Shown here: piece after piece, positions 1-60,742 of the stretch
Position numbering within the stretch: position 1 is the first letter of the stretch
Layout: each line of letters starts with the position of its first letter
Source of the DNA: an uncultured virus (IMG/VR IMGVR_UViG_3300010998_000812)
Taxonomy: Duplodnaviria; Heunggongvirae; Uroviricota; Caudoviricetes
Reading direction: 5' to 3' (one strand)
IMG/VR virus record: IMGVR_UViG_3300010998_000812
Length of the DNA stretch: 60,742 nucleotides
Program-made: the position numbers and the translations under genes
Notes under the pieces: model-generated
What the model saw: the letters and a program-made list of their open reading frames with translations, nothing else
The model's database searches: none
What the model was told of the DNA's origin: nothing

Positions 1-591
1 GAGCAGCGGTTTGTTGATATTGTAAGAAGATATGCGGTTGAGTTTCAGAAGCTTATGCCGACCGGATGCAAGACAGAGCGCTTTATAGGGAATGCTTCGC
101 TGAGACCTCCTCAGGTCGGCAGATGCGGAAAAGGTATGCCTTCTTTCAGGAGAGATAATATCATTTTCGTATCCAAGCGAAACATTGACAAGCGGTTTAT
201 AGAGCTTGAAAACTTTGTGCCGGTATATCTTGAGGGCGGCAAGCTTTACTATTGCGGACAAGATAAACCCTCGGTCGATACGCCCATTCAGGTTCGGCTC
301 TATGAGGCACTTCCCAATATCAAATATATGCTGCATTCTCATTGTTATCTTGAAGATGCCCCATACACATCCACTGCGATTCCTTGTGGAGCTATAGAGG
401 AATATGACGAGATCTTAAGAGTGATATACGCAAAGTATGGCGGTTCGCAGACCGAGTCCTTTTATAAGATAAATCTTATTGGGCACGGCAGTATTGTTAT
501 GGCTGACAGCCCTGACAGATTTGAAGATGAACTGCTGAAGTATAAAGCTCGTAAGCTTCCGGAATTTATTCCTAAAGAAAAGACGCATTGA
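1..591 (+). CDS. Class II aldolase/adducin-domain protein, 5'-truncated by the window
   Basis: Frame is open from base 1; PSVDT, HSH and GHG metal-binding motifs typical of class II aldolases. Confidence 0.6.
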   Translation, partial: EQRFVDIVRRYAVEFQKLMPTGCKTERFIGNASLRPPQVGRCGKGMPSFRRDNIIFVSKRNIDKRFIELENFVPVYLEGGKLYYCGQDKPSVDTPIQVRLYEALPNIKYMLHSHCYLEDAPYTSTAIPCGAIEEYDEILRVIYAKYGGSQTESFYKINLIGHGSIVMADSPDRFEDELLKYKARKLPEFIPKEKTH

Positions 592-618
592 ACAAAATAC
601 AGAAAGGAAGGAAAAGAA

Positions 619-874
619 ATGATAACACGGAATGACGCAGAGAGCGTAATTCTTTATATGGCAGATATCGTAGCAGAAAACAGGTATCTGAGAGCACGAG
701 TAGCTGAGCTTAAAAAAGAACGAAAAGAATCTCGGACGGCTGCACGAGTGCTATAAAGCAAACGAAGAGCACACGGCTCTGCTTCTCCATGCAGCTCTTA
801 CGCAACCTGTCGAGAGAGCTCTGGCGTTTGAAAAAGCCATAAAGAGTACTAAAACGACAGATAACCTGAGCTGA
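619..874 (+). pseudogene. Small coiled-coil protein apparently split by a frameshift near the A6 run at 712-717
   Basis: RBS AGGAAGG and ATG at 619; frame stops at 756 while the +1 frame continues as protein-like sequence to a TGA near 874. Confidence 0.35.
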
Positions 875-888
875 AAGAAGGTAACGGG

Positions 889-1353
889 ATGGCTTACAGA
901 ACATACGTAAACGATGTTCAAGTATTCGGTAACAATGAAACACATCCTGAATGGATTGAGTTCATTAAGTCCCAAGGCATAGCGGTCGATGAAGACGATA
1001 TGTACGACGGCGTTATCACAGACTTTATGGCCGCTCTTTCTGTAATTGAAACAGTTGCTTTCAAGATCGAAGATAATTATCGTAAAAACGACAATGACTC
1101 TGTCTTCGATATAAGAGAAGACTACGAATTCTTACAGAAGCAAGCCGACTTTGAACGCAAATATGGAGAAGACAAATATAAAGTATCGCTCTTTGACGCG
1201 AATATCAACAGAGTTCGAAACGGATATGCTTTTTTACCGTTCGCTTTCTATATGGCATGTGTGAATTGCCTTGAAGAAGATGAACATTGGGCATATCCTA
1301 ATCACATGAACTGTTTTAAGGCAAAGAAGCCCATAAGAGTATACGCTCGATGA
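889..1353 (+). CDS. Hypothetical protein, paralog of 4062..4526
   Basis: Shared YRTYVN.VQ.FG and DGVITDFMAALSV motifs. Confidence 0.85.
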   Translation: MAYRTYVNDVQVFGNNETHPEWIEFIKSQGIAVDEDDMYDGVITDFMAALSVIETVAFKIEDNYRKNDNDSVFDIREDYEFLQKQADFERKYGEDKYKVSLFDANINRVRNGYAFLPFAFYMACVNCLEEDEHWAYPNHMNCFKAKKPIRVYAR

Positions 1354-1369
1354 TAAAAGGAGAATAAAA

Positions 1370-2092
1370 ATGTTTGAATGGAAAATCGATGACTATAAGT
1401 TATATAAGGAAGCCAAGGAGTACAATTTTGAGCTGTGTATGTTGCGCATATTCAGTATAGAGAACGAGACATCTGAAAAGGATAAGATTGATTTCGTTGA
1501 CAACTTGACCGACGGTATGCTTTCATATATTCTTAATCTCGCAAACGCATTTGATAAAGACAGCGCCGGCATGCGTAAGGATAAATTCGGCAACGTATAT
1601 CGCAATTCTCTTTTGACTTGGCTTAAGAAGAACGACAAAAGAAATGTGATGATTACTACCACTTTTGGATTTGGAAGCGTGGATACAGAGAAGCTTAACG
1701 ACGGCAAATTCTATTTTCCTAAGTGGTATATAGGAAACATCAATGGGAAAACATATGCATCTGGGGCAACTCATAATGAACGTAGTTATGCAGATCTCGT
1801 CTTTCACTACGTCCTAAAAGATCTTTGCAAAAAAGAGATTGAACACTTTGAAAGTCGTAGTGATTACTATGACATCCTTACACGGGATGCAAAGGCGGTA
1901 TTAAACAGGTATGGAGCCTTTGGATCCAATTTATGTGTTTCGTCCGACGGAACGATATCTGTGTACAAAGATGATCCGTATAAAGAGCAAAGGAAGCTTA
2001 CGGTTGTAGAGCTTAAGTCTCTTGTAGCTAAAGGCTATGAAGCACAAAAGGTGATTAAAGAGCTTTCGAAGGAACATATTGAGTATGATTAA
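1370..2092 (+). CDS. Hypothetical protein, paralog of 4543..5259
   Basis: AAGGAG RBS; shared MFEWK, WLK.ND.R and DDPYK motifs. Confidence 0.85.
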   Translation: MFEWKIDDYKLYKEAKEYNFELCMLRIFSIENETSEKDKIDFVDNLTDGMLSYILNLANAFDKDSAGMRKDKFGNVYRNSLLTWLKKNDKRNVMITTTFGFGSVDTEKLNDGKFYFPKWYIGNINGKTYASGATHNERSYADLVFHYVLKDLCKKEIEHFESRSDYYDILTRDAKAVLNRYGAFGSNLCVSSDGTISVYKDDPYKEQRKLTVVELKSLVAKGYEAQKVIKELSKEHIEYD

Positions 2093-2177
2093 ACCGAAGA
2101 TATAAGAGGATTTTTCAAAAAACACGAAAAGTCTGAAGCTTATAAGAAAATATCGACGTTTGAAAGGAGTAATAACC

Positions 2178-2507
2178 GTGATCGTATATCTTGTCGATGT
2201 GGGCGTATTAATTCACGAAGGAGAACACGAGTTTGAAAGTTATAACTGTGTTTATAATCATAAGTATGGATTCTATGATGAAAACCAGTGGTATGTAAGA
2301 AGTGAGCAGGAAGCTATTGAAGCAGCAAAAGAATATGTTGACTCAGGTGTAGAGAACACATATGCCGTTGTGTCTCAGGAAGAAACAAATGAAGATGAGT
2401 ATGATGATGATTACAGTCCATCGGATCACGAATACATAATGGACAATGTTGTTTATTCATCAGCCAAAATCAACGGTTCAATAGTTGAACATTTCTTAGG
2501 AGAATAA
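2178..2507 (+). CDS. Acidic hypothetical protein
   Basis: AAGGAG RBS before GTG at 2178. Confidence 0.75.
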   Translation: MIVYLVDVGVLIHEGEHEFESYNCVYNHKYGFYDENQWYVRSEQEAIEAAKEYVDSGVENTYAVVSQEETNEDEYDDDYSPSDHEYIMDNVVYSSAKINGSIVEHFLGE

Positions 2508-2687
2508 AAGCTGGAAGATATTAAAGGCGAAATATATTCGCTCTGCGGTTACGAATGAGATAAAAAAGGTTTTTATAGAACTTTCAGATGACGGCGTTAC
2601 AAGTTCCGGAAGAAAAGCGAGCGCAATATGCCGCATCAATCGAGAATAAGAATTGAATACAGCACAAGCATTCTACAGATAAACAGA

Positions 2688-2720
2688 AAGGCGGGACTTC
2701 GGTCTCGCTTTTCTTTTTTT
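2688..2720 (+). terminator. Intrinsic terminator
   Basis: GGCGGGAC-TTCG-GTCTCGCT hairpin followed by T-tract. Confidence 0.8.
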
Positions 2721-2730
2721 GCCCAAAAGC

Positions 2731-2780
2731 TGTGTAAGAACAACAACAGTTTGTGATTTTCCTTGCAGAAAGTCATACTA
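2731..2780 (+). promoter_or_regulatory. Element-specific promoter (TGTGTA box variant plus CATACTA -10) upstream of ncRNA copy 1
   Basis: TGTGTAAGA at 2731 and CATACTA at 2774; same layout at six other loci. Confidence 0.7.
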
Positions 2781-2798
2781 ATAGCAGATAAATAATTC

Positions 2799-2907
2799 GG
2801 GGCAGCTCGATGTCCTTGGGACGATGAAATACCTATCACGCATAGGCAACTCTCGTTAAGGTTAATCTCACAATAGTATTCCTGTGGGCACTTATAATAG
2901 TGCGAGA
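2799..2907 (+). ncRNA. Dispersed structured RNA, copy 1 of 7 (family unassigned)
   Basis: Conserved GCTCGA, GACGATGAA, AACTCTCGT, ATAGTATTCC and CGAGA blocks with covarying stems. Confidence 0.85.
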
Positions 2908-3040
2908 ATGCGTCGCTGATGCTTGCGTCTAAAGGCATCACGAATGTAATAAGCGCCGAGGAAACAAATGTAGCACAGAGTATAGCTAATGATGCCGAGA
3001 TATTGTCACAATTTTCATGCTTGTTGGATACATATCTTTT

Positions 3041-3110
3041 GTTATAAACGGCAAAATGTCATACTAATATTATAGCAATATTTAAGACGAACGGAGTTTA
3101 TGGTCTGTTA
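3041..3110 (+). promoter_or_regulatory. CATACTA promoter with GACGAACGGAG leader and MVC* minigene
   Basis: GTTAT-N14-CATACTA (3060); leader motif at 3086. Confidence 0.65.
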
Positions 3111-3143
3111 ATGCTAAATATGAATGTATGAAAGGAATGAAAT

Positions 3144-3392
3144 ATGAGGTTTTACAAATTTGTCAAAGAAAGGAAAGAAGATCCGCTGTGTTCGGAATAT
3201 GCAAAGATTGCGTCTGAGATGCGTAACTTTCCGGTTGCCAACTATGACAAGCCTACTATCGAAAGTGCAATCAGACGCTACAAGCGTTCCAAGAAAGAAC
3301 CCTTTGATCAAGTAAAGTTCGATATAGTATGGGATTGCTATCTCAAAGCAAATGCCGAAGAACGGATCGATATGTTTCTTGGCTTTAAATAA
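3144..3392 (+). CDS. Hypothetical protein
   Basis: ORF with AAGGA RBS. Confidence 0.7.
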   Translation: MRFYKFVKERKEDPLCSEYAKIASEMRNFPVANYDKPTIESAIRRYKRSKKEPFDQVKFDIVWDCYLKANAEERIDMFLGFK

Positions 3393-3439
3393 GAGACGCA
3401 TCATTATAAAACAATAATAACAGAGAAAGGTGAACATTC

Positions 3440-3850
3440 ATGAAAGAAGCAAGTTTTACCGAAAATAACGGTGTTACAGTAAGAATTGACTACTTGGAGG
3501 TTTTATTCATTACTGCCGAGGTCAAGGCTGTTGACGGAAAGTTTGTTCTGGTAGGAACGACTGATTATGCCGCCGTTTGTAAGGCTGAAGTACCAATACA
3601 GATATGGATAACCGACCGCAGCTATATCCACGACGATCTCGTGCTCGACATCGGGTCATATGCTTCCGGGTATGGGCTTGTTGAATATCAAGATTTCAAG
3701 TCAGACGGTATAATGAAGCAGGAGGTGGCAGAGCAGGTTGATGCATCCATACTGAAGTATTTAGGCGAAATCGAAAAAGCTTGCAGCTATTTGCTGCCGG
3801 CAATAGACAAGAATTTCGTCTATGATGAAGAACAAGGTCGTATATCATGA
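3440..3850 (+). CDS. Hypothetical protein
   Basis: ORF with AAGGTG RBS. Confidence 0.75.
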   Translation: MKEASFTENNGVTVRIDYLEVLFITAEVKAVDGKFVLVGTTDYAAVCKAEVPIQIWITDRSYIHDDLVLDIGSYASGYGLVEYQDFKSDGIMKQEVAEQVDASILKYLGEIEKACSYLLPAIDKNFVYDEEQGRIS

Positions 3851-4062
3851 AAATTGTTAAGAAGACCAGTGCAACAATATGGTGTGAAGTGGTATGTCAA
3901 AAATGCGGCGGAACAGTAGGGTTCCATTATAAGAACAAATCTACCATCTCCGCAATTAAGAAAGCCACTAAAGGCTGGAAAACCATTGACCTTGAAGACG
4001 GCAGCACATATCAGCTTTGCCCGGAATGCATTGAGCTTATAAAAAATGAAAGGATGGAATAA
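3847..4062 (+). CDS. Small Zn-ribbon protein
   Basis: CQKC...CPEC; ATGA overlap with upstream gene. Confidence 0.75.
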   Translation: MKIVKKTSATIWCEVVCQKCGGTVGFHYKNKSTISAIKKATKGWKTIDLEDGSTYQLCPECIELIKNERME

Positions 4063-4526
4063 TGGGCTATAGAACATATGTAAACGAGGTTCAGATATTC
4101 GGAACCAACGAGAGTTATCCTGAATGGCTTGATTTTATAAGATCGCAAGGCATAGTTGTGGATGAAGACGGCGCTTACGATGGTGTGATAACTGATTTCA
4201 TGGCGGCTTTGTCCGTAATGGAATCGATAACTCAAAGGATAGAGGAAAATTATCGCAAGAACGTCAATATAGGTTCTGTATTCGACTTAAGAGAAGACTA
4301 TGCTTATCTTCGAAAACAGGCTGCATACGATCCTAATGACGAAGATAAATTTAAAATATCGCTTTTTGACTTAAATGTAAATTCTGTGATGCAAGGTTAT
4401 GCTTTTTTCCCGTTTGCGCTATATTTTGCTTGCGCAGATAAGCTCATAGAAGAAGAACACTGGTCGTATCCGAATCATATGCATTGTTTTAAGCTTAAGA
4501 AGCCTATAAGAGTATATGCGAACTGA
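4062..4526 (+). CDS. Hypothetical protein, paralog of 889..1353
   Basis: High visible similarity over the full length. Confidence 0.85.
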   Translation: MGYRTYVNEVQIFGTNESYPEWLDFIRSQGIVVDEDGAYDGVITDFMAALSVMESITQRIEENYRKNVNIGSVFDLREDYAYLRKQAAYDPNDEDKFKISLFDLNVNSVMQGYAFFPFALYFACADKLIEEEHWSYPNHMHCFKLKKPIRVYAN

Positions 4527-4542
4527 AGAAAGGAATAAGAAA

Positions 4543-5259
4543 ATGTTTGAATGGAAAGTTGAAGAAACAGCTCTCTTAAACGAGAAAAGAAGACGTGGAG
4601 CTAATGGCAAATACAGATATGCAAATCAATATATCTTTGACGCAGAAACCGGGACCTTAAGAGAAGATAAGATAGCCTTTGTTGACAGTATGACCGGTGG
4701 TATGCTTACATATCTCCTTAAGCTTGCTAAAAAGCTTGATGCCGAAAGAGACAAAATGCCCAAGGATAAATGGGGGTCGATACGCACGAACTCGCTTCAG
4801 GCTTGGCTTAAGCGCAACGATATGCGAGGAGTATGCGATACTGATGCATATTTCGTCGGTAAGATACGCACACGAGCTTATGAAGAATGTGCATACGCTC
4901 TTCCGGACAGGCACATTCAGTCTCTCAACGAAAAGAATAGTTATGAATACTACGAGGATTATGTCAATGAGGCGTTTCACAAGGTCCTTTACGAGCTTTG
5001 CGACGAGGAGCAGGCGTACTACGAAAGTCATGACGAGTACTGCATACTCGCCCAGAAAGCTAAAGAGGTCATACACACATACGGCTCATTCGGCGGCAAT
5101 ATATACACATCCTCCAACGGAGAGATAGGTGTGTATAGAGACGACCCGTATAAGAGCAGCAGACCTCTCACGAAAGAGGAGCTTGAAGTCCTTATTGAAA
5201 AGGGAAGAAAGGTAAAAGAGTTTATGGACGAACTGTCCAAGGATCCTATTGCCTACTGA
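4543..5259 (+). CDS. Hypothetical protein, paralog of 1370..2092
   Basis: Start placed at MFEWK by comparison with the paralog. Confidence 0.85.
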   Translation: MFEWKVEETALLNEKRRRGANGKYRYANQYIFDAETGTLREDKIAFVDSMTGGMLTYLLKLAKKLDAERDKMPKDKWGSIRTNSLQAWLKRNDMRGVCDTDAYFVGKIRTRAYEECAYALPDRHIQSLNEKNSYEYYEDYVNEAFHKVLYELCDEEQAYYESHDEYCILAQKAKEVIHTYGSFGGNIYTSSNGEIGVYRDDPYKSSRPLTKEELEVLIEKGRKVKEFMDELSKDPIAY

Positions 5260-5300
5260 CAAGGACGTACACATCTGATTCAGCATAAACAGACAACACA

Positions 5301-5346
5301 AAGGCAGGGCTACGGCTCTGCCTTTTCTTTTTGAAATATCATACTA
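5301..5346 (+). terminator. Terminator fused to downstream CATACTA promoter (5340)
   Basis: AAGGCAGGGC-TACG-GCTCTGCCTT followed by T-tract, then CATACTA. Confidence 0.75.
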
Positions 5347-5412
5347 TTATAAATGGATATTTGAACATATTGATAATTTCTACATGAATACAAACAGAAA
5401 GAAGGAACTGAA

Positions 5413-7215
5413 TTGAAGAAAATAAGAGAATATATAAGGAAGAACAAAAAGAAAGTAGAAATATGGCTGCTTATTGTTCTAATAATCTATTCATTTATTA
5501 TTGTAATGTCTTTTACTATGTCCCGCCAGAACAAAATAGATGAAATGTCGTATAACACATTCATAGAACATCTGAGCAACGGAGATATAGACACCGTGTA
5601 TTATAACACAACGTCGGAATATATGACAGTGACGTTCTTGAATGATGATACGCGTAGCATGACCAAAGAGCAAAGGGATAAGTATATCTATGCTGACAAG
5701 GACAAGAAATATGTATTATATCCCGGATATGACGAGTTCAGAAAGGAAGTTTTGGAGGCGGGAGCCAATATACAGCGGCTGGTTCCCATTGATATAGCGA
5801 CTATGCTCAGCGCATTGATCTCCTTCGCTTTTCCGCTTATGCTTATAATAATGGTCATGAGAATGATGAAGGGGCAAATAGGAAGCCTTGACAAAAAGGA
5901 ACTCGTGCAGACCAGCGATGTAAAGTTCAGCGATATCATAGGTCTTGAGGAGATACTTGATGACGTTAAATTTGTGACTGAACTTATAAAAGATCCTCAG
6001 AAGGGCGATAAAATAGGAGCCAAAGCGCCGAAAGGTCTGCTCCTTGTCGGACCACCGGGCACGGGAAAGACACTGATTGCCAAGGCTATAGCAGGAGAGG
6101 CAGGCGTTCCGTTTCTTTACCAGAACGCATCATCTTTTATCGAGATGTATGTAGGACTTGGAGCAAGGCGCGTCCGGGAGCTGTTCAAAATAGCAAGGCA
6201 AAGCGCCCCGTGTATCATATTCATAGATGAAATTGACGCAATAGGCGGCAACAGGAGCAGCGTTAAAGGCACTTCAGAAAACGACCAAACGATAAACGCA
6301 TTGCTTCAGGAGATGGACGGCTTCAACGGCAGAGACGGAGTATTCATAATAGCTGCAACAAACAGGGTAGATATACTTGACCCGGCATTGATAAGATCGG
6401 GGCGTTTCGACCGGCAGATCATAGTTAATCCTCCGAGGGATTGGCATATCCGCAAGGAGATGTTCAAGCATTATCTGTCAAAATTTACTGTAGATGAAAA
6501 TATAGATATCGAAAGTATAAGTAAACAGGTTGCCGGATTTTCCGGGGCGGATATCGCTATGGTATGCAACGAAGCGAGCATTATAGCTGTTATGAAGGAA
6601 AAGGATAAAATAGACATTGATTGTCTTGAGGAAGCAATAGACAAGAAGATATTTAAAGGAAACAGAGCAAAGAAGAAGTCTCACGAAAAGGACCGCGAAA
6701 TCGTTGCGTATCACGAGGGAGGTCATGCTGTAATGACCTATCTCCTTGGCGAACCCATAGCAAGGGCGAGCATACAGTCTACAATATCCGGTGTCGGAGG
6801 TGTGGTTTTCAGAGAGGAAAAGGACACACTCTTTGAGACTAATAAGGATTACAAGCATACCGTACTTATAGCGTATGCAGGCAGAGCGTCAGAAGAGATA
6901 AAGTTCGGAGATGTAACTACGGGGGCAAGCAACGACATAACACAAGCTACCAATGCTATGCTTCAGTACATAGAACACTTGGGCTTTGACTCCAAATTCG
7001 GGCTTTTGGACATATCAGTGCTTAATCAGGAACATTTGGTTAGCGGCGAGAGTACGGTAGAGAAGCTTAGTGCTATGTCTATAGAGCTTTATAAGGAATG
7101 CAAGGAGCTTCTTGTTAAGAATTATGATATGGTAGAAAAACTCGCACAGAAACTTCTCGAAAAAGAGTCATTATCTGGTAGCGAGATTGAAGAACTATTG
7201 GCGAAAGTGGAATGA
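5413..7215 (+). CDS. ftsH: ATP-dependent zinc metalloprotease FtsH
   Basis: Two TM segments, Walker A GPPGTGKT, Walker [27 protein letters not shown] zinc motif, TTGASND. Confidence 0.95.
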
Positions 7216-7368
7216 GAGCGCCTCCGTAAACCACCCAGCTACAAGCACCGAGTTTCCATCACCAACAAGGAGCTGTCTGAAAGGACGGCTCTTTTCTCTG
7301 TGTTAACAATCATACTATTATAAATGGATACGCAATGTCCAGAAATTCAATAAAAGGGGTTTTGAACA

Positions 7369-9096
7369 ATGAACGATTTAAGAAAGAAAAGGATAAGGAA
7401 AGCAGCTGCCATAGCGATGGCTTTAACTATGCTGACATCTACAATGTCAGTGGCGGCAAGCGCTGAAAACGTCATCTCCGGCGGAAATAGCACTTCAAGC
7501 AGAAGTACATCTCCTGAAGAGATAAAAGTGCCTGAGATGGATGAGACTGAGTGTTACTTAGGTCCCGCAATAGCTGCTTATCCTTTGGAAGAGGGCTTAC
7601 TGAGTATAACTACCGGAAATACGGGCAGCAATTGGACGCAGCACTGGATTACGCCCTATGAGACCGACAATAATCTTCCGGATACCTTCTATACGCTTGA
7701 GGAAACGACTGTTGACACGGGAATGTCGTACACACTCTTTGATGCTGATGGAAATGTCCTGATGACATGGATAGAGGAGGTTCCACCTCCGACATTTACA
7801 ACTCCGGATCCTATCTGCGGATTAGGCTTCACGATTACCAAAATCACACCGGCGGAATGGGAAAGCAGGGAAGTCGAGGAAAGAAGAATAATGGCTGAGA
7901 ACGGAGAGATAGACTACAAGTTAGGCTATAAGCTCCTCGATTCACTCTATGAAGAGGCAAACGCGTACACAAGAGCTGCCGATTTCTATAAAAAGAAGTC
8001 AACAGAATTAAAGAAAACAGCAAAAGAAGCAGGTACAATCAAGGATAATCTTACTGAAGCTTTTACAGACGAGCAGGAGGAGAGCATCGACGAGTTTATC
8101 GCCGAATGCAATAGAGAGGCAAGTTACTTCACAAAGCGGGCAAAGTCCTTTAAAAGCGTACTTAAGTCTGTTAATACGGAAATAGATAGACTTCACAAGG
8201 CACTTGATGCTATCCCGTATGCAGGAGAGAATGAAGAGGATATCAAGCTTACCTACCTTGCTCCTGCTTTCGAGGGAGAAAGCCACTCGATAAACTATAA
8301 GACCACATGGGCTCCCGACAATGGTTTCTTCGGCTTCTGGAGCAGCTATCAGCTTGATGAAGCATTGGACATTGATAATGACGATGAACACATAACAAAG
8401 CGCAGCAGAGGTGTCACAGAGCTGTCGGGGGATGTATCTCTGCTTATAACACTCAGCAGCAATCCCGGATTACCTTACGAATTATCTGATGCTGACGGTA
8501 GCTCTTATTATGTTTCGTACATAGACGGCAAAGTTTATACCGTTGATGAAGACGGGAACAAGCTCAGCAGAAGAACAGCGTTCAAAATCAAAGACGCTTT
8601 AGGTAGGATAGCTGAATACTACTCTGTCGAAAACAGAGAAACAGTATTACAGTCAGTTCTCGAAGAGGTGCTTGTGTACGAAACAGCCGAAGATTTTTAC
8701 GAAGTTAAGGCTGAAGAGTTGAAGGAAATCGTATCTCTCTTGAAGGATTACAGAAAGCAGAACAAAGATACGCTCTCCAAGGAAGCAAGGAAGACGCTCA
8801 ATTCTTATATCAATGTGTATAATAAGTCAGCATCATACTATACAGAGCGTGCGAAGACAATGAAGAGCCTTCTCAAGACAGCAACAAAGGAAGGGGATAG
8901 ACTTTTCTCGTTAGTTGAAGTTGTTGTCGGAGAGTTAGGTCATACCGGAGAATTCGGTTTCTGGAGGAACACACTCAAAGAAGGCGACTTGTATCCCATC
9001 TATATGTTCCCGGAGAGAGACGAAAGCGAAGGCTGGGACTCGATGTCAGGATGTGGAATGACCTACGACGAGAACGGAAACCTCATATATAGATAA
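7369..9096 (+). CDS. Secreted protein with two internal helical repeats
   Basis: Signal peptide ending in ASA; repeated A.DFY..K..ELK...AS(Y)(F/Y)T.RAK...DRL...FGFW module; CATACTA promoter at 7311. Confidence 0.8.
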   Translation: MNDLRKKRIRKAAAIAMALTMLTSTMSVAASAENVISGGNSTSSRSTSPEEIKVPEMDETECYLGPAIAAYPLEEGLLSITTGNTGSNWTQHWITPYETDNNLPDTFYTLEETTVDTGMSYTLFDADGNVLMTWIEEVPPPTFTTPDPICGLGFTITKITPAEWESREVEERRIMAENGEIDYKLGYKLLDSLYEEANAYTRAADFYKKKSTELKKTAKEAGTIKDNLTEAFTDEQEESIDEFIAECNREASYFTKRAKSFKSVLKSVNTEIDRLHKALDAIPYAGENEEDIKLTYLAPAFEGESHSINYKTTWAPDNGFFGFWSSYQLDEALDIDNDDEHITKRSRGVTELSGDVSLLITLSSNPGLPYELSDADGSSYYVSYIDGKVYTVDEDGNKLSRRTAFKIKDALGRIAEYYSVENRETVLQSVLEEVLVYETAEDFYEVKAEELKEIVSLLKDYRKQNKDTLSKEARKTLNSYINVYNKSASYYTERAKTMKSLLKTATKEGDRLFSLVEVVVGELGHTGEFGFWRNTLKEGDLYPIYMFPERDESEGWDSMSGCGMTYDENGNLIYR

Positions 9097-9128
9097 GCAG
9101 AAAACCGATATGGAAAGGCAATATAGTT

Positions 9129-9755
9129 ATGGCAAACGCATATTCAGACGGGGTTAGGTATGGATACATAGAGTTTGTAGACCATATTCCGGCAAATAAG
9201 GAAGAGAAACCGAAAGTATTGGCTTTGGTCGGGGAATATTCGATTGAACTGCCAAATATCGACGGCTTCAAGGCAAAGGACGTATTGGATGTATTTACCG
9301 TAGATGAAATCGGGGTAAATATCGAGAGAGCTGTAATAGAAGCCAACGGCGAAGAGGACGAAACCCTCATGCTGAGCATGAAGGAGGACGAACAAACGCT
9401 GTTCGAGTACAATCCTCAGCTTATTGAGGTCGATAGAGCGGTGGCTGGGCTTAAGATGGCTGTAATCGGAACCGGCTGGTCAATAGACCATTATTATAGG
9501 GAGTTCGGAGAAGACGGAGATCCCAAGGTAGTGGTAGTGACCTTCCTCAAGCCCTTAGATATGACCGATGAGGGTAAGGTGATATGGAGCAACGCCAAAT
9601 TCACTCTTCCGGTTCCGGATAAAGCCAACTTTATACAAATTATAGACTTTTTCGGCGAAAAGATACGGGAAATGACCGATATAGTCGGCAAAGACAGGGA
9701 ATGCGTGAAAAACGCTTGGAAACAGCTGGATATGTGTATCAAACGGACACATTGA
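9129..9755 (+). CDS. Hypothetical protein; C-terminal domain shared with 11013..11891
   Basis: AVIGTGWSIDHYYREFGE versus ALIGYGADWVISHHYEDIGE. Confidence 0.8.
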   Translation: MANAYSDGVRYGYIEFVDHIPANKEEKPKVLALVGEYSIELPNIDGFKAKDVLDVFTVDEIGVNIERAVIEANGEEDETLMLSMKEDEQTLFEYNPQLIEVDRAVAGLKMAVIGTGWSIDHYYREFGEDGDPKVVVVTFLKPLDMTDEGKVIWSNAKFTLPVPDKANFIQIIDFFGEKIREMTDIVGKDRECVKNAWKQLDMCIKRTH

Positions 9756-9780
9756 CAACTTAAGTGTTATATGATATAAT
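9752..9780 (+). promoter_or_regulatory. Consensus sigma-A promoter with extended -10
   Basis: TTGACA-17 bp-TATAAT with TG at the extended -10 position. Confidence 0.85.
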
Positions 9781-9785
9781 AAATG

Positions 9786-9876
9786 ACGAGAGTAGCCGGT
9801 CTTCGGAGGTTTGCCCGGTGATCTCATTGCCACGAAAGGAACAGTCCTTAAGGAAACTTAGGGACTGTTTCTATTT
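9786..9876 (+). ncRNA. Candidate ~90-nt sRNA
   Basis: ORF-less GC-rich segment between the sigma-A promoter and the terminator at 9839-9876. Confidence 0.5.
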
Positions 9877-9943
9877 GTTTGCAGGGCATCCGAGCAATCA
9901 TACTAATATAGGGTAATTCCCCTCAAATATTGGTGTAGAGGGA

Positions 9944-10705
9944 ATGGACATGAATAATATTATCTTAAAACAAGGCGATTGTCTAAGAGTGATGCCAGAA
10001 ATTCCGGAAAAATCCGTGGATATGATACTATGCGATCTGCCGTATGGAACCACAAAATGCGCTTGGGACGTAATTATACCGTTTCAGGATTTGTGGAACG
10101 AGTATCTCAGGATAGCCAAAGACAATGCTTGTATCGCATTGTTCGGGCAAGAGCCATTCAGCAGTCTTCTCAGAACCAGCAATATAAGCATGTACAAATA
10201 TGATATATATTGGGAGAAAGAGAGGCTTACGAACATAAATCAAGTGAAAAGACGAGTCGGAAAGACCGTAGAAACAATCAGCATCTTTTACGACAAACAG
10301 TGTACATATCATCCTCAAATGCTCGTACACAAAGGTAAGCCGGTATCAAACAAAGTAAAGAGCGGCAGACTTGGAAAGCTGACAGACAGCCAGAATAAGC
10401 AGGTCAGAGAGTATATCGATACAGGCTATAGATACCCTACACAAGTCTGGAAATACCAAAGGGACTGCCTGACAAGCAATCTTCACCCGACACAAAAGCC
10501 GGTAGCTTTACTTGAAAACCTCATAAGAACATTTACTGATGAGGGAGATACCGTACTGGACTGTTGTATGGGCTCCGGTTCAACAGGTATTGCTTGTATA
10601 AACACGGGAAGAGGCTTTATCGGGATTGAATTGGAAGATAAATATTACAAAATTGCTGAAAACAGAATTAAAAATCATGTTCAAGCGTCAATAATACAGG
10701 GATAG
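9944..10705 (+). CDS. Orphan N4-C/N6-A DNA methyltransferase (beta class)
   Basis: DLPY motif IV, HPTQKP, DCCMGSGSTG motif I; CATACTA promoter at 9899. Confidence 0.92.
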   Translation: MDMNNIILKQGDCLRVMPEIPEKSVDMILCDLPYGTTKCAWDVIIPFQDLWNEYLRIAKDNACIALFGQEPFSSLLRTSNISMYKYDIYWEKERLTNINQVKRRVGKTVETISIFYDKQCTYHPQMLVHKGKPVSNKVKSGRLGKLTDSQNKQVREYIDTGYRYPTQVWKYQRDCLTSNLHPTQKPVALLENLIRTFTDEGDTVLDCCMGSGSTGIACINTGRGFIGIELEDKYYKIAENRIKNHVQASIIQG

Positions 10706-10740
10706 CAGTTCTTAAGGAAACTTAGGAGCTGTTTCTTTTT
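10706..10740 (+). terminator. Terminator nearly identical to 9839-9876
   Basis: CAGTTCTTAAG-GAAA-CTTAGGAGCTG followed by T-tract. Confidence 0.8.
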
Positions 10741-10750
10741 GAAAATATCC

Positions 10751-10800
10751 TGTGTACGAGATACAATAGATTGCAATTTTCCTTCCGAAAAGTCATACTA
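10751..10800 (+). promoter_or_regulatory. TGTGTACGA-box CATACTA promoter upstream of ncRNA copy 2
   Basis: TGTGTACGA at 10751, CATACTA at 10794. Confidence 0.75.
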
Positions 10801-10818
10801 ATGACAGATAAATAATTC

Positions 10819-10927
10819 GGGGTAGCTCGATGCCCTTGGGACGATGAAGTACTTATCAAGCATAGGTAACTCTCGTCAAGGTTAATTCACACATAGTATG
10901 CCGTGTGACGCTCTTTGAAGTGCGAGA
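10819..10927 (+). ncRNA. Dispersed structured RNA, copy 2
   Basis: Same blocks; P3 TCACAC/GTGTGA with loop ATAGTATGCC. Confidence 0.85.
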
Positions 10928-11012
10928 TGTGGAAAGCCATCGCGTTCAGACGAACACGACAGGTCAAAGCAGATTGATCCTACAACAATCACAAGCAGAA
11001 AGGAAAAACACC

Positions 11013-11891
11013 ATGAAAAAGAATGTAAGAGTTTATTGCGGAGCGTATTACGACACAGTCATTGAGATTCCGGACGATCTCAAAGACGAAAGAGAGACAA
11101 TGCACTACATCCAGTTTAATCAGGAGGAAATGCCGGTCAGCAAGCTTCATTACGAGTTAGGAGTTGAGCCGACAGCGTACGAGATACTCCCCGAACCCGT
11201 AGCTGAAGCGAGTGCTTATATAGACTCGCTCGGAGAGAACTATGACGAGAAAGAGATGGGGGTAATATCTCGTAAGGCTATAGAATACGGCATCATAAAG
11301 GTCGAGAAGAACGAAAACGGCTATGTAGGTATATTCAAGGATAATATCATACCGCTCGGCGGACACAACTTGGATGTCAAGAGGGACATCTTTGAACAGT
11401 ATCCTACCAAAACTCTATCACTTAACGTGATACAGTATTTCAATGGGCTGATGGTCAAGTCTCACTCTGAAAACAATCCCTCTGCGTGGCGTACGGCTTA
11501 TAACGAGCTGAAGGATGAGGTACACAGAGTAGAAGAGGCGGCAAAAGGTACTCCTCTTGCGGACTTGATGATGAACACTAAGGAACTGGCTCTCATAGGT
11601 TACGGTGCGGATTGGGTGATATCACACCATTACGAAGATATAGGGGAAAACAACAACCCCGGAACCGTTGTATTCAACCTTATAGGCGAGTCAACTCTGA
11701 ACGGGGAAGATTTCTTCCAGAATATAAGATTTGAAGGACTTGAGCCGGAGGATTACAGAGAAGGTAGGATTGTGAAGAGACTCTTTGATGAACTCAGGAA
11801 GAGAATTCCGCCTCAGTTTGAGAAAGAAGACGCAAGACTTATGGTAAAACTCGTCAGCGCGATAAACCATGCTTATGATATAATACAGTAA
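11013..11891 (+). CDS. Hypothetical mosaic protein
   Basis: AGAAAGG RBS before ATG 11013; the track start at 10905 lies inside the ncRNA. Confidence 0.8.
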   Translation: MKKNVRVYCGAYYDTVIEIPDDLKDERETMHYIQFNQEEMPVSKLHYELGVEPTAYEILPEPVAEASAYIDSLGENYDEKEMGVISRKAIEYGIIKVEKNENGYVGIFKDNIIPLGGHNLDVKRDIFEQYPTKTLSLNVIQYFNGLMVKSHSENNPSAWRTAYNELKDEVHRVEEAAKGTPLADLMMNTKELALIGYGADWVISHHYEDIGENNNPGTVVFNLIGESTLNGEDFFQNIRFEGLEPEDYREGRIVKRLFDELRKRIPPQFEKEDARLMVKLVSAINHAYDIIQ

Positions 11892-11943
11892 CATATTTCT
11901 CCGTAGCAGGCAAACCCGATTAACGAAAAGAAAGGAAAACGCA

Positions 11944-12825
11944 ATGAAAAAGTTCATATCAATAATTCTTACCGCAATAATAACGATAAGCATGTTTACT
12001 ATACCGGCATCAGCAGAAAAGCCCCCTTTGTCCATACCGGATGTACATACAGTATACTGTGACGGCTACACTAAGGTGTGGATATACTCAGCCGAGGGTG
12101 CTGAAATACGCTACACGTCAAACGGAGAGACCCCGACGGCATCTTCTAAGCTGTACACAGGTGGGGCACTCAAGGTGAAGAAGAATATCACGCTTAAGCT
12201 GAGACTATCCAAATCGGGATATAAAACCGGTATATATAAATGCAACGTCAAAGTGAAGTCGGTAGACTTTAAAGCTGCGGTCAATTCAGCAAAGCTGTAC
12301 CCTCCTCTGCTTTCGGGAACAAGTATAGATAGCTATGTAAAGGAGGCGGTAGATGCATGTACAACGGACGATATGACTACTTACGAAAAGGTACAGGCGT
12401 GCTATACTTGGCTCGTTAAGAACGTCAAGTATGAAAGAAGTTCGACGGCGCTTGTGTTTGACTGGCAAATGGAAGGACTCGCACATCCGGAAGATTATCT
12501 TATAGTTCTTCAGGCGGGATCCGCATTTAAGAACAATAAGGGCGTATGCGACAACTTTGCAGCAGCCTTTATGCTGATGTGTCGTTATATAGGACTTGAC
12601 GCATATTATGCGGGAGGAGAATGCAAGTCATCTTCCGGCGGATACACAGGTCACGCTTGGACAATCATCGAAGTCGGCAGTAAAATATATCAGTTCGACC
12701 CTATGCTTGATGCGTCTTATGCTCAGAAGAACGAACTTCAGGAGTCGTTCAAGTACTTTGCAAGAGAGGATGGGGATACGTTATACAGGAACAGAGAGAT
12801 ACTGGATTTCTTCTGGTTTGAGTGA
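11944..12825 (+). CDS. Secreted Fn3/chitobiase-C-like plus transglutaminase-like protein
   Basis: Signal peptide; IRYTSNGETPT motif; Cys-His-Asp triad GVCDNFA/GHAW/FDP. Confidence 0.85.
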   Translation: MKKFISIILTAIITISMFTIPASAEKPPLSIPDVHTVYCDGYTKVWIYSAEGAEIRYTSNGETPTASSKLYTGGALKVKKNITLKLRLSKSGYKTGIYKCNVKVKSVDFKAAVNSAKLYPPLLSGTSIDSYVKEAVDACTTDDMTTYEKVQACYTWLVKNVKYERSSTALVFDWQMEGLAHPEDYLIVLQAGSAFKNNKGVCDNFAAAFMLMCRYIGLDAYYAGGECKSSSGGYTGHAWTIIEVGSKIYQFDPMLDASYAQKNELQESFKYFAREDGDTLYRNREILDFFWFE

Positions 12826-12875
12826 TCCGGTTGACCGCAGCGAATGACAAACGATGAGAATATGAGGAGAAAAAG

Positions 12876-13757
12876 ATGAAGAAAGTCATAAGTTTTATAA
12901 TGTCAATAGTACTGGCTTTAAGTTTGTTCAACTTTTCAGCATCAGCGGCAAGCGAAAAAGCCCCCAAACCGGTCATACACACCGAGTATTACGACGGGTA
13001 CACGCGGGTATGGTTCGACGCACCCGAAGGCGTTACTATCAGGTTTACGCACAACGGCGATGAGCCTACAGGCGAATCAAGGGTATATGAAGGAGAGAAG
13101 TTCCGTATTAAGCGAACGACTCGGTTCAGATTTCTTGTTTCGAAGGAAGGCTTAAGAGACAGAGAAGATGATTGCGATGTCAGAGTGATATACTCCAGCT
13201 TTGAGAGAGCAATCAACGCTTCAAGGCTGTATCGTACAAAGACAGGGGACGCTGAAATCGACAGATACATCAAGGAAGCGGTAGAGTCCTGCACTAATGA
13301 CGACATGACCACATACGAAAAGGTAAGAGAATGTTATCACTGGACAGTCAATAACATCAGCTTCCTGAACGATGAGACCACAAAGCTGTTTGATTACCAC
13401 AGAGACACTGTGGACGAAACATCTGAATATCTTATAGAACAGGCGAAGACATCTCTTAAGGGAAAAAGGGGTATAAGCGAAAACCATGCGACAATATTCG
13501 CGCTTATGTGTAACTATATAGGTGTCGGTGCTGCATTTATCAACAGGATAGATGGTTATGATTTGGATGAAGGGTACAAGGAATATGGTCATGCATATAC
13601 TGCTATATATGCAGGCGACAAAGTGTACTACTTTGACCCCAATATGGATGCCGAGGAGTTCTGGGAGCTTAACAGGTTATCTGATTATGACTACTTCGGA
13701 ATTAACGGATCGGATCCTCGGTACAGCAAGTGGAACATGATAGTATTCTTTAGGTAA
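12876..13757 (+). CDS. Paralogous transglutaminase-like protein with Cys-to-Ser at the catalytic position
   Basis: GISENHA/GHAY/FDP; shares CT.DDMTTYEKV with the upstream gene. Confidence 0.85.
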   Translation: MKKVISFIMSIVLALSLFNFSASAASEKAPKPVIHTEYYDGYTRVWFDAPEGVTIRFTHNGDEPTGESRVYEGEKFRIKRTTRFRFLVSKEGLRDREDDCDVRVIYSSFERAINASRLYRTKTGDAEIDRYIKEAVESCTNDDMTTYEKVRECYHWTVNNISFLNDETTKLFDYHRDTVDETSEYLIEQAKTSLKGKRGISENHATIFALMCNYIGVGAAFINRIDGYDLDEGYKEYGHAYTAIYAGDKVYYFDPNMDAEEFWELNRLSDYDYFGINGSDPRYSKWNMIVFFR

Positions 13758-13831
13758 GAGAAACCTCAAATCAGCAATCATACTAATATAGGTAGTATAT
13801 TCTACAATACTTAAGAAAGAGGTACAAGCCA

Positions 13832-14590
13832 ATGTATCAGACTAACATGATGATGCAGTCCGAGAATAGAACAATAACTCAGACGAGAGGCTGCTTTTCC
13901 GTGCTTGAGCATGCAAGGGACCTTTCTGTGACACCAAGTACAGCAGAGTCAGCGTATTTTTCCTACGAAATGGGAGTAAGGCGCAGACAGCTCATAGCCA
14001 ACCTTAACGGCAATGGTGTTATATTACAGGCTGGAGCCATGCAGATGATGCTCGGAAATATCGAAGCTGCGACTGATGTAAAGGGTGTAGGCGACCTTTT
14101 CAAGAAGATGGCATCATCGGCGGTAACGAAGGAATCGGCAATCAAGCCTAAGTACAGCGGTATTGGACAGTTAATACTTGAGCCTACTACCAGACATCTG
14201 CTTCTTGAAGACTTATCGGAGTGGGGCGGCGCTATGGTAATAGATGATGGACTGTTTCTTGCCTGTGACGCAAGCGTAAACCTTTCGGTTGTTGCAAGAA
14301 GCAATATATCATCGGCAGTAGCCGGCGGCGAAGGACTTTTCAATACCTGTATGCAGGGGATGGGCATTGTTGCACTTGAGAGCCCGGTTCCGAGAGAAGA
14401 ACTCGTTGTCATCGATTTGAACAACGACGTAGCTAAGATTGACGGCAATTTCGCAATTGCTTGGTCAAATACGCTTAATTTCACGGTTGAAAGAACGACA
14501 AAGACGCTCATAGGTTCAGCGGCATCCGGAGAAGGTCTCGTAAATGTTTACAGAGGTACCGGACGCATCTTGGTCGCACCGGTGGCATAA
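13832..14590 (+). CDS. AIM24-family protein
   Basis: QAGAM, GGEGLF and SGEGLVNVYRGTG motifs; CATACTA at 13779. Confidence 0.88.
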   Translation: MYQTNMMMQSENRTITQTRGCFSVLEHARDLSVTPSTAESAYFSYEMGVRRRQLIANLNGNGVILQAGAMQMMLGNIEAATDVKGVGDLFKKMASSAVTKESAIKPKYSGIGQLILEPTTRHLLLEDLSEWGGAMVIDDGLFLACDASVNLSVVARSNISSAVAGGEGLFNTCMQGMGIVALESPVPREELVVIDLNNDVAKIDGNFAIAWSNTLNFTVERTTKTLIGSAASGEGLVNVYRGTGRILVAPVA

Positions 14591-14610
14591 CAGCGTAGAT
14601 ACATTTTTTC

Positions 14611-14701
14611 AGAAGCGGGGTTATAAATAGCTCCGCTTCTTGTTTTAATCTGTGTACGCCGCACAAAATCATTTCAGTTTTCCCGCCGCTCAATCATACT
14701 A
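14611..14701 (+). promoter_or_regulatory. Terminator followed by TGTGTACG-box CATACTA promoter
   Basis: AGAAGCGGGG/CTCCGCTTCT hairpin; box at 14651; -10 at 14695. Confidence 0.7.
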
Positions 14702-14731
14702 ATATAGAGAGATATATAAAGGAAGGAGAAG

Positions 14732-15745
14732 GTGTTTAGACACCTGAAGACGCTGATGAATGTATCAATTTATGACAAGGTTAAAAATAGAACAGATGAT
14801 ACATATTGCAAGAGACAGCTGATAAGCGAAGCCCTACTCAGCCTTGCCAAAAAGCTCAATGAGTATTATAAGAGCATAGGCAATACCCATAAGGAGGAAA
14901 TGCTTATCGAAAATGCAGCTCTATTCTCGAAACAGATTAAGCTGTCAAAGCCTTGCTTTGAAGAGCTTAAGAAAATATTTGAGGAAAAGGGCAGTAACTA
15001 TGATTTGCTGCTCTACGACGATGGGTTTGATAGGTACAAAGCCTCTAACAAAAGAATAGGGGTTTTAGCGCTCTATTCGCTTTCCTTCAACAATAAGATC
15101 AACTACGATAAGCCATTTAACATTGAGTTTGTGGATAAGAAGAAAAGATGCACTCATCTTGCGTTTATTGCCGGCGATTTCATCATAGACCCTATCTTGG
15201 ATGTTAACGGCGAGCCTATAATGACCTATCTCTATAACCTCTACATAACCAATCCTGATATGAGAATAGCAGTATGGTCTTCGGTGAAAACGCCTCTTAC
15301 TAAGAGCCTTATGGCTTTCTCAGAAAAGAAAATTGGTATAAATAAGAGAACATTTGCTGAATATTGTGAGAATTTCAGCACGAAGGTCAAGGAAACTATC
15401 CACGAAGACCTGTATCTTATGAATACAGAGGTTCTTCCCAAGGCAGTCGGTACACAGCCTATCGTTGAGCATTCCGAATTGTCCGTAAAGCCTAAAAGAA
15501 AGAGACAGAGGAAGACAAAGGTAAATGTAGATACAGAGGAGAGTACAACTGCTGCTCCCAAAAAGAGGAGAAGAAAGCCTAAACCTGTTTTGGAAGAGGC
15601 AAAAAAGGAACCTGCGTCTAAAGAGAAACTGGAGGATAAAGAACCGGTCAAGCCGCAAATCAAGCACATACCGGGCGACGGAGATGCCATTAATGATGTC
15701 AGACGCAGGCTTATGCAGGCAATCGCTGATGTTGAGGGCAATTGA
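14732..15745 (+). CDS. Hypothetical protein with a basic, low-complexity C-terminus
   Basis: GGAAGGAG RBS, GTG start; K/R-rich tail. Confidence 0.8.
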   Translation: MFRHLKTLMNVSIYDKVKNRTDDTYCKRQLISEALLSLAKKLNEYYKSIGNTHKEEMLIENAALFSKQIKLSKPCFEELKKIFEEKGSNYDLLLYDDGFDRYKASNKRIGVLALYSLSFNNKINYDKPFNIEFVDKKKRCTHLAFIAGDFIIDPILDVNGEPIMTYLYNLYITNPDMRIAVWSSVKTPLTKSLMAFSEKKIGINKRTFAEYCENFSTKVKETIHEDLYLMNTEVLPKAVGTQPIVEHSELSVKPKRKRQRKTKVNVDTEESTTAAPKKRRRKPKPVLEEAKKEPASKEKLEDKEPVKPQIKHIPGDGDAINDVRRRLMQAIADVEGN

Positions 15746-15796
15746 CGATTTACTTAAGCCGTTTGTTTGACGACAACATATTGTATAGGAGACAAG

Positions 15797-16225
15797 ATGA
15801 TGGAAGGCAAGAACAAAACATTATGTTATATAATAGACGGGAAAGAACTATATCTTGATCACTCGCTCGTTGAAATAATACTTATAGAACAGGATTTTCC
15901 TTTGCTGTATGTGTGTACGGATAATGAGGGAGGAACGTATCTCTGTTTGTGTATAGATCCAGACGACGGAGAATACTTGGTTGCAAAAACAGACTCCGCG
16001 AATATTCGCAATTTGACAAATGGTAAAATATCTATGCGAGATGCTTTTAGACGCTCTAAGAAATTGACAAAGGTATTCTCCAGAAGCAGTAACATAAGCG
16101 AGGATATATGCCAGACTGTCAATTATGAAGACTTAAGCGACAACGATCTCCCAAAAGAAGGAGTATGTTTAATGGATAATGATGAGATGGAGAAAAGAAA
16201 AAGAGGAAGAAAGAGGAGAATGTAA
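15797..16225 (+). CDS. Hypothetical protein (possibly DUF6575-like)
   Basis: AGGAG RBS; D.PLL.VC.D and DLP.EG motifs. Confidence 0.7.
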   Translation: MMEGKNKTLCYIIDGKELYLDHSLVEIILIEQDFPLLYVCTDNEGGTYLCLCIDPDDGEYLVAKTDSANIRNLTNGKISMRDAFRRSKKLTKVFSRSSNISEDICQTVNYEDLSDNDLPKEGVCLMDNDEMEKRKRGRKRRM

Positions 16226-16290
16226 CGCAATGACTTCAAATGGACATTATATTTTTAAAGGTCTTTCGATATAACAACAATAAACATTAC

Positions 16291-16400
16291 GGGCTGGCTC
16301 GACAGCCTTGGGACGATGAAGTGGTATCTATAGCGGTACTAACTCTCGTCAAGGTCAATTCCTGCATAGTATTCCGCAGGACACTTGCGAAAGTGTGAGA
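16291..16400 (+). ncRNA. Dispersed structured RNA, copy 3
   Basis: P1 GGCTG/CAGCC and P3 TCCTGC/GCAGGA are compensatory variants. Confidence 0.85.
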
Positions 16401-16452
16401 ACGCGTCTACCTGTTCCACCACTGCAATAATTTATATTAAAGGAGATAAGAT

Positions 16453-16638
16453 ATGGAAGAATACTATAATCCGGATGTTTACGCAAAGAAAATGTTAGCG
16501 CTGCGTACAAACAATCAGCCTGTTGCGTACTCGAATAAGACCTATATATCGGCAACAGATACCTCAAGTAATATAACTATAACTAATACTTCTTTGTCGG
16601 AAGAGGATGATAGACATGAGCATAGCTCACGATTATGA
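16453..16638 (+). CDS. Small hypothetical protein
   Basis: AAGGAG RBS. Confidence 0.5.
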   Translation: MEEYYNPDVYAKKMLALRTNNQPVAYSNKTYISATDTSSNITITNTSLSEEDDRHEHSSRL

Positions 16639-17266
16639 AGAATACTTTAAGAGATACGAAAAATCAGAAATATACAGGACTATTTCCAAGTACTTCGATG
16701 AAAGCGGCTGCAACAAAATATCTCTTATAGGACCGTGCGCATCACTCTGCAAAAACTCTGGGTGCAAGGATGTGTATGAATGGAGATTATATTATCAGTC
16801 CACGGATTATTATTGTAATTTGCAAAAGGCTACAGCTCTACTTAAGGCAACGCTTGATGCTAACGGGGTTGTCTATGAGAATAAGGATGCGGGCTTATCA
16901 TTGCTCACTATGATATACTGGAAGACATGGATAGGCTGCGAGGCGGAAATAGCAGCTATTCACTTTCTTGAGAGAATGGACATCGAATGTACAATAGCCG
17001 ATAGAGAAACAGATCGAAAGTATGCGGTTGATATTCTCATACACAAGGGATCTGAAATAGTAGCGGGGATACAGGTGAAGCCGATATCGTACTTAAGAAC
17101 GCAGCAGCGGTTCAATCCTGAGAAAAATGATAGGTTTAAGAAAGATTACGGCTGCGATGTCTTGTATATGTTCTATAACTTTTCTGAAAAGAAATTCAGA
17201 AAAGAGGATGTTCGGACAATACGGGAGTATATGAAAACAATCTATAACGGGAAAAGATGCGCATAA
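16616..17266 (+). CDS. MjaI-like PD-(D/E)xK restriction-endonuclease-family protein
   Basis: EW..YY, TWIG.EAE, D..YAVD and GIQVKPISY motifs. Confidence 0.6.
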   Translation: MSIAHDYEEYFKRYEKSEIYRTISKYFDESGCNKISLIGPCASLCKNSGCKDVYEWRLYYQSTDYYCNLQKATALLKATLDANGVVYENKDAGLSLLTMIYWKTWIGCEAEIAAIHFLERMDIECTIADRETDRKYAVDILIHKGSEIVAGIQVKPISYLRTQQRFNPEKNDRFKKDYGCDVLYMFYNFSEKKFRKEDVRTIREYMKTIYNGKRCA

Positions 17267-17281
17267 ATAGGAGAAAAGGGT

Positions 17282-17491
17282 ATGAAAAAGGCAAAAAGGC
17301 AGAAAATGATACTTGAGTTCGGCGATGACAAATCATCGGACCGCTTAAAGCTTCATCTCAGCCCTATGCAGGAAGAAATCGTAAAGAGAGTATTAGGACT
17401 CAAATATGATACCAAAATAGGGTGTGTAGAGTATTATAACGACAATTCTCTGGAAAAAGTAAATGAAATGATACGAAGTAAGCTCAAATAA
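17282..17491 (+). CDS. Hypothetical protein
   Basis: AGGAG RBS. Confidence 0.65.
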   Translation: MKKAKRQKMILEFGDDKSSDRLKLHLSPMQEEIVKRVLGLKYDTKIGCVEYYNDNSLEKVNEMIRSKLK

Positions 17492-17696
17492 GACAAAATA
17501 ATGTAAAATAGCACGAAATAAACTCAAATAACAAATAGGCATCTACTCGCAATCCCTTTTGTACAGAGGATTTGCGGGTTTTTGTTTTTCCGACTGAACT
17601 ATCATACTAATGATGACGGGAAGAAAAAGCGATATTTCAATTCTCGTCAACAACACCCCAAGCGGGTGAATATTATAATCAAGGAGGTACTTAATC

Positions 17697-18392
17697 ATGA
17701 GTACAAGAAAAGTTTCAACAGTATATGGGTACATTGAGGAAAGTGAAGAAGAAACAATGACCCAAGAAGAGGTGCAAGAAAAAGTCAGAACCCATATTAA
17801 AGAAAAACTGAAGGCATACGCAAGCCTTCCAGAAGCAGAAGAAGATAAGTATGTAATACTTAACGAGCCCGAACATCAGTATGCAGATCACTCTAATCTT
17901 CATCAGATAAGGGCGTTAAGAAACTTCAAGACTGTTACCGGAGAAGAAATCAAGGTTGGAGATCTCGGAGGATACATTGAAAATGAAAGCAATCTTTCTC
18001 AAAAAGGAAATTGCTGGGTCATGCCTACGGGAACCGTACGTGGTAATGCTAAAGTTATTGATGACGCCTGTATTATCGGAGATGTTTATGAGAACGCCAC
18101 AATAGCTGACAACGCAATAGTAAAAGCGTATGTACATGGCAATGCATATGTCGGTATAGGGTGCGAGGTCAGCGGCGATGCTGAAGTTTTGGATAACGCC
18201 ATAATATTCAACGGATCAAAAATCGTTGAGGACAGTAGGGTCTGTGAAAACGCAATAATTATGGGAAATTCGATAGTATGCGGCGATGCTTTAGTGAAAG
18301 GCGACGCTATTATAGCAGCAGATGTATTGGTAGGAGCAGAGTCGGTAATTGACGGGGCTGCGAACATTGTATCTATGAAAGGGGAGGAATAA
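17697..18392 (+). CDS. Left-handed beta-helix (hexapeptide repeat) protein
   Basis: GDLGGYIENESNLSQKGNCWV followed by (GN/DN)A.(V/I) hexapeptide repeats; CATACTA at 17603. Confidence 0.85.
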   Translation: MSTRKVSTVYGYIEESEEETMTQEEVQEKVRTHIKEKLKAYASLPEAEEDKYVILNEPEHQYADHSNLHQIRALRNFKTVTGEEIKVGDLGGYIENESNLSQKGNCWVMPTGTVRGNAKVIDDACIIGDVYENATIADNAIVKAYVHGNAYVGIGCEVSGDAEVLDNAIIFNGSKIVEDSRVCENAIIMGNSIVCGDALVKGDAIIAADVLVGAESVIDGAANIVSMKGEE

Positions 18393-18397
18393 TAGCT

Positions 18398-19459
18398 ATG
18401 AGTACAAAGAAGACAGCACAGGTAATTAACGAGAACCAGCAGGCGGCTACAGCGCCGATAATTGAATGCCAGACGCTGGGCGAAGAACAGAAGGCTTTTA
18501 ATAAAAGGTTAGCCGAGGCAGCTGAAGAGGTCACTCTTAAGTATGCTATATCCGACAATCCGGAACACACAATAGAGTGGAAAGGACATACTCTTCACCG
18601 CATTGTGGCACTTAGGGACATCCCGCTTGATACCGGAGAGATAATCCTTAAGGGCAGCTATGGCGGGTATATTGAAAGCGAGAAAAACTTATCTCAGGAC
18701 GGGGATTGTTGGGTCGATGATAACGCCAAAGTCTATGAAGACGGTAAGGTGCTTGATAATGCTTATGTGTCGGGGCTTGCCGAGGTTTACGGAGAAGCCA
18801 GTGTAGAGAACGATGCGTCTGCAAGTGGACATGCCAAGATACGCGGACTTGCTTGGGTCTATGGAACAGCTATGATATCCGATAAAGCGAAAATAGGCGG
18901 GAACGCATGCGTGGGAGATGACGCTTATGTATGGGGGAAGGCTAAGGTTTCCGGAAATGCAAAGCTTCAGAACAACATGATGGTTGCAGGTGAAGCGAGG
19001 ATAAAAGGAGACGAGGACTTTCTGAACATATATCCTATTCTTCCTGAGGTAGAGGCTACATTCTATATTACGAAGAACGGGTACGTAGAGGTAAGTTCAA
19101 CAGATGGGATATTTGGTATCGAAGGCTTTAAGAACTATATATTCCAGTCTTCAGACGAAGAAACCTACAAGCACTGTATGGTTATGGTTGAAGCAGCTGA
19201 AAGGTACTTCAATGACAACAAAAGGTCGGCGAACAGAATTAAAGGCGAAGCAATCTTTGCGCTGGTCATGATGAATCAGGAGGCAGCCAAAGAGCACCCT
19301 GAGCGCGAAGAGAAGTGTATGTTTTGCGATGACTGTGGGAAACCCGGCATAGTTCCTGATGACAAAGGGAACCTCGTATGCACTCATTGCGGTAAGCTGA
19401 TAATGAAACGTAAGGGCGTCATGGCATACTTACGCACAAAGAGAGTCGATAACATATAA
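18398..19459 (+). CDS. Hexapeptide-repeat protein with C-terminal Zn ribbon, paralog of the upstream gene
   Basis: GGYIESEKNLSQDGDCWV; CDDC...CTHC. Confidence 0.85.
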   Translation: MSTKKTAQVINENQQAATAPIIECQTLGEEQKAFNKRLAEAAEEVTLKYAISDNPEHTIEWKGHTLHRIVALRDIPLDTGEIILKGSYGGYIESEKNLSQDGDCWVDDNAKVYEDGKVLDNAYVSGLAEVYGEASVENDASASGHAKIRGLAWVYGTAMISDKAKIGGNACVGDDAYVWGKAKVSGNAKLQNNMMVAGEARIKGDEDFLNIYPILPEVEATFYITKNGYVEVSSTDGIFGIEGFKNYIFQSSDEETYKHCMVMVEAAERYFNDNKRSANRIKGEAIFALVMMNQEAAKEHPEREEKCMFCDDCGKPGIVPDDKGNLVCTHCGKLIMKRKGVMAYLRTKRVDNI

Positions 19460-19477
19460 TTCGTACACACGGTATAT

Positions 19478-19577
19478 AAGAGAGGCAGGGAAGCCTCTCT
19501 TTTTTTGTTTTGATTTGCCCGCTGTCATACTAAATACAGCAATATTATATGAAGAATGGAGTATTATGAAGTTCTGA
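19478..19577 (+). promoter_or_regulatory. Terminator, CATACTA promoter and leader with MKF* minigene
   Basis: GAGAGGC/GCCTCTC hairpin; GTTTT-N14-CATACTA (19526); GAAGAATGGAG (19551). Confidence 0.7.
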
Positions 19578-19612
19578 TTATTATGCGAAATTTTATGAAA
19601 GGAAGAATTGAA

Positions 19613-19975
19613 ATGATCGAGATCAATATCCCTTCAACTTACGAGTTGATGTATGAATACGGCAACGGCAAAAGACTTTTGCTGAATAAGCCTGTGATCG
19701 AGATGAACGAAATCACTGAAGAAGTAGAGGAAGTCACTACCTTTCGCAGGTACGCTCAGCTTATGGTGCTACCTGACCCTACCATTATCAACCTCAGCCC
19801 TGCTGTAGAGATGATGTGTACGGACGCGGTCAATGCAGGAGCGGATATCTGGAAAGTATTTAAGGCGGTCAAGACCGTCTATGAGTTTACAGATGAAGGG
19901 TGTGAAACTCTCGAATTTCTGCCGGCTTACAAAGCTAAAACGGCTTTAGAGAAGCTGTTAAACAACATCAACTGA
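19613..19975 (+). CDS. Hypothetical protein
   Basis: AAGGA RBS before ATG 19613. Confidence 0.75.
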   Translation: MIEINIPSTYELMYEYGNGKRLLLNKPVIEMNEITEEVEEVTTFRRYAQLMVLPDPTIINLSPAVEMMCTDAVNAGADIWKVFKAVKTVYEFTDEGCETLEFLPAYKAKTALEKLLNNIN

Positions 19976-19996
19976 GAAGAGAAAGGAAGAATTATT

Positions 19997-20248
19997 ATGA
20001 GCAAAGAAAGATTTTCGGTTACGTTCACTTTTACCAACACCTATGAACGCACACTTTCTGACGACGAGGTTCAGGAGGCTCGCGAGTGGTTTGAGGAGCA
20101 TAAGAACGAAATCGAAGGTGCATATGAAATGTCCGATGCTGAGAAGATAGAGTGCGCTATCGTTGCGTTGAACGACGAGAACGACTACTTTACCGGCTCG
20201 GACGAGGTTGACAGCACTATGGAAAGCATAGATGTCACGGCTGAATAA
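19997..20248 (+). CDS. Acidic hypothetical protein
   Basis: ORF with RBS. Confidence 0.75.
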   Translation: MSKERFSVTFTFTNTYERTLSDDEVQEAREWFEEHKNEIEGAYEMSDAEKIECAIVALNDENDYFTGSDEVDSTMESIDVTAE

Positions 20249-20256
20249 ACAGGAGG

Positions 20257-20811
20257 ATGAACAATATGTCGAAGAAAATTACAGGGTATATGAAGCAGAA
20301 AATCGAAGACGCTCTTAAGCTGTGCGGATACTTTTCCTATGATGTAGATGGCGAGTACATCACATTTTCGGAAGGAAGCCCCGCAGGACAGGATTTCAGT
20401 ATTGAGATTGAGATACCTGAGCTGCACGGCAAACAGTTCAAGAGACAGTTCGACGAGCTCGCTGAAGCTGTGTACGAATACTGGCAGGGTTATGACCCTG
20501 ACGAGGAAGCGTCCCTCTGGACAGATGGCTTTGGTCATGGTACTGGAGGCGCTCCTTACAATCTTAAGGATCTGGTTGAGGATATGGAATGGTGCAAGGA
20601 GAGAATATACGACTTGTATCAGGCATTGACCGGCAATGAGGCTTACTTTGAGGCAACTGAAGGTGAGGATTTCATCGACGATCCGGATAAGATAGAAGAC
20701 TTCCTCTTGCTCAGCAAGGAGGAGTTTCTTGACTCATACAGCTACCTGAGGGAATCCGAATGGGAAGCTACAGCGGCTAAGCTTAAAGAGCTTATTAAGC
20801 AGACAGCATGA
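20257..20811 (+). CDS. Hypothetical phage-type protein
   Basis: AGGAGG RBS; SPAGQDFS and GHG.GAPY...DL motifs. Confidence 0.8.
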   Translation: MNNMSKKITGYMKQKIEDALKLCGYFSYDVDGEYITFSEGSPAGQDFSIEIEIPELHGKQFKRQFDELAEAVYEYWQGYDPDEEASLWTDGFGHGTGGAPYNLKDLVEDMEWCKERIYDLYQALTGNEAYFEATEGEDFIDDPDKIEDFLLLSKEEFLDSYSYLRESEWEATAAKLKELIKQTA

Positions 20812-20824
20812 GGAGGATATAATA

Positions 20825-21361
20825 ATGGTAAGAGAAATTGAAATGAGCTTGTACAGAGTAACATTCGATGGCTCATACGGCGGCAAATCTTTCATCGAAG
20901 CGGATAACATCAGCGAGCTTGAAGACTACATAGCGGATATGATAGTCAATGGTCGCAATGTAACCGCTGTCAATCGGGTCAATCTCGATGGTACAACACC
21001 GAGAATATCGGTTCTTTCCGATTCTTATTTCAAGAATGTACTTAAGAAGAAGAGAGAGGCTAAGATCCTTGAACTTGACCGGCGGCTGAGAGAACGCGAT
21101 ACTAAGAAAGCTTTATCATATAAGGATATAACGGCTGGCTTAGTAGTCAACGTGGATGTTGACAAGCTTGAAGATGACGAATTAGAAGAGAAAGAAACGC
21201 TTCTTGCCGCTCTCGGCGGAGAGAGTAATCATTGCACTGTTGTCAATTGCGTCTGCGATGAAGACGGCGAATATGTTGAGCTTGTGACCGAAAATGGTTA
21301 CGAGTTCAGTATATCTGTTGCTGAAATCGAGAACGGAGCACTTTCGCGTTCAGCGAAATAA
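20825..21361 (+). CDS. Two-domain hypothetical protein, paralog of 21684..22361
   Basis: DMI..G..V..V....DGTTP.ISVLS domain plus V.VD..KLED...I.NGA domain. Confidence 0.8.
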   Translation: MVREIEMSLYRVTFDGSYGGKSFIEADNISELEDYIADMIVNGRNVTAVNRVNLDGTTPRISVLSDSYFKNVLKKKREAKILELDRRLRERDTKKALSYKDITAGLVVNVDVDKLEDDELEEKETLLAALGGESNHCTVVNCVCDEDGEYVELVTENGYEFSISVAEIENGALSRSAK

Positions 21362-21381
21362 TTCAGAAGGAGGAGAAAACT

Positions 21382-21666
21382 GTGGCTATACAAAAGATGT
21401 ACACAGTAAAAGACGATAAGGAAAACGAACGCTTGCTTAATCTTTACTGCACGGCTTATATGATGTTTGCTGACAGCATTGAAAATCACGTTTATAGGCA
21501 TTGCGAAATGAACGGGATTGAAGAGATGACCAACGAAGAGCTTGAAACGGCTATAGTTGACTTTCTTGACAGCGCTAACGCACTGCATTATATAAATGAA
21601 ATAAGGAAAGAGTGTGAAGAACTTCTTCCTTTTGTGAAAAAGACTATCAAGCGAGCGTACGCTTAA
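21382..21666 (+). CDS. Hypothetical protein similar to the N-terminus of 29477..29998
   Basis: LNLY.TAY..F.D...HC.MN. Confidence 0.75.
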   Translation: MAIQKMYTVKDDKENERLLNLYCTAYMMFADSIENHVYRHCEMNGIEEMTNEELETAIVDFLDSANALHYINEIRKECEELLPFVKKTIKRAYA

Positions 21667-21683
21667 AGCTGGAGGATAAATAT

Positions 21684-22361
21684 ATGTACAGAAAAATAAC
21701 GAAGACACTTTATAAGGTAAGTAAGATGCGCCAGAGACCGGAATACGTTGAGGCATCTGATAAAATGGATCTTTATGACGCTGTATCCGATATGATAATC
21801 GCTGGAGAGGTCGTAAGCTCCGTTACGGAAATATGTGCTGACGGCACTACTCCGAAGGTTTCGGTACTTAGCAATCCTGATTTCAAGATGCTGCTGAAGT
21901 CCAAGCAGAAGGCTATTGATGATGCTAAGAAGCGTGAAAAGCTTCCGAATACCGACATCAAGAAGTACACTTGGGGTATGTTCGTAGACGTTGATCCCAG
22001 CAAACTCGAAGACAATCTTATCACATTTAGTGAGGATGAGCGGGTATGCTTAATATCTTTCGTTGACGACGATGAACTTTCCCTTGAGTCTTTTACAGGG
22101 ACATTCGAGTTTAATGTTACTGCAAAGGATATCGCAAACGGAGCTATAACTCCGTCTGAGCTTGTGGACGTACCGATAAATATCAATCAGATCATACGCT
22201 ATACACCGGTTGTAAAGCTTCCTAAGGCTATAATCGGAATTGCGGGCGATGATACGATAGCGAGCTATCTGGAAAGCAACGACGTTTTATGCGACCTTAT
22301 CCCGATACCCGAAGGAACTGAGCCGTATCTTGATTTCAATTCTATGTTCATTGACGATTAA
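21684..22361 (+). CDS. Hypothetical protein, paralog of 20825..21361
   Basis: Shared motifs; GGAGG RBS. Confidence 0.8.
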   Translation: MYRKITKTLYKVSKMRQRPEYVEASDKMDLYDAVSDMIIAGEVVSSVTEICADGTTPKVSVLSNPDFKMLLKSKQKAIDDAKKREKLPNTDIKKYTWGMFVDVDPSKLEDNLITFSEDERVCLISFVDDDELSLESFTGTFEFNVTAKDIANGAITPSELVDVPININQIIRYTPVVKLPKAIIGIAGDDTIASYLESNDVLCDLIPIPEGTEPYLDFNSMFIDD

Positions 22362-22394
22362 GAGCTACGGCACATAATAAAGGAACGGTGAAAA

Positions 22395-22652
22395 ATGGCT
22401 AAAATAACGAAAGAAAACTATCGGCGAACACGAAACGCTGTAATGTCAGCAATATACGATTATGTAGATGCTGAATCAGCGGATAGAAGGTCTGCTGCAA
22501 AGATAGTCAAGTCTTTTGAAAGGCTGAGAACCTTGCTTGACTCACTTGATATGGTACTTACCATTGATGAGCCAAATCAGAAAGAGGTTTGCTATCTGAG
22601 CGGAGCTAAGTTCGTCAGCTGGAAAAGACCCGGATATAAAAGTCTGGGCTAA
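22395..22652 (+). CDS. Hypothetical protein
   Basis: ORF with RBS. Confidence 0.7.
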   Translation: MAKITKENYRRTRNAVMSAIYDYVDAESADRRSAAKIVKSFERLRTLLDSLDMVLTIDEPNQKEVCYLSGAKFVSWKRPGYKSLG

Positions 22653-22729
22653 CGGGTAAACGAGTTTTGTACACATCCGCCTTAACCGACGGGTGTGTAT
22701 AAATTACATGAATAAGGAGAATTGAAAGT

Positions 22730-22906
22730 ATGGCATATATATGCACGAAACCGGCAGGGTCTTGTTCAAGCTGTAGCCACTTCCGCTATGATGAGGACTA
22801 TGGCGATAACGCTTGCTTTGCGTCGTATGACGAGAAGAAGGCTAAAGCTGAAACAAAGCATCCTCGGTACGATTATCCGGCAAAGGGTAACAAGAGCAAA
22901 TCATAA
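22730..22906 (+). CDS. Small Cys-rich protein (58 aa, not in the ORF track)
   Basis: AAGGAG RBS; MAYICTKPAGSCSSCSHFRYDEDYGDNACF... Confidence 0.6.
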   Translation: MAYICTKPAGSCSSCSHFRYDEDYGDNACFASYDEKKAKAETKHPRYDYPAKGNKSKS

Positions 22907-22922
22907 AGGAGAGAAAAATATA

Positions 22923-23522
22923 ATGAGCAGTGCGATAGAAGTGACCTTCTATAAGGTGGGTCAGAACAACGTGCTTGAGGTTATCTCTAAAATCACGGAG
23001 GCTTTCCGTGGTGATATAAATAACATTCTCGACGAGAACAGAATATTCATTCCGACTAACAGGTACAGCGAATGTAAAGAAGCTGACAACAACGAATGGC
23101 TTATGCGGGTTATGACAAGAAAGTTCCTTTACTGGAAACAGTATAGTCTTCTTGGAGTTGTTGGTACTACACCGAATATTGAAGGACTGAAAGGATACAG
23201 CGTTTACTTTCAGAACAGTACCGACCAAGACTACGAATACGCTGGATGGCCACCTTTTAAATTTTTTAAGGATACCATACGCGATGTCAAGTCAATGACG
23301 TCAGCAGACGTACTGAAAGAGCTGGATTGGGGTGACGATGATGAACTCCCGGACGACGGCTATTACAGAAGAACAGCGGTTTACAAACGGATATATGATA
23401 CATTGGGTCTGGAATGTGTTCTTGACGACATAGAAGGACCGTACATCAAGATCGCTACTAATCCGCTTGACACGCAGTATAGACAAATACGGGCGTTTAA
23501 TAAGCTTAAGACATTTTGCTGA
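22923..23522 (+). CDS. Hypothetical protein
   Basis: AAGGAG RBS before ATG 22923; YFQNSTDQDY motif. Confidence 0.75.
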   Translation: MSSAIEVTFYKVGQNNVLEVISKITEAFRGDINNILDENRIFIPTNRYSECKEADNNEWLMRVMTRKFLYWKQYSLLGVVGTTPNIEGLKGYSVYFQNSTDQDYEYAGWPPFKFFKDTIRDVKSMTSADVLKELDWGDDDELPDDGYYRRTAVYKRIYDTLGLECVLDDIEGPYIKIATNPLDTQYRQIRAFNKLKTFC

Positions 23523-23553
23523 TAAAGCATTACAAGAAGAAAGGAAAAGAATT

Positions 23554-24165
23554 ATGGAAACAAAGAAGAGAATTATACTTGACGAAATCAACTACTCCGA
23601 GGGAAAGATTTCTTTGAGAGGAGAGAAGACCACAGAAGACATGTATGGACTTAACAAGTTCGCGAGAGACAGCAATGCTACTATCCTGTGCTTCGATTAC
23701 CTCAACAGCAAGGGTGTTCTGAAGGACATCGTTGAGTATTACAAGGAAACTGAGCAGGAAGGCAATGCTTTAATCATTGATTTTGTGCTTGATGCCGATA
23801 AGGTAAAGCCCTATTTCGATGAACTGAAGTCCTATCTGACGAATATAGGTCGTAATCCGGAAAACTGCACACTTTTCAGGGTGGATGAGTACGGCGTATG
23901 CTTATATTCCGGCTGCATATCGCTGGCAAGCCTTATGCCTACATATCGTGATACATACGGCTGTGTAGGGAGAAGCTTCGAAGCTGGAGTTGTACAGCTC
24001 CTTAACGGTCTCGATGCACACACCGTATATGAGACAAGAGAAAAGGAAGGCGAGATAAAGGCAGGGATCAAAGCTATCGAGCTTTCTTGGAAGCCCACTC
24101 CATACGAGGAGCCTGATTGGGATACCATCTGCGAAGCAGAAGAAGCAGCTACAGCGAATGCATAA
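23554..24165 (+). CDS. Hypothetical protein
   Basis: AAAGGA RBS before ATG 23554. Confidence 0.75.
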   Translation: METKKRIILDEINYSEGKISLRGEKTTEDMYGLNKFARDSNATILCFDYLNSKGVLKDIVEYYKETEQEGNALIIDFVLDADKVKPYFDELKSYLTNIGRNPENCTLFRVDEYGVCLYSGCISLASLMPTYRDTYGCVGRSFEAGVVQLLNGLDAHTVYETREKEGEIKAGIKAIELSWKPTPYEEPDWDTICEAEEAATANA

Positions 24166-24181
24166 AGAAAGGAAAAAGCGA

Positions 24182-24538
24182 ATGAATAAGATATATGTAA
24201 CGAGTAAAGAAACTCTGGACGAACTCGAACTCGGCTCGGCTCTCACTATTGAGGGCTTAGCTGAAGATAGTATTCCGGATTTCATCAGCTGGATCAAGTC
24301 GTACACACCTATGAAAAACGAGGATGTGTACGTTATCAGCGGCAAGATGATGAACGACACCTACGGGCTTACGGGTAAGAACAGATATCAGGAAGACCTG
24401 ACGCTGGTGAGCGTCAAGCTTGACAGCATGGAAAACTGGATGTCAATTGTATATCCTCGGTTCAATGTAGGAGGGCGTTGGTTTGATGATATAGTCGATA
24501 ACAATGCGTATTTCGAACGGGAGGCATCAAATGCCTGA
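24182..24538 (+). CDS. Hypothetical phage-type protein
   Basis: SALTIEGL, G..MN..YGLTG.N.Y and RWFDDIVDNN motifs. Confidence 0.8.
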   Translation: MNKIYVTSKETLDELELGSALTIEGLAEDSIPDFISWIKSYTPMKNEDVYVISGKMMNDTYGLTGKNRYQEDLTLVSVKLDSMENWMSIVYPRFNVGGRWFDDIVDNNAYFEREASNA

Positions 24539-24722
24539 AAAGAAGTACATTGAGGTCGATACTTTGCTTGACGCCCTTCTCGAAAGAGAGGGAAACGACT
24601 ACAAGTATATCAAGCGCAGCGACCTCGGCTGTGTGGAAAACGTATTTTCTGCGATTGAGAAGCTCTTATATGAGCTTCCCGCCGCAGATGTTATGCCATC
24701 TGATAAGAAAGCAGGGATATAA
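24531..24722 (+). CDS. Small phage-type protein
   Basis: GGAGG RBS; YI..D.L...LPAADV. Confidence 0.7.
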   Translation: MPEKKYIEVDTLLDALLEREGNDYKYIKRSDLGCVENVFSAIEKLLYELPAADVMPSDKKAGI

Positions 24723-25453
24723 TGAGCAGAAAGTCAATTGTGTTCGACACTGATGCTGTCAGCTCAATAATAAAGGGGACAAAGACCGCTGCAAGGTTTG
24801 TAGTAAAGCCTCACAATCCAGTCAGAGCGGCAGGAGAGGATTACAGACAGGGTGTAGGTCTTTGGATAGACCCTACTACCGACAATCCGGATAAGGATGG
24901 TCATATAAAGGACTACAGTGTTTCTTCTTGTTGGAGTACATTCAAGTGGTATATAGACAAATTCGCTCCTTATCATATAGGCGATATAGTTTATATACGA
25001 GAAACATGGACAGAAAGTCACATCATCGGTCCTGACAAGTATTTTTATCGTGAGGAATTCGATTTGTCTGAGCCTCCGTATTCCAACTGGAAATGGAAGT
25101 CAGCAACTCGTATGCCGAAAGAAGCGGCACGTATCTTTCTCAGGATTACAGATGTAAGAATAGAAAGATTACAGGATATTACCGAGGATGACGCATACCG
25201 CGAGGGCGTAATGAAAGCTCATGATCAGTCCTTTAATACCGATTACTGGTATTATAAGGAAGGGCAGAACTACCCAAACGGCAAATGCTGGACGGAAAAC
25301 GCCAGACAGTGTTTCCTTTGGGGTATGTGGAACGGTAGACTTAAGAAGCCTAAGGAATACGAGCGGTACAATCAGAATCGTAATCCTTGGGTCTGGGTCA
25401 TAGAGTTCAAAGTAGATACTATCAACAACTCACCGGCTAAAGAAGCGGGTTGA
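24722..25453 (+). CDS. ASCH/PUA-like phage protein
   Basis: GD.VYIRETW, MPKEAARIFLRITDVRIERLQDI, NPWVWVIEF. Confidence 0.8.
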   Translation: MSRKSIVFDTDAVSSIIKGTKTAARFVVKPHNPVRAAGEDYRQGVGLWIDPTTDNPDKDGHIKDYSVSSCWSTFKWYIDKFAPYHIGDIVYIRETWTESHIIGPDKYFYREEFDLSEPPYSNWKWKSATRMPKEAARIFLRITDVRIERLQDITEDDAYREGVMKAHDQSFNTDYWYYKEGQNYPNGKCWTENARQCFLWGMWNGRLKKPKEYERYNQNRNPWVWVIEFKVDTINNSPAKEAG

Positions 25454-25482
25454 TAATTTGTGAAATATGAAAGGGAAAGAAT

Positions 25483-26577
25483 ATGAACGATGTAATGTAT
25501 TCAACAGCACTTAATCTGTTGGATGAGTATATGTCTCCGGTTGATTTCGCTAAGAAATATCATCTGAGCTATATTCACGATAAAGAAAATGACTTGTACA
25601 TCATGTACAGCAGAGAGGATATTCTTGAGAGCTTTAAGCTCTTAAGAAGCAATCTCAAAGCATTCGATGACGAAGACATGAAAGCCTTTAAGGGCACTAA
25701 AGCGGACTTATCGGCGAAGATCGATAAAGCGGAAACTATTTCCATCGATTTGATTGATAATCACATCGAAGAGATATTCTCTTATGTTCCGCTGACGAAG
25801 AACAAGAAGTTCAGCCTGAACAAAAGCGTGCTTTTGTACGCCTTTGATATTAAGGCTACCTTCAATCGGGACTACTTTTCTCAAAGCGAGGTCTGCTTAA
25901 GACTTGACCCTATATCATATCATCGCTCAACTCCGAATGTTTTATCTTCGTTCTATTACTATGATAACATGCTTATCCTCGAAATCAACGATGATTGCAG
26001 TTATACAAACAAGAAAAGACCGGAGAATATGTTCGATGAAAAGGGATGGCATAAGGTCGAAACCAAGAAGTTGTCTTATTTCAAACAGGCAGAGCTCAAG
26101 GTTGGTTCGAGTTATCTTGATGCCAAAGATTCTGAATATCTGTTTGTCGGCTATTGTACGATTTACACGCCGAAGCTCAAACCAGATGCGCCAAACCTCA
26201 GATACAATTCCAGCGCTTTGTATATACGGCTTACAGATAAGCTGAAGAAGCAAATTGCATCTGCCTCGACGATGTATGATTTTGTCAAAGGCTTTATGAA
26301 AGAAAGGCATGATAAGGCTTGTGCAAAGTCGGAATATGGTGTTAGTACATCTTGGTGCGACGGGTTTAATGAAACAGACAGCAAAAAGTTTCACACCTTG
26401 TCTAACACCTTCTTCGATAGCGATCATATCGGATACGACAAACCGATGCCATACGAGTTTAAAGACTTTGATTATAGTAGCAGTGATATGTCTGTGATAA
26501 CGAAAACCATAGACATAACATTTGGCGAAAAGCCGTTCTATGATGATCCGAGTCAGAAAGGTACTGTTTTCGAATAA
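25483..26577 (+). CDS. Hypothetical protein
   Basis: 364-aa ORF with RBS. Confidence 0.8.
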   Translation: MNDVMYSTALNLLDEYMSPVDFAKKYHLSYIHDKENDLYIMYSREDILESFKLLRSNLKAFDDEDMKAFKGTKADLSAKIDKAETISIDLIDNHIEEIFSYVPLTKNKKFSLNKSVLLYAFDIKATFNRDYFSQSEVCLRLDPISYHRSTPNVLSSFYYYDNMLILEINDDCSYTNKKRPENMFDEKGWHKVETKKLSYFKQAELKVGSSYLDAKDSEYLFVGYCTIYTPKLKPDAPNLRYNSSALYIRLTDKLKKQIASASTMYDFVKGFMKERHDKACAKSEYGVSTSWCDGFNETDSKKFHTLSNTFFDSDHIGYDKPMPYEFKDFDYSSSDMSVITKTIDITFGEKPFYDDPSQKGTVFE

Positions 26578-26612
26578 TTTAACTGTAATCAATAATAGAA
26601 AGGATTTATATT

Positions 26613-27293
26613 ATGATTAAATTTGAAAATTATTGCAAGCCTAATGGCAAAGAGCTTCTTGGCATCCCCGGCGCATTCGATGATGAAATAGATGGTGAAT
26701 TATCGCCTTGTCCTATTTGCGGCGGTGTTCCCAAGCCGATGGTAAGAGAAGATAGATTGGACGGATATTTCGCTGCTGTGTCATGTTTTAATGAGCGCGG
26801 AGCGGCACATGCTTACGTTTCGGCAAAAGGACATAGCGCTTATCCGAAGATTCTTGGCAAGGCTATTGCAGAGTGGAATAATGGCATTATTGAGATATAT
26901 GAAGGAAGAAAAAAATGCTTATATGACAGACATTCAAAAACTATGCATATAACTACTAAAGACTCTTTCGGCAAAGAAACGACATATAAGGTCGTAGATA
27001 AAATCCCTGCTGGATTTCAGATCTGGAATATAGGGCAGCACAATATGGGGAACGATAAATATATTCCTCTGTGTTATGTCATCTCGAATTCTGATGGACT
27101 GATGCCTATTGATAAAACCAGAATCTATGCTATGTATGTCGGCAGGGAAAGAGCAAAGCTGCTTATGAAGGCTGCGGGCTGTGGCGTTAACAGTCTCGTT
27201 TCAGCTGAAAAAGCACTTAAGAACAAAAAGGATATGCGCATGCACGAATACGCAAAGGAAACAATTGAAATCTTCAGAGAGATTTCAGAATGA
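26613..27293 (+). CDS. Hypothetical protein with an N-terminal Lar-like (CPICGG...A...WN) region
   Basis: LSPCPICGG...KAIAEWN. Confidence 0.7.
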   Translation: MIKFENYCKPNGKELLGIPGAFDDEIDGELSPCPICGGVPKPMVREDRLDGYFAAVSCFNERGAAHAYVSAKGHSAYPKILGKAIAEWNNGIIEIYEGRKKCLYDRHSKTMHITTKDSFGKETTYKVVDKIPAGFQIWNIGQHNMGNDKYIPLCYVISNSDGLMPIDKTRIYAMYVGRERAKLLMKAAGCGVNSLVSAEKALKNKKDMRMHEYAKETIEIFREISE

Positions 27294-27310
27294 TAAAAGG
27301 AGAAATAACT

Positions 27311-27493
27311 ATGAGTAAGAACATTATGGGCTACTGGATCCATTCAAACGACGACTGGTTCGACTTCTATCGCTGCTCGGAATGCGGTCATAAAGAACCG
27401 TACACACCCAATGACAGTGTTAAGAGGCATTGCGAATGCGGTTGCAGAATGGTAAATGCCACTGATAAGGGCATCGTAGACCTTAACAGATAA
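27311..27493 (+). CDS. Small Zn-ribbon protein
   Basis: G.WI...YRCSECG...C.CG..M. Confidence 0.7.
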   Translation: MSKNIMGYWIHSNDDWFDFYRCSECGHKEPYTPNDSVKRHCECGCRMVNATDKGIVDLNR

Positions 27494-27539
27494 TAATCAG
27501 AACATATACAAGGAAGAGACGGAAAACCGCCTCTTTTTT

Positions 27540-27610
27540 GTTTTGAACAGCAAAAAGTCATACTAAATACAGCATTATTATATGAAGAATGGAGTTTTAT
27601 GAAGTTCTGA
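27540..27610 (+). promoter_or_regulatory. CATACTA promoter and leader with MKF* minigene
   Basis: GTTTT-N14-CATACTA (27559); leader nearly identical to the one at 19526. Confidence 0.7.
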
Positions 27611-27637
27611 TTGTTATGCTGAAATCTTGCGTAAGGA

Positions 27638-27895
27638 GTGAAAACAGTGGAGAAGACTATTACAAAAGAGTTGACCAATGAAATAGGATCAAAACGTTGG
27701 TATAACGTTGAGATACCTAACGGCAGTGATGAGGAAAAGAAAAGAGCAGATAAATTCAAGGGATATCTTAAGAGAGCGGTTATCTACTACGAGGCAAGTG
27801 CCTTACCGGAGGATTATCTGCATTTTGAGATCTACACAGATGAACCCGCAACGGTTGATGATGCACTTGACAAAATCGTGTGGGTCGGTGAATAA
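27638..27895 (+). CDS. Hypothetical protein (start may be the second GTG at 27647)
   Basis: AAGGAG RBS. Confidence 0.7.
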   Translation: MKTVEKTITKELTNEIGSKRWYNVEIPNGSDEEKKRADKFKGYLKRAVIYYEASALPEDYLHFEIYTDEPATVDDALDKIVWVGE

Positions 27896-27908
27896 GGAGG
27901 AATATGCT

Positions 27909-28106
27909 ATGTATAAAAGAAAGACAAAGGATGTGTACGAGATACACACAAACTACGGCTATGGATGGGATATGGAATGCCCTGCCGAGGATCTGGCGGA
28001 TGCCAAGCGTTTACTTAAGGAATACAGAGAAAACGCTTTCGGTCGGTATGCAACCAAGCTTGTCAAGAAAAGAACGAAGATTGCGAGCGAGAACGCAAGC
28101 TTATAA
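27909..28106 (+). CDS. Small phage-type protein
   Basis: AGGAGG RBS; RKTKD...NYGYGW...EYREN. Confidence 0.75.
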   Translation: MYKRKTKDVYEIHTNYGYGWDMECPAEDLADAKRLLKEYRENAFGRYATKLVKKRTKIASENASL

Positions 28107-28118
28107 TCAGAACACATA

Positions 28119-28216
28119 AAGAGGGGCAGAAATGCCTCTCTTTTTGTTTTTATCTCTGTAATGTCATACTAAATATAGCATTATTATATGAAGAATGGAG
28201 TACTATGGAATTCTGA
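28119..28216 (+). promoter_or_regulatory. Terminator, CATACTA promoter and MEF* minigene leader
   Basis: GAGGGGCA-GAAA-TGCCTCTC; CATACTA at 28165; GAAGAATGGAG at 28190. Confidence 0.7.
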
Positions 28217-28257
28217 TTATACAATAATAGCTATTTTGATATGAAAGGACAGAGAAT

Positions 28258-28638
28258 ATGACAAAAACAGAGATACTTAAGAGGCTTGAAAAGGTCTATA
28301 AGAAGAGAAGCAGAGACAGCGTTGAGCTTCTGAACAGCCTTGTAAAGCTTATGGAAGATGTGGCGCGGGATATCAACGAAGAGTATCCTGAACTTCAGAA
28401 CTACGATGAAAAAGGCAAATGGAACTATTCCGATACAGGCGACGGTTTGTTTGATGAGGTGTTCCGTTATCGTATTATTTTCAGTGTTAATGGCAAGGAT
28501 TATCGCTTTGATACCGCTGCCGGACACGACAATGATGCTATGGGAATGTTCTTTGAAGCCAACCCCAACATAAGCTATTCGATGGTCAAGGCTATCATTT
28601 GCCTTGATGAAGAAGGCGATGACGAGGAGGATGAATAA
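28258..28638 (+). CDS. Hypothetical protein
   Basis: ORF with RBS. Confidence 0.75.
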   Translation: MTKTEILKRLEKVYKKRSRDSVELLNSLVKLMEDVARDINEEYPELQNYDEKGKWNYSDTGDGLFDEVFRYRIIFSVNGKDYRFDTAAGHDNDAMGMFFEANPNISYSMVKAIICLDEEGDDEEDE

Positions 28639-28830
28639 ATGGAAAACGCGAGAGTAAAAGAAATGATAGGAATATTAAGAGTTGTAAGCTGTGCTCCGGA
28701 AAGATGCGCAAATTGTGCTTCGTTTTGTCAGGAAGGCTCTATATCAGTTCCGTGCGGAGGGGACTTTCATCCCGATGACTGCGAATACGCAGACGAAGTA
28801 GAGTGCGAAGAAAGACTTAATAGGAAATGA
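28639..28830 (+). CDS. Small Cys-rich protein
   Basis: C...C..C...C motif; GGAGG RBS. Confidence 0.65.
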   Translation: MENARVKEMIGILRVVSCAPERCANCASFCQEGSISVPCGGDFHPDDCEYADEVECEERLNRK

Positions 28831-28841
28831 GGAGTACTAAT

Positions 28842-29111
28842 ATGTCAAAGAGCGAAAACCGTTGGTTTCTTATTGAGACCGGCGAAGGTGATGTGTCAAT
28901 TACACCGTTTTGCGAATATAAGGATGCGAGGCGTGCAATGTCAGCTTCGTACAACAATTATAAGATTTCGGATCCTGAGGAGACCGACGGCACTTGTTGG
29001 ATAACCAACAAAAGAGCTTATGTCGATTGTCCTTACAGCGGATGGCAGCGGAACTGGATAATTGTCGGGATAACCGAACTTATGTCCGCAACGGAAACAA
29101 TGATAAGATGA
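28842..29111 (+). CDS. Hypothetical protein
   Basis: GAGGAG RBS. Confidence 0.7.
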   Translation: MSKSENRWFLIETGEGDVSITPFCEYKDARRAMSASYNNYKISDPEETDGTCWITNKRAYVDCPYSGWQRNWIIVGITELMSATETMIR

Positions 29112-29126
29112 AAGGAAAAATGAATT

Positions 29127-29462
29127 ATGGATAAAGAAGTAAGAATGGCGGTACCGGGCGGCGAGCTTATCGCTTATGTAGATCCGGAACTCGGACAGGC
29201 AGGGATTATGTTTAAGAATGATGAAGACGAGGTCGAAGTTGATATTGCGTATACAAACCTCATTAAGCTCAACCCTAACGGAACAAGCAAAGAGTTTGCA
29301 ACGCTTCCCGGCGGACCGAACTTCAGAGGATGCAACGCTCTGAGCATAATGACCTACGGAGATCCGTACACAGAGGATTATACGAACAAAGAGACGGTAA
29401 AATTCGATGATATTCAGAAGTCTCTGACCTCGTGTGATGTTCCCGATTCCCAAAAGATGTAA
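29127..29462 (+). CDS. Hypothetical protein
   Basis: Y.DP..EDYT motif; RBS. Confidence 0.75.
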   Translation: MDKEVRMAVPGGELIAYVDPELGQAGIMFKNDEDEVEVDIAYTNLIKLNPNGTSKEFATLPGGPNFRGCNALSIMTYGDPYTEDYTNKETVKFDDIQKSLTSCDVPDSQKM

Positions 29463-29476
29463 GAGGGGTACTGTCT

Positions 29477-29998
29477 ATGGCGATGAGAAAAGTATTCGAT
29501 AACGATGACAAGGCTTTGGAAAAGGAACTTAATCTGTATGCCACCGCATATCTGATTTTTAAAGATGATAATGAAACGAACCTCAATCATTGCATGATGA
29601 ACAAAGGTTTATTTCAGATGGCGGCTGAAGAGGTTCATGAGAAAGTCATTGAATTTCTCTCGGAGGTTTCTGCAACCTATGCCGGCGATGAAGCTTTTAT
29701 CACCGATATCAAGACTGAATGCGAGGAACTGGTTCCTTATGTTGAAGAACTTATCAGCAGAGAAAAGAAACTTATACAGCGTCTTTATAAGATGGCGGCG
29801 TCGGAAGATCCTACCATTGAGGAAAGAGGCGATCTTGAAACACGCCGGAACGACAGCGAAGATTTTCTTGAAGTGTCGGTGTGGGCTATCAGGGAAATGC
29901 TGAAAAAAGCCTACAAAGCCGGTTACGAAGACGGAAAGTTATTCAAGGCTAAAAGATACCTCCAATTAATAAAGAACGCATTGTGTGAGGAAACCTAA
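29477..29998 (+). CDS. Fusion protein with a C-terminal DUF6900-like domain
   Basis: RGDLETRRNDSEDFLEVSVW...L..AY.AG. Confidence 0.7.
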   Translation: MAMRKVFDNDDKALEKELNLYATAYLIFKDDNETNLNHCMMNKGLFQMAAEEVHEKVIEFLSEVSATYAGDEAFITDIKTECEELVPYVEELISREKKLIQRLYKMAASEDPTIEERGDLETRRNDSEDFLEVSVWAIREMLKKAYKAGYEDGKLFKAKRYLQLIKNALCEET

Positions 29999-30016
29999 TA
30001 CAGAAAGGATAGTACT

Positions 30017-30448
30017 ATGGCAAGATTTTTAATCGAAGTTGAAGTGGATGAAAGCTACATCGAGAACGGAGAAGGCGTTTTCGAGGATGACGGAGAAGAG
30101 ATAGAAGAGACAGAAAGCAAGAGCGCCGAACAGTGGCTCGAAGAAGAGATGGGCTGGGTAGCTCAGAGCGGCATACGCATGATCAATCATACCGAGCTCG
30201 GCGATACGGGCAAGGGTTATATAACTGCGGAACAGCTTATAGACCTTCTTAAGAAAAAGGTTTCCGAACGCGAAAAGGCTGATAAGAAATGTAAGGAGGT
30301 TGACGGCAAGATAGATTATCCGTTCTACAGTGCCCGCCGCACCGCTCTCTATGCTGAAGTGGCTCTCCTTGAGGACATCATTTCAAAGGAATTTCCCGAT
30401 GAATATGAGGCGTTAATTAAGGAACAGATGAAAAAGAAGGAGAAGTAA
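30017..30448 (+). CDS. Hypothetical protein
   Basis: EMGWV.QSGI motif; RBS. Confidence 0.75.
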   Translation: MARFLIEVEVDESYIENGEGVFEDDGEEIEETESKSAEQWLEEEMGWVAQSGIRMINHTELGDTGKGYITAEQLIDLLKKKVSEREKADKKCKEVDGKIDYPFYSARRTALYAEVALLEDIISKEFPDEYEALIKEQMKKKEK

Positions 30449-30452
30449 ACCT

Positions 30453-31250
30453 ATGAACGTATGCGAAGTAAAGCCTGCTATAAGGCAGTTTGAACTCCGT
30501 CAGGAGAAAGACGTTGACAAGGATTATGGTTCTTGTCTGTGGGCGACGATATACGTTGACACAGAAAGCTATCAGTTGACAATCAATTCCGACTGCGGCT
30601 CTTATGTATACTCGTGGCATCCTACTCCGGAGACCGAGAGCTTTGAGGAGCTACTTGGTCGTATGGACAAAGGATATCTGCTCGATAAGATGGCAGATAT
30701 GGAGTTCGATTTCAAGGGCTGTGTAGATGCTACAATCAAGGTTATTGAAGACTACTTCAGCTCCAAAGAAGAAGATGAGGAATACGAAAGCGAAGAAGAA
30801 AAACTCGAACAGAAGACGATGAAGGACGATATCATTCAGGGACTCAAGAAGATGTTTGCGGTGAATAATCCTTACGATTTCCGCTATGAATGCTCAGAAC
30901 TGATGATAAAATTCGGATTCGAGGATGACGACTTCGACTGCGACTATCGCATCGTAAGCGATGCGATGAAGTATCCTGCATGTGCTGAAAGGGTAATACG
31001 CCTTTTCGTTGAGTACATCCAGCCGATACTTAAGAAGGACGGCAGGAAGAACAGAAACCTCAGGATAGCCAAGAAGAACGACATCCCTTTGAAAAAGATA
31101 CAGAATATCAGAAAAGGGGATAAGTTCGTCAACTATAACGGCGAAATAGTCACGGCAGCATATGACGCAAGCTATAACAGCGATGAAGACTGCTGGGTCG
31201 TATACGACGAGAGCGGCGAAAGCTATTTTGAAGACGATTTCAATATGTAA
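30453..31250 (+). CDS. Hypothetical protein
   Basis: SDCGSY.Y.W...YLL.K motif. Confidence 0.8.
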   Translation: MNVCEVKPAIRQFELRQEKDVDKDYGSCLWATIYVDTESYQLTINSDCGSYVYSWHPTPETESFEELLGRMDKGYLLDKMADMEFDFKGCVDATIKVIEDYFSSKEEDEEYESEEEKLEQKTMKDDIIQGLKKMFAVNNPYDFRYECSELMIKFGFEDDDFDCDYRIVSDAMKYPACAERVIRLFVEYIQPILKKDGRKNRNLRIAKKNDIPLKKIQNIRKGDKFVNYNGEIVTAAYDASYNSDEDCWVVYDESGESYFEDDFNM

Positions 31251-31266
31251 TCAGATTTCATTCAAG

Positions 31267-31356
31267 AAAGAGGCGGGCAACTGCCTCTTTTTTTGTTTTT
31301 ATATCCTGTGTACGAGCGACAATAGATTACAATTTTCCTCGCGAAAAGTCATACTA
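31267..31356 (+). promoter_or_regulatory. Terminator followed by TGTGTACGA-box CATACTA promoter
   Basis: AGAGGCGG-GCAA-CTGCCTCT; box at 31307; -10 at 31350. Confidence 0.75.
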
Positions 31357-31374
31357 ATGACAGATAAATAATTC

Positions 31375-31485
31375 GGGGCAGCTCGATGTCCTTGTGACGA
31401 TGAAGTGGCATCTATAACGATGTTAACTCTCGTTAAGGTTAATCCCGCCATAGTATTCCGGCGGGGGGCTTGTTGAAGCACGAGA
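31375..31485 (+). ncRNA. Dispersed structured RNA, copy 4
   Basis: P3 CCCGCC/GGCGGG with loop ATAGTATTCC. Confidence 0.85.
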
Positions 31486-31540
31486 AAAAGATGAAATACG
31501 GCATTATGGCGTGTACTTGATGCAGGAAAGGAGAAATAAC

Positions 31541-31747
31541 ATGAGATTACTTGACGCAGACAGAATTACGGCTGATTCCGAGCTTATCGTAGCTATGGTT
31601 GACCTGTTCAAATCCTGCAAGATGCAGCACAAGGATAACTGCTTGCCGGGAGATTGCTACGAGTGTGCCTCAAGATTTTTCAAAGAGACATTCTCACATA
31701 TCCAGCCGATTGTACGGATGAGTGTAATTGGCGATATTTCAGATTGA
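31541..31747 (+). CDS. Small phage-type protein (MRLLDAD start, Cys cluster)
   Basis: AAGGAG RBS before ATG 31541. Confidence 0.7.
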   Translation: MRLLDADRITADSELIVAMVDLFKSCKMQHKDNCLPGDCYECASRFFKETFSHIQPIVRMSVIGDISD

Positions 31748-31828
31748 AGGTGAGCAAAATGGACAGTTGAAAGACAGAAAGTAATAATCAAAATAATAAG
31801 CGCGAGTATACTGAGAAAGGAAGTAATT

Positions 31829-32170
31829 ATGTCATATTTAGCAAAGTATATCGATGAGGCAGGGTGTAAGATTGTAATTGTAAACGGGAAGGCAGTGTGG
31901 AGTATTTCCGAAACGGTGTTCAAGGACGCTCTTCTGAGTGCTATGAATGACTGTATCGGGTATATAGCCGCATACAACAACGGACGCAAGGATTTAGGAG
32001 ATTTCATTCTTTCGAGGATCGGAGTTGCTGAAGAGTACGAGGAACTGTTCTATGAGACGCAGGAAAGTAAGCCCAGCGGAGAAGAAAACCTCGAAGACAA
32101 TGAAAGATATGTTACAATGAAGGAGATCATCGAAAAGTGGGAAGATGAATATCGCAAAATCCACAAATAA
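31829..32170 (+). CDS. Hypothetical protein
   Basis: ORF with RBS. Confidence 0.75.
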   Translation: MSYLAKYIDEAGCKIVIVNGKAVWSISETVFKDALLSAMNDCIGYIAAYNNGRKDLGDFILSRIGVAEEYEELFYETQESKPSGEENLEDNERYVTMKEIIEKWEDEYRKIHK

Positions 32171-32351
32171 ATAATGTGAATAGAGCGGCAGGGCAGTCTT
32201 GCTGCTCTTTTTGTTATGGCGCTTCAGCACTCATACTAATAGTATAAACTTTATTATGACGAAAGGAGAGTATACGGTTAATTTGATAGTAGCGCTCTAA
32301 AATATTGGAGCAGGAAATATCCCTCGCTGAGGGTCTGTAGGAGGATTTATT

Positions 32352-32906
32352 ATGTCTATGGAAACACTTAAGAGAGCTGCGGCACTTATCTCAATGATCA
32401 ACGATGGTGTAACAGAAGAGGAACTGAAGCTCCCGAAGGAGATAAGAGAGGTAATCTCAGTCCTTAGGGCAGTCAATCCGGATATGTACATATACGTTGA
32501 AAAAGGCGATAATGAAGGAAACTATATGGAAAACACATTCATAAAGCTCTACCCTCGTGTGCTTGAGAACACCGGATGCAGCAAAGAGTTGAGCATTGTA
32601 TGCAATATATCAAAAGCTCCATTCTTCGGCACAATACAGAGTCCCGGCACGATGCTTCTCAGGGTTCTCGCAAAAGCTAAGGATTACAAGACCGGAGAGT
32701 TTGAGGAAAAGGCTCTCGACGCATATATGAGGGTAAATCCTACTGCCGGAGCAGGAAGGATACTTAACTTCATGAAGTATGTGTATCCTGAAGCTGTAGC
32801 CGAGTACGAAAGTCTTACGGAATACTGCTCCGAGCTTCGTTCCGTGTACACAAATAATAAAGAAAGCCGCAGAGAGATGCCGGCTAAAGGACTGAATATA
32901 GCATAA
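32352..32906 (+). CDS. Hypothetical protein
   Basis: AGGAGG RBS; CATACTA at 32232 with a leader paralogous to the one at 34801. Confidence 0.8.
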   Translation: MSMETLKRAAALISMINDGVTEEELKLPKEIREVISVLRAVNPDMYIYVEKGDNEGNYMENTFIKLYPRVLENTGCSKELSIVCNISKAPFFGTIQSPGTMLLRVLAKAKDYKTGEFEEKALDAYMRVNPTAGAGRILNFMKYVYPEAVAEYESLTEYCSELRSVYTNNKESRREMPAKGLNIA

Positions 32907-32921
32907 GGAGTGAAATATGAT

Positions 32922-33575
32922 ATGAAAGGAAGAGATAAACTCGTATTAAATACGTTATCGAGCTTCGTGAAGAGCTTTATAACAGGTATACTTATAAGCA
33001 TCGGTGGAATAGTCAATATGTCCTGCGACAACAAGTATATCGGCGCTTTTCTGTTCGGAACGGGCTTATTTACTATACTGACATTTGGCTTTGACCTGTT
33101 TACGGGAAAGGTTGGATATGTAGTAGAAAACCATCCGAGCTATCTGGCATACCTCCTGATAGTGTGGATTGGTAATCTATCCGGCACGGTTATATCAGGA
33201 TATGCGATATCGTTAACGAGGATAGGCGAAAAGCTGAGAGAAAAAGCGATAGACATTACCGCTATAAAGCAGGATGATAGCTTCTTGAGTCTGTTCGTTC
33301 TTGCTATTTTCTGCGGAATGCTTATGTTTATCGCGGCAGATGGGTATAAGAATATAGCCAACCCTGTCGGACAGATGCTCGTAGTATTCCTGCCGGTAAT
33401 GGTGTTCATCATATCCGGTTTTGAGCACAGCATAGCTGATATGTTCTATATATCGGCAGCGCAGGGATGGGATGCCGATACATTCTTAAGGATACTTGTT
33501 ATCTCTGCGGGAAATGCAGTAGGCGGAATAAGCATTCCGCTGCTCAGAAAACTTATCAAAACACAAGGTAAATAA
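32922..33575 (+). CDS. Formate/nitrite transporter (FNT) family protein
   Basis: G.LI.IGG, LFTGK, GN..G, FCGML, GFEHSIADMFY, GNAVGG. Confidence 0.9.
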   Translation: MKGRDKLVLNTLSSFVKSFITGILISIGGIVNMSCDNKYIGAFLFGTGLFTILTFGFDLFTGKVGYVVENHPSYLAYLLIVWIGNLSGTVISGYAISLTRIGEKLREKAIDITAIKQDDSFLSLFVLAIFCGMLMFIAADGYKNIANPVGQMLVVFLPVMVFIISGFEHSIADMFYISAAQGWDADTFLRILVISAGNAVGGISIPLLRKLIKTQGK

Positions 33576-33590
33576 ACGAGGAGAAAATGA

Positions 33591-33950
33591 ATGAAAGATA
33601 CAAAGAGCGTAGAAATCGAGTTAAAAGAATACATACTCTCTCATAATCCTATGGGAAAGGTCTATGGGTATTATGATGACTGTAATGAAAACGAAGAGAC
33701 AGACCTTGAAGCGGACGATTTCGTACCTGACGTAAACTGCGGAGATGGAACGGATTTTATCGGCTTCAAAGGGTGCGATGGAGCTATGTGGGGTAGCTGC
33801 ACATATGAAGTGACCGTCCGTGCATACACAGATGAAGAGGCAATCCAAAAAGGGATTGAACTGGAAGAAAAGGCGGACTTCGGAGATATGGAAAGCTTAG
33901 ACTTCTCAAACGAATGGCGCATCGACAAAAAGACGGTTATAACAAATTAA
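33591..33950 (+). CDS. Acidic hypothetical protein
   Basis: GAGGAG RBS. Confidence 0.7.
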   Translation: MKDTKSVEIELKEYILSHNPMGKVYGYYDDCNENEETDLEADDFVPDVNCGDGTDFIGFKGCDGAMWGSCTYEVTVRAYTDEEAIQKGIELEEKADFGDMESLDFSNEWRIDKKTVITN

Positions 33951-34066
33951 CTGTATAAGACTAAGGGCGGCTATAGTCGCCCTTTTTCTATACTCGCCCA
34001 TATACATTTTTAAAGTATTGAGTAATCTATCATACTATTATATATGCATAAAAGGAGGTTGTCATT

Positions 34067-34741
34067 ATGGCACGAAAAACTAAATCAGAAGTAGCAAGCT
34101 ATAAACCAAAACCGGTAAAATCCATCGCCGATATTTGTATCGGTCAGTACGTCGATGTAAATGCCGATAAGCTCGACAATGATCATAGCGAGGACGCAGA
34201 GGCGAGAGTCGAAAGCTTAAGGTGTTGGGGTATGTACTGTTTCGTTACAGACATCAAGACAGACGGAGAGGGCACTTACATATGGGTGAATGCTCAAAAT
34301 GATGATGATTTCGTTATATCTGATAATGAAGTCGCAAACGGCGCAATTTCACTTTCGGGGGCTATTACCGATTTTGAAAAAGTGAAAGGCAAAATATTCG
34401 TAGATGTCAATCCAGAAAAGTTTAAAGACTCAGAAATGATTAGAAAAATTCTAAGTGATTTAGAGGGGTGCGAAGCTGCGTATTTCGACAAGGACGATAC
34501 ATTATGTATTACACCGTTAGGTGATACGATTGGGATAGGAATAGAGCGCGACGAGCTCGCCAAGGGAGGGCTTACACCATCTAAACTTATAAAAACTGAA
34601 ATAAGCGTTAAGACAGGCGACCGTGAAAAAGTGTCACTCATTACGTTTCTTCCTGAATCAGTTACCAAGAGGGAAAAGTCCGATATTGAATCTTACATCT
34701 ATAGGATAATATGCATTTGTGAAGGAAAAGAACCTAATTGA
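34067..34741 (+). CDS. Hypothetical protein with two copies of the VDV..K...G domain found in 20825/21684
   Basis: GQYVDVNADKLD and KIFVDVNPEKFKD; CATACTA at 34031. Confidence 0.8.
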   Translation: MARKTKSEVASYKPKPVKSIADICIGQYVDVNADKLDNDHSEDAEARVESLRCWGMYCFVTDIKTDGEGTYIWVNAQNDDDFVISDNEVANGAISLSGAITDFEKVKGKIFVDVNPEKFKDSEMIRKILSDLEGCEAAYFDKDDTLCITPLGDTIGIGIERDELAKGGLTPSKLIKTEISVKTGDREKVSLITFLPESVTKREKSDIESYIYRIICICEGKEPN

Positions 34742-34917
34742 GAAAAACAAATAATAAAGGGCGGCGATGGTCGCCCTTTTTGTTTTTCCGTCCACTATTG
34801 CATACTATTATTAGCAACTGTTTATGATGAAAGGAGCATATACGGTTAATTATAAGAAGTACGTCTCCTTAAGAGACAAGAAACATCCCTCACTGAGGGC
34901 AAATAGGAGGATTTATT

Positions 34918-35277
34918 ATGAACACATTCACAAAGCTTATGGTAAGAGGCATCGCAGAAAGCACACTGACTGACATGACAACTTTTGCTGTCGAACACGC
35001 TACCGAGACAGGTAACATCATTAAAGCTGTAGAAGGAATTATCGTACTTCCGGATGAAAAGAAGGCTGATGTCAGAGTTGAGGTTGTTGAACCCGAAGAC
35101 GAAGCTGCATATCTCAAGATATCTTTCCGCAATACAAAAGGCTGGGAGATAAGCTGTAAGGGGGACATCGAAGACAGTGATGAACTTGTAGATAGGGCTG
35201 CCGGCGTTATCTGCGACTTCTATGCGAGCGGGCATTTGAAGACTACAAGACAGAAGAGTACAGTACGCTGTGTATAA
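34918..35277 (+). CDS. Hypothetical protein
   Basis: AGGAGG RBS; CATACTA at 34801. Confidence 0.75.
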   Translation: MNTFTKLMVRGIAESTLTDMTTFAVEHATETGNIIKAVEGIIVLPDEKKADVRVEVVEPEDEAAYLKISFRNTKGWEISCKGDIEDSDELVDRAAGVICDFYASGHLKTTRQKSTVRCV

Positions 35278-35334
35278 CATAAGTATCTGTCTTAAGAATG
35301 AAGAACAAAATACAGTGACGAAAGGAAAATAAAA

Positions 35335-35664
35335 ATGTCTACATTAAAAGACCTTGAACTCGAATTCAATGATCCAACAAATCTTACATATCTGGAAAGT
35401 ATGACTGATGAATGGAATTTACTGCGAGAGATCTATATGAAGAGCGACCGCAAAAAGGCAGTTCCTCAGACAAATTCGTTCAAACTTGTCAAAAAAGCTG
35501 TAGATGCTATAATGTCCAAAAACGGCATTGAAAAATACAGCATTGTACCGGTGTCGTTTGCCGAAACATGCGGCGGTGACTGCTTTGAAATAAATCTTGC
35601 AGTGAACTATACGGAGAACGATGAACTTCAGACATTTGTTGTCGAGCTCTTGGCAGAGTATTGA
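35335..35664 (+). CDS. Hypothetical protein
   Basis: ORF with RBS. Confidence 0.75.
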   Translation: MSTLKDLELEFNDPTNLTYLESMTDEWNLLREIYMKSDRKKAVPQTNSFKLVKKAVDAIMSKNGIEKYSIVPVSFAETCGGDCFEINLAVNYTENDELQTFVVELLAEY

Positions 35665-35715
35665 AGAGTATGGAATCAAAAATTCCATCATTATAATCAG
35701 ATAGGAGAAATTATT

Positions 35716-37635
35716 ATGAACACAAAGAACATTACTAAGGAAGAACTTGCCGAAATCATCAGCACTGTTACCACTACGGTCATCAATCAGCTCTCTTCAA
35801 AGGAGGAGAACGACACCGTTTCGAAGGAAAAGCCAGCAAAAAACAATACGGAATATCTGGTTGAAATGTCTTTAGGACGTCTTAATGACGACGGAAGCTT
35901 TGACAGCAAGACACGTATCTGTAAACTGCGCGGCTCCAATCTTGAAGAAGTAATGGTACAGGCTGTACATCTTCTTGAACATATACCCAAAGGGGAAGTT
36001 ACAGCTCAAGTAGATGTGTATACATATGAGTTCGGCGGATCCGAGGAACACCACTTTGAAGGTACAAAGTACGCAAGGTTTGCAGTCGCAAAACATAAAG
36101 CGGAGCTCATAGAAATGGCATCGAAAAACGACTATCGCGCACTTCTTGAACATATTAAGGAGTCCGCTGCTCAGAGAGAACGTGAGGCTGCTGCTAAAGC
36201 AAAGTCTGTAACAGACACTTTGTATACTGTAGAGGTATCTTCAGGTACTCTTTATGATGATGGAATATTCGATGTAGCAGAAACAATATGCTATCGCGGA
36301 TATAAACCTACCGAGATAATCCGAGAAGCTGTGCGTCGTCTTGCGGATAAAACAAAAGTGAGAAAAGAAATAACGGTGCTGGTAAACGAGACCGTTGTTG
36401 AGGACTATAGCAAAAATAATCCTCTTAAGAGTGTAAGATACGAGAGATATGCCGTTGAGCCTACAGGGGAAGTTAAGTACATAGAAGGAGTTATGAAAGA
36501 CAATTATCGTACTCTGCTTGCTCATATCAAGGAAACGGAAGCTCAGGAAGCCTCTGCAAAAAAAGAAACTCCGAGTACTGATAAAGTAAAAACTTGGAAC
36601 GAAATACCTGAAGAGGCACGGAAAATCGCTATAGAGGCTATGAACAGCCTTCCTTGTATCCAGTTTAAATTTGTTTCGTTCAATCATGTGATACCCGGCG
36701 ACAGAAACATAGGTCTTTGGATCTATCCAAAAAGAGCTGAAGTTAAGCTGGAAGGCGTTAACACCGATACGCTGCCGACAACGGAAGGTGTGTGTGTACC
36801 TCCTGTAGTAATCAAGGGATGGAACAATGAGTCTTTGATCAAACACCTCGGATACACACAAAGGGGTTATATTCTCAAGACCATCATCAACTCCCTTAAC
36901 GGATTTCTTAATCATCCGAAAAGTGAGATAGACAAGACGCATGAGCTCTATGCGCTGCTAAAGTATCTTTCTATCGAGCTTAGTACAGAAACGGCTTTTG
37001 GTAATAAGGCAGCGCCTAAGAAAACTCCTGTTACCGTTAAGGCAGAAGACGACAGCTTCGTTCCGAGGCTGGACAATGGCGAGTCTTATGCTATATTCGC
37101 CGAATGCGGCGTTTTTGCTGAGGACGACTACTTCGTTCCTAAGGTATCTGCGGTCCTTACCGGCAACAACTTCAAGAAACTCAAGAGCAATGCGATTATG
37201 AACATTGTTTCTCAGCTTGAGTGCGATGACTGGCGCGGCACCTATCGTAATGAGATAATTGTACGCGTTCGCCGTTACACACGCGGGGATGATGGTATTG
37301 CCATCGGTTACGAGCCTGTGTATGAGCGTTATGCTATTGAGGCAGGCGGCACTACCTTATACCTTGGAGAACTTTCTAAAGCTAAGGCTTCTGTCGTAAT
37401 CAATATTACGAACAAAAAGCGCGGAATAAACATGACTAAGGCGTTTTACGGAAGTTCATACGAAGGTCTTCGGGAGAAAACAGAGGAATTCATTACTGAG
37501 GTTGCTCAGGGCTTGCCCGGAGCTGCCGATGTGACTGTATCATATTACATTAAGGGCGACAATCGCTACTATATGAGAAAGATCAAAGAGGATACTCAGG
37601 AATACAAAAACTTCGACCTTTATACAAATGAGTAA
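35716..37635 (+). CDS. Large protein with three copies of a repeated domain also found in 40384..41874
   Basis: Y.VE...G...D..F...E(I/V)TV.V...Y(E/A)R(Y/F)A(V/I) repeats. Confidence 0.85.
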   Translation: MNTKNITKEELAEIISTVTTTVINQLSSKEENDTVSKEKPAKNNTEYLVEMSLGRLNDDGSFDSKTRICKLRGSNLEEVMVQAVHLLEHIPKGEVTAQVDVYTYEFGGSEEHHFEGTKYARFAVAKHKAELIEMASKNDYRALLEHIKESAAQREREAAAKAKSVTDTLYTVEVSSGTLYDDGIFDVAETICYRGYKPTEIIREAVRRLADKTKVRKEITVLVNETVVEDYSKNNPLKSVRYERYAVEPTGEVKYIEGVMKDNYRTLLAHIKETEAQEASAKKETPSTDKVKTWNEIPEEARKIAIEAMNSLPCIQFKFVSFNHVIPGDRNIGLWIYPKRAEVKLEGVNTDTLPTTEGVCVPPVVIKGWNNESLIKHLGYTQRGYILKTIINSLNGFLNHPKSEIDKTHELYALLKYLSIELSTETAFGNKAAPKKTPVTVKAEDDSFVPRLDNGESYAIFAECGVFAEDDYFVPKVSAVLTGNNFKKLKSNAIMNIVSQLECDDWRGTYRNEIIVRVRRYTRGDDGIAIGYEPVYERYAIEAGGTTLYLGELSKAKASVVINITNKKRGINMTKAFYGSSYEGLREKTEEFITEVAQGLPGAADVTVSYYIKGDNRYYMRKIKEDTQEYKNFDLYTNE

Positions 37636-37814
37636 AAAGTCTCTCGCGTGGAGATACAACTCACTTGCCAAAGGTTAAATTAACTGTATAACACTAAGGG
37701 CGGCAACAGTCGCCCTTTTTGTTTTGCTGTCCAAAACACCATACTATTATATAGCAATCTATACATGACGAACGGAGTTAAATGTGATTGCTTATTATAA
37801 TATGAAAGGAAAAT

Positions 37815-38156
37815 ATGATAATGTTTGATTTCAGAAATGCAACCAAGGAGAACTTAAAGCAGCTGAGAGGTCAGATAAGACTTTGCAGTCTGTACACACA
37901 CGACTACAAGAACACCTGCACAAATATTTCGGCTGACGCAACATTCATCTTTTTTGATGGATATGCCGATTATCTCGATGAGCTAATGCAGGAAAATGGC
38001 GAGTATATTGGCGGATATAACAAATTCTTCGATTATCTCGACAAGTATGACACAGAGGAGAACCTGTGGGCGTATTACAACATTCTTGATGTTGAAGCGC
38101 TTGAAAGCCTTGTGGAGTACATGAGCGAGACAAAGATGTACGAACCGGCGGCGTAA
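37815..38156 (+). CDS. Hypothetical protein
   Basis: RBS; CATACTA at 37740. Confidence 0.75.
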   Translation: MIMFDFRNATKENLKQLRGQIRLCSLYTHDYKNTCTNISADATFIFFDGYADYLDELMQENGEYIGGYNKFFDYLDKYDTEENLWAYYNILDVEALESLVEYMSETKMYEPAA

Positions 38157-38172
38157 AGAAAGGAAATGAGAT

Positions 38173-38904
38173 ATGTATAAGATAGACGGAGCAACACTGA
38201 CAGTCAACGGAAGCGCAGTTGAAGGCACGTATATGGGTGTCAGTGCTGAAAATGATAAGTTTATCGTGTTCGGTATTCACGGCGAGAACCCGCATTGTTA
38301 CAAGTGGCTTGACAGAGCAGTCGTATACGACAAGGAAACAGAAAAGTATAGGGATGTTAGGCTCTACTCGGAGCTTGGGCGCAACAACGGACGCGATGCC
38401 TTTAACGATGATCGGGCAAAGCTCCAGAAAATATGGTATGATAAACGCAAGAAGAAGTTCTTTGCACAAAGCGGCTTTGCAACGGTAATCATCAATGTAG
38501 AAAATGTGGTTGCCGAAGACGTTAAGCCGGGTTTCACGTATGAGAGCGGCAAGCCCACCCCTTCCGATATTCCCTCCTGCTTTAAGTATAAGGTCTTATC
38601 GGATATGTCGGTATTGATAACACTTAATCCCAAAATAACCCGCAACGAGATGTTTGAGTTTCCGGGCTTCACCAAGGATTATGACATGTTTAAGTTATCA
38701 GGTGCTATCTGCGGAAGCGGACAGTCAAGTCTTGTGTTTGCCAATACAGACAGTAACGAAACATGGTCTGTACAGTACGGAAATTCTACGACAATGACAT
38801 CAAAAGAGGTATGGCGGTGCCGCGATACACTTATTGATTGTCTTCGTAAGGCTATCCCGAACCATCCGAGTATCAGAGAAACCACATATATGACTAAAGT
38901 GTGA
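38173..38904 (+). CDS. Hypothetical protein
   Basis: ORF with RBS. Confidence 0.75.
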   Translation: MYKIDGATLTVNGSAVEGTYMGVSAENDKFIVFGIHGENPHCYKWLDRAVVYDKETEKYRDVRLYSELGRNNGRDAFNDDRAKLQKIWYDKRKKKFFAQSGFATVIINVENVVAEDVKPGFTYESGKPTPSDIPSCFKYKVLSDMSVLITLNPKITRNEMFEFPGFTKDYDMFKLSGAICGSGQSSLVFANTDSNETWSVQYGNSTTMTSKEVWRCRDTLIDCLRKAIPNHPSIRETTYMTKV

Positions 38905-38913
38905 GGAGATAAC

Positions 38914-39438
38914 ATGATAAATTCAATAAAAGGCATAAAGCCGAATGAGAGCGACTTTAAGTTCGCAAAGACAAAAGAGGGGGCAAGACTTCCCGTTAAG
39001 AGGCTGGAAGATGCCGGATATGACATTTTCCCGTGTTTTGACGAGGAGTATATCAAAATTGATCCCCATAAGACGGCGATTATTCCTACCGGAATAGCGT
39101 CTGCCTGCACATCGGACTGGAGCTTTCTGATAACTGAGCGCAGCAGTCTGGGTACTAAAGGCATAGCTTGCCGTTGTGGAGTAATTGACAGCGGTTATAG
39201 AGGAGAGTGGAGTATAGTCCTCACCAATACTACGGATTTTCCGTTTATTATTGCGAAAAAGGACTTTGAATTCATTTCGTTCGGACCGGGTTCTATAAAA
39301 TATCCCTATGAGAAAGCACTGGCTCAGTTCCTTATTATACCGGTTCCTAAGGTCTCCATTGACGAAATAAGCTATGACGAGCTTAAGGAAATTCCTTCCG
39401 AGCGTGGCGCGGGCAGGTTTGGAAGCACGGGAAATTGA
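38914..39438 (+). CDS. dut: Trimeric dUTPase
   Basis: AGYD, RSS, GVIDSGYRGE, AQ and ERG.GRFGSTG motifs. Confidence 0.93.
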   Translation: MINSIKGIKPNESDFKFAKTKEGARLPVKRLEDAGYDIFPCFDEEYIKIDPHKTAIIPTGIASACTSDWSFLITERSSLGTKGIACRCGVIDSGYRGEWSIVLTNTTDFPFIIAKKDFEFISFGPGSIKYPYEKALAQFLIIPVPKVSIDEISYDELKEIPSERGAGRFGSTGN

Positions 39439-39452
39439 GAAAGGGACAACAG

Positions 39453-39896
39453 ATGCAGGAGTTCAAATGGATACCTAATCCTGAGACTGATATCGAAGAA
39501 TGGATAAACGATTTCTTCAGCAGTTTTGTGCAAAATGAAGGAGAAAACGAGGCAGAAAGACTGAGACATTTATATCGAGCTGGATATTGTTGGCACTTTG
39601 CACACACGCTTAAAACGACATTTGGTCGCGAAGAAGTGTGCTGGGCTGCTCCTTTCGGGCATGTCTGCTTTGTTGACGAAGACGGCACACCTTATGATAT
39701 TGAAGGCAAGTACACGGGCGAAGCATACTATATGATTCCCGAAAAGTATCTGGGAGATGCTCACTTGGATGATTTCAGACACATCAAGGGGAAGTCTTAC
39801 GGCGCCGGTAAGCAGGAGCTTATCTCGATTATTAAGAGATACTGTATAGAAACAGGCGAAAAGTACTATCCCGACATCGAAAAGATGTTCAATTAG
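39453..39896 (+). CDS. Hypothetical protein (GYCWHFA...H...YDI, possible papain-like fold)
   Basis: Cys-His-Asp-like arrangement. Confidence 0.7.
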   Translation: MQEFKWIPNPETDIEEWINDFFSSFVQNEGENEAERLRHLYRAGYCWHFAHTLKTTFGREEVCWAAPFGHVCFVDEDGTPYDIEGKYTGEAYYMIPEKYLGDAHLDDFRHIKGKSYGAGKQELISIIKRYCIETGEKYYPDIEKMFN

Positions 39897-39975
39897 TGTC
39901 ATTCTCTCTGCCATGAAGAGGACGGATCTTCCTCCCGCCTAACGGCGAGATAAAATAATGAGGAGAAAACAACCA

Positions 39976-40203
39976 ATGAAAAGGTCAAAATGGCACAGAA
40001 TTGATTTTAAGTGTGAAGTGAGCAATGAAGGCTGTGGCGGCTTATGCGACCCAAAAGGGCATCATACCGCGTGGCGTTCTTGCTTTGCCGAGAGTTGTAC
40101 TGAGAAAGAAGCAAGAAATGTATTTGAAAAAGCTCATATAGGCGAATTCACCCGCATAATGCAGATCAATTACATTCCCACATCCGGTATAATTACTCTG
40201 TAA
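39976..40203 (+). CDS. Hypothetical protein
   Basis: GAGGAG RBS. Confidence 0.65.
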   Translation: MKRSKWHRIDFKCEVSNEGCGGLCDPKGHHTAWRSCFAESCTEKEARNVFEKAHIGEFTRIMQINYIPTSGIITL

Positions 40204-40269
40204 TACAATAATAAGCAATACTTAAGAGAGCGACTTCGGTCGCTCTTTTTTCTTTTACGGCTATAAGCC

Positions 40270-40319
40270 TGTGTACGAAAAGCAACAGTTTGCTGTTTTC
40301 CTTTTCGGAAATCATACTA
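40270..40319 (+). promoter_or_regulatory. TGTGTACGA-box CATACTA promoter
   Basis: Box at 40270, -10 at 40313; upstream terminator GAGCGAC-TTCG-GTCGCTC. Confidence 0.7.
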
Positions 40320-40383
40320 TATATGAGCTTAATCTAATTGCAGCTCATATCATCAGCGACCAATCAACTTAAGGAGGAAAACT

Positions 40384-41874
40384 ATGGAACAGGAAATTAT
40401 TAAGAAGGAAAGAGAAGAAAGAGAAAGCGTGTTACTCAAATTCAAGGAGATTTTAGCAAAAGGCATGAAGCGGAAGGAGAAGAAAATCGCATTTGATGAC
40501 GATCCCGAAAATCATGGGTATACAAATCTTGCTCCTTTGGCAGAAGAAGCGGTAAGGCGCTATCTCTCCGAGCAGTACGGCAAAATATGCGGATGGGCGA
40601 ACAGCAAGTCAGACAAACCGTATATGAAGGTTTCGTCAAAGGTTTTCAACTATAAGGCTGGAGACAATCGTCGTACAGCGTTTGTTGAGATATTTCCCGA
40701 AAACCTTGAAAACATATGCAAGTCTCAGCTTGAATACATAAAAGCGATAAACGATGGGGAGAAGATACCTGAAGATATTGTAAAAGAGTTTCGGGGTAAT
40801 CCATACGAAACGTACGATACTAATGCGGATGTATTTATGGCGGCTACAATATATAGATGTTTCAATGAAGCTCTTGCGCCGGTAGTGAATATAAAGATTC
40901 GTGTCGGCACAGCTGCGGGCATGTGGTGGAGTGCCATAGAGGACGTGAACAATCTCGAAGGCGAATCATTCCTTTGTACACAGCTTTTTAACAAGACCAC
41001 CGGCAAACCCATTACGCCGTGTATCTTCGAACACTTTGCAAACAGCGCAATAGTAAAGGTTGACTATCCTGTAATAAAAGGCATTCGGTTTGTAAGCTTG
41101 GAAGACGCTATTAAGTCGTTTGTGGAAGAACAGGTTGGGAAACTGGCAGGGACATGGCGCGGCTCAGCAAAGTTACTTTCAGATATATACGGGAAAGAAA
41201 ACAAGGAGAATATGGCGGTTGAAAGAGGCAGAGACAAGCTTAAGATGGCGGAAAGCTTGATTCCGGACATGGAAGAGGGAGGCTACGCATTTAGGGTGGA
41301 GACAGGCGGCTTTACCCAAAACGATGTTTTTAAGCCTGAACCGGCAGTTGTTCGTGTAGGAAATCACAAGGGAAGCGTGAAGGCAAGCGCATTGAAAGAG
41401 CTGTTTCTGTCGCTTACTGAAAATAAGAAGGTCGAGAACTATCAGACCGAGATAACGGTAAGGGTGTACTGTTTTGTTAAACAGGATAACGGCGAAGTGA
41501 TATGCTACGAGCCTGTGTACGAACGCTATTCGATTGATGGAGAAGGCAATTACACCTATCTTGGCGGCATGCCGATAACGAAATACACTCTTCGTATTAA
41601 AGTTGACAGCGATGACGGTGCTTTAAGCAAGACGAGAATACTGTTTGGCAATGATCCGATGGAGCTCCACAAGAAGAAATTCTCCACTATTTTTGAGATG
41701 ATGGGCGGATTAACCGGAGCTATAAAGGTGAATACCACGACCTATGAGAGACAGGGCGAGTATTATATGAGTCCTCTGCCTGCCGGAAGCGTAGAGAGGT
41801 ATAACGTCTTGGAGAACAGAATCGTCGGCGAACGCAACGGAAAGGACGATATATTCTTCTCACTTGCATCATAA
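40384..41874 (+). CDS. Hypothetical protein; C-terminus paralogous to 35716..37635
   Basis: EITVRV...YEPVYERY.I...YLG. Confidence 0.85.
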   Translation: MEQEIIKKEREERESVLLKFKEILAKGMKRKEKKIAFDDDPENHGYTNLAPLAEEAVRRYLSEQYGKICGWANSKSDKPYMKVSSKVFNYKAGDNRRTAFVEIFPENLENICKSQLEYIKAINDGEKIPEDIVKEFRGNPYETYDTNADVFMAATIYRCFNEALAPVVNIKIRVGTAAGMWWSAIEDVNNLEGESFLCTQLFNKTTGKPITPCIFEHFANSAIVKVDYPVIKGIRFVSLEDAIKSFVEEQVGKLAGTWRGSAKLLSDIYGKENKENMAVERGRDKLKMAESLIPDMEEGGYAFRVETGGFTQNDVFKPEPAVVRVGNHKGSVKASALKELFLSLTENKKVENYQTEITVRVYCFVKQDNGEVICYEPVYERYSIDGEGNYTYLGGMPITKYTLRIKVDSDDGALSKTRILFGNDPMELHKKKFSTIFEMMGGLTGAIKVNTTTYERQGEYYMSPLPAGSVERYNVLENRIVGERNGKDDIFFSLAS

Positions 41875-41931
41875 AAATATCGGAGGGGCTTCGGCTCCTC
41901 TGTTCAAATATAATTCTTGAGGGAAACGGCA

Positions 41932-42495
41932 ATGAAATCGATAATTCTTATAAACAGCATAAACATCGGATTGCTTATTGCACTGATAGCTTTGTATGTC
42001 ATTCTCGGCTTTCCGGTATGGTTTTTGGCTATCTTTGGCGTATGGATATTATTTATTGTAATAAGCAATATATACTTGCTCAAAGCGAGTGATATCAAGT
42101 CGAAACTGATACAGGTGGATTCACGAGAAGAATTCAAAGGCTATGTTAAGGCGATCTGCAACGCCATTGACAGTATAGAATTCTTCAGGAAAGAGTTCAC
42201 AAGATACCCGCCGGACAGCAACGTGCGACAAACATTTGATACCTTGGACAAGAAAGCGTATCAGAATGCCGAGAGAGCCTATCGGTGGATAAAGACTTAC
42301 AATTATATCGTTATGCCGTCACAGGAGTATATAATAAGAATAGCGGAAAATAGCTATCAGATAACAGAGAATTTATCAAGGATGAACGATTTACTGATAA
42401 AAGCGGCTGACAGTTCGTCTAATGTCGATATATCTGAAGCTGACGATTTTATTGCAACTTTAAGAAACTCCCTTGAGGATTGGAAGTACGAGTAA
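41932..42495 (+). CDS. Membrane protein (2 TM plus helical domain), partner of the VWA gene
   Basis: Hydrophobic N-terminus; operonic with 42520. Confidence 0.75.
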   Translation: MKSIILINSINIGLLIALIALYVILGFPVWFLAIFGVWILFIVISNIYLLKASDIKSKLIQVDSREEFKGYVKAICNAIDSIEFFRKEFTRYPPDSNVRQTFDTLDKKAYQNAERAYRWIKTYNYIVMPSQEYIIRIAENSYQITENLSRMNDLLIKAADSSSNVDISEADDFIATLRNSLEDWKYE

Positions 42496-42519
42496 CAACT
42501 ATGATGAGGTGATTTTAAA

Positions 42520-44193
42520 ATGAACAATTCCAAAAATAAAACAGCGGTCATTGTAATGGTATCCATAGCGATATTCATTACAATAATAGCAGTCATTGTA
42601 GGCATAGCTGGCTCTCAGCTGCAAACGGCTCTTTCGGGCGAATCCGGCATTCCGAAAGGCGAGAGTCTCGACAGCCTTATGAAGCGCGTTCGCTATGATA
42701 CAGCGACTCCCGTCAAGGCATCAGTAAACATCATGGACAACAACCTTTACGACGAACTGCCGGAGATTGACAAGTACCCTCTGAAAGTCGAGGGACGCGG
42801 TGACATCGACATCGAGATATTTACATCCGGTGAAAAGGCGGGGACCGGAAATGATGCGTGGCTTATTGACTGTGCAAACAGCTTTAACAACCAGAATAAC
42901 AAGATAAACGGTCAGACAGTCAGCATATCCGTTCGTTCTGTGGCTTCGGGTCTTGCTGCCGATTATATAATCAGCGAGAAGTATCTTCCTGATTTGTACA
43001 CACCATCTAATGTATTATTCGGAGAATATGCGATAGTTAACGGAGGAAAGCTTGAACTTTATAACTCCAGACTTGTCGGAAACACAGCAGGTCTTCTTGT
43101 TAGAAAGAACTCCGGGTACACAAGCACTGACGAAGTGATAAATGACGTAATGGACGGTAAGATAAACATCGGCTACACTAATCCGCAGACATCAGCGACA
43201 GGGCTCAACCTTCTGCTTGATATTCTGAAGCGTCACGGCGATGTAACAAGTGATGCGGCTGTAAACGCTTTTGCAAAGTTCAATAATAACATACCTTTTG
43301 TAGCATACACCACACAGCAGATGGCGACCTCGGCAGCGAACGGTTCTCTTGACGGAATGACAATGGAGTACCAGACATACATAAATGACAGTAATCTTCA
43401 GAGTATGTATGACTTTATTGCATTCGGTCTCAGGCACGATAATCCGTTGTACCTTGTTGATAAGATGAGTAAGTCGTCGGATGAACTCGAAGCTATTGAT
43501 CTCATTAACAGGTATCTTATATCTTCGGATATGCAGCAGATAGCTACTCGCTATGGATTCAACAATAACGAAAGCTATAAGGACTCCTACACTGTAACAG
43601 GTTCAGAGGTAACGCAGGCGCTTAAGACGTATAAGAGTAAGAAAGATAACGGAAAAGACATTATAGCAGTATTCGTTGCGGACTGTTCCGGTTCAATGGC
43701 TGGCGCTCCCATATTACAGCTTAAAGAGTCGCTCTCGAACGGTATGCAGTACATCAACGAGAACAACTATGTAGGTCTTGTAAGCTACAGTTCTTGGTCT
43801 ACGATAGAGGTGCCGATAGCGCCATTTGATTTCAATCAGAAAGCGTATTTCCAAGGGGCGATAAACAATCTTACAGCTAACGGAGGCACAGCGAGCTACG
43901 AAGCTATATGTGTAGCTCTTGATATGATAGAAAAAGAGAAAGTAAACCATCCTGATGCAAAATGTATGATATTCTTGCTGACGGACGGCTATGCAAACGG
44001 CACAATGTCAATGAATTCCATAAAATATGCCGTAGTACAGTCGGAGGTTCCGATTTACACGATAGGATATACAGATCAGGCGGATATGAACTCTCTGAAG
44101 GAACTGTCCGGCATAAACGAGGCGGCAAGCATCAATGCTGACAGCGATGATATTATCTATCAGATAAAGAGCTTATTCAACGCACAACTGTAA
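42520..44193 (+). CDS. Membrane-anchored substrate-binding-fold plus VWA domain protein
   Basis: YTNP.TSATGLN region; MIDAS DCSGS, GGT, LLTDG. Confidence 0.88.
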   Translation: MNNSKNKTAVIVMVSIAIFITIIAVIVGIAGSQLQTALSGESGIPKGESLDSLMKRVRYDTATPVKASVNIMDNNLYDELPEIDKYPLKVEGRGDIDIEIFTSGEKAGTGNDAWLIDCANSFNNQNNKINGQTVSISVRSVASGLAADYIISEKYLPDLYTPSNVLFGEYAIVNGGKLELYNSRLVGNTAGLLVRKNSGYTSTDEVINDVMDGKINIGYTNPQTSATGLNLLLDILKRHGDVTSDAAVNAFAKFNNNIPFVAYTTQQMATSAANGSLDGMTMEYQTYINDSNLQSMYDFIAFGLRHDNPLYLVDKMSKSSDELEAIDLINRYLISSDMQQIATRYGFNNNESYKDSYTVTGSEVTQALKTYKSKKDNGKDIIAVFVADCSGSMAGAPILQLKESLSNGMQYINENNYVGLVSYSSWSTIEVPIAPFDFNQKAYFQGAINNLTANGGTASYEAICVALDMIEKEKVNHPDAKCMIFLLTDGYANGTMSMNSIKYAVVQSEVPIYTIGYTDQADMNSLKELSGINEAASINADSDDIIYQIKSLFNAQL

Positions 44194-44336
44194 TAGCAAA
44201 CTCTACAATTACAAAACAGAGGGGCTTCGGCTCCTCTTTTTGTTTTTCTTTCTATTATAGCATACTAATATTAGATTCATTATCAGACGAACGGAGTTTG
44301 TGTATGGATTATATATTATTATAGGAGGATTTTATA

Positions 44337-44783
44337 ATGTCAATTATTAAAGGTGACACTAAAGTAATGTCAGGAGAAAGAAGTAGGTCAAATTACTATG
44401 TCTTTAGAGTGTTCAACGAGGACTACTCTTTTGACAAGTATGACGACAACATCTACAATACCTCTGAAGCGCAGATAGCCAAGGATCCTATCGAATTCTC
44501 GAAAAAGCTTAAGGCTGAAATCAAGGTTTACAGCGGCACGGCAGAGGATCTCAGGACTGCTTGGCAGGCGCTTGCGGATATGTATATGGGATACACCTAC
44601 TGTATGAAGGAAGTTTTCCCTTACACACCCGAAAGCGGCAAGGAAGACGTAGAACATATCTTCTGCGGAGGTATCCTTGATCCGGATGATATAGACATCC
44701 TTGAGGAACACCTTACAGAAGGCAAGGGACTTTCCGGATTTGATAATCCGGCAGAGATAACTCCAGTGCCTGCGAATGCTTAA
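44337..44783 (+). CDS. Hypothetical protein
   Basis: AGGAGG RBS; CATACTA at 44261 with leader motif. Confidence 0.75.
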   Translation: MSIIKGDTKVMSGERSRSNYYVFRVFNEDYSFDKYDDNIYNTSEAQIAKDPIEFSKKLKAEIKVYSGTAEDLRTAWQALADMYMGYTYCMKEVFPYTPESGKEDVEHIFCGGILDPDDIDILEEHLTEGKGLSGFDNPAEITPVPANA

Positions 44784-44796
44784 GAGGAGGATATGT

Positions 44797-45189
44797 ATGG
44801 AAAAGTTCACAAAGAAGTATATGTTCAAGACGATTCAGGATGATGGTGCGTATGTATCCAAAGAAGCCGGAGTTTTTTGCAGAGATTTTAAGGCTATGCT
44901 CAAGAGAACACTTAAGGATACGGGTATAAATGTATCCAAATTTTCTATGGGGCATTATGACTTAAGCGGGTTCTGCGAGAAGGATGGCAGGTATGTGTAT
45001 TTCAGCTACAACATAAGAGATGCACAGGAAAATGGTCTTGGCTGTCTGAATTTCACTGATGACACCGTGATGAAAGGCGTTCTGGTCAGAACAGCTAAGC
45101 ATCTCAAGGATTATACCGGCGGCAGAAATCATTTTTGCAGCGTAAGAGATCTCCCCGAAACCATTGAAGAGGTTATGCTTGAATCGTAA
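44797..45189 (+). CDS. Hypothetical phage-type protein
   Basis: GHY..SGF...YVY.S...VRTA...KDYTGG.N. Confidence 0.8.
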   Translation: MEKFTKKYMFKTIQDDGAYVSKEAGVFCRDFKAMLKRTLKDTGINVSKFSMGHYDLSGFCEKDGRYVYFSYNIRDAQENGLGCLNFTDDTVMKGVLVRTAKHLKDYTGGRNHFCSVRDLPETIEEVMLES

Positions 45190-45199
45190 GGAGGATAAC

Positions 45200-45544
45200 A
45201 TGAGTGTCAACGATATATGGAAACCGGCTGTACACACAGGCACCGAAATGAAGCAAAAAGCTTATGAGGAGCTTGCTAAGTCAGGGCACGTTATGACTGA
45301 AGAGGAAGCCAAGAATCTTATAAATGAGGAATTTGGCTTTGAAATAAGTCGAATTGAAATCCTGAAAGAGGTAAAAAGCTACGAGGTCAACGAAGCAACC
45401 TGCCGGTTGCGGATTGCTGAAACTTATCAGCGCGAGCCTGTGTACGAAGCTACCGACTGGTATTACGTCAGGTTCAATGTACGCGGCAACTGCACATGGC
45501 AGTGGGAAGCCATAGACGGCGAACTGTACGAATATTGTACTTAA
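45200..45544 (+). CDS. Hypothetical phage-type protein
   Basis: EFGF...R.P.Y.ATDW.YVRF.V. Confidence 0.8.
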   Translation: MSVNDIWKPAVHTGTEMKQKAYEELAKSGHVMTEEEAKNLINEEFGFEISRIEILKEVKSYEVNEATCRLRIAETYQREPVYEATDWYYVRFNVRGNCTWQWEAIDGELYEYCT

Positions 45545-45616
45545 GAACACAAAAAAATAGGGATGCTGCCCGTGAAATGACGGCATCTTCTATGTCAAAG
45601 ACAGAAAGGAAGAAAT

Positions 45617-45970
45617 ATGAGCTACGAATCAATGATAACGGTCGCAGAGAAATGTGAGCGCAGCAAGACTTCAATATTTGAGATGCATTTAGCTACGATG
45701 GAACTGTGTCAGATGGAAGAAGGGTTTCGCAATATCTTCACCAAGCCTGTAACTTGGGAGAGACGTGATATGTCTGACACCGATATAACTACAGACAAGT
45801 ACGGGGATATCTGCAAATATGCAGATATTGACACGGTAATCGAATATCTTGAGAAGAGGATAGCCGGCGGTGACACCTACAGGAGGCTTAAGCCCTGTCT
45901 GGCGATGCTTAAAGCATACAAAGACGAGCTTTGGGACTATCCGCTGATAGTTATTCATTACGGTTACTGA
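45617..45970 (+). CDS. Hypothetical protein
   Basis: MSYES...D.YG...YRR...HYGY. Confidence 0.8.
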   Translation: MSYESMITVAEKCERSKTSIFEMHLATMELCQMEEGFRNIFTKPVTWERRDMSDTDITTDKYGDICKYADIDTVIEYLEKRIAGGDTYRRLKPCLAMLKAYKDELWDYPLIVIHYGY

Positions 45971-45991
45971 CGAATAAGGAGAGAATAAAGT

Positions 45992-46465
45992 ATGAGTACA
46001 AGGGCTATAGTCGGCGTAAAGAACGCTGACGGTTCTGTAATAGGGGCTTGGTGCTGGTGCGACGGATACGACATCAAAGATATCCTTCTTAAAAGCTTTA
46101 CAACAGCTGAAGATGTCAAGTTTTTACTCGCTCAAGGGATGTTTGAAACAATAATGTCTCAAGAGGGGGCGGTGGACTATGTTAATTTTCTTAAGGAAAA
46201 CGGCATCACCTCGGACGATAAAAGGTTTGTCTGCTATAAAGGTTCCTTTATAATATCTGATATAAGACATGAAAGCCGTACCGCTGAAATTTACAAGGAT
46301 ATGGATACGGCATCCGGTCAGGATATCAATGTGCTCTATCTCTTTGAAAACGAGCAGTGGCTTATGTACAAACATCATCCGGCATCTGAAGAAATACCCG
46401 TCAATCTTACGGAACGGAAAATCAGGAGAAAAACAAGAAAGGTAAGGGCTAAAAATGAAAATTGA
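45992..46465 (+). CDS. Hypothetical phage-type protein
   Basis: MSTRA.VG...DGY...YLF...W. Confidence 0.8.
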   Translation: MSTRAIVGVKNADGSVIGAWCWCDGYDIKDILLKSFTTAEDVKFLLAQGMFETIMSQEGAVDYVNFLKENGITSDDKRFVCYKGSFIISDIRHESRTAEIYKDMDTASGQDINVLYLFENEQWLMYKHHPASEEIPVNLTERKIRRKTRKVRAKNEN

Positions 46466-47036
46466 AAATGTAAGAGTTTACGATCTTGAAGAATGCTTCA
46501 AGGCAAGCAAGTATCCTATGGCGGTCGATACAGACTCCGTAGATGGAGAGATGACCAATCGTATCATAAGTCTGGCTCAGTCAGGCAAGGGCGAGGGTCA
46601 TGATCAGTTTATGACCGGCATAAGGGTCGCATTCGATCTGACATTCACAGTAAAGGCATGGACGGAAGCGGAAAGGTACAGGTTCCTTGAATTCGTGTCA
46701 AGTCAGTCAACGATGCACAGAATAGCAAAGTTCGACCTCTCAAAGCAGTACAACGAGTATGTTGACCCGCGTATAATCGAGGTTATGAACGAGCTGAAGG
46801 ACAAGTACAACGAGACACAGGATCCTGAGGATTACCTCAGGTTGCTTTACAGCAATCCTTGTGGCTTCGAGCTGACGGCGAGACTTACGACAAACTATCG
46901 CTGCCTGAAGACCATCTACTCACAGAGAAAGAACCATAGGCTTCCGGAATGGAGAGAGTTCTGTTCTTGGATAGAAACCCTCCCCTATGCCGAACAGCTT
47001 ATTACCGGTCAGTCCAAGGAGATTTCGGAAAAGTAA
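46455..47036 (+). CDS. Divergent ThyX/Thy1-like protein
   Basis: GHDQF, ERYR...SSQSTMH, N.R.L...QR..H.L.EW resemble ThyX motifs, but the canonical RHRx7S is altered. Confidence 0.6.
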   Translation: MKIENVRVYDLEECFKASKYPMAVDTDSVDGEMTNRIISLAQSGKGEGHDQFMTGIRVAFDLTFTVKAWTEAERYRFLEFVSSQSTMHRIAKFDLSKQYNEYVDPRIIEVMNELKDKYNETQDPEDYLRLLYSNPCGFELTARLTTNYRCLKTIYSQRKNHRLPEWREFCSWIETLPYAEQLITGQSKEISEK

Positions 47037-47053
47037 GAGAGAGGAGACCGACA

Positions 47054-47263
47054 ATGGCAATAAAAGCGAGCGAATACGAAATGAAAAAGCTCAGAGATTT
47101 CTTCGACGGCGGTGCGCACAACTGGAAATGCTCTTTCGATGAGTTTGTAAAGATCCAGTGCCAGTACTGTGACGCTAAAGAAGACTGCATACACAAGGAA
47201 GCTTATAGACGAGTTCCTGTAATAGACGGCGGTTTAGGTCTTTGTCCTAATCTGAACGAATGA
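47054..47263 (+). CDS. Small Cys-rich protein
   Basis: C..C....CIH..A.RR.P...GGLGLCP. Confidence 0.75.
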   Translation: MAIKASEYEMKKLRDFFDGGAHNWKCSFDEFVKIQCQYCDAKEDCIHKEAYRRVPVIDGGLGLCPNLNE

Positions 47264-47435
47264 ACTCAATATAATCTACACACATGAAAAGAGACGGTTC
47301 GCCGTCTCTTTTTTCTTTTCCGTTTCAACAATCATACTAATCTATATAAGGCAATCCAGCAAGCTGCTTAATAATTGAGTTGACGAGGATTAGCCTACAG
47401 TTATTCTAAATCAAGCAAATCGAAAGGATTCTACT

Positions 47436-48938
47436 ATGAACAAGGAAAGATTTATTGAAGTAGAGTACAGAGGAACGATAAAAATTCCGATTGACTCTTA
47501 CGCAACCATCACCGAGGAAGACATCAGAAGGAAGGCAGCTTCCGAGATAATCAAGCAGGAAGAAGGGGTAGAGAGCGTTGTTCTCAAGGATATACCGGCA
47601 ATAGGAACGGCTAAGTATTGGGACGCTCTCGAAAGAGGACTTATAACCCCTTGGATAGACGATTATGGCACGGTATGGGCAAAAGCGGGAGATGTCAATC
47701 GTTTTGCTGTTATACGCAGCGAGTGTAAAACACTTGAAGAGCTTAAAGCATCTATGACAACACTTGATATGGCTACAGCTATCCGTACATACGTATCGGA
47801 CTGGTGGCACAGGGTAAACGGAAGTACCGACACCGAGCACTCCGACCTTAGAAGCAAGGAAAGAGAAGATATGTCTAAGGCGTTCATCTATCTTTGTGAA
47901 GGTCATCTTTTCGAAGAGAGCGCTCCTCCTGTCGGCGCTGAGGATTTATACACAGCTATCGACGAGATGAAAGCTAAGGTGCAGAGGATGGACTGGTATC
48001 TTTCTGTGTATCCGGAGCTTGAAGACAATGAGCTTGAGTCAATAGAGCTTTGGTTTACATATATAAGGCTCGACGGAACGAGAACAAACTATGTTATAGA
48101 GTTCAGCGACCTCAGAAGAAAGAAGGAAGAGCTGGAGAAATATATATCGGACAATTTTGTAAGCTACTCTGAAATAATCCTCAATCAGCTCAACGACAAT
48201 ATTTGCTGCCAGTCAGATGACAATCTTCCGCTCACAAGCCTGATGATTGCCCTTGATGAAACTCTCTCCAATAACACACTGGAAGCTGAAGATATTATGC
48301 TTGGTCTTGAAAAAGGCGTTATCCGCATAGGAACTGATGCCAATAACACGATACAGGCAGAGATAGGTAAGGTGTTTTCTTTCGACTTTATCGGAGAAGC
48401 GGATGGAAAACTTTCCGTAGAGCAGATCAAGCGTAAATACTCCTCTATGGAGCTTGCAACACTTATGTGCGAAAAGCTCAATAAGGATGCTGATAAGGGA
48501 CTTTATGTGCTTTGCAGGCTTCTGGCGGAAGAGTGTATCGACTCAGAACAGATGTACGATGAAAATACTATCGAATATCTGATGCAGGGAGTAAAACAGA
48601 AAGCCAATAGTGTAGGAATAAGCGCATCGGTGTATATGAGCGGAGATAACAGCTCTGAACCGGAAAGTGCAAGTCTCTACTTTATAAAAGAAGGAACAGG
48701 GCTCATCGGAACGGCAGAACTCAAGAACATATATGAAGAAAGAAACTCCTCTTGGGGTATAAATGCGGCTATTGCCCATATCTGTGAAGAAATATCCGAA
48801 GACGATGGATACGCTGAAAACACTGACGAACTCAGAAGCACGCTGATAAATGCTCTCAACGAAGAGGTATCTAAAGTAGATGCGGCTACCGGCGTAATAG
48901 GCAGCGTTTTGAAGAACAGAGTCGTCGTTTGGATGTAA
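47436..48938 (+). CDS. Large acidic hypothetical protein
   Basis: 500-aa ORF; CATACTA at 47333. Confidence 0.8.
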   Translation: MNKERFIEVEYRGTIKIPIDSYATITEEDIRRKAASEIIKQEEGVESVVLKDIPAIGTAKYWDALERGLITPWIDDYGTVWAKAGDVNRFAVIRSECKTLEELKASMTTLDMATAIRTYVSDWWHRVNGSTDTEHSDLRSKEREDMSKAFIYLCEGHLFEESAPPVGAEDLYTAIDEMKAKVQRMDWYLSVYPELEDNELESIELWFTYIRLDGTRTNYVIEFSDLRRKKEELEKYISDNFVSYSEIILNQLNDNICCQSDDNLPLTSLMIALDETLSNNTLEAEDIMLGLEKGVIRIGTDANNTIQAEIGKVFSFDFIGEADGKLSVEQIKRKYSSMELATLMCEKLNKDADKGLYVLCRLLAEECIDSEQMYDENTIEYLMQGVKQKANSVGISASVYMSGDNSSEPESASLYFIKEGTGLIGTAELKNIYEERNSSWGINAAIAHICEEISEDDGYAENTDELRSTLINALNEEVSKVDAATGVIGSVLKNRVVVWM

Positions 48939-48951
48939 AGGAGTAAATAAG

Positions 48952-49719
48952 ATGTACGTTAAAGACAAGATAATAGTGAGCGATCCTTGGTTCAAGGATG
49001 ATCCTGAGTATTCCATACTGCTTGAAGACGCTATGACAGGCGAATATATTGCTAATTGCAGCGACGACAAGATAGAAATAAAGCACAACTCTCTCGAAAG
49101 AGACATTCAGTACTACGAGTGCGAGATAAATCGCATCAACGCAAGGCTCAACGCTCTTGTTGTAGGCATATTTGACAACGACTATTATTCCTGCAAGCAG
49201 GAGACCGAAGCATATCAGGATTGGCTTGAGCAGTTATCGGCTATCACCTATGTACAGATACCGAACAGCGAATACCTTGCGTTCTTGTACACAAAGTATT
49301 ACAACAATACCATTGATAAGCTGCTTATGGATATAAAGCTTCAGGCTGAAGAGGGTATCGACTACAGAGAGATAGTCTGTGAAGCAATGCTCAGACAGAT
49401 GCCTGAATATGAACAGGCAATAGTAGACAGCGTTAACGCGGCGTTTGATAGACATTACTTCGGAAGAGGAAAAGGCAGAATCGAACCCTCAGACGGAGTA
49501 AAAACAGCCGTCTATGGAGCTGTAAAGGCTATATTCGACCAGATACCTATTATTCAGTTCGATAAGACAAGAATAATGAAGACATTCGGCGAAGTTGACG
49601 GATACGGGCTCGTATCGGCTATTCAGGAAGAAGGACCTATGGGAAACCTGATAGTTATGTCACATAGGAATGCTGAGGGCTTGGTAGATTATGTGGGTGT
49701 TTCCACAAAAGTTATGTAA
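48952..49719 (+). CDS. Hypothetical protein
   Basis: AAGGAG RBS; IIVSDP motif. Confidence 0.8.
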   Translation: MYVKDKIIVSDPWFKDDPEYSILLEDAMTGEYIANCSDDKIEIKHNSLERDIQYYECEINRINARLNALVVGIFDNDYYSCKQETEAYQDWLEQLSAITYVQIPNSEYLAFLYTKYYNNTIDKLLMDIKLQAEEGIDYREIVCEAMLRQMPEYEQAIVDSVNAAFDRHYFGRGKGRIEPSDGVKTAVYGAVKAIFDQIPIIQFDKTRIMKTFGEVDGYGLVSAIQEEGPMGNLIVMSHRNAEGLVDYVGVSTKVM

Positions 49720-49723
49720 AACC

Positions 49724-49774
49724 TGTGTACGAAAAGCAAAACTGTTTTGATTCCAGTGCTGAACAATCATACTA
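49724..49774 (+). promoter_or_regulatory. TGTGTACGA-box CATACTA promoter upstream of ncRNA copy 5
   Basis: Box at 49724, -10 at 49768. Confidence 0.7.
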
Positions 49775-49797
49775 TTTAGCGAAAACACTAATAATTT

Positions 49798-49907
49798 GGG
49801 GCAGCTCGATGCCCTTGGGACGATGAAGTGGCATCTATAATGATGTTAACTCTCGTTAAGGTTAATTCACACATAGTATGCCGTGTGACGCTCTTTGAAG
49901 TGCGAGA
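49798..49907 (+). ncRNA. Dispersed structured RNA, copy 5
   Basis: 3' half identical to copy 2; P2 apex like copy 4. Confidence 0.85.
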
Positions 49908-49945
49908 TGTGTTGCGCAGTTTTTTGAAGGGCGATGAAGGTTAAT

Positions 49946-50273
49946 ATGTATATTCCAAAAAAACAAAGAAGAATGGGAAGATAGAGAAAACGCTAAAATT
50001 CTCATAGGTGTACTCATTGCCGTTGCATTTGGATGTGTCGCTGCTTTTGCTTTTCATGTCTATGACAATCCCGCCCCTTTCAGCACCCATAAAGAACAAA
50101 GCTCTCAAGCTGGAACTGTTGTTGTGCAACAACAATCTATCGCGGATGAAACCGTATCCAATGCAGAGCTTCTTGAAAAAATCGATGCTATGCAAGCGGA
50201 AATTGATGATTTACGCAGTCAGATTGAGGAAAGCAAACAGGGCATAGGTGCTGAAACGCCTAAAATTAAGTAA
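49946..50273 (+). pseudogene. Single-TM coiled-coil protein frameshifted in an A7 run (49957-49963)
   Basis: Removing one A joins MYIPK to NKEEWEDRENAKILIGVLIAVAFG...ETPKIK*. Confidence 0.6.
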
Positions 50274-50286
50274 TTAAGAGGATTTA

Positions 50287-50544
50287 ATGATGGATAATAT
50301 ATCTGAGAAAAAAGAGTTCGTTCAATGGGAGCAAGTGATAGCGTCTCTTGAACCATTGACGGATAGAATAATAATGATGAATACGAAAGCCTATTGTACA
50401 GGCAGTGATATTCTTCTTATCGAAGCTAAAGACTATATACCTGTATGGTTGGTAACAGTAAAGCATAAAAACAGGGTCGAAGAGGCTATATTCGCAGTCA
50501 CAGGCGAAAAACTTAAGGTGACATCTGTACACCTTTTCGATTAA
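50287..50544 (+). CDS. Small protein resembling DnaX C-terminal/DnaA-N-like domains
   Basis: W..V...L...T.A.....LLI......(V/I)..AI..VTG pattern. Confidence 0.45.
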   Translation: MMDNISEKKEFVQWEQVIASLEPLTDRIIMMNTKAYCTGSDILLIEAKDYIPVWLVTVKHKNRVEEAIFAVTGEKLKVTSVHLFD

Positions 50545-50608
50545 GACACACTAATTTTTTCATTTTCTTTCCCAACACTATATACGAGAGGCAGAAATGC
50601 CTCTCCAC

Positions 50609-50672
50609 CGTCCTGCTTTGGAAGGCGCATGTTTTGTCAGCTTGCAGCATCGGTTCAACTCCGATCAGGACG
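50609..50672 (+). ncRNA. Degenerate tRNA-like element
   Basis: Acceptor CGTCCTG/CAGGACG and T-arm ATCGG-TTCAACT-CCGAT; D and anticodon arms aberrant; no CCA. Confidence 0.5.
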
Positions 50673-50731
50673 TTTATTCCACCTCCTTATGGAACTTGAC
50701 TTCAAGGAGGAGTGCAAATCGCTCCTCCGTA

Positions 50732-50799
50732 TCGTTCTTTAGGTAAACAAGATACCGGAGCCAAAAGCTCAATTCCCGGTGTGAGTCCGGGCAGAACGA
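50732..50799 (+). ncRNA. Degenerate tRNA-like element
   Basis: Acceptor TCGTTCT/AGAACGA, T-like arm CCCGG-TGTGAGT-CCGGG, GAGC-CAAAA-GCTC arm. Confidence 0.45.
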
Positions 50800-50912
50800 A
50801 ACCCCTACGGCATTAAAGAGTGGTCGGACAGAAAACAATAGGTTTTGTAGGTGCAGGGAGATAATCATCGAGCCGCACCGAGTTAGGGTTGCAATGACCA
50901 TTCGCCCCACCT

Positions 50913-51005
50913 GCGAATGTACTCAAGCCGGTTCAAGAGGACGGTTTGCTAAACCGTTAGTGCGGATATACCGCAGCACGAGTTCGAATCTCGTCATTCG
51001 CGCCA
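50913..51005 (+). tRNA. tRNA-Ser(GCT)
   Basis: Full cloverleaf, ACGGT-TTGCTAA-ACCGT anticodon arm, long variable arm, G73, encoded CCA. Confidence 0.93.
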
Positions 51006-51061
51006 AAAAAGGATACAAGGGGAGCAATCCCCTCATATTCTTTCTATTTATAATAGTATAT

Positions 51062-51196
51062 GCGGAGAACACAGCACAGGCTTGGAAACAGCTACAGGAT
51101 GATCGCGACAAAATGTATCTTGCTCAAGCTCGGCGCGGGTGAGGACTATGAGGACGCTCATAGGCACCAAAAGGGTTCGAGTCCCTGCTCCGTTCC
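51062..51196 (+). ncRNA. Expanded tRNA-like RNA (135 nt)
   Basis: Acceptor GCGGAG/CTCCGT plus TCCA, T-arm AGGG-TTCGAGT-CCCT, with large hairpins replacing the D/anticodon/variable region. Confidence 0.55.
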
Positions 51197-51225
51197 AAAA
51201 GACAGCCCGGAAAGACGGGCAATAC

Positions 51226-51301
51226 GGTTCCTTAGTGAAGTGGTAAACACAACGCTCTTTCACGGCGTAGGCGCTCGGTTCGAATCCGGCAGGGATCACC
51301 A
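51226..51301 (+). tRNA. tRNA-Glu(TTC)
   Basis: Cloverleaf, ACGCT-CTTTCAC-GGCGT anticodon arm, encoded CCA. Confidence 0.9.
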
Positions 51302-51304
51302 TAC

Positions 51305-51393
51305 TGGAGCGTAGCCAAGAGGAAAGGCAACGGACTTTGACTCCGTCAGGCGGCGTTAGTCGTGCGTGGGTTCGAGTCCCACCGCTCCAACCA
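51305..51393 (+). tRNA. tRNA-Gln(TTG) with an atypical long variable arm
   Basis: TGGAGCG/CGCTCCA acceptor, ACGGA-CTTTGAC-TCCGT anticodon arm, 19-nt variable region, CCA. Confidence 0.85.
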
Positions 51394-51400
51394 TATTATC

Positions 51401-51509
51401 GGGCTGGCTCGACAGCCTTGGGACGATGAAGTACCTATCAAGCATAGGCAACTCTCGTTAAGGTTAATCCCACAATAGCATTCCTGTGGGCACTTATAAA
51501 AGTGCGAGA
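51401..51509 (+). ncRNA. Dispersed structured RNA, copy 6 (7 nt after the tRNA-Gln CCA)
   Basis: P1 like copy 3; P2-P4 like copy 1. Confidence 0.85.
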
Positions 51510-51585
51510 TTTGCGATTAGCTGTACGAAACAGCGTATAGAAATAACAAATATGATTATTACAAAAATAAGGAAGATAAGATTAT

Positions 51586-52428
51586 ATGAATAATGTAGCA
51601 AAAATATCCTGTACCTTACTGATGACTGCTTTAGCTACAGCTACATCGGTAAGCGCTGCGGGCATACACTCAAACCCGGATACAACCGAGGAAACTATAC
51701 AGGTCTTTGAACCTGATAACACGCTGGTAGGCTCACTTCAGATATCTGACAACGATGATGAGTTCTATAGTAAAATGAGCGGAACGATACCTCTTGACGA
51801 CACAGAAGAAGAGATAAAGATTGAAGAACCCAAGACTGTTGAGCTGGGAGAGAACCCGAACAGCAAATGGGATATAGGAGAAGCGGTTCCCTTGCCGGAT
51901 TTACCGACCTTTGTAATGTTCGGTACGGATTATCATAGGTATGACCTTTGGTACACACCCCACTACAGAATGAGACTGCTTGCCGAAACCGATGAACACG
52001 GCGCGAGAAAGTACAGAGACTGCTTTATGGTAGGTCTTGGCTCATACTATACTGAAGATATAGGAGATGTCTTTGAGATAACTCTTGATAACGGATATTC
52101 ATTCAGGATAATCCTTGGAGACGGAAAGGCAGACGGCGATACAGATGACAGGAATATGTACACACCTGTACCAGATTGGTTTGGAGAAGAGTGTGCCAAT
52201 GTGCTTGAGTTCATCATAGATGCTGAAAATATGCCCAATGACGCATATGAAAGTGGCGGGATGCATTATTTTGAAGAATTTCAGGGTAATATCGAAAGTA
52301 TGGTATATCTCGGAAGAGATACAAGCAATGATTGGACCACGTATTACACCGTGAATGATCTTATAGACGGTGTACCGGCATATGTGGTATACGGAGCCTT
52401 CGAGGAAGACGGAGGTGACGAGATGTGA
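51586..52428 (+). CDS. Secreted protein, possible cell-wall-acting domain
   Basis: Signal peptide, acidic linker, V.LGSYY...IGD.F.I.L.NG...D.KAD..TD motif. Confidence 0.65.
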   Translation: MNNVAKISCTLLMTALATATSVSAAGIHSNPDTTEETIQVFEPDNTLVGSLQISDNDDEFYSKMSGTIPLDDTEEEIKIEEPKTVELGENPNSKWDIGEAVPLPDLPTFVMFGTDYHRYDLWYTPHYRMRLLAETDEHGARKYRDCFMVGLGSYYTEDIGDVFEITLDNGYSFRIILGDGKADGDTDDRNMYTPVPDWFGEECANVLEFIIDAENMPNDAYESGGMHYFEEFQGNIESMVYLGRDTSNDWTTYYTVNDLIDGVPAYVVYGAFEEDGGDEM

Positions 52429-53447
52429 ACTATATCGGATCCAAGTATTCGCTCATAGGGTTTATCGACGATACTATAAGCAGCGTCACGGGGCTTAAGA
52501 ACGGGAAAGGTGTAGTTTTTGCCGACCTGTTCGCAGGAACCGGTGTCGTGGGAGCCCAATTTAAAGAAAAGGGCTGCCATGTTATAGCGAATGACTTGCA
52601 GTATTACAGTTATGTAATGAATAAGCAGTACATAGAAGGTGATGTCCTTATAGAATGTGCGCTGCTCGAACATCTGGACAACCTTAAGAGTAAGAAGGGT
52701 TTTATATATAAGAATTACTGTGCCGGTTCAGGAAGTGAAAGGAATTACTTTACCGACAACAATGGAATGAAGTGCGATGCGATAAGAATAGAACTCGAAA
52801 AACTTCACAGCGGGGGAGAGATAGACGACAAGACGTACTTTTACCTGCTTGCCAGTCTTGTAAATTCCATTGACAAGTATGCGAATACAGCGTCTATGTA
52901 CGGAGCATTCCTGAAATCGGTCAAGAAGTCGGCGCAAAGGGAGTTTAAACTTGAGCTTTTACCGATAATAAGCGGTGAAAACGGAGAGGTTTATAATACT
53001 GATACGAATGAATTGATTAAGAAAATATCGGGAGATATATTATATCTCGACCCGCCGTATAATGAAAGACAGTATTGTGCGTACTATCATCTTCTTGAGA
53101 CGATAGCGAGATATGATAACCCGAAAATAAGAGGGAAGACAGGCTTAAGAGACTATACCAATCAAAAAAGTCTATATTGTTCCAAGAGAACAGTAGAAGA
53201 GGCATTTGAGAAATTGATCGCGAACGCTGATTTCAGTTACATATTCTTAAGCTATAATAACGAAGGTCTAATGAGCCTTGATACGATTAAAGAGATAATG
53301 AGTAAGTACGGAGAGTACAGAAGATTTGAGAAGGAATACCGCAGATTTAAGGCGGATAAGGATGAAAACAGAAATATAAAAGCAGATACCACAACAGAGT
53401 ACCTGCACTGTCTTATTAAAGAAAACAAAGCGCTTTGCTGCGCTTAA
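52425..53447 (+). CDS. Orphan N6-adenine DNA methyltransferase (D12/FokI-like)
   Basis: MNYIGSK, DLFAGTG, LYLDPPYN.RQY, LSYNNEG. Confidence 0.92.
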   Translation: MNYIGSKYSLIGFIDDTISSVTGLKNGKGVVFADLFAGTGVVGAQFKEKGCHVIANDLQYYSYVMNKQYIEGDVLIECALLEHLDNLKSKKGFIYKNYCAGSGSERNYFTDNNGMKCDAIRIELEKLHSGGEIDDKTYFYLLASLVNSIDKYANTASMYGAFLKSVKKSAQREFKLELLPIISGENGEVYNTDTNELIKKISGDILYLDPPYNERQYCAYYHLLETIARYDNPKIRGKTGLRDYTNQKSLYCSKRTVEEAFEKLIANADFSYIFLSYNNEGLMSLDTIKEIMSKYGEYRRFEKEYRRFKADKDENRNIKADTTTEYLHCLIKENKALCCA

Positions 53448-53449
53448 GA

Positions 53450-53519
53450 TAGAAAGTCCGATTTGCTATAACCCCCAACAGGCGGGAAAACCCACGGTTT
53501 TAACCGTGTGGAGTGTCAA
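53450..53519 (+). mobile_element. IS200/IS605-family right-end remnant
   Basis: Subterminal hairpin CACGGTT-TT-AACCGTG followed by TGGAGTGTCAA ending in TCAA; no tnpA/tnpB nearby. Confidence 0.5.
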
Positions 53520-53534
53520 AATCATAATAATTAC

Positions 53535-53643
53535 GGGGCAGCTCGATGTCCTTGTGACGATGAAGTACCTATCACGCATAGGCAACTCTCGTCAAGGTTA
53601 ATCCCTGTATAGTATTCCACAGGGCACTTACAATAGTGCGAGA
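53535..53643 (+). ncRNA. Dispersed structured RNA, copy 7
   Basis: P3 CCCTGT/ACAGGG with loop ATAGTATTCC. Confidence 0.85.
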
Positions 53644-53672
53644 AACGTGAGCTCGTAGTATGGAGGCTTTAT

Positions 53673-54278
53673 ATGAAAGAATTATCATTGCGTTATCCGA
53701 AGTGCGGCACTGAATTGCCTTTGTTCGGTGAATGTTCTAAGTGTGAGAAGAACTCGGCAGAAAACGACAAAGAAGAGTCAGATTCTCTTATAATGGCAAG
53801 ATATTCAGGTTTTGCGTCCAAGGCGAAGGAAGTTAAATCGTTGATTATCGGTAAAGACTACGAAAATGCGCTTAAGAGCTCAATGGAGCTTAGCGATGCT
53901 GTTGACGAGGACGCAACAGATAAATTGGAACAGAGGCTGAATGATATCGTTTACAACGCAAAGAATAAGGCTCTGTGGGCGGTGAGGGTAGCACTATGCG
54001 CTGCTCAGCTTATCTTAGCTACAGTGGTAGAGGGTATTTCATTCCAAAATAACGATGTAAGAACGGGACTGCTGTTTTCGCTTATCGCGGGAATATGGTT
54101 CACTCTGCTTCTTTTCGCCTTTTTATTCGCGTTGAAAAGCCAGCAGGAACAGGGTCAGAGAATTCACGAAGCAACAGAGATGGTTGATAACTTCATAGAT
54201 TTCTGTGAGACCAACAGTACCAGAGCAGCTGCGGCTGTTGCGAAGAAAGCCAAGGAGGTTCATATCAATGAATGCTGA
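53673..54278 (+). CDS. Membrane protein (2 TM)
   Basis: GGAGG RBS; two hydrophobic segments. Confidence 0.75.
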   Translation: MKELSLRYPKCGTELPLFGECSKCEKNSAENDKEESDSLIMARYSGFASKAKEVKSLIIGKDYENALKSSMELSDAVDEDATDKLEQRLNDIVYNAKNKALWAVRVALCAAQLILATVVEGISFQNNDVRTGLLFSLIAGIWFTLLLFAFLFALKSQQEQGQRIHEATEMVDNFIDFCETNSTRAAAAVAKKAKEVHINEC

Positions 54279-54684
54279 AAAGATAAAACAGACCTATGGG
54301 AACGTCCTTTGGACAGGGAAAAAGTGTATATTGGGACTGCCTATATCCTTCACAAGATACATATTAACAGATACTACGCTCTACACAAGGATAGGTCTGT
54401 TTAATATAAGAGAGGACGAAATAGAGCTTTATCGTGTGTTCGACAAGAAGATTTCATTCAGCTTTTTCCAGCGCATCTTCGGAGTAGGAACCATTGTTCT
54501 GTCTGCAAAAGATATAGATACTCCCGAAAAGAAGCTCATCTCCATACGGAAATCAAGAGATGTGAAGAAGTTGCTTGATGAGGTCGTACACTCCCAGCGT
54601 GACAAATATTATGTACGCGGCAGGGATATGATCGGGATGCATATTGATGCCGCTTCAGACCTGATGTCGGAAGATTTCACGTAA
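54268..54684 (+). CDS. Bacterial PH-domain protein
   Basis: FTRY.LT...G....EDEIELYRV.D...FQRIFGVGTI. Confidence 0.85.
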   Translation: MNAEKIKQTYGNVLWTGKKCILGLPISFTRYILTDTTLYTRIGLFNIREDEIELYRVFDKKISFSFFQRIFGVGTIVLSAKDIDTPEKKLISIRKSRDVKKLLDEVVHSQRDKYYVRGRDMIGMHIDAASDLMSEDFT

Positions 54685-54719
54685 ATATAATGCGCACTTA
54701 AGTGCAGGAAGGAAAGAAT

Positions 54720-54881
54720 ATGTTGATAATAGGCATAATAACAAGTTTTATGGTGGTAGGAGCATTTGCTTATGCACTTGTAAGAGGGGCAGCATTAAGT
54801 AGAAGTCCTGAGGAGAACAGGAGAAACGATGAAGAACAGATAGAGTATCTGTCCGATATTTACCACTCAACAGCCCGATAA
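54720..54881 (+). CDS. Small membrane protein (53 aa, not in track)
   Basis: AGGAAGG RBS; MLIIGIITSFMVVGAFAYALVRG...DEEQIEYL. Confidence 0.65.
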   Translation: MLIIGIITSFMVVGAFAYALVRGAALSRSPEENRRNDEEQIEYLSDIYHSTAR

Positions 54882-54961
54882 GCGTTATACGCTGCATATA
54901 GAGGGACCGTGCTGCACAATTGTTCTTAAGAGGTTTACTTTTTAAGCGCAAGTGCAGCCTG

Positions 54962-54990
54962 AAAAGAGGCACTTTCGGGTGTCTCTTTTT
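54962..54990. terminator. Bidirectional terminator
   Basis: AAAAGAGGCAC-TTTCGG-GTGTCTCTTTT between convergent genes. Confidence 0.8.
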
Positions 54991-55138
54991 ATTTTCGCTG
55001 TTTCTTCTTCCGATTATCCTTACCATAAGGGATTTTCTTCTTACCGATATTAATGGTCTTTTCTTTGGTGTCTACACACATAAATACAAGGAGCAATATA
55101 AGAGCAAGAGCTAAGCATATCATAACAGTCTGAAACAT
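54989..55138 (-). CDS. Small membrane protein with basic tail (49 aa, not in track)
   Basis: GGAAGGAG RBS, own minus-strand CATACTA (55175-55181); MFQTVMICLALALILLLVFMCVD...RKKKQRK*. Confidence 0.7.
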   Translation of the reverse strand: MFQTVMICLALALILLLVFMCVDTKEKTINIGKKKIPYGKDNRKKKQRK

Positions 55139-55282
55139 AAGGCATTCTCCTTCCTGAAAACGTTTCCTTTATAATAGTATGATTTTTGAGGGTGCGAAAA
55201 GACGATAGCAATTACTTCCACATTAGCGGCTATCGGCATAACAAAAACGACCCCTATTGGGATCGTTCCTGTACAGTATATA

Positions 55283-56695
55283 TTAACCAGCAAAGCTGAG
55301 ATTCGGATAAACATACTCAAGATATTCCTTGAAATTATCGTAAACATCCATTTTGGTAAGCTCTCCGGAGAAGAATGCCTCAAAGTCGTTTTGTAATCCT
55401 ATCTGAAGCATAAAGTCGTAGGAGGAGTGGTTTGTGTACTGTATGTCATCAGCAGCGGCACTGAGCACACCGATAGGGTTCTGCCCTCCAAGGAAGGTGC
55501 TATTCAAGGACATATCCTTTGAAAGGGCATCGTTGACCTTCTTGTTATTAGGAATGATGCCTTCCTTTGTGGCAAGGGTCTTGCACATATCTTCGTTTTC
55601 GGTGAAAAATTTAGCTATATCAGCAATCAATTCGCCATCATCTGTACCGGAAGCCACGAGGATCCAATAGTTGTTCCAGAAAGAGGACTGAGGAGCTTTG
55701 CATATAGCCCAATCTCCATTGGAACCGGTTTCATCATCATATGCGGTGTACATATTGAGAGCATAATACCAAGGAGCGCCGAAATAGCACATAGTTTTGC
55801 CTGAACCGCTCATCTGCTCAAACACCTTGTCATCCCAGCTGCTCACATTGAGGCAGGAACCATCAAGAACAAGATCTCTTGTGTATGACAGCCATTCCGA
55901 TATACTATTGGGGATTGTTACTGTGGTTCCAGATACCCAAGGAGCATCAATATTGTTGCAGACGATGTTATATGTTGAGTCGTATCCCGCCATCATATAA
56001 TAACCTGCCGATTTTGCTTTCTTAGCGACTTCAGCAAACTTTTCCCAAGTATCAAGAGCCGATTGTACCTCCGTCGGGTCATCCGTACCAATGACTGCCT
56101 TAGCAATAGAGCGTCTGTAAATGAGAACTTCGGGGTCTATCCTGTAAGTAAAACCCTTGACAACACCGTTAGAGTCCGAGGCTACCTGAACCGTATATTC
56201 GTACATAGAGCTTGATGGGGCTGCACCTATGGTCGAAATGTCAAGTGTAAGCAGGGAGTCAGTGTATTTCGCCATATATTCCGGGTCTATCAGGAACAAA
56301 TCAACCTTATCATCGGCGGATGCAGTGGGCTGTTTGGAAAGAGCCTCGTCAAGAGCATCCTGATACACACCCTCCGGGACTATCCAGTTGACTGTAACGC
56401 CTTCAAGAGCAGCAGGGTCAGACTTCACATAGTATTTGTTGAATAAATACTGGAAGCTGGTATCGGGAGCATAAACATTAAATGTTGTTTTAGTAACTTC
56501 CACAGGCTCTACGGTGGGCTCGCCGGTTGTATCTACCTCTTCGGGAGCATCAGATATACCATTATCATCCGTCACTGCAATCTCTGTCTGTTCGCCCTCA
56601 AGGGACTCTAATGCGGGCTTCTCTTCCTTTCCGCAAGCCGTAATCGAGAGCAGGACAGCTGCAAGTGTTAAGCAAGAGAGTAATCTTTTTCTCAT
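55283..56695 (-). CDS. Carbohydrate ABC transporter substrate-binding lipoprotein
   Basis: Lipobox ITAC; YRRSIAK.V.GTDDP.EVQ, GDWA, FLGGQNP; minus-strand CATACTA at 56741-56747. Confidence 0.88.
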   Translation of the reverse strand: MRKRLLSCLTLAAVLLSITACGKEEKPALESLEGEQTEIAVTDDNGISDAPEEVDTTGEPTVEPVEVTKTTFNVYAPDTSFQYLFNKYYVKSDPAALEGVTVNWIVPEGVYQDALDEALSKQPTASADDKVDLFLIDPEYMAKYTDSLLTLDISTIGAAPSSSMYEYTVQVASDSNGVVKGFTYRIDPEVLIYRRSIAKAVIGTDDPTEVQSALDTWEKFAEVAKKAKSAGYYMMAGYDSTYNIVCNNIDAPWVSGTTVTIPNSISEWLSYTRDLVLDGSCLNVSSWDDKVFEQMSGSGKTMCYFGAPWYYALNMYTAYDDETGSNGDWAICKAPQSSFWNNYWILVASGTDDGELIADIAKFFTENEDMCKTLATKEGIIPNNKKVNDALSKDMSLNSTFLGGQNPIGVLSAAADDIQYTNHSSYDFMLQIGLQNDFEAFFSGELTKMDVYDNFKEYLEYVYPNLSFAG

Positions 56696-56785
56696 ACATA
56701 CCTCCAAGAAAACATTATTCTTTTCTTATTTCGCTACTTATAGTATGATTTCTGAAACGGCAAAAGCGTTGTTTTCAAGCAAAGT

Positions 56786-56835
56786 TGTGTACGAAGCGTA
56801 ATAGTTTGCATTTTTCTTCCCGAAAAACCATACTA
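56786..56835 (+). promoter_or_regulatory. TGTGTACGA-box CATACTA promoter, divergent from the SBP promoter
   Basis: Box at 56786, -10 at 56829. Confidence 0.7.
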
Positions 56836-56862
56836 TAGATGAACACAGATGGAGGTGAGCGT

Positions 56863-57726
56863 ATGGCAAATAGCAGTATAAAGGCAGCATATACCGATGG
56901 CTGTTTGAGATTTTCAGATGAAGTCGAGATAATCTCATTAGTAGAATTGGAACAGAATGAGCATATAAGAAAGATTGACTTCAACAATGTCAAAAGTATA
57001 ATTGCAAGCGCTCATGCTCAGGGGTTCAACGAGTTTTTCCCAAATCTTGAGGAAATAACAGCACCTCAGATAAAGAAAGTCAATAATTTCTTGTTCTCTG
57101 ATTGTATTCACCTTAATAGTGTATCACTGGAAAAAGCCGAAGAAATAGGTGTGGAAACTTTTTACGGCTGTAAATCACTTAAGACCATAAATCTCCCTAA
57201 CGCAATAACTATTGAGAGTGAGGCGTTTTTAAGAAGCGGACTTGAATATTTTGAGTCTCCCGTTACACTTAAGCTTGTAGGCTCCAAGACTTTTGCCCGA
57301 ACAGCACTAAAGGAAATAAATCTGAAAAATGTTGAAATGGTACGCCAAGAAGCATTCAAAGAGTGTCACGAACTTAAGATAATCAAGGCTCGAAGCACAT
57401 CGGTTTTTAGCGAAACCTTTTCGTTGGCAGGGATATACAATCTGGAGACGCTGATTTTAGATCTTCCAAATAATACAGACAACTATCCTTTTGTGCGGGA
57501 AGGGAAGACTTATACAGTTAAGGATTTGATGACCGGCAGGATAGTACGATGTATATCAGGTCCTATATTCACAAAAAAATCAAAGAGATATGTACAAAGA
57601 ATACCTTACGGCGAAAAAGGATACATATACACACTTGCTAACGGGAACTATGCGATTGACGATTCAGTACATTTTGAATGGAATATCCCGCTGAAAGAGC
57701 TTGATAACAAGCTGAAGGCAATGTAA
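56863..57726 (+). CDS. BspA-type leucine-rich repeat protein
   Basis: I...(A/T)F..C..L..I.L repeats; GGAGG RBS. Confidence 0.85.
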   Translation: MANSSIKAAYTDGCLRFSDEVEIISLVELEQNEHIRKIDFNNVKSIIASAHAQGFNEFFPNLEEITAPQIKKVNNFLFSDCIHLNSVSLEKAEEIGVETFYGCKSLKTINLPNAITIESEAFLRSGLEYFESPVTLKLVGSKTFARTALKEINLKNVEMVRQEAFKECHELKIIKARSTSVFSETFSLAGIYNLETLILDLPNNTDNYPFVREGKTYTVKDLMTGRIVRCISGPIFTKKSKRYVQRIPYGEKGYIYTLANGNYAIDDSVHFEWNIPLKELDNKLKAM

Positions 57727-57808
57727 GAAAGACATACAAAATGGTGATATCTTTTTATTTTTACAAGGTCAACAATCATACTAATTTAAGGCAGAAAATG
57801 AGGTTATT

Positions 57809-58552
57809 ATGAAGTTGCGCATCTTATCTATGAATATAGGGAACCCTTCGCTTGAAAGGGCTCAGAGGCAGTACGAATGGTTAAAAGGGAATGATTATGA
57901 TGTTCTTGTGTTAACCGAAACAAGAAATAGTGCCGGATGTTCCTATATCGAGCAACAGTTCGTCGATGACGGCATGAATGTATTCTTTCCTAAATCTCAA
58001 TCAAAAGAACTCGGTGTAATGCTGGCGAGTAAGTACGCCCTTGAGAATAGGAAAGGCATATTTGATGAAGGCAATCCTTTGTACACACGCTACGCAGAAG
58101 CGAAGATACAGGCAGGCGGCAGAAAAATATGTCTTATAGGCTTATATGTGCCTTCCAGAGATAGGTCTGAAGCCAAAATCAACAGGAAGAGGACATTTAT
58201 AGATGCAGTCACAGAAAAGTTTGTTCATAATCACAACGGTGACTATATAATAACCGGAGACCTCAATATACTGGATAGGAAGCATGAACCACATTATAAT
58301 ACATTTTATAAATGGGAGTATGATTTTTACGATGATATATTGAGCAGTGGCTTTACTGATGCGTTCCGCTGTATAAATGGAGGTAAACAGGACTATAGCT
58401 GGGTAGGAAGAACAGGAGACGGATATAGGTACGATTACTGCTTTGTCTCTGATCAGCTGAAGCCTTCGTTGAGAGTGTGTAAGTTCATACATAAAACCCG
58501 CGAATTGAAGCTCACCGATCATTCTGCCATTGAAACAATAATTGAACTTTAA
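57809..58552 (+). CDS. Exonuclease III / EEP-family nuclease
   Basis: SMNI, LTET, YVP, GDLN, D.FR, RYDY, TDH motifs; CATACTA at 57777. Confidence 0.9.
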   Translation: MKLRILSMNIGNPSLERAQRQYEWLKGNDYDVLVLTETRNSAGCSYIEQQFVDDGMNVFFPKSQSKELGVMLASKYALENRKGIFDEGNPLYTRYAEAKIQAGGRKICLIGLYVPSRDRSEAKINRKRTFIDAVTEKFVHNHNGDYIITGDLNILDRKHEPHYNTFYKWEYDFYDDILSSGFTDAFRCINGGKQDYSWVGRTGDGYRYDYCFVSDQLKPSLRVCKFIHKTRELKLTDHSAIETIIEL

Positions 58553-58573
58553 AAGCAAGGAGGCGGCTGTACG

Positions 58574-58753
58574 ATGGAAATGTGCAAGCTGTGTGGGAAA
58601 CATCCCGAAAAAGAAGAACGTATAGACGAGGGGGATATATGGTTTTATATGTATTACTGTGAAACCCTCGACAAATACTACACATCGCCGGAGCAAACGG
58701 AAAGGGAAATACAGGAGAAGTTAAGACAATCCGGTATGCTTACGGCAAAGTAG
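58574..58753 (+). CDS. Small Zn-binding-like protein (59 aa, not in track)
   Basis: AGGAGG RBS; MEMCKLCGKHP...YYC. Confidence 0.6.
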   Translation: MEMCKLCGKHPEKEERIDEGDIWFYMYYCETLDKYYTSPEQTEREIQEKLRQSGMLTAK

Positions 58754-58781
58754 AGAAAGAACTACCAAAAAAGAGGTATAT

Positions 58782-59747
58782 ATGGAAATACATAAAGCAG
58801 GAATAGTTGCCAAAATAGAGGCAAAGGATGTAGTAAACGGAAAGCTAATGTTCCCTGATGGAGTAATCGGAGTGCAAGCAAATGTTCAAGAACTGATATC
58901 TAAACGCTTAGACGTGACATATATAGATTTCAACAACGTAGAATGGTTCGGTCATCTTGAGCATAGCATCAATTGGGCGGACAATCACGGGACTGAGATA
59001 GAAAGCCGCCTTAGCAATGTTTTCCCCAATATTATTTGCATTAATGCTCCAAAGCTTCAAAGCATACACGCGCATTTTCTTGAGAACGCAAGGCATCTTG
59101 AAACAATAAATCTTAGCAGTGTTCAATCCATTGAAGAAAAGGCGTTTCAGAATTGCAGCTTGCTCGAAGAGATAGTTATGCCGAATGTCAAGAAAATACA
59201 AGCTCAAGCATTTGCATATTGCTCAAGCCTCGTTAAGGTGAAAGGATTGACATATGCGGGGCATGACCCGTCAGCGATAGAATATATAGGTCTTCGGGCA
59301 TTCAAAGGGACCGGCATTAAGGAAATGCACCTTTGCGGAAACGTGAAAGTAGAGCAAGGTGCATTTGAAGAAACAAACATTGAAAGTGTGTATATCGAAA
59401 ATTCAGTGGATGTAAGTACTCAAGCTTTCCTGAAATGCAATAAAATAGCCTTCATATATGCGGCTGGCAGCAAATCCGCACGTTTTTGGATAGACGACGC
59501 TCATCTATATACGCTGCAAGGCAAAAAGCCGAGCGATGACAAGAAGATGATATGTACCAGCCGCACAATGGCTGTAAAATGCTTCAGGGCGGCTTGCAGT
59601 TATATACAGGAAAGCAGAATAGATAATGACAGAGATTTGTACATACTTGAAGACTTCGATAGGTATGTACTGGTAAACCATAAGGATACAGTAGCGGTGC
59701 TGCTTAACAGCAGGGAAGAACTTGAGGATGCATTGAAGGTCTTTTGA
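58782..59747 (+). CDS. BspA-type leucine-rich repeat protein
   Basis: AF.NC..L..I and IG..AF..T repeats. Confidence 0.85.
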   Translation: MEIHKAGIVAKIEAKDVVNGKLMFPDGVIGVQANVQELISKRLDVTYIDFNNVEWFGHLEHSINWADNHGTEIESRLSNVFPNIICINAPKLQSIHAHFLENARHLETINLSSVQSIEEKAFQNCSLLEEIVMPNVKKIQAQAFAYCSSLVKVKGLTYAGHDPSAIEYIGLRAFKGTGIKEMHLCGNVKVEQGAFEETNIESVYIENSVDVSTQAFLKCNKIAFIYAAGSKSARFWIDDAHLYTLQGKKPSDDKKMICTSRTMAVKCFRAACSYIQESRIDNDRDLYILEDFDRYVLVNHKDTVAVLLNSREELEDALKVF

Positions 59748-59763
59748 AAAGGGAGCTGAGTAA

Positions 59764-60741
59764 ATGATAATCGAAAACGGTGTTGTAAGAAAGATAGGAC
59801 CGGCAGATATACCTGAAAACGGCGAGCTTACATTCCCGGACGGAGCCAGAAAAATCAAGGCAGATGTAATGAAGCTCTCTGAGCAAGATAAACAAAGGGT
59901 TATAAGTATAGACTTTAATAAGGTAAAAGAGATTGACTCCTTCAAAACAGGGAAAACTGCCAATAAATCAGGATATATTTTTTGCAAGGCTATAGGAATG
60001 GTGTTCCCTAACGTAAAATTCATTGAAGCTCCATGTTTGAAAGCTGTTAGCAACGGTGGCTTTAGCCGCATGAACATGCTTAAACAGGTAAATATAGAGC
60101 AGGCGACAGTTATTGGTAAAAATGCATTTTTAAGATGCGGATGTTTAACGGAAGTACGATTAGAGAACGTGGAGGTCATAGGAGAGTATGCATTTTCCGG
60201 CTGTCACTCTCTTGTAAACATAGCTGGTCTCATGCCCAGCTCGGCACCTTACGCATCTAATCTGAAAATTATTCAATCTGACGCCTTTGCTCATACCGGG
60301 ATAGAGAAAATGATTATCCCTATAAATACACAAGTTAAGAGAAACGCATTTGCAAACTCAAACTTGAAAGAGATTTACATCTGTAATCCGGAGAATTTGG
60401 AGGAATTATCGTTTTATGGATGCAATCGGCTTGAAAGCATTCATATTAAGGGATTAGATAGGTCTTCAGAAACCATAAAACTCCCTTGGGTAAAAGATGG
60501 ATACAGATATCGGGTATATGGGAGGGATGGGTTTACTCAAAATATTGTATGCACCAGCTCTGAGATTGATGGGAACACTAATTATAGAGGAGTAAGCTAC
60601 GCACAGTCAATCAAGATAGACCCGTCGCATACATTATATATCCATGATGCGAACGAAAGCGTTTTGGTGAGTACAATAACGTCAAGCTCTGTAACTGTTC
60701 ACGGACTGGAGGAGCTTGAATATGCCTTAAATACGTTGTGA
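59764..60741 (+). CDS. BspA-type leucine-rich repeat protein, paralog of the upstream gene
   Basis: Shared G.V.KI...D...G.L.FPDG and IDFN.V N-terminus; LRR repeats. Confidence 0.85.
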   Translation: MIIENGVVRKIGPADIPENGELTFPDGARKIKADVMKLSEQDKQRVISIDFNKVKEIDSFKTGKTANKSGYIFCKAIGMVFPNVKFIEAPCLKAVSNGGFSRMNMLKQVNIEQATVIGKNAFLRCGCLTEVRLENVEVIGEYAFSGCHSLVNIAGLMPSSAPYASNLKIIQSDAFAHTGIEKMIIPINTQVKRNAFANSNLKEIYICNPENLEELSFYGCNRLESIHIKGLDRSSETIKLPWVKDGYRYRVYGRDGFTQNIVCTSSEIDGNTNYRGVSYAQSIKIDPSHTLYIHDANESVLVSTITSSSVTVHGLEELEYALNTL

Positions 60742-60742
60742 A

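What the first reader, a model, noticed from the sequence alone, without database searches (positions are those of the whole stretch)
2799..53643. Seven dispersed copies of an unassigned ~110-nt structured RNA with strong covariation
Seen: copies at 2799-2907, 10819-10927, 16291-16400, 31375-31485, 49798-49907, 51401-51509 and 53535-53643, all intergenic and on the + strand. Layout: P1 (GGGCA/TGTCC, GGGTA/TGCCC or GGCTG/CAGCC) with invariant loop GCTCGA. P2 is TTG(G/T)GACGA-TGAAGT...AACTC-TCGT(T/C)AAGG, capped by a variable stem (ACCTAT/ATAGGC, ACTTAT/ATAGGT, GGCATC/GATGTT, GGTATC/GGTACT). P3 has six different 6-bp stems (CTCACA/TGTGGG, TCACAC/GTGTGA, TCCTGC/GCAGGA, CCCGCC/GGCGGG, CCCACA/TGTGGG, CCCTGT/ACAGGG) around a conserved 10-nt loop ATAG(T/C)AT(T/G)CC. 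P4 is a short hairpin, then (C/T)GAGA. The 3' CGAGA can pair with either the P1 loop CTCG (pseudoknot) or TCTCG in P2 (alternative fold). Stems vary while loops are conserved, which is the signature of RNA-level selection. Four copies sit about 18-23 nt after a promoter -10, and the downstream genes are unrelated; copy 1 has no gene before the next promoter. I could not match it to hammerhead, twister, pistol, HDV/theta, glmS or the common riboswitch consensuses. Inference: a new ribozyme, riboswitch, antitermination element (HK022 put-like) or protein-binding ncRNA used repeatedly by this element.
Basis: partly seen in the sequence, partly recalled or inferred. Interest (0 to 1): 0.92.

Follow-up and report, generated by a model that had tools for sequence, protein, structure and literature searches.

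The report
New seven-copy phage leader RNA fold
A large, uncharacterised phage-like element from animal gut carries seven copies of a roughly 110-base RNA fold that matches no described RNA family; the copies sit at the head of gene groups or between them, and probably control how those transcripts are elongated or processed.

Summary
Seven + strand copies (65-90% identical) share one four-hairpin fold. A covariance model scores them 118-131 bits; the next best window hit scores 12. Of 210 pair cells, 204 pair, and 14 of 30 pairs show double changes (0 of 500 shuffles match). Each copy adopts the fold as its own minimum-energy structure. Rfam 15 has no family for it. Pattern and model searches of IMG/VR, JGI metagenomes, GTDB genomes and GenBank phages found no member. 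Near relatives in sheep and other animal-gut runs keep copies c5-c7 at the same sites and add new, still-paired stem variants.

Context: the window is a one-directional series of terminator-promoter modules with 26 + strand CATACTA sites. All seven copies lie in units headed by one promoter subclass, and four start 16-21 nt after that promoter's CATACTAWT motif.

Function is untested. My best guess (about 0.33) is a cis-acting nascent-RNA module that acts on RNA polymerase, like put or EAR. A processing or stability site is nearly as likely (0.25). Ribozyme, riboswitch, protein operator, mobile DNA repeat and trans-acting RNA remain possible. Folding-energy z-scores are weak and do not identify the strand. 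It is a real new RNA family with a narrow known distribution.

The parts
2799..2907 (+). Copy c1. P1 2799-2816 (loop GCUCGA), P2 2820-2857, P3 2868-2887 (10-nt loop), P4 2888-2903, tail GAGA 2904-2907. A/U-rich 5' flank 2787-2798.
   Evidence: 124.7 bits; the minimum-energy fold is the consensus fold.
10819..10927 (+). Copy c2. Its 3' half (52 nt) is identical to that of c5.
   Evidence: (124.3 bits).
16291..16400 (+). Copy c3. Lies mid-operon, 65 nt after ORF 15767..16225, with no promoter motif directly upstream. The tail begins with U instead of C.
   Evidence: (125.2 bits).
31375..31485 (+). Copy c4.
   Evidence: (118.2 bits).
49798..49907 (+). Copy c5, at the head of the unit that holds the tRNA genes. 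Its 3' end overlaps a weak terminator-like hairpin plus T run (49900-49917).
   Evidence: (120.8 bits).
51401..51509 (+). Copy c6. Starts 7 nt after the end of tRNA-Gln (51305-51393).
   Evidence: 131.0 bits.
53535..53643 (+). Copy c7, between the Dam-like methylase gene (52425..53447) and ORF 53673..54278.
   Evidence: (131.4 bits). RNA-library contigs cover it.
2729..2782 (+). Class A promoter in front of c1: upstream box, -35-like hexamer, 17-nt spacer, CATACTAAT (2774-2782).
10749..10802 (+). Class A promoter in front of c2 (box 10749-10759, CATACTAAT 10794-10802).
14649..14703 (+). Class A promoter heading the unit that contains c3, 1.6 kb downstream.
   Evidence: There is no other CATACTA site between 14695 and 16291.
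31305..31358 (+). Class A promoter in front of c4.
49722..49776 (+). Class A promoter in front of c5. It probably also heads c6 and c7.
53500..53528 (+). Sigma-70-like site (TTAACC, 17 nt, CATAAT) just before c7. A start 7 nt after it would fall on the first G of P1.
   Evidence: 9 of 12 matches; such sites are not above the shuffle expectation.
2685..2714 (+). Intrinsic terminator upstream of the c1 promoter. It is one of 17 strong + strand terminators in the window.
10704..10733 (+). Intrinsic terminator upstream of the c2 promoter.
31264..31293 (+). Intrinsic terminator upstream of the c4 promoter.
50913..51393 (+). tRNA-Ser, tRNA-Glu and tRNA-Gln cluster lying between c5 and c6.

Best explanation
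The element is a cis-acting module of the nascent + strand RNA. It consists of a roughly 12-nt A/U-rich lead-in, four hairpins and a GAGA tail.

It is transcribed at about +14 of one promoter subclass ('class A': an upstream box, a -35-like hexamer, a 17-nt spacer and CATACT). It also occurs further inside units headed by that subclass.

My preferred mechanism is that the folded RNA stays with the RNA polymerase that made it and changes how that polymerase elongates. This would be anti-pausing or processive antitermination, as with HK022 put and the Bacillus EAR element. Transcripts from these promoters would then run through the many intrinsic terminators of this one-directional genome.

The invariant P3 loop is a near-copy, on the non-template DNA strand, of the element's own promoter -10 motif. 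It may act as a sigma-dependent pause that gives P1 and P2 time to fold, as has been proposed for putL.

Shown: the fold, the copy number, the strand bias, the link to one promoter subclass, and site conservation in relatives. Inferred: transcription start points, action in cis, any contact with polymerase, and any effect on termination.
For: 1. Real RNA-type structure on the gene strand: 204 of 210 pair cells pair, with 22 G-U against 3 A-C. 0 of 500 shuffles match the observed values.

2. Placement. In 4 of 7 copies P1 begins 16-21 nt after the CATACTAWT motif. That motif occurs 26 times on the + strand, and 23 of those sites are in gaps between ORFs. The element directly follows 4 of the 7 class A promoters and none of the 16 other intergenic motif sites. 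The other three copies lie downstream in units headed by class A promoters (14695 for c3; 49768 for c6 and c7). This mirrors putL sitting just after PL and putR sitting about 270 nt into its transcript (PMC9378689, passages read).

3. RNA-based antiterminators work only in cis (PMC8191782, discussion passages). That would explain why a copy is needed for each unit. It would also explain why the copies keep the conserved core while their stems have drifted apart.

4. The genome offers the substrate: 17 strong + strand intrinsic terminators in 60 kb, all co-directional with the genes.

5. c1 has no gene before the next promoter. A promoter whose only direct product is this RNA makes sense if the RNA changes the polymerase that goes on into the next unit.

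6. The P3 loop ATAGTAT(T/G) differs from the promoter's ATACTAT by one central base. putL also carries a -10-like sequence that is thought to cause a helpful sigma-dependent pause (PMC9378689).

7. P2's lower helix and its two single-base bulges are invariant. This resembles the bulged stems that put needs.
Against: - No read-through, pausing or binding was tested. All functional steps are inference.
- Every strong terminator is followed within about 20-90 nt by its own CATACTA promoter, so the genes do not visibly need antitermination.
- c5, c6 and c7 lie within 3.8 kb with no strong terminator between them. One put-like element acts over 10 kb or more, so three would be redundant.
- The c7 unit ends at a 14-pair terminator facing - strand genes, where read-through would be harmful.
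- The element is not homologous to put, EAR or conAn2 as far as Rfam and size comparison can show.
- The -10 likeness of the P3 loop could be chance. ATAGTAT occurs 9 more times outside the elements, and I estimate odds of roughly 0.005-0.03 after allowing for the choices made.
- The association with class A promoters is inflated, because promoter and element were duplicated together in 4 copies.
- The RNA-library contigs that hold the element (X19, X20) cannot exclude DNA carry-over and show no transcript ends.
Confidence: 0.33

Rival explanations
1. RNA processing and stability site. A host RNase (RNase Y in the A/U-rich lead-in, or RNase III in the roughly 20-pair P2) cuts at the element. 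This would separate tRNAs and cistrons and leave the downstream mRNA with a structured, protected 5' end, as at the RNase III sites of T7 and SP82 early transcripts.
For: - c6 starts 7 nt after tRNA-Gln, and c5 heads the tRNA unit.
- c3 and c7 fill the only long gaps inside their operons.
- All seven copies keep an A/U-rich single-stranded lead-in before a stable P1.
- P2 is a long irregular helix.
- Three copies in one 3.8-kb unit fit processing better than antitermination.
- SP82 early RNAs are known targets of B. subtilis RNase III (PMC4838370, passage citing Panganiban and Whiteley 1983). T7 also has dispersed sites, including one just after its early promoters (recalled).
Against: - Known processing sites are single hairpins. 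Four hairpins with invariant loops and bulges are more than a nuclease site needs.
- In promoter-linked copies P1 would begin about 13 nt from the inferred 5' end. From recalled B. subtilis work, that is too far to block 5' exonuclease without a prior cut.
- No RNA ends could be seen, because the available runs are kept as contigs only.
Confidence: 0.25
2. Operator for an RNA-binding protein of the phage or host. The protein would co-regulate translation or decay of the seven units, forming a post-transcriptional regulon like T4 RegA or coat-protein operators. A nut-like loading site for a protein antiterminator is a variant of this.
For: - The loops (GCUCGA; AUAGUAUKCC), the bulged P2 helix and the junction AAGGUYAAU are invariant while neighbouring stems vary. 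That is the pattern of sequence-specific recognition.
- The downstream genes are unrelated, which fits a timing regulon rather than a metabolic one.
Against: - No RNA-binding protein is recognisable among the 76 ORFs scanned.
- The elements sit 30-200 nt from start codons at no fixed distance, so direct occlusion of ribosome sites is unlikely.
Confidence: 0.12
3. A new class of self-cleaving ribozyme that trims leaders and separates cistrons, acting as a natural insulator.
For: - A compact multi-hairpin fold with invariant unpaired bases, and a possible pseudoknot between the P1 loop and the 3' tail that would close the fold.
- Several copies in a phage-like element of a gut Firmicute type. 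From memory, this is the setting where small ribozymes cluster.
- c6 abuts a tRNA 3' end.
Against: - No match to any Rfam ribozyme model, even at E<=10, on any of the 7 copies.
- No known ribozyme occurs elsewhere in the window.
- The pseudoknot cannot be tested here.
- No cleavage evidence of any kind.
Confidence: 0.08
4. A DNA-level repeat. Either a small mobile or recombining repeat (REP/MITE-like, or part of a PeSL-like portable promoter cassette), or a folded single-strand DNA signal on the lagging-strand template. The RNA fold would be secondary or irrelevant.
For: - The - strand also folds well (z -0.99 to -3.38).
- The copies are mosaics that have clearly exchanged segments.
- Promoter and element were duplicated as one roughly 190-nt block in 4 copies.
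- The window's terminator-promoter modules resemble the PeSLs of T4-like phages that drive module shuffling (PMC4122927, abstract).
- Earlier notes of this scan report that several similar multi-copy 'structured leaders' turned out to be mobile hairpin repeats.
- GC skew is positive throughout, so the + strand would be the lagging-strand template.
Against: - 22 G-U against 3 A-C cells favour the + strand as RNA.
- I saw no terminal inverted repeats or target duplications in the flanks (by eye).
- Loops and bulges are more conserved than stems.
- All 3 sites examined (c5, c6, c7) are occupied at the same places in both relatives laid, X2 and X3, at roughly 90-95% identity (table 8). No presence/absence polymorphism was seen.
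- No copy lies inside a gene, and all seven lie in one promoter class.
Confidence: 0.08
5. A trans-acting small RNA or decoy. Its high dosage from many copies would titrate a host protein or nuclease, for example as an anti-defence sponge.
For: - c1 is a promoter plus element with no gene before the next promoter.
- The invariant loops could mimic a natural ligand.
- The P1 loop contains the self-complementary UCGA, which could let molecules pair with each other.
Against: - No terminator follows 6 of the 7 copies, so discrete small RNAs would need processing.
- A trans-acting RNA would not need to sit at fixed positions in particular transcription units, or to avoid sequence identity between copies.
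Confidence: 0.05
6. A riboswitch-like sensor of a global signal that tunes several operons.
For: Leader position, a complex fold with conserved unpaired bases, and a possible alternative pairing of the 3' CGAGA with UCUCG in P2.
Against: - The copies share no expression platform. Only c5 has a terminator-like hairpin overlapping the tail.
- The downstream genes share no theme.
- Three copies are mid-operon.
- No Rfam riboswitch match.
Confidence: 0.04
7. A portable internal promoter. The -10-like CATAGT in the P3 loop would start transcripts for the downstream genes, with the hairpins incidental.
For: - The P3 loop is 7 of 8 identical to the promoter motif.
- c3 and c6 have no other promoter motif close by.
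- Most of the window's promoters lack a good -35.
Against: - All 26 + strand CATACTA promoter-motif sites have C at the central position, whereas the loop has G there in all 7 copies.
- This reading does not explain the covariation in four hairpins.
Confidence: 0.03

Closest known systems
HK022 put RNAs (putL, putR)
   Same: A cis-acting structured RNA repeated within one phage, placed just after an early promoter or a few hundred nt into the transcript. The copies differ by paired changes, the stems are bulged, and a -10-like sequence is embedded (PMC9378689, passages).
   Different: put is about 70 nt with two stem-loops and occurs twice per phage, in an enterobacterial host. This element is about 110-122 nt with four hairpins, occurs seven times in 60 kb, and sits in a setting that looks like a Firmicute phage. 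There is no sequence or model similarity, and function is untested.
EAR (eps-associated RNA) of Bacillales
   Same: From memory: an RNA of about 120 nt with several hairpins and a pseudoknot, which lies inside an operon and makes polymerase read through terminators. PMC8191782 names it, with put, as one of the only two other known RNA-based antiterminators.
   Different: EAR is a single copy tied to polysaccharide operons. No Rfam family matched the seven copies. I did not check that an EAR model is among the 4227 families.
conAn2 RNA of Gram-positive conjugative plasmids (pLS20)
   Same: An RNA region in a mobile element of Gram-positive bacteria that confers antitermination in cis, with stem-loops needed for activity (PMC8191782, passages).
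   Different: conAn2 regions are 260-600 bp, occur once per element, lie next to the conAn1 gene and need ConAn1 for long range. None of this is seen here.
RNase III processing sites of phage early transcripts (T7 R0.3-R18.5; SP82)
   Same: Dispersed, same-strand, conserved structured sites between cistrons and right after early promoters of a phage. SP82 is a Firmicute phage (PMC4838370, passage; the T7 details are recalled).
   Different: Those are single long hairpins with an internal loop. This element adds three small hairpins with invariant loops.
PeSL promoter-terminator cassettes of T4-like phages
   Same: Repeated composite regulatory motifs in accessory-gene regions that serve as recombination points (PMC4122927, abstract). 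The window's terminator plus CATACTA modules and the duplicated promoter-element block look like this.
   Different: PeSLs are a terminator stem-loop plus an early promoter. They do not include a 110-nt covarying multi-hairpin RNA downstream of the promoter.
REP, REPIN and MITE-like hairpin repeats
   Same: Multi-copy intergenic repeats that fold and can show paired changes. Earlier notes of this scan resolved several look-alike findings this way.
   Different: No terminal inverted repeats and no empty sites in the two relatives examined. The loops and bulges are invariant, and the element is confined to one promoter class.

Membership tests
Any Rfam 15 family (4227 models, including hammerhead, twister, pistol, hatchet, HDV-like, glmS and riboswitch classes) | Covariance-model score at or above the family's gathering threshold | tested here: not met
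   Whole window at gathering threshold: only 3 tRNAs. At E<=10 on all 7 copies no family recurs. The best overlap is gltS at 20.8 bits against a threshold of 47.5, on c4 only.
HK022 put | About 70 nt forming two stem-loops | tested here: not met
   The element has four hairpins over 109-111 nt. put's size and fold are taken from PMC9378689.
HK022 put | Located just downstream of early promoters, or further into the early transcript | tested here: met
   4 of 7 copies start 16-21 nt after the promoter motif, and 3 of 7 lie further inside units. Promoter class and start points are inferred from sequence only.
HK022 put | Binds the RNA polymerase beta-prime zinc-binding domain and suppresses termination in cis | not testable with these tools
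   Needs transcription assays or structural work.
Self-cleaving ribozymes (any class) | Site-specific self-scission | not testable with these tools
   The only available test was the Rfam models, which were negative.
Riboswitch | An aptamer joined to an expression platform (terminator/antiterminator or ribosome-site sequestration) that is conserved across copies | tested here: not met
   Folds of each copy with 160 nt downstream show no shared platform. Only c5 has a terminator-like hairpin.
Riboswitch | Consistent association with genes of one pathway | tested here: not met
   Downstream ORFs are unrelated or unknown.
REP / MITE-like mobile repeats | Terminal inverted repeats or target-site duplications | tested here: not met
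   None is visible in the flank alignment. This was inspection by eye, not a dedicated tool.
REP / MITE-like mobile repeats | Presence/absence polymorphism between close relatives | tested here: not met
   c5, c6 and c7 (3 of 3 sites examined) are occupied in both relatives laid, X2 and X3 (table 8). c1-c4 were not examined.
RNase III processing sites | A helix of about two turns that is cleaved by RNase III | tested here: inconclusive
   P2 reaches about 14 predicted pairs, plus a possible 5-pair extension at its base. Cleavage cannot be tested here.
PeSL cassettes | A composite terminator stem-loop plus early promoter, repeated in accessory regions | tested here: met
   This holds for the surrounding terminator-CATACTA modules. 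The RNA element itself lies downstream of the promoter and is not part of that definition.

The most novel reading that the evidence does not exclude
The element is a previously unknown class of catalytic RNA. It would be a self-cleaving ribozyme that a large gut phage places behind promoters, between cistrons and after a tRNA cluster, to cut its transcripts into insulated units with defined, protected 5' ends.
Probability: 0.08. Interest if true: 0.9.

Novelty: new variant of a known kind. Interest (0 to 1): 0.62.

Why it matters
According to the passages read (PMC8191782), only three RNA-based processive antiterminators are known: put, EAR and conAn2. Few small ribozyme classes are known either. 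A compact, well-supported RNA fold used seven times by one uncultivated animal-gut phage is a ready candidate for either group, and it is short enough for direct bench tests.

Whatever its function, it marks one promoter subclass of this element. It therefore gives a handle on the timing programme of a large phage with almost no recognisable genes. It also shows how copies of a cis-acting RNA can keep a functional core while their stems drift apart within a single genome.

Tried and rejected
Searches for family members elsewhere all came back empty.
- blastn of c1 against GenBank phages: no match.
- megablast of 15 kb against phages and 25 kb against plasmids: no match.
- Three exact core patterns in IMG/VR: 0 loci.
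- A fourth, looser pattern in IMG/VR: 9 loci, best R1 score 11.7 bits.
- JGI metagenome pattern: 37 loci, best 16.3 bits. Seventeen of them have the same 41-nt match span; in an alignment of 16, the largest group shares conserved flanks unrelated to the element, and from its reverse-strand reading I take it to be a gene start.
- GTDB genomes: 5'-half pattern 0 loci; 3'-half pattern 7 loci, best 12.3 bits.
- R1 over 80 IMG/VR loci (1.13 Mb) around FtsH-like genes: 0 hits at E<=1.
- A 639-aa ORF had no relatives in IMG/VR or in phages.
- No whole genome is held for this window.
- This scan's earlier notes have nothing on this genome and no look-alike sequence.

The phage structured-RNA catalogue (PMC10690425): four core strings were absent from the 6 supplementary files that could be searched. 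Three files were not searched, so the motif could still be listed there.

RNA libraries X19 and X20 hold contigs with the element. These are contigs only, so they show no ends, strand or level, and DNA carry-over is possible. I do not count them as proof of transcription.

Ideas dropped after inspection:
- A closing helix between the 5' lead-in and the sequence after GAGA (pairs in c1 only).
- A kink-turn in P2 (the non-bulged strand lacks the GA that I recall as required).
- Pairing of the P3 loop with junction or P2 bases (broken by the natural variants in c2/c5 and c4/c7).
- A leader peptide after the element (the short ORFs are not conserved).
- An integron attC-like site (no single long imperfect hairpin, no integrase in the window).

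Thermodynamic z-scores neither support nor identify the strand.

Full report
WHAT IS THERE

A covariance model built from them (R1), run over the whole window with filters off, finds these seven at 118.2-131.4 bits. Nothing else scores above 12.1 bits; 15 hits had E<=10. Pairwise identity between copies is 65-90%.

The consensus fold has four hairpins. Coordinates are given for c1.
- P1 (2799-2816): 6 pairs closing the invariant loop GCUCGA.
- P2 (2820-2857): an invariant lower helix with two single-base bulges, topped by a variable 5-7-pair cap.
- Junction: AAGGUYAAU.
- P3 (2868-2887): 5-6 variable pairs around the loop AUAGUAUKCC.
- P4 (2888-2903): directly adjoins P3.
- Tail: GAGA.

Every copy adopts this fold on its own as its minimum-energy structure.

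IS IT MORE THAN CHANCE?

Of 30 predicted pairs, 14 carry changes on both sides. Of 210 pair cells, 182 are Watson-Crick, 22 G-U, 3 A-C and 3 other. None of 500 column shuffles reaches the observed pairing, the double-change count or the covariation score. Sliding the partners by 1-3 columns collapses pairing to 31-44%. There are 4, 4, 6 and 4 distinct stem versions of P1, the P2 cap, P3 and P4.

Three cautions apply.
- The copies are mosaics. c2 and c5 share a 52-nt identical run, and c3/c6 and c4/c7 each share 33 nt. Segments have been exchanged, so cells overcount events.
- Folding energies are ordinary: + strand z from -0.18 to -2.57. The reverse strand does as well or better, at -0.99 to -3.38.
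- The strand call rests on 22 G-U against 3 A-C cells (97.1% against 88.1% paired) and on co-orientation with the genes.

The suggested pseudoknot between the P1 loop and the 3' tail uses only invariant bases, plus one G-U-compatible change in c3. It can be neither supported nor rejected here.

IS IT KNOWN?

Rfam 15 at gathering thresholds finds only three tRNAs in the window. Permissive scans (E<=10) over all seven copies give no recurring family. The only overlaps are single sub-threshold hits:
- gltS 20.8 bits (threshold 47.5), HOTAIR_2 10.3 bits and, on the - strand, AsdA 11.2 bits on c4.
- freshwater-2 15.3 bits (threshold 49.9) on c3.
- snR67 touching 5 nt of c5.

Searches outside the window found no member.
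- GenBank phages by blastn.
- IMG/VR by three exact core patterns and a looser one: 9 loci, best 11.7 bits.
- JGI metagenomes: 37 loci, best 16.3 bits. In an alignment of 16, the largest group shares conserved flanks unrelated to the element, which I read as an unrelated gene start.
- GTDB species genomes by both halves of the core: 0 loci and 7 loci, best 12.3 bits.
- 1.13 Mb around FtsH-like genes of IMG/VR phages.

Four core strings are absent from the 6 searchable supplementary files of a 10,006-motif phage RNA catalogue. Three of its files could not be searched.

WHERE DOES IT OCCUR?

A k-mer search over public runs lists 20 rows from 10 studies that hold part of 49600-54000. These are animal-gut samples, including sheep and bovine. 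Most hold small shares, and only four runs were laid.

In the two DNA runs laid (X2, X3), contigs at roughly 90-95% identity run from unique flanks into c5, c6 and c7 at the same sites. One X3 contig crosses c6 entirely (table 8). Summed depth rises from a baseline of 74.5 to 332-596 over the element bins in X3 (table 2), as expected for a repeat of several copies. Letters between assembly joints give further P2-cap versions that still pair, GCUUGU/AUAAGU and GGUAUC/GAUGUC (table 5c).

Two RNA libraries (X19, X20) contain contigs with the element. One is identical over 53458-53585, and three come from other copies. These are contigs, show no ends, and may include DNA.

SURROUNDINGS

The window encodes about 76 ORFs, all but one or two on the + strand. 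Most are unknown. Recognisable ones include an FtsH-like protease, three DNA methylase or nuclease-like proteins, a dUTPase, an AIM24-like protein, a formate/nitrite transporter-like protein, VWA and BspA-type repeat proteins, and three tRNAs. The nearest phage relatives of single genes infect Clostridia and Fusobacterium. No hallmark virion gene lies in the window, so 'phage' is likely but not proven.

The DNA is organised as a chain of terminator-promoter modules. There are 17 strong + strand intrinsic terminators. The motif CATACTA occurs 26 times on the + strand, and 23 of those sites are in gaps between ORFs, usually just after a terminator and 20-40 nt before a ribosome site. The two - strand ORFs also have it upstream.

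Seven of the intergenic sites form a subclass, which I call class A. It has an upstream box (CCTGTGTACGA or a near match), a -35-like TTGCAA-type hexamer, a 17-nt spacer containing a short inverted repeat, and then CATACT.

The RNA element directly follows 4 of these 7 sites and none of the other 16. c3 lies 1.6 kb into the unit of a fifth class A promoter, and c6 and c7 lie in the unit headed by the c5 promoter. So all seven copies belong to class A units. This association is partly inflated, because promoter and element were copied as one block.

If transcription starts about 7 nt after CATACT, P1 begins near +14, after the lead-in AGAUAAAUAAUUC. All seven copies, including the three without a promoter, keep a similar A/U-rich lead-in.

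A NEW DETAIL

The invariant P3 loop reads (C)ATAGTAT(T/G) as + strand DNA. That is the promoter motif CATACTAT with one central base changed, and it is also the exact reverse complement of ATACTAT. ATAGTAT occurs 15 times on the + strand, 6 of them in the elements. After allowing for the choices made, I put the chance odds at roughly 0.005-0.03, so this is a lead rather than a result.

It could be a sigma-dependent pause signal. putL of HK022 carries such a -10-like sequence, thought to help folding (PMC9378689, passages). It could also be an internal promoter, an antisense promoter, or simply a conserved RNA loop.

HOW IT MOST LIKELY WORKS

A need for one copy per transcription unit points to action in cis on the RNA or on the transcribing enzyme. 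A trans-acting product would need one gene.

Two readings fit the placement almost equally well.

(a) Polymerase-modifying RNA, like put, EAR or conAn2. These act only in cis (PMC8191782, passages).
- For: the promoter-proximal and mid-unit positions, the terminator-rich one-directional layout, the gene-less c1 unit, the bulged invariant P2 helix and the -10-like loop.
- Against: every terminator has its own promoter behind it, three copies sit within 3.8 kb with no strong terminator between them, and nothing functional was tested.

(b) Processing and stability site, like the RNase III sites of T7 and SP82 early RNAs. SP82 is cited via PMC4838370; the T7 details are recalled.
- For: c6 abuts the tRNA cluster, c3 and c7 fill intercistronic gaps, the lead-in is A/U-rich, and P2 is long.
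- Against: the complexity of the fold.

I put (a) at 0.33 and (b) at 0.25. A protein operator follows at 0.12, a new ribozyme at 0.08, a DNA-level or mobile repeat at 0.08, a trans-acting RNA at 0.05, a riboswitch at 0.04 and an internal promoter at 0.03.

The mobile-repeat rival deserves respect. Earlier notes of this scan resolved several similar findings that way. Here, though, no inverted termini or empty sites were seen, loops and bulges are better conserved than stems, and G-U pairs favour the RNA sense.

VERDICT

This is a real, unassigned structured RNA family. It is so far private to one lineage of animal-gut phage-like elements and is tied to one promoter class. It is a new variant of the known kind 'cis-acting structured RNA in phage transcripts'. 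Which kind of mechanism it uses remains open, and bench tests could settle it quickly.

Noticed in passing
window, 26 + strand sites (e.g. 3060, 5340, 7311, 9899, 13779, 19526, 28165, 32232, 37740, 44261, 47333, 57777); - strand sites at 55175 and 56741: A nine-base promoter-like motif, CATACTAWT, recurs just after nearly every terminator and 20-40 nt before ribosome sites. Most sites lack a good -35. These terminator-promoter modules resemble the PeSL cassettes of T4-like phages.
   Followed up: partly
window 2729, 10749, 14649, 31305, 40268, 49722, 56784 (promoter boxes); 41512, 45437, 37315 (inside ORFs): The 11-mer CCTGTGTACGA marks the upstream edge of the seven class A promoters. It also occurs, exact or with one change, inside three ORFs, where it reads as the codons for E-P-V-Y-E. 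Six exact copies in 60 kb is far above chance. The link between the two settings is unexplained.
   Followed up: no
window P3 loops, e.g. 2873-2882, 10893-10902, 49873-49882: The invariant P3 loop is the promoter -10 motif with one central base changed, and the exact reverse complement of ATACTAT. In c2 and c5 the - strand reads a perfect CATACTAT. It could be a pause signal, an internal or antisense promoter, or coincidence.
   Followed up: partly
window 49900-49917: In c5 only, the P4 3' arm and the tail can form an alternative 6-pair hairpin followed by a T run (terminator-like). c2 has the same P4 and tail but lacks it.
   Followed up: no
window 50609-50673: A weak tRNA-like match (Rfam tRNA 20.5 bits, threshold 29, E 0.82) in the roughly 1-kb ORF-poor stretch between c5 and tRNA-Ser. 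It may be a decayed or unusual tRNA.
   Followed up: no
window 19526-19560, 27559-27595, 28165-28200: Three promoters share a nearly identical leader, ribosome site and first codons. This suggests duplicated promoter-leader-gene-start cassettes.
   Followed up: no
window 51007-51299 versus run X3: A relative in run X3 has 1312 other letters in place of the 291 bases between tRNA-Ser and tRNA-Gln (table 5). The tRNA cluster is a site of module replacement.
   Followed up: no
window 11944-13757; 17697-19459; 56839-60741: Tandem paralogues: two transglutaminase-like proteins, two phrog_5070 proteins, and three BspA-type leucine-rich-repeat proteins.
   Followed up: no
window 53656-53662 (- strand): A - strand CATACTA lies 13 nt after the end of c7, overlapping the ribosome-site region of ORF 53673. 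Its meaning is unknown.
   Followed up: no
window 40322-40349: The class A promoter at 40313, which lacks the RNA element, is instead followed at once by a 7-pair hairpin at the inferred 5' end of its transcript.
   Followed up: no
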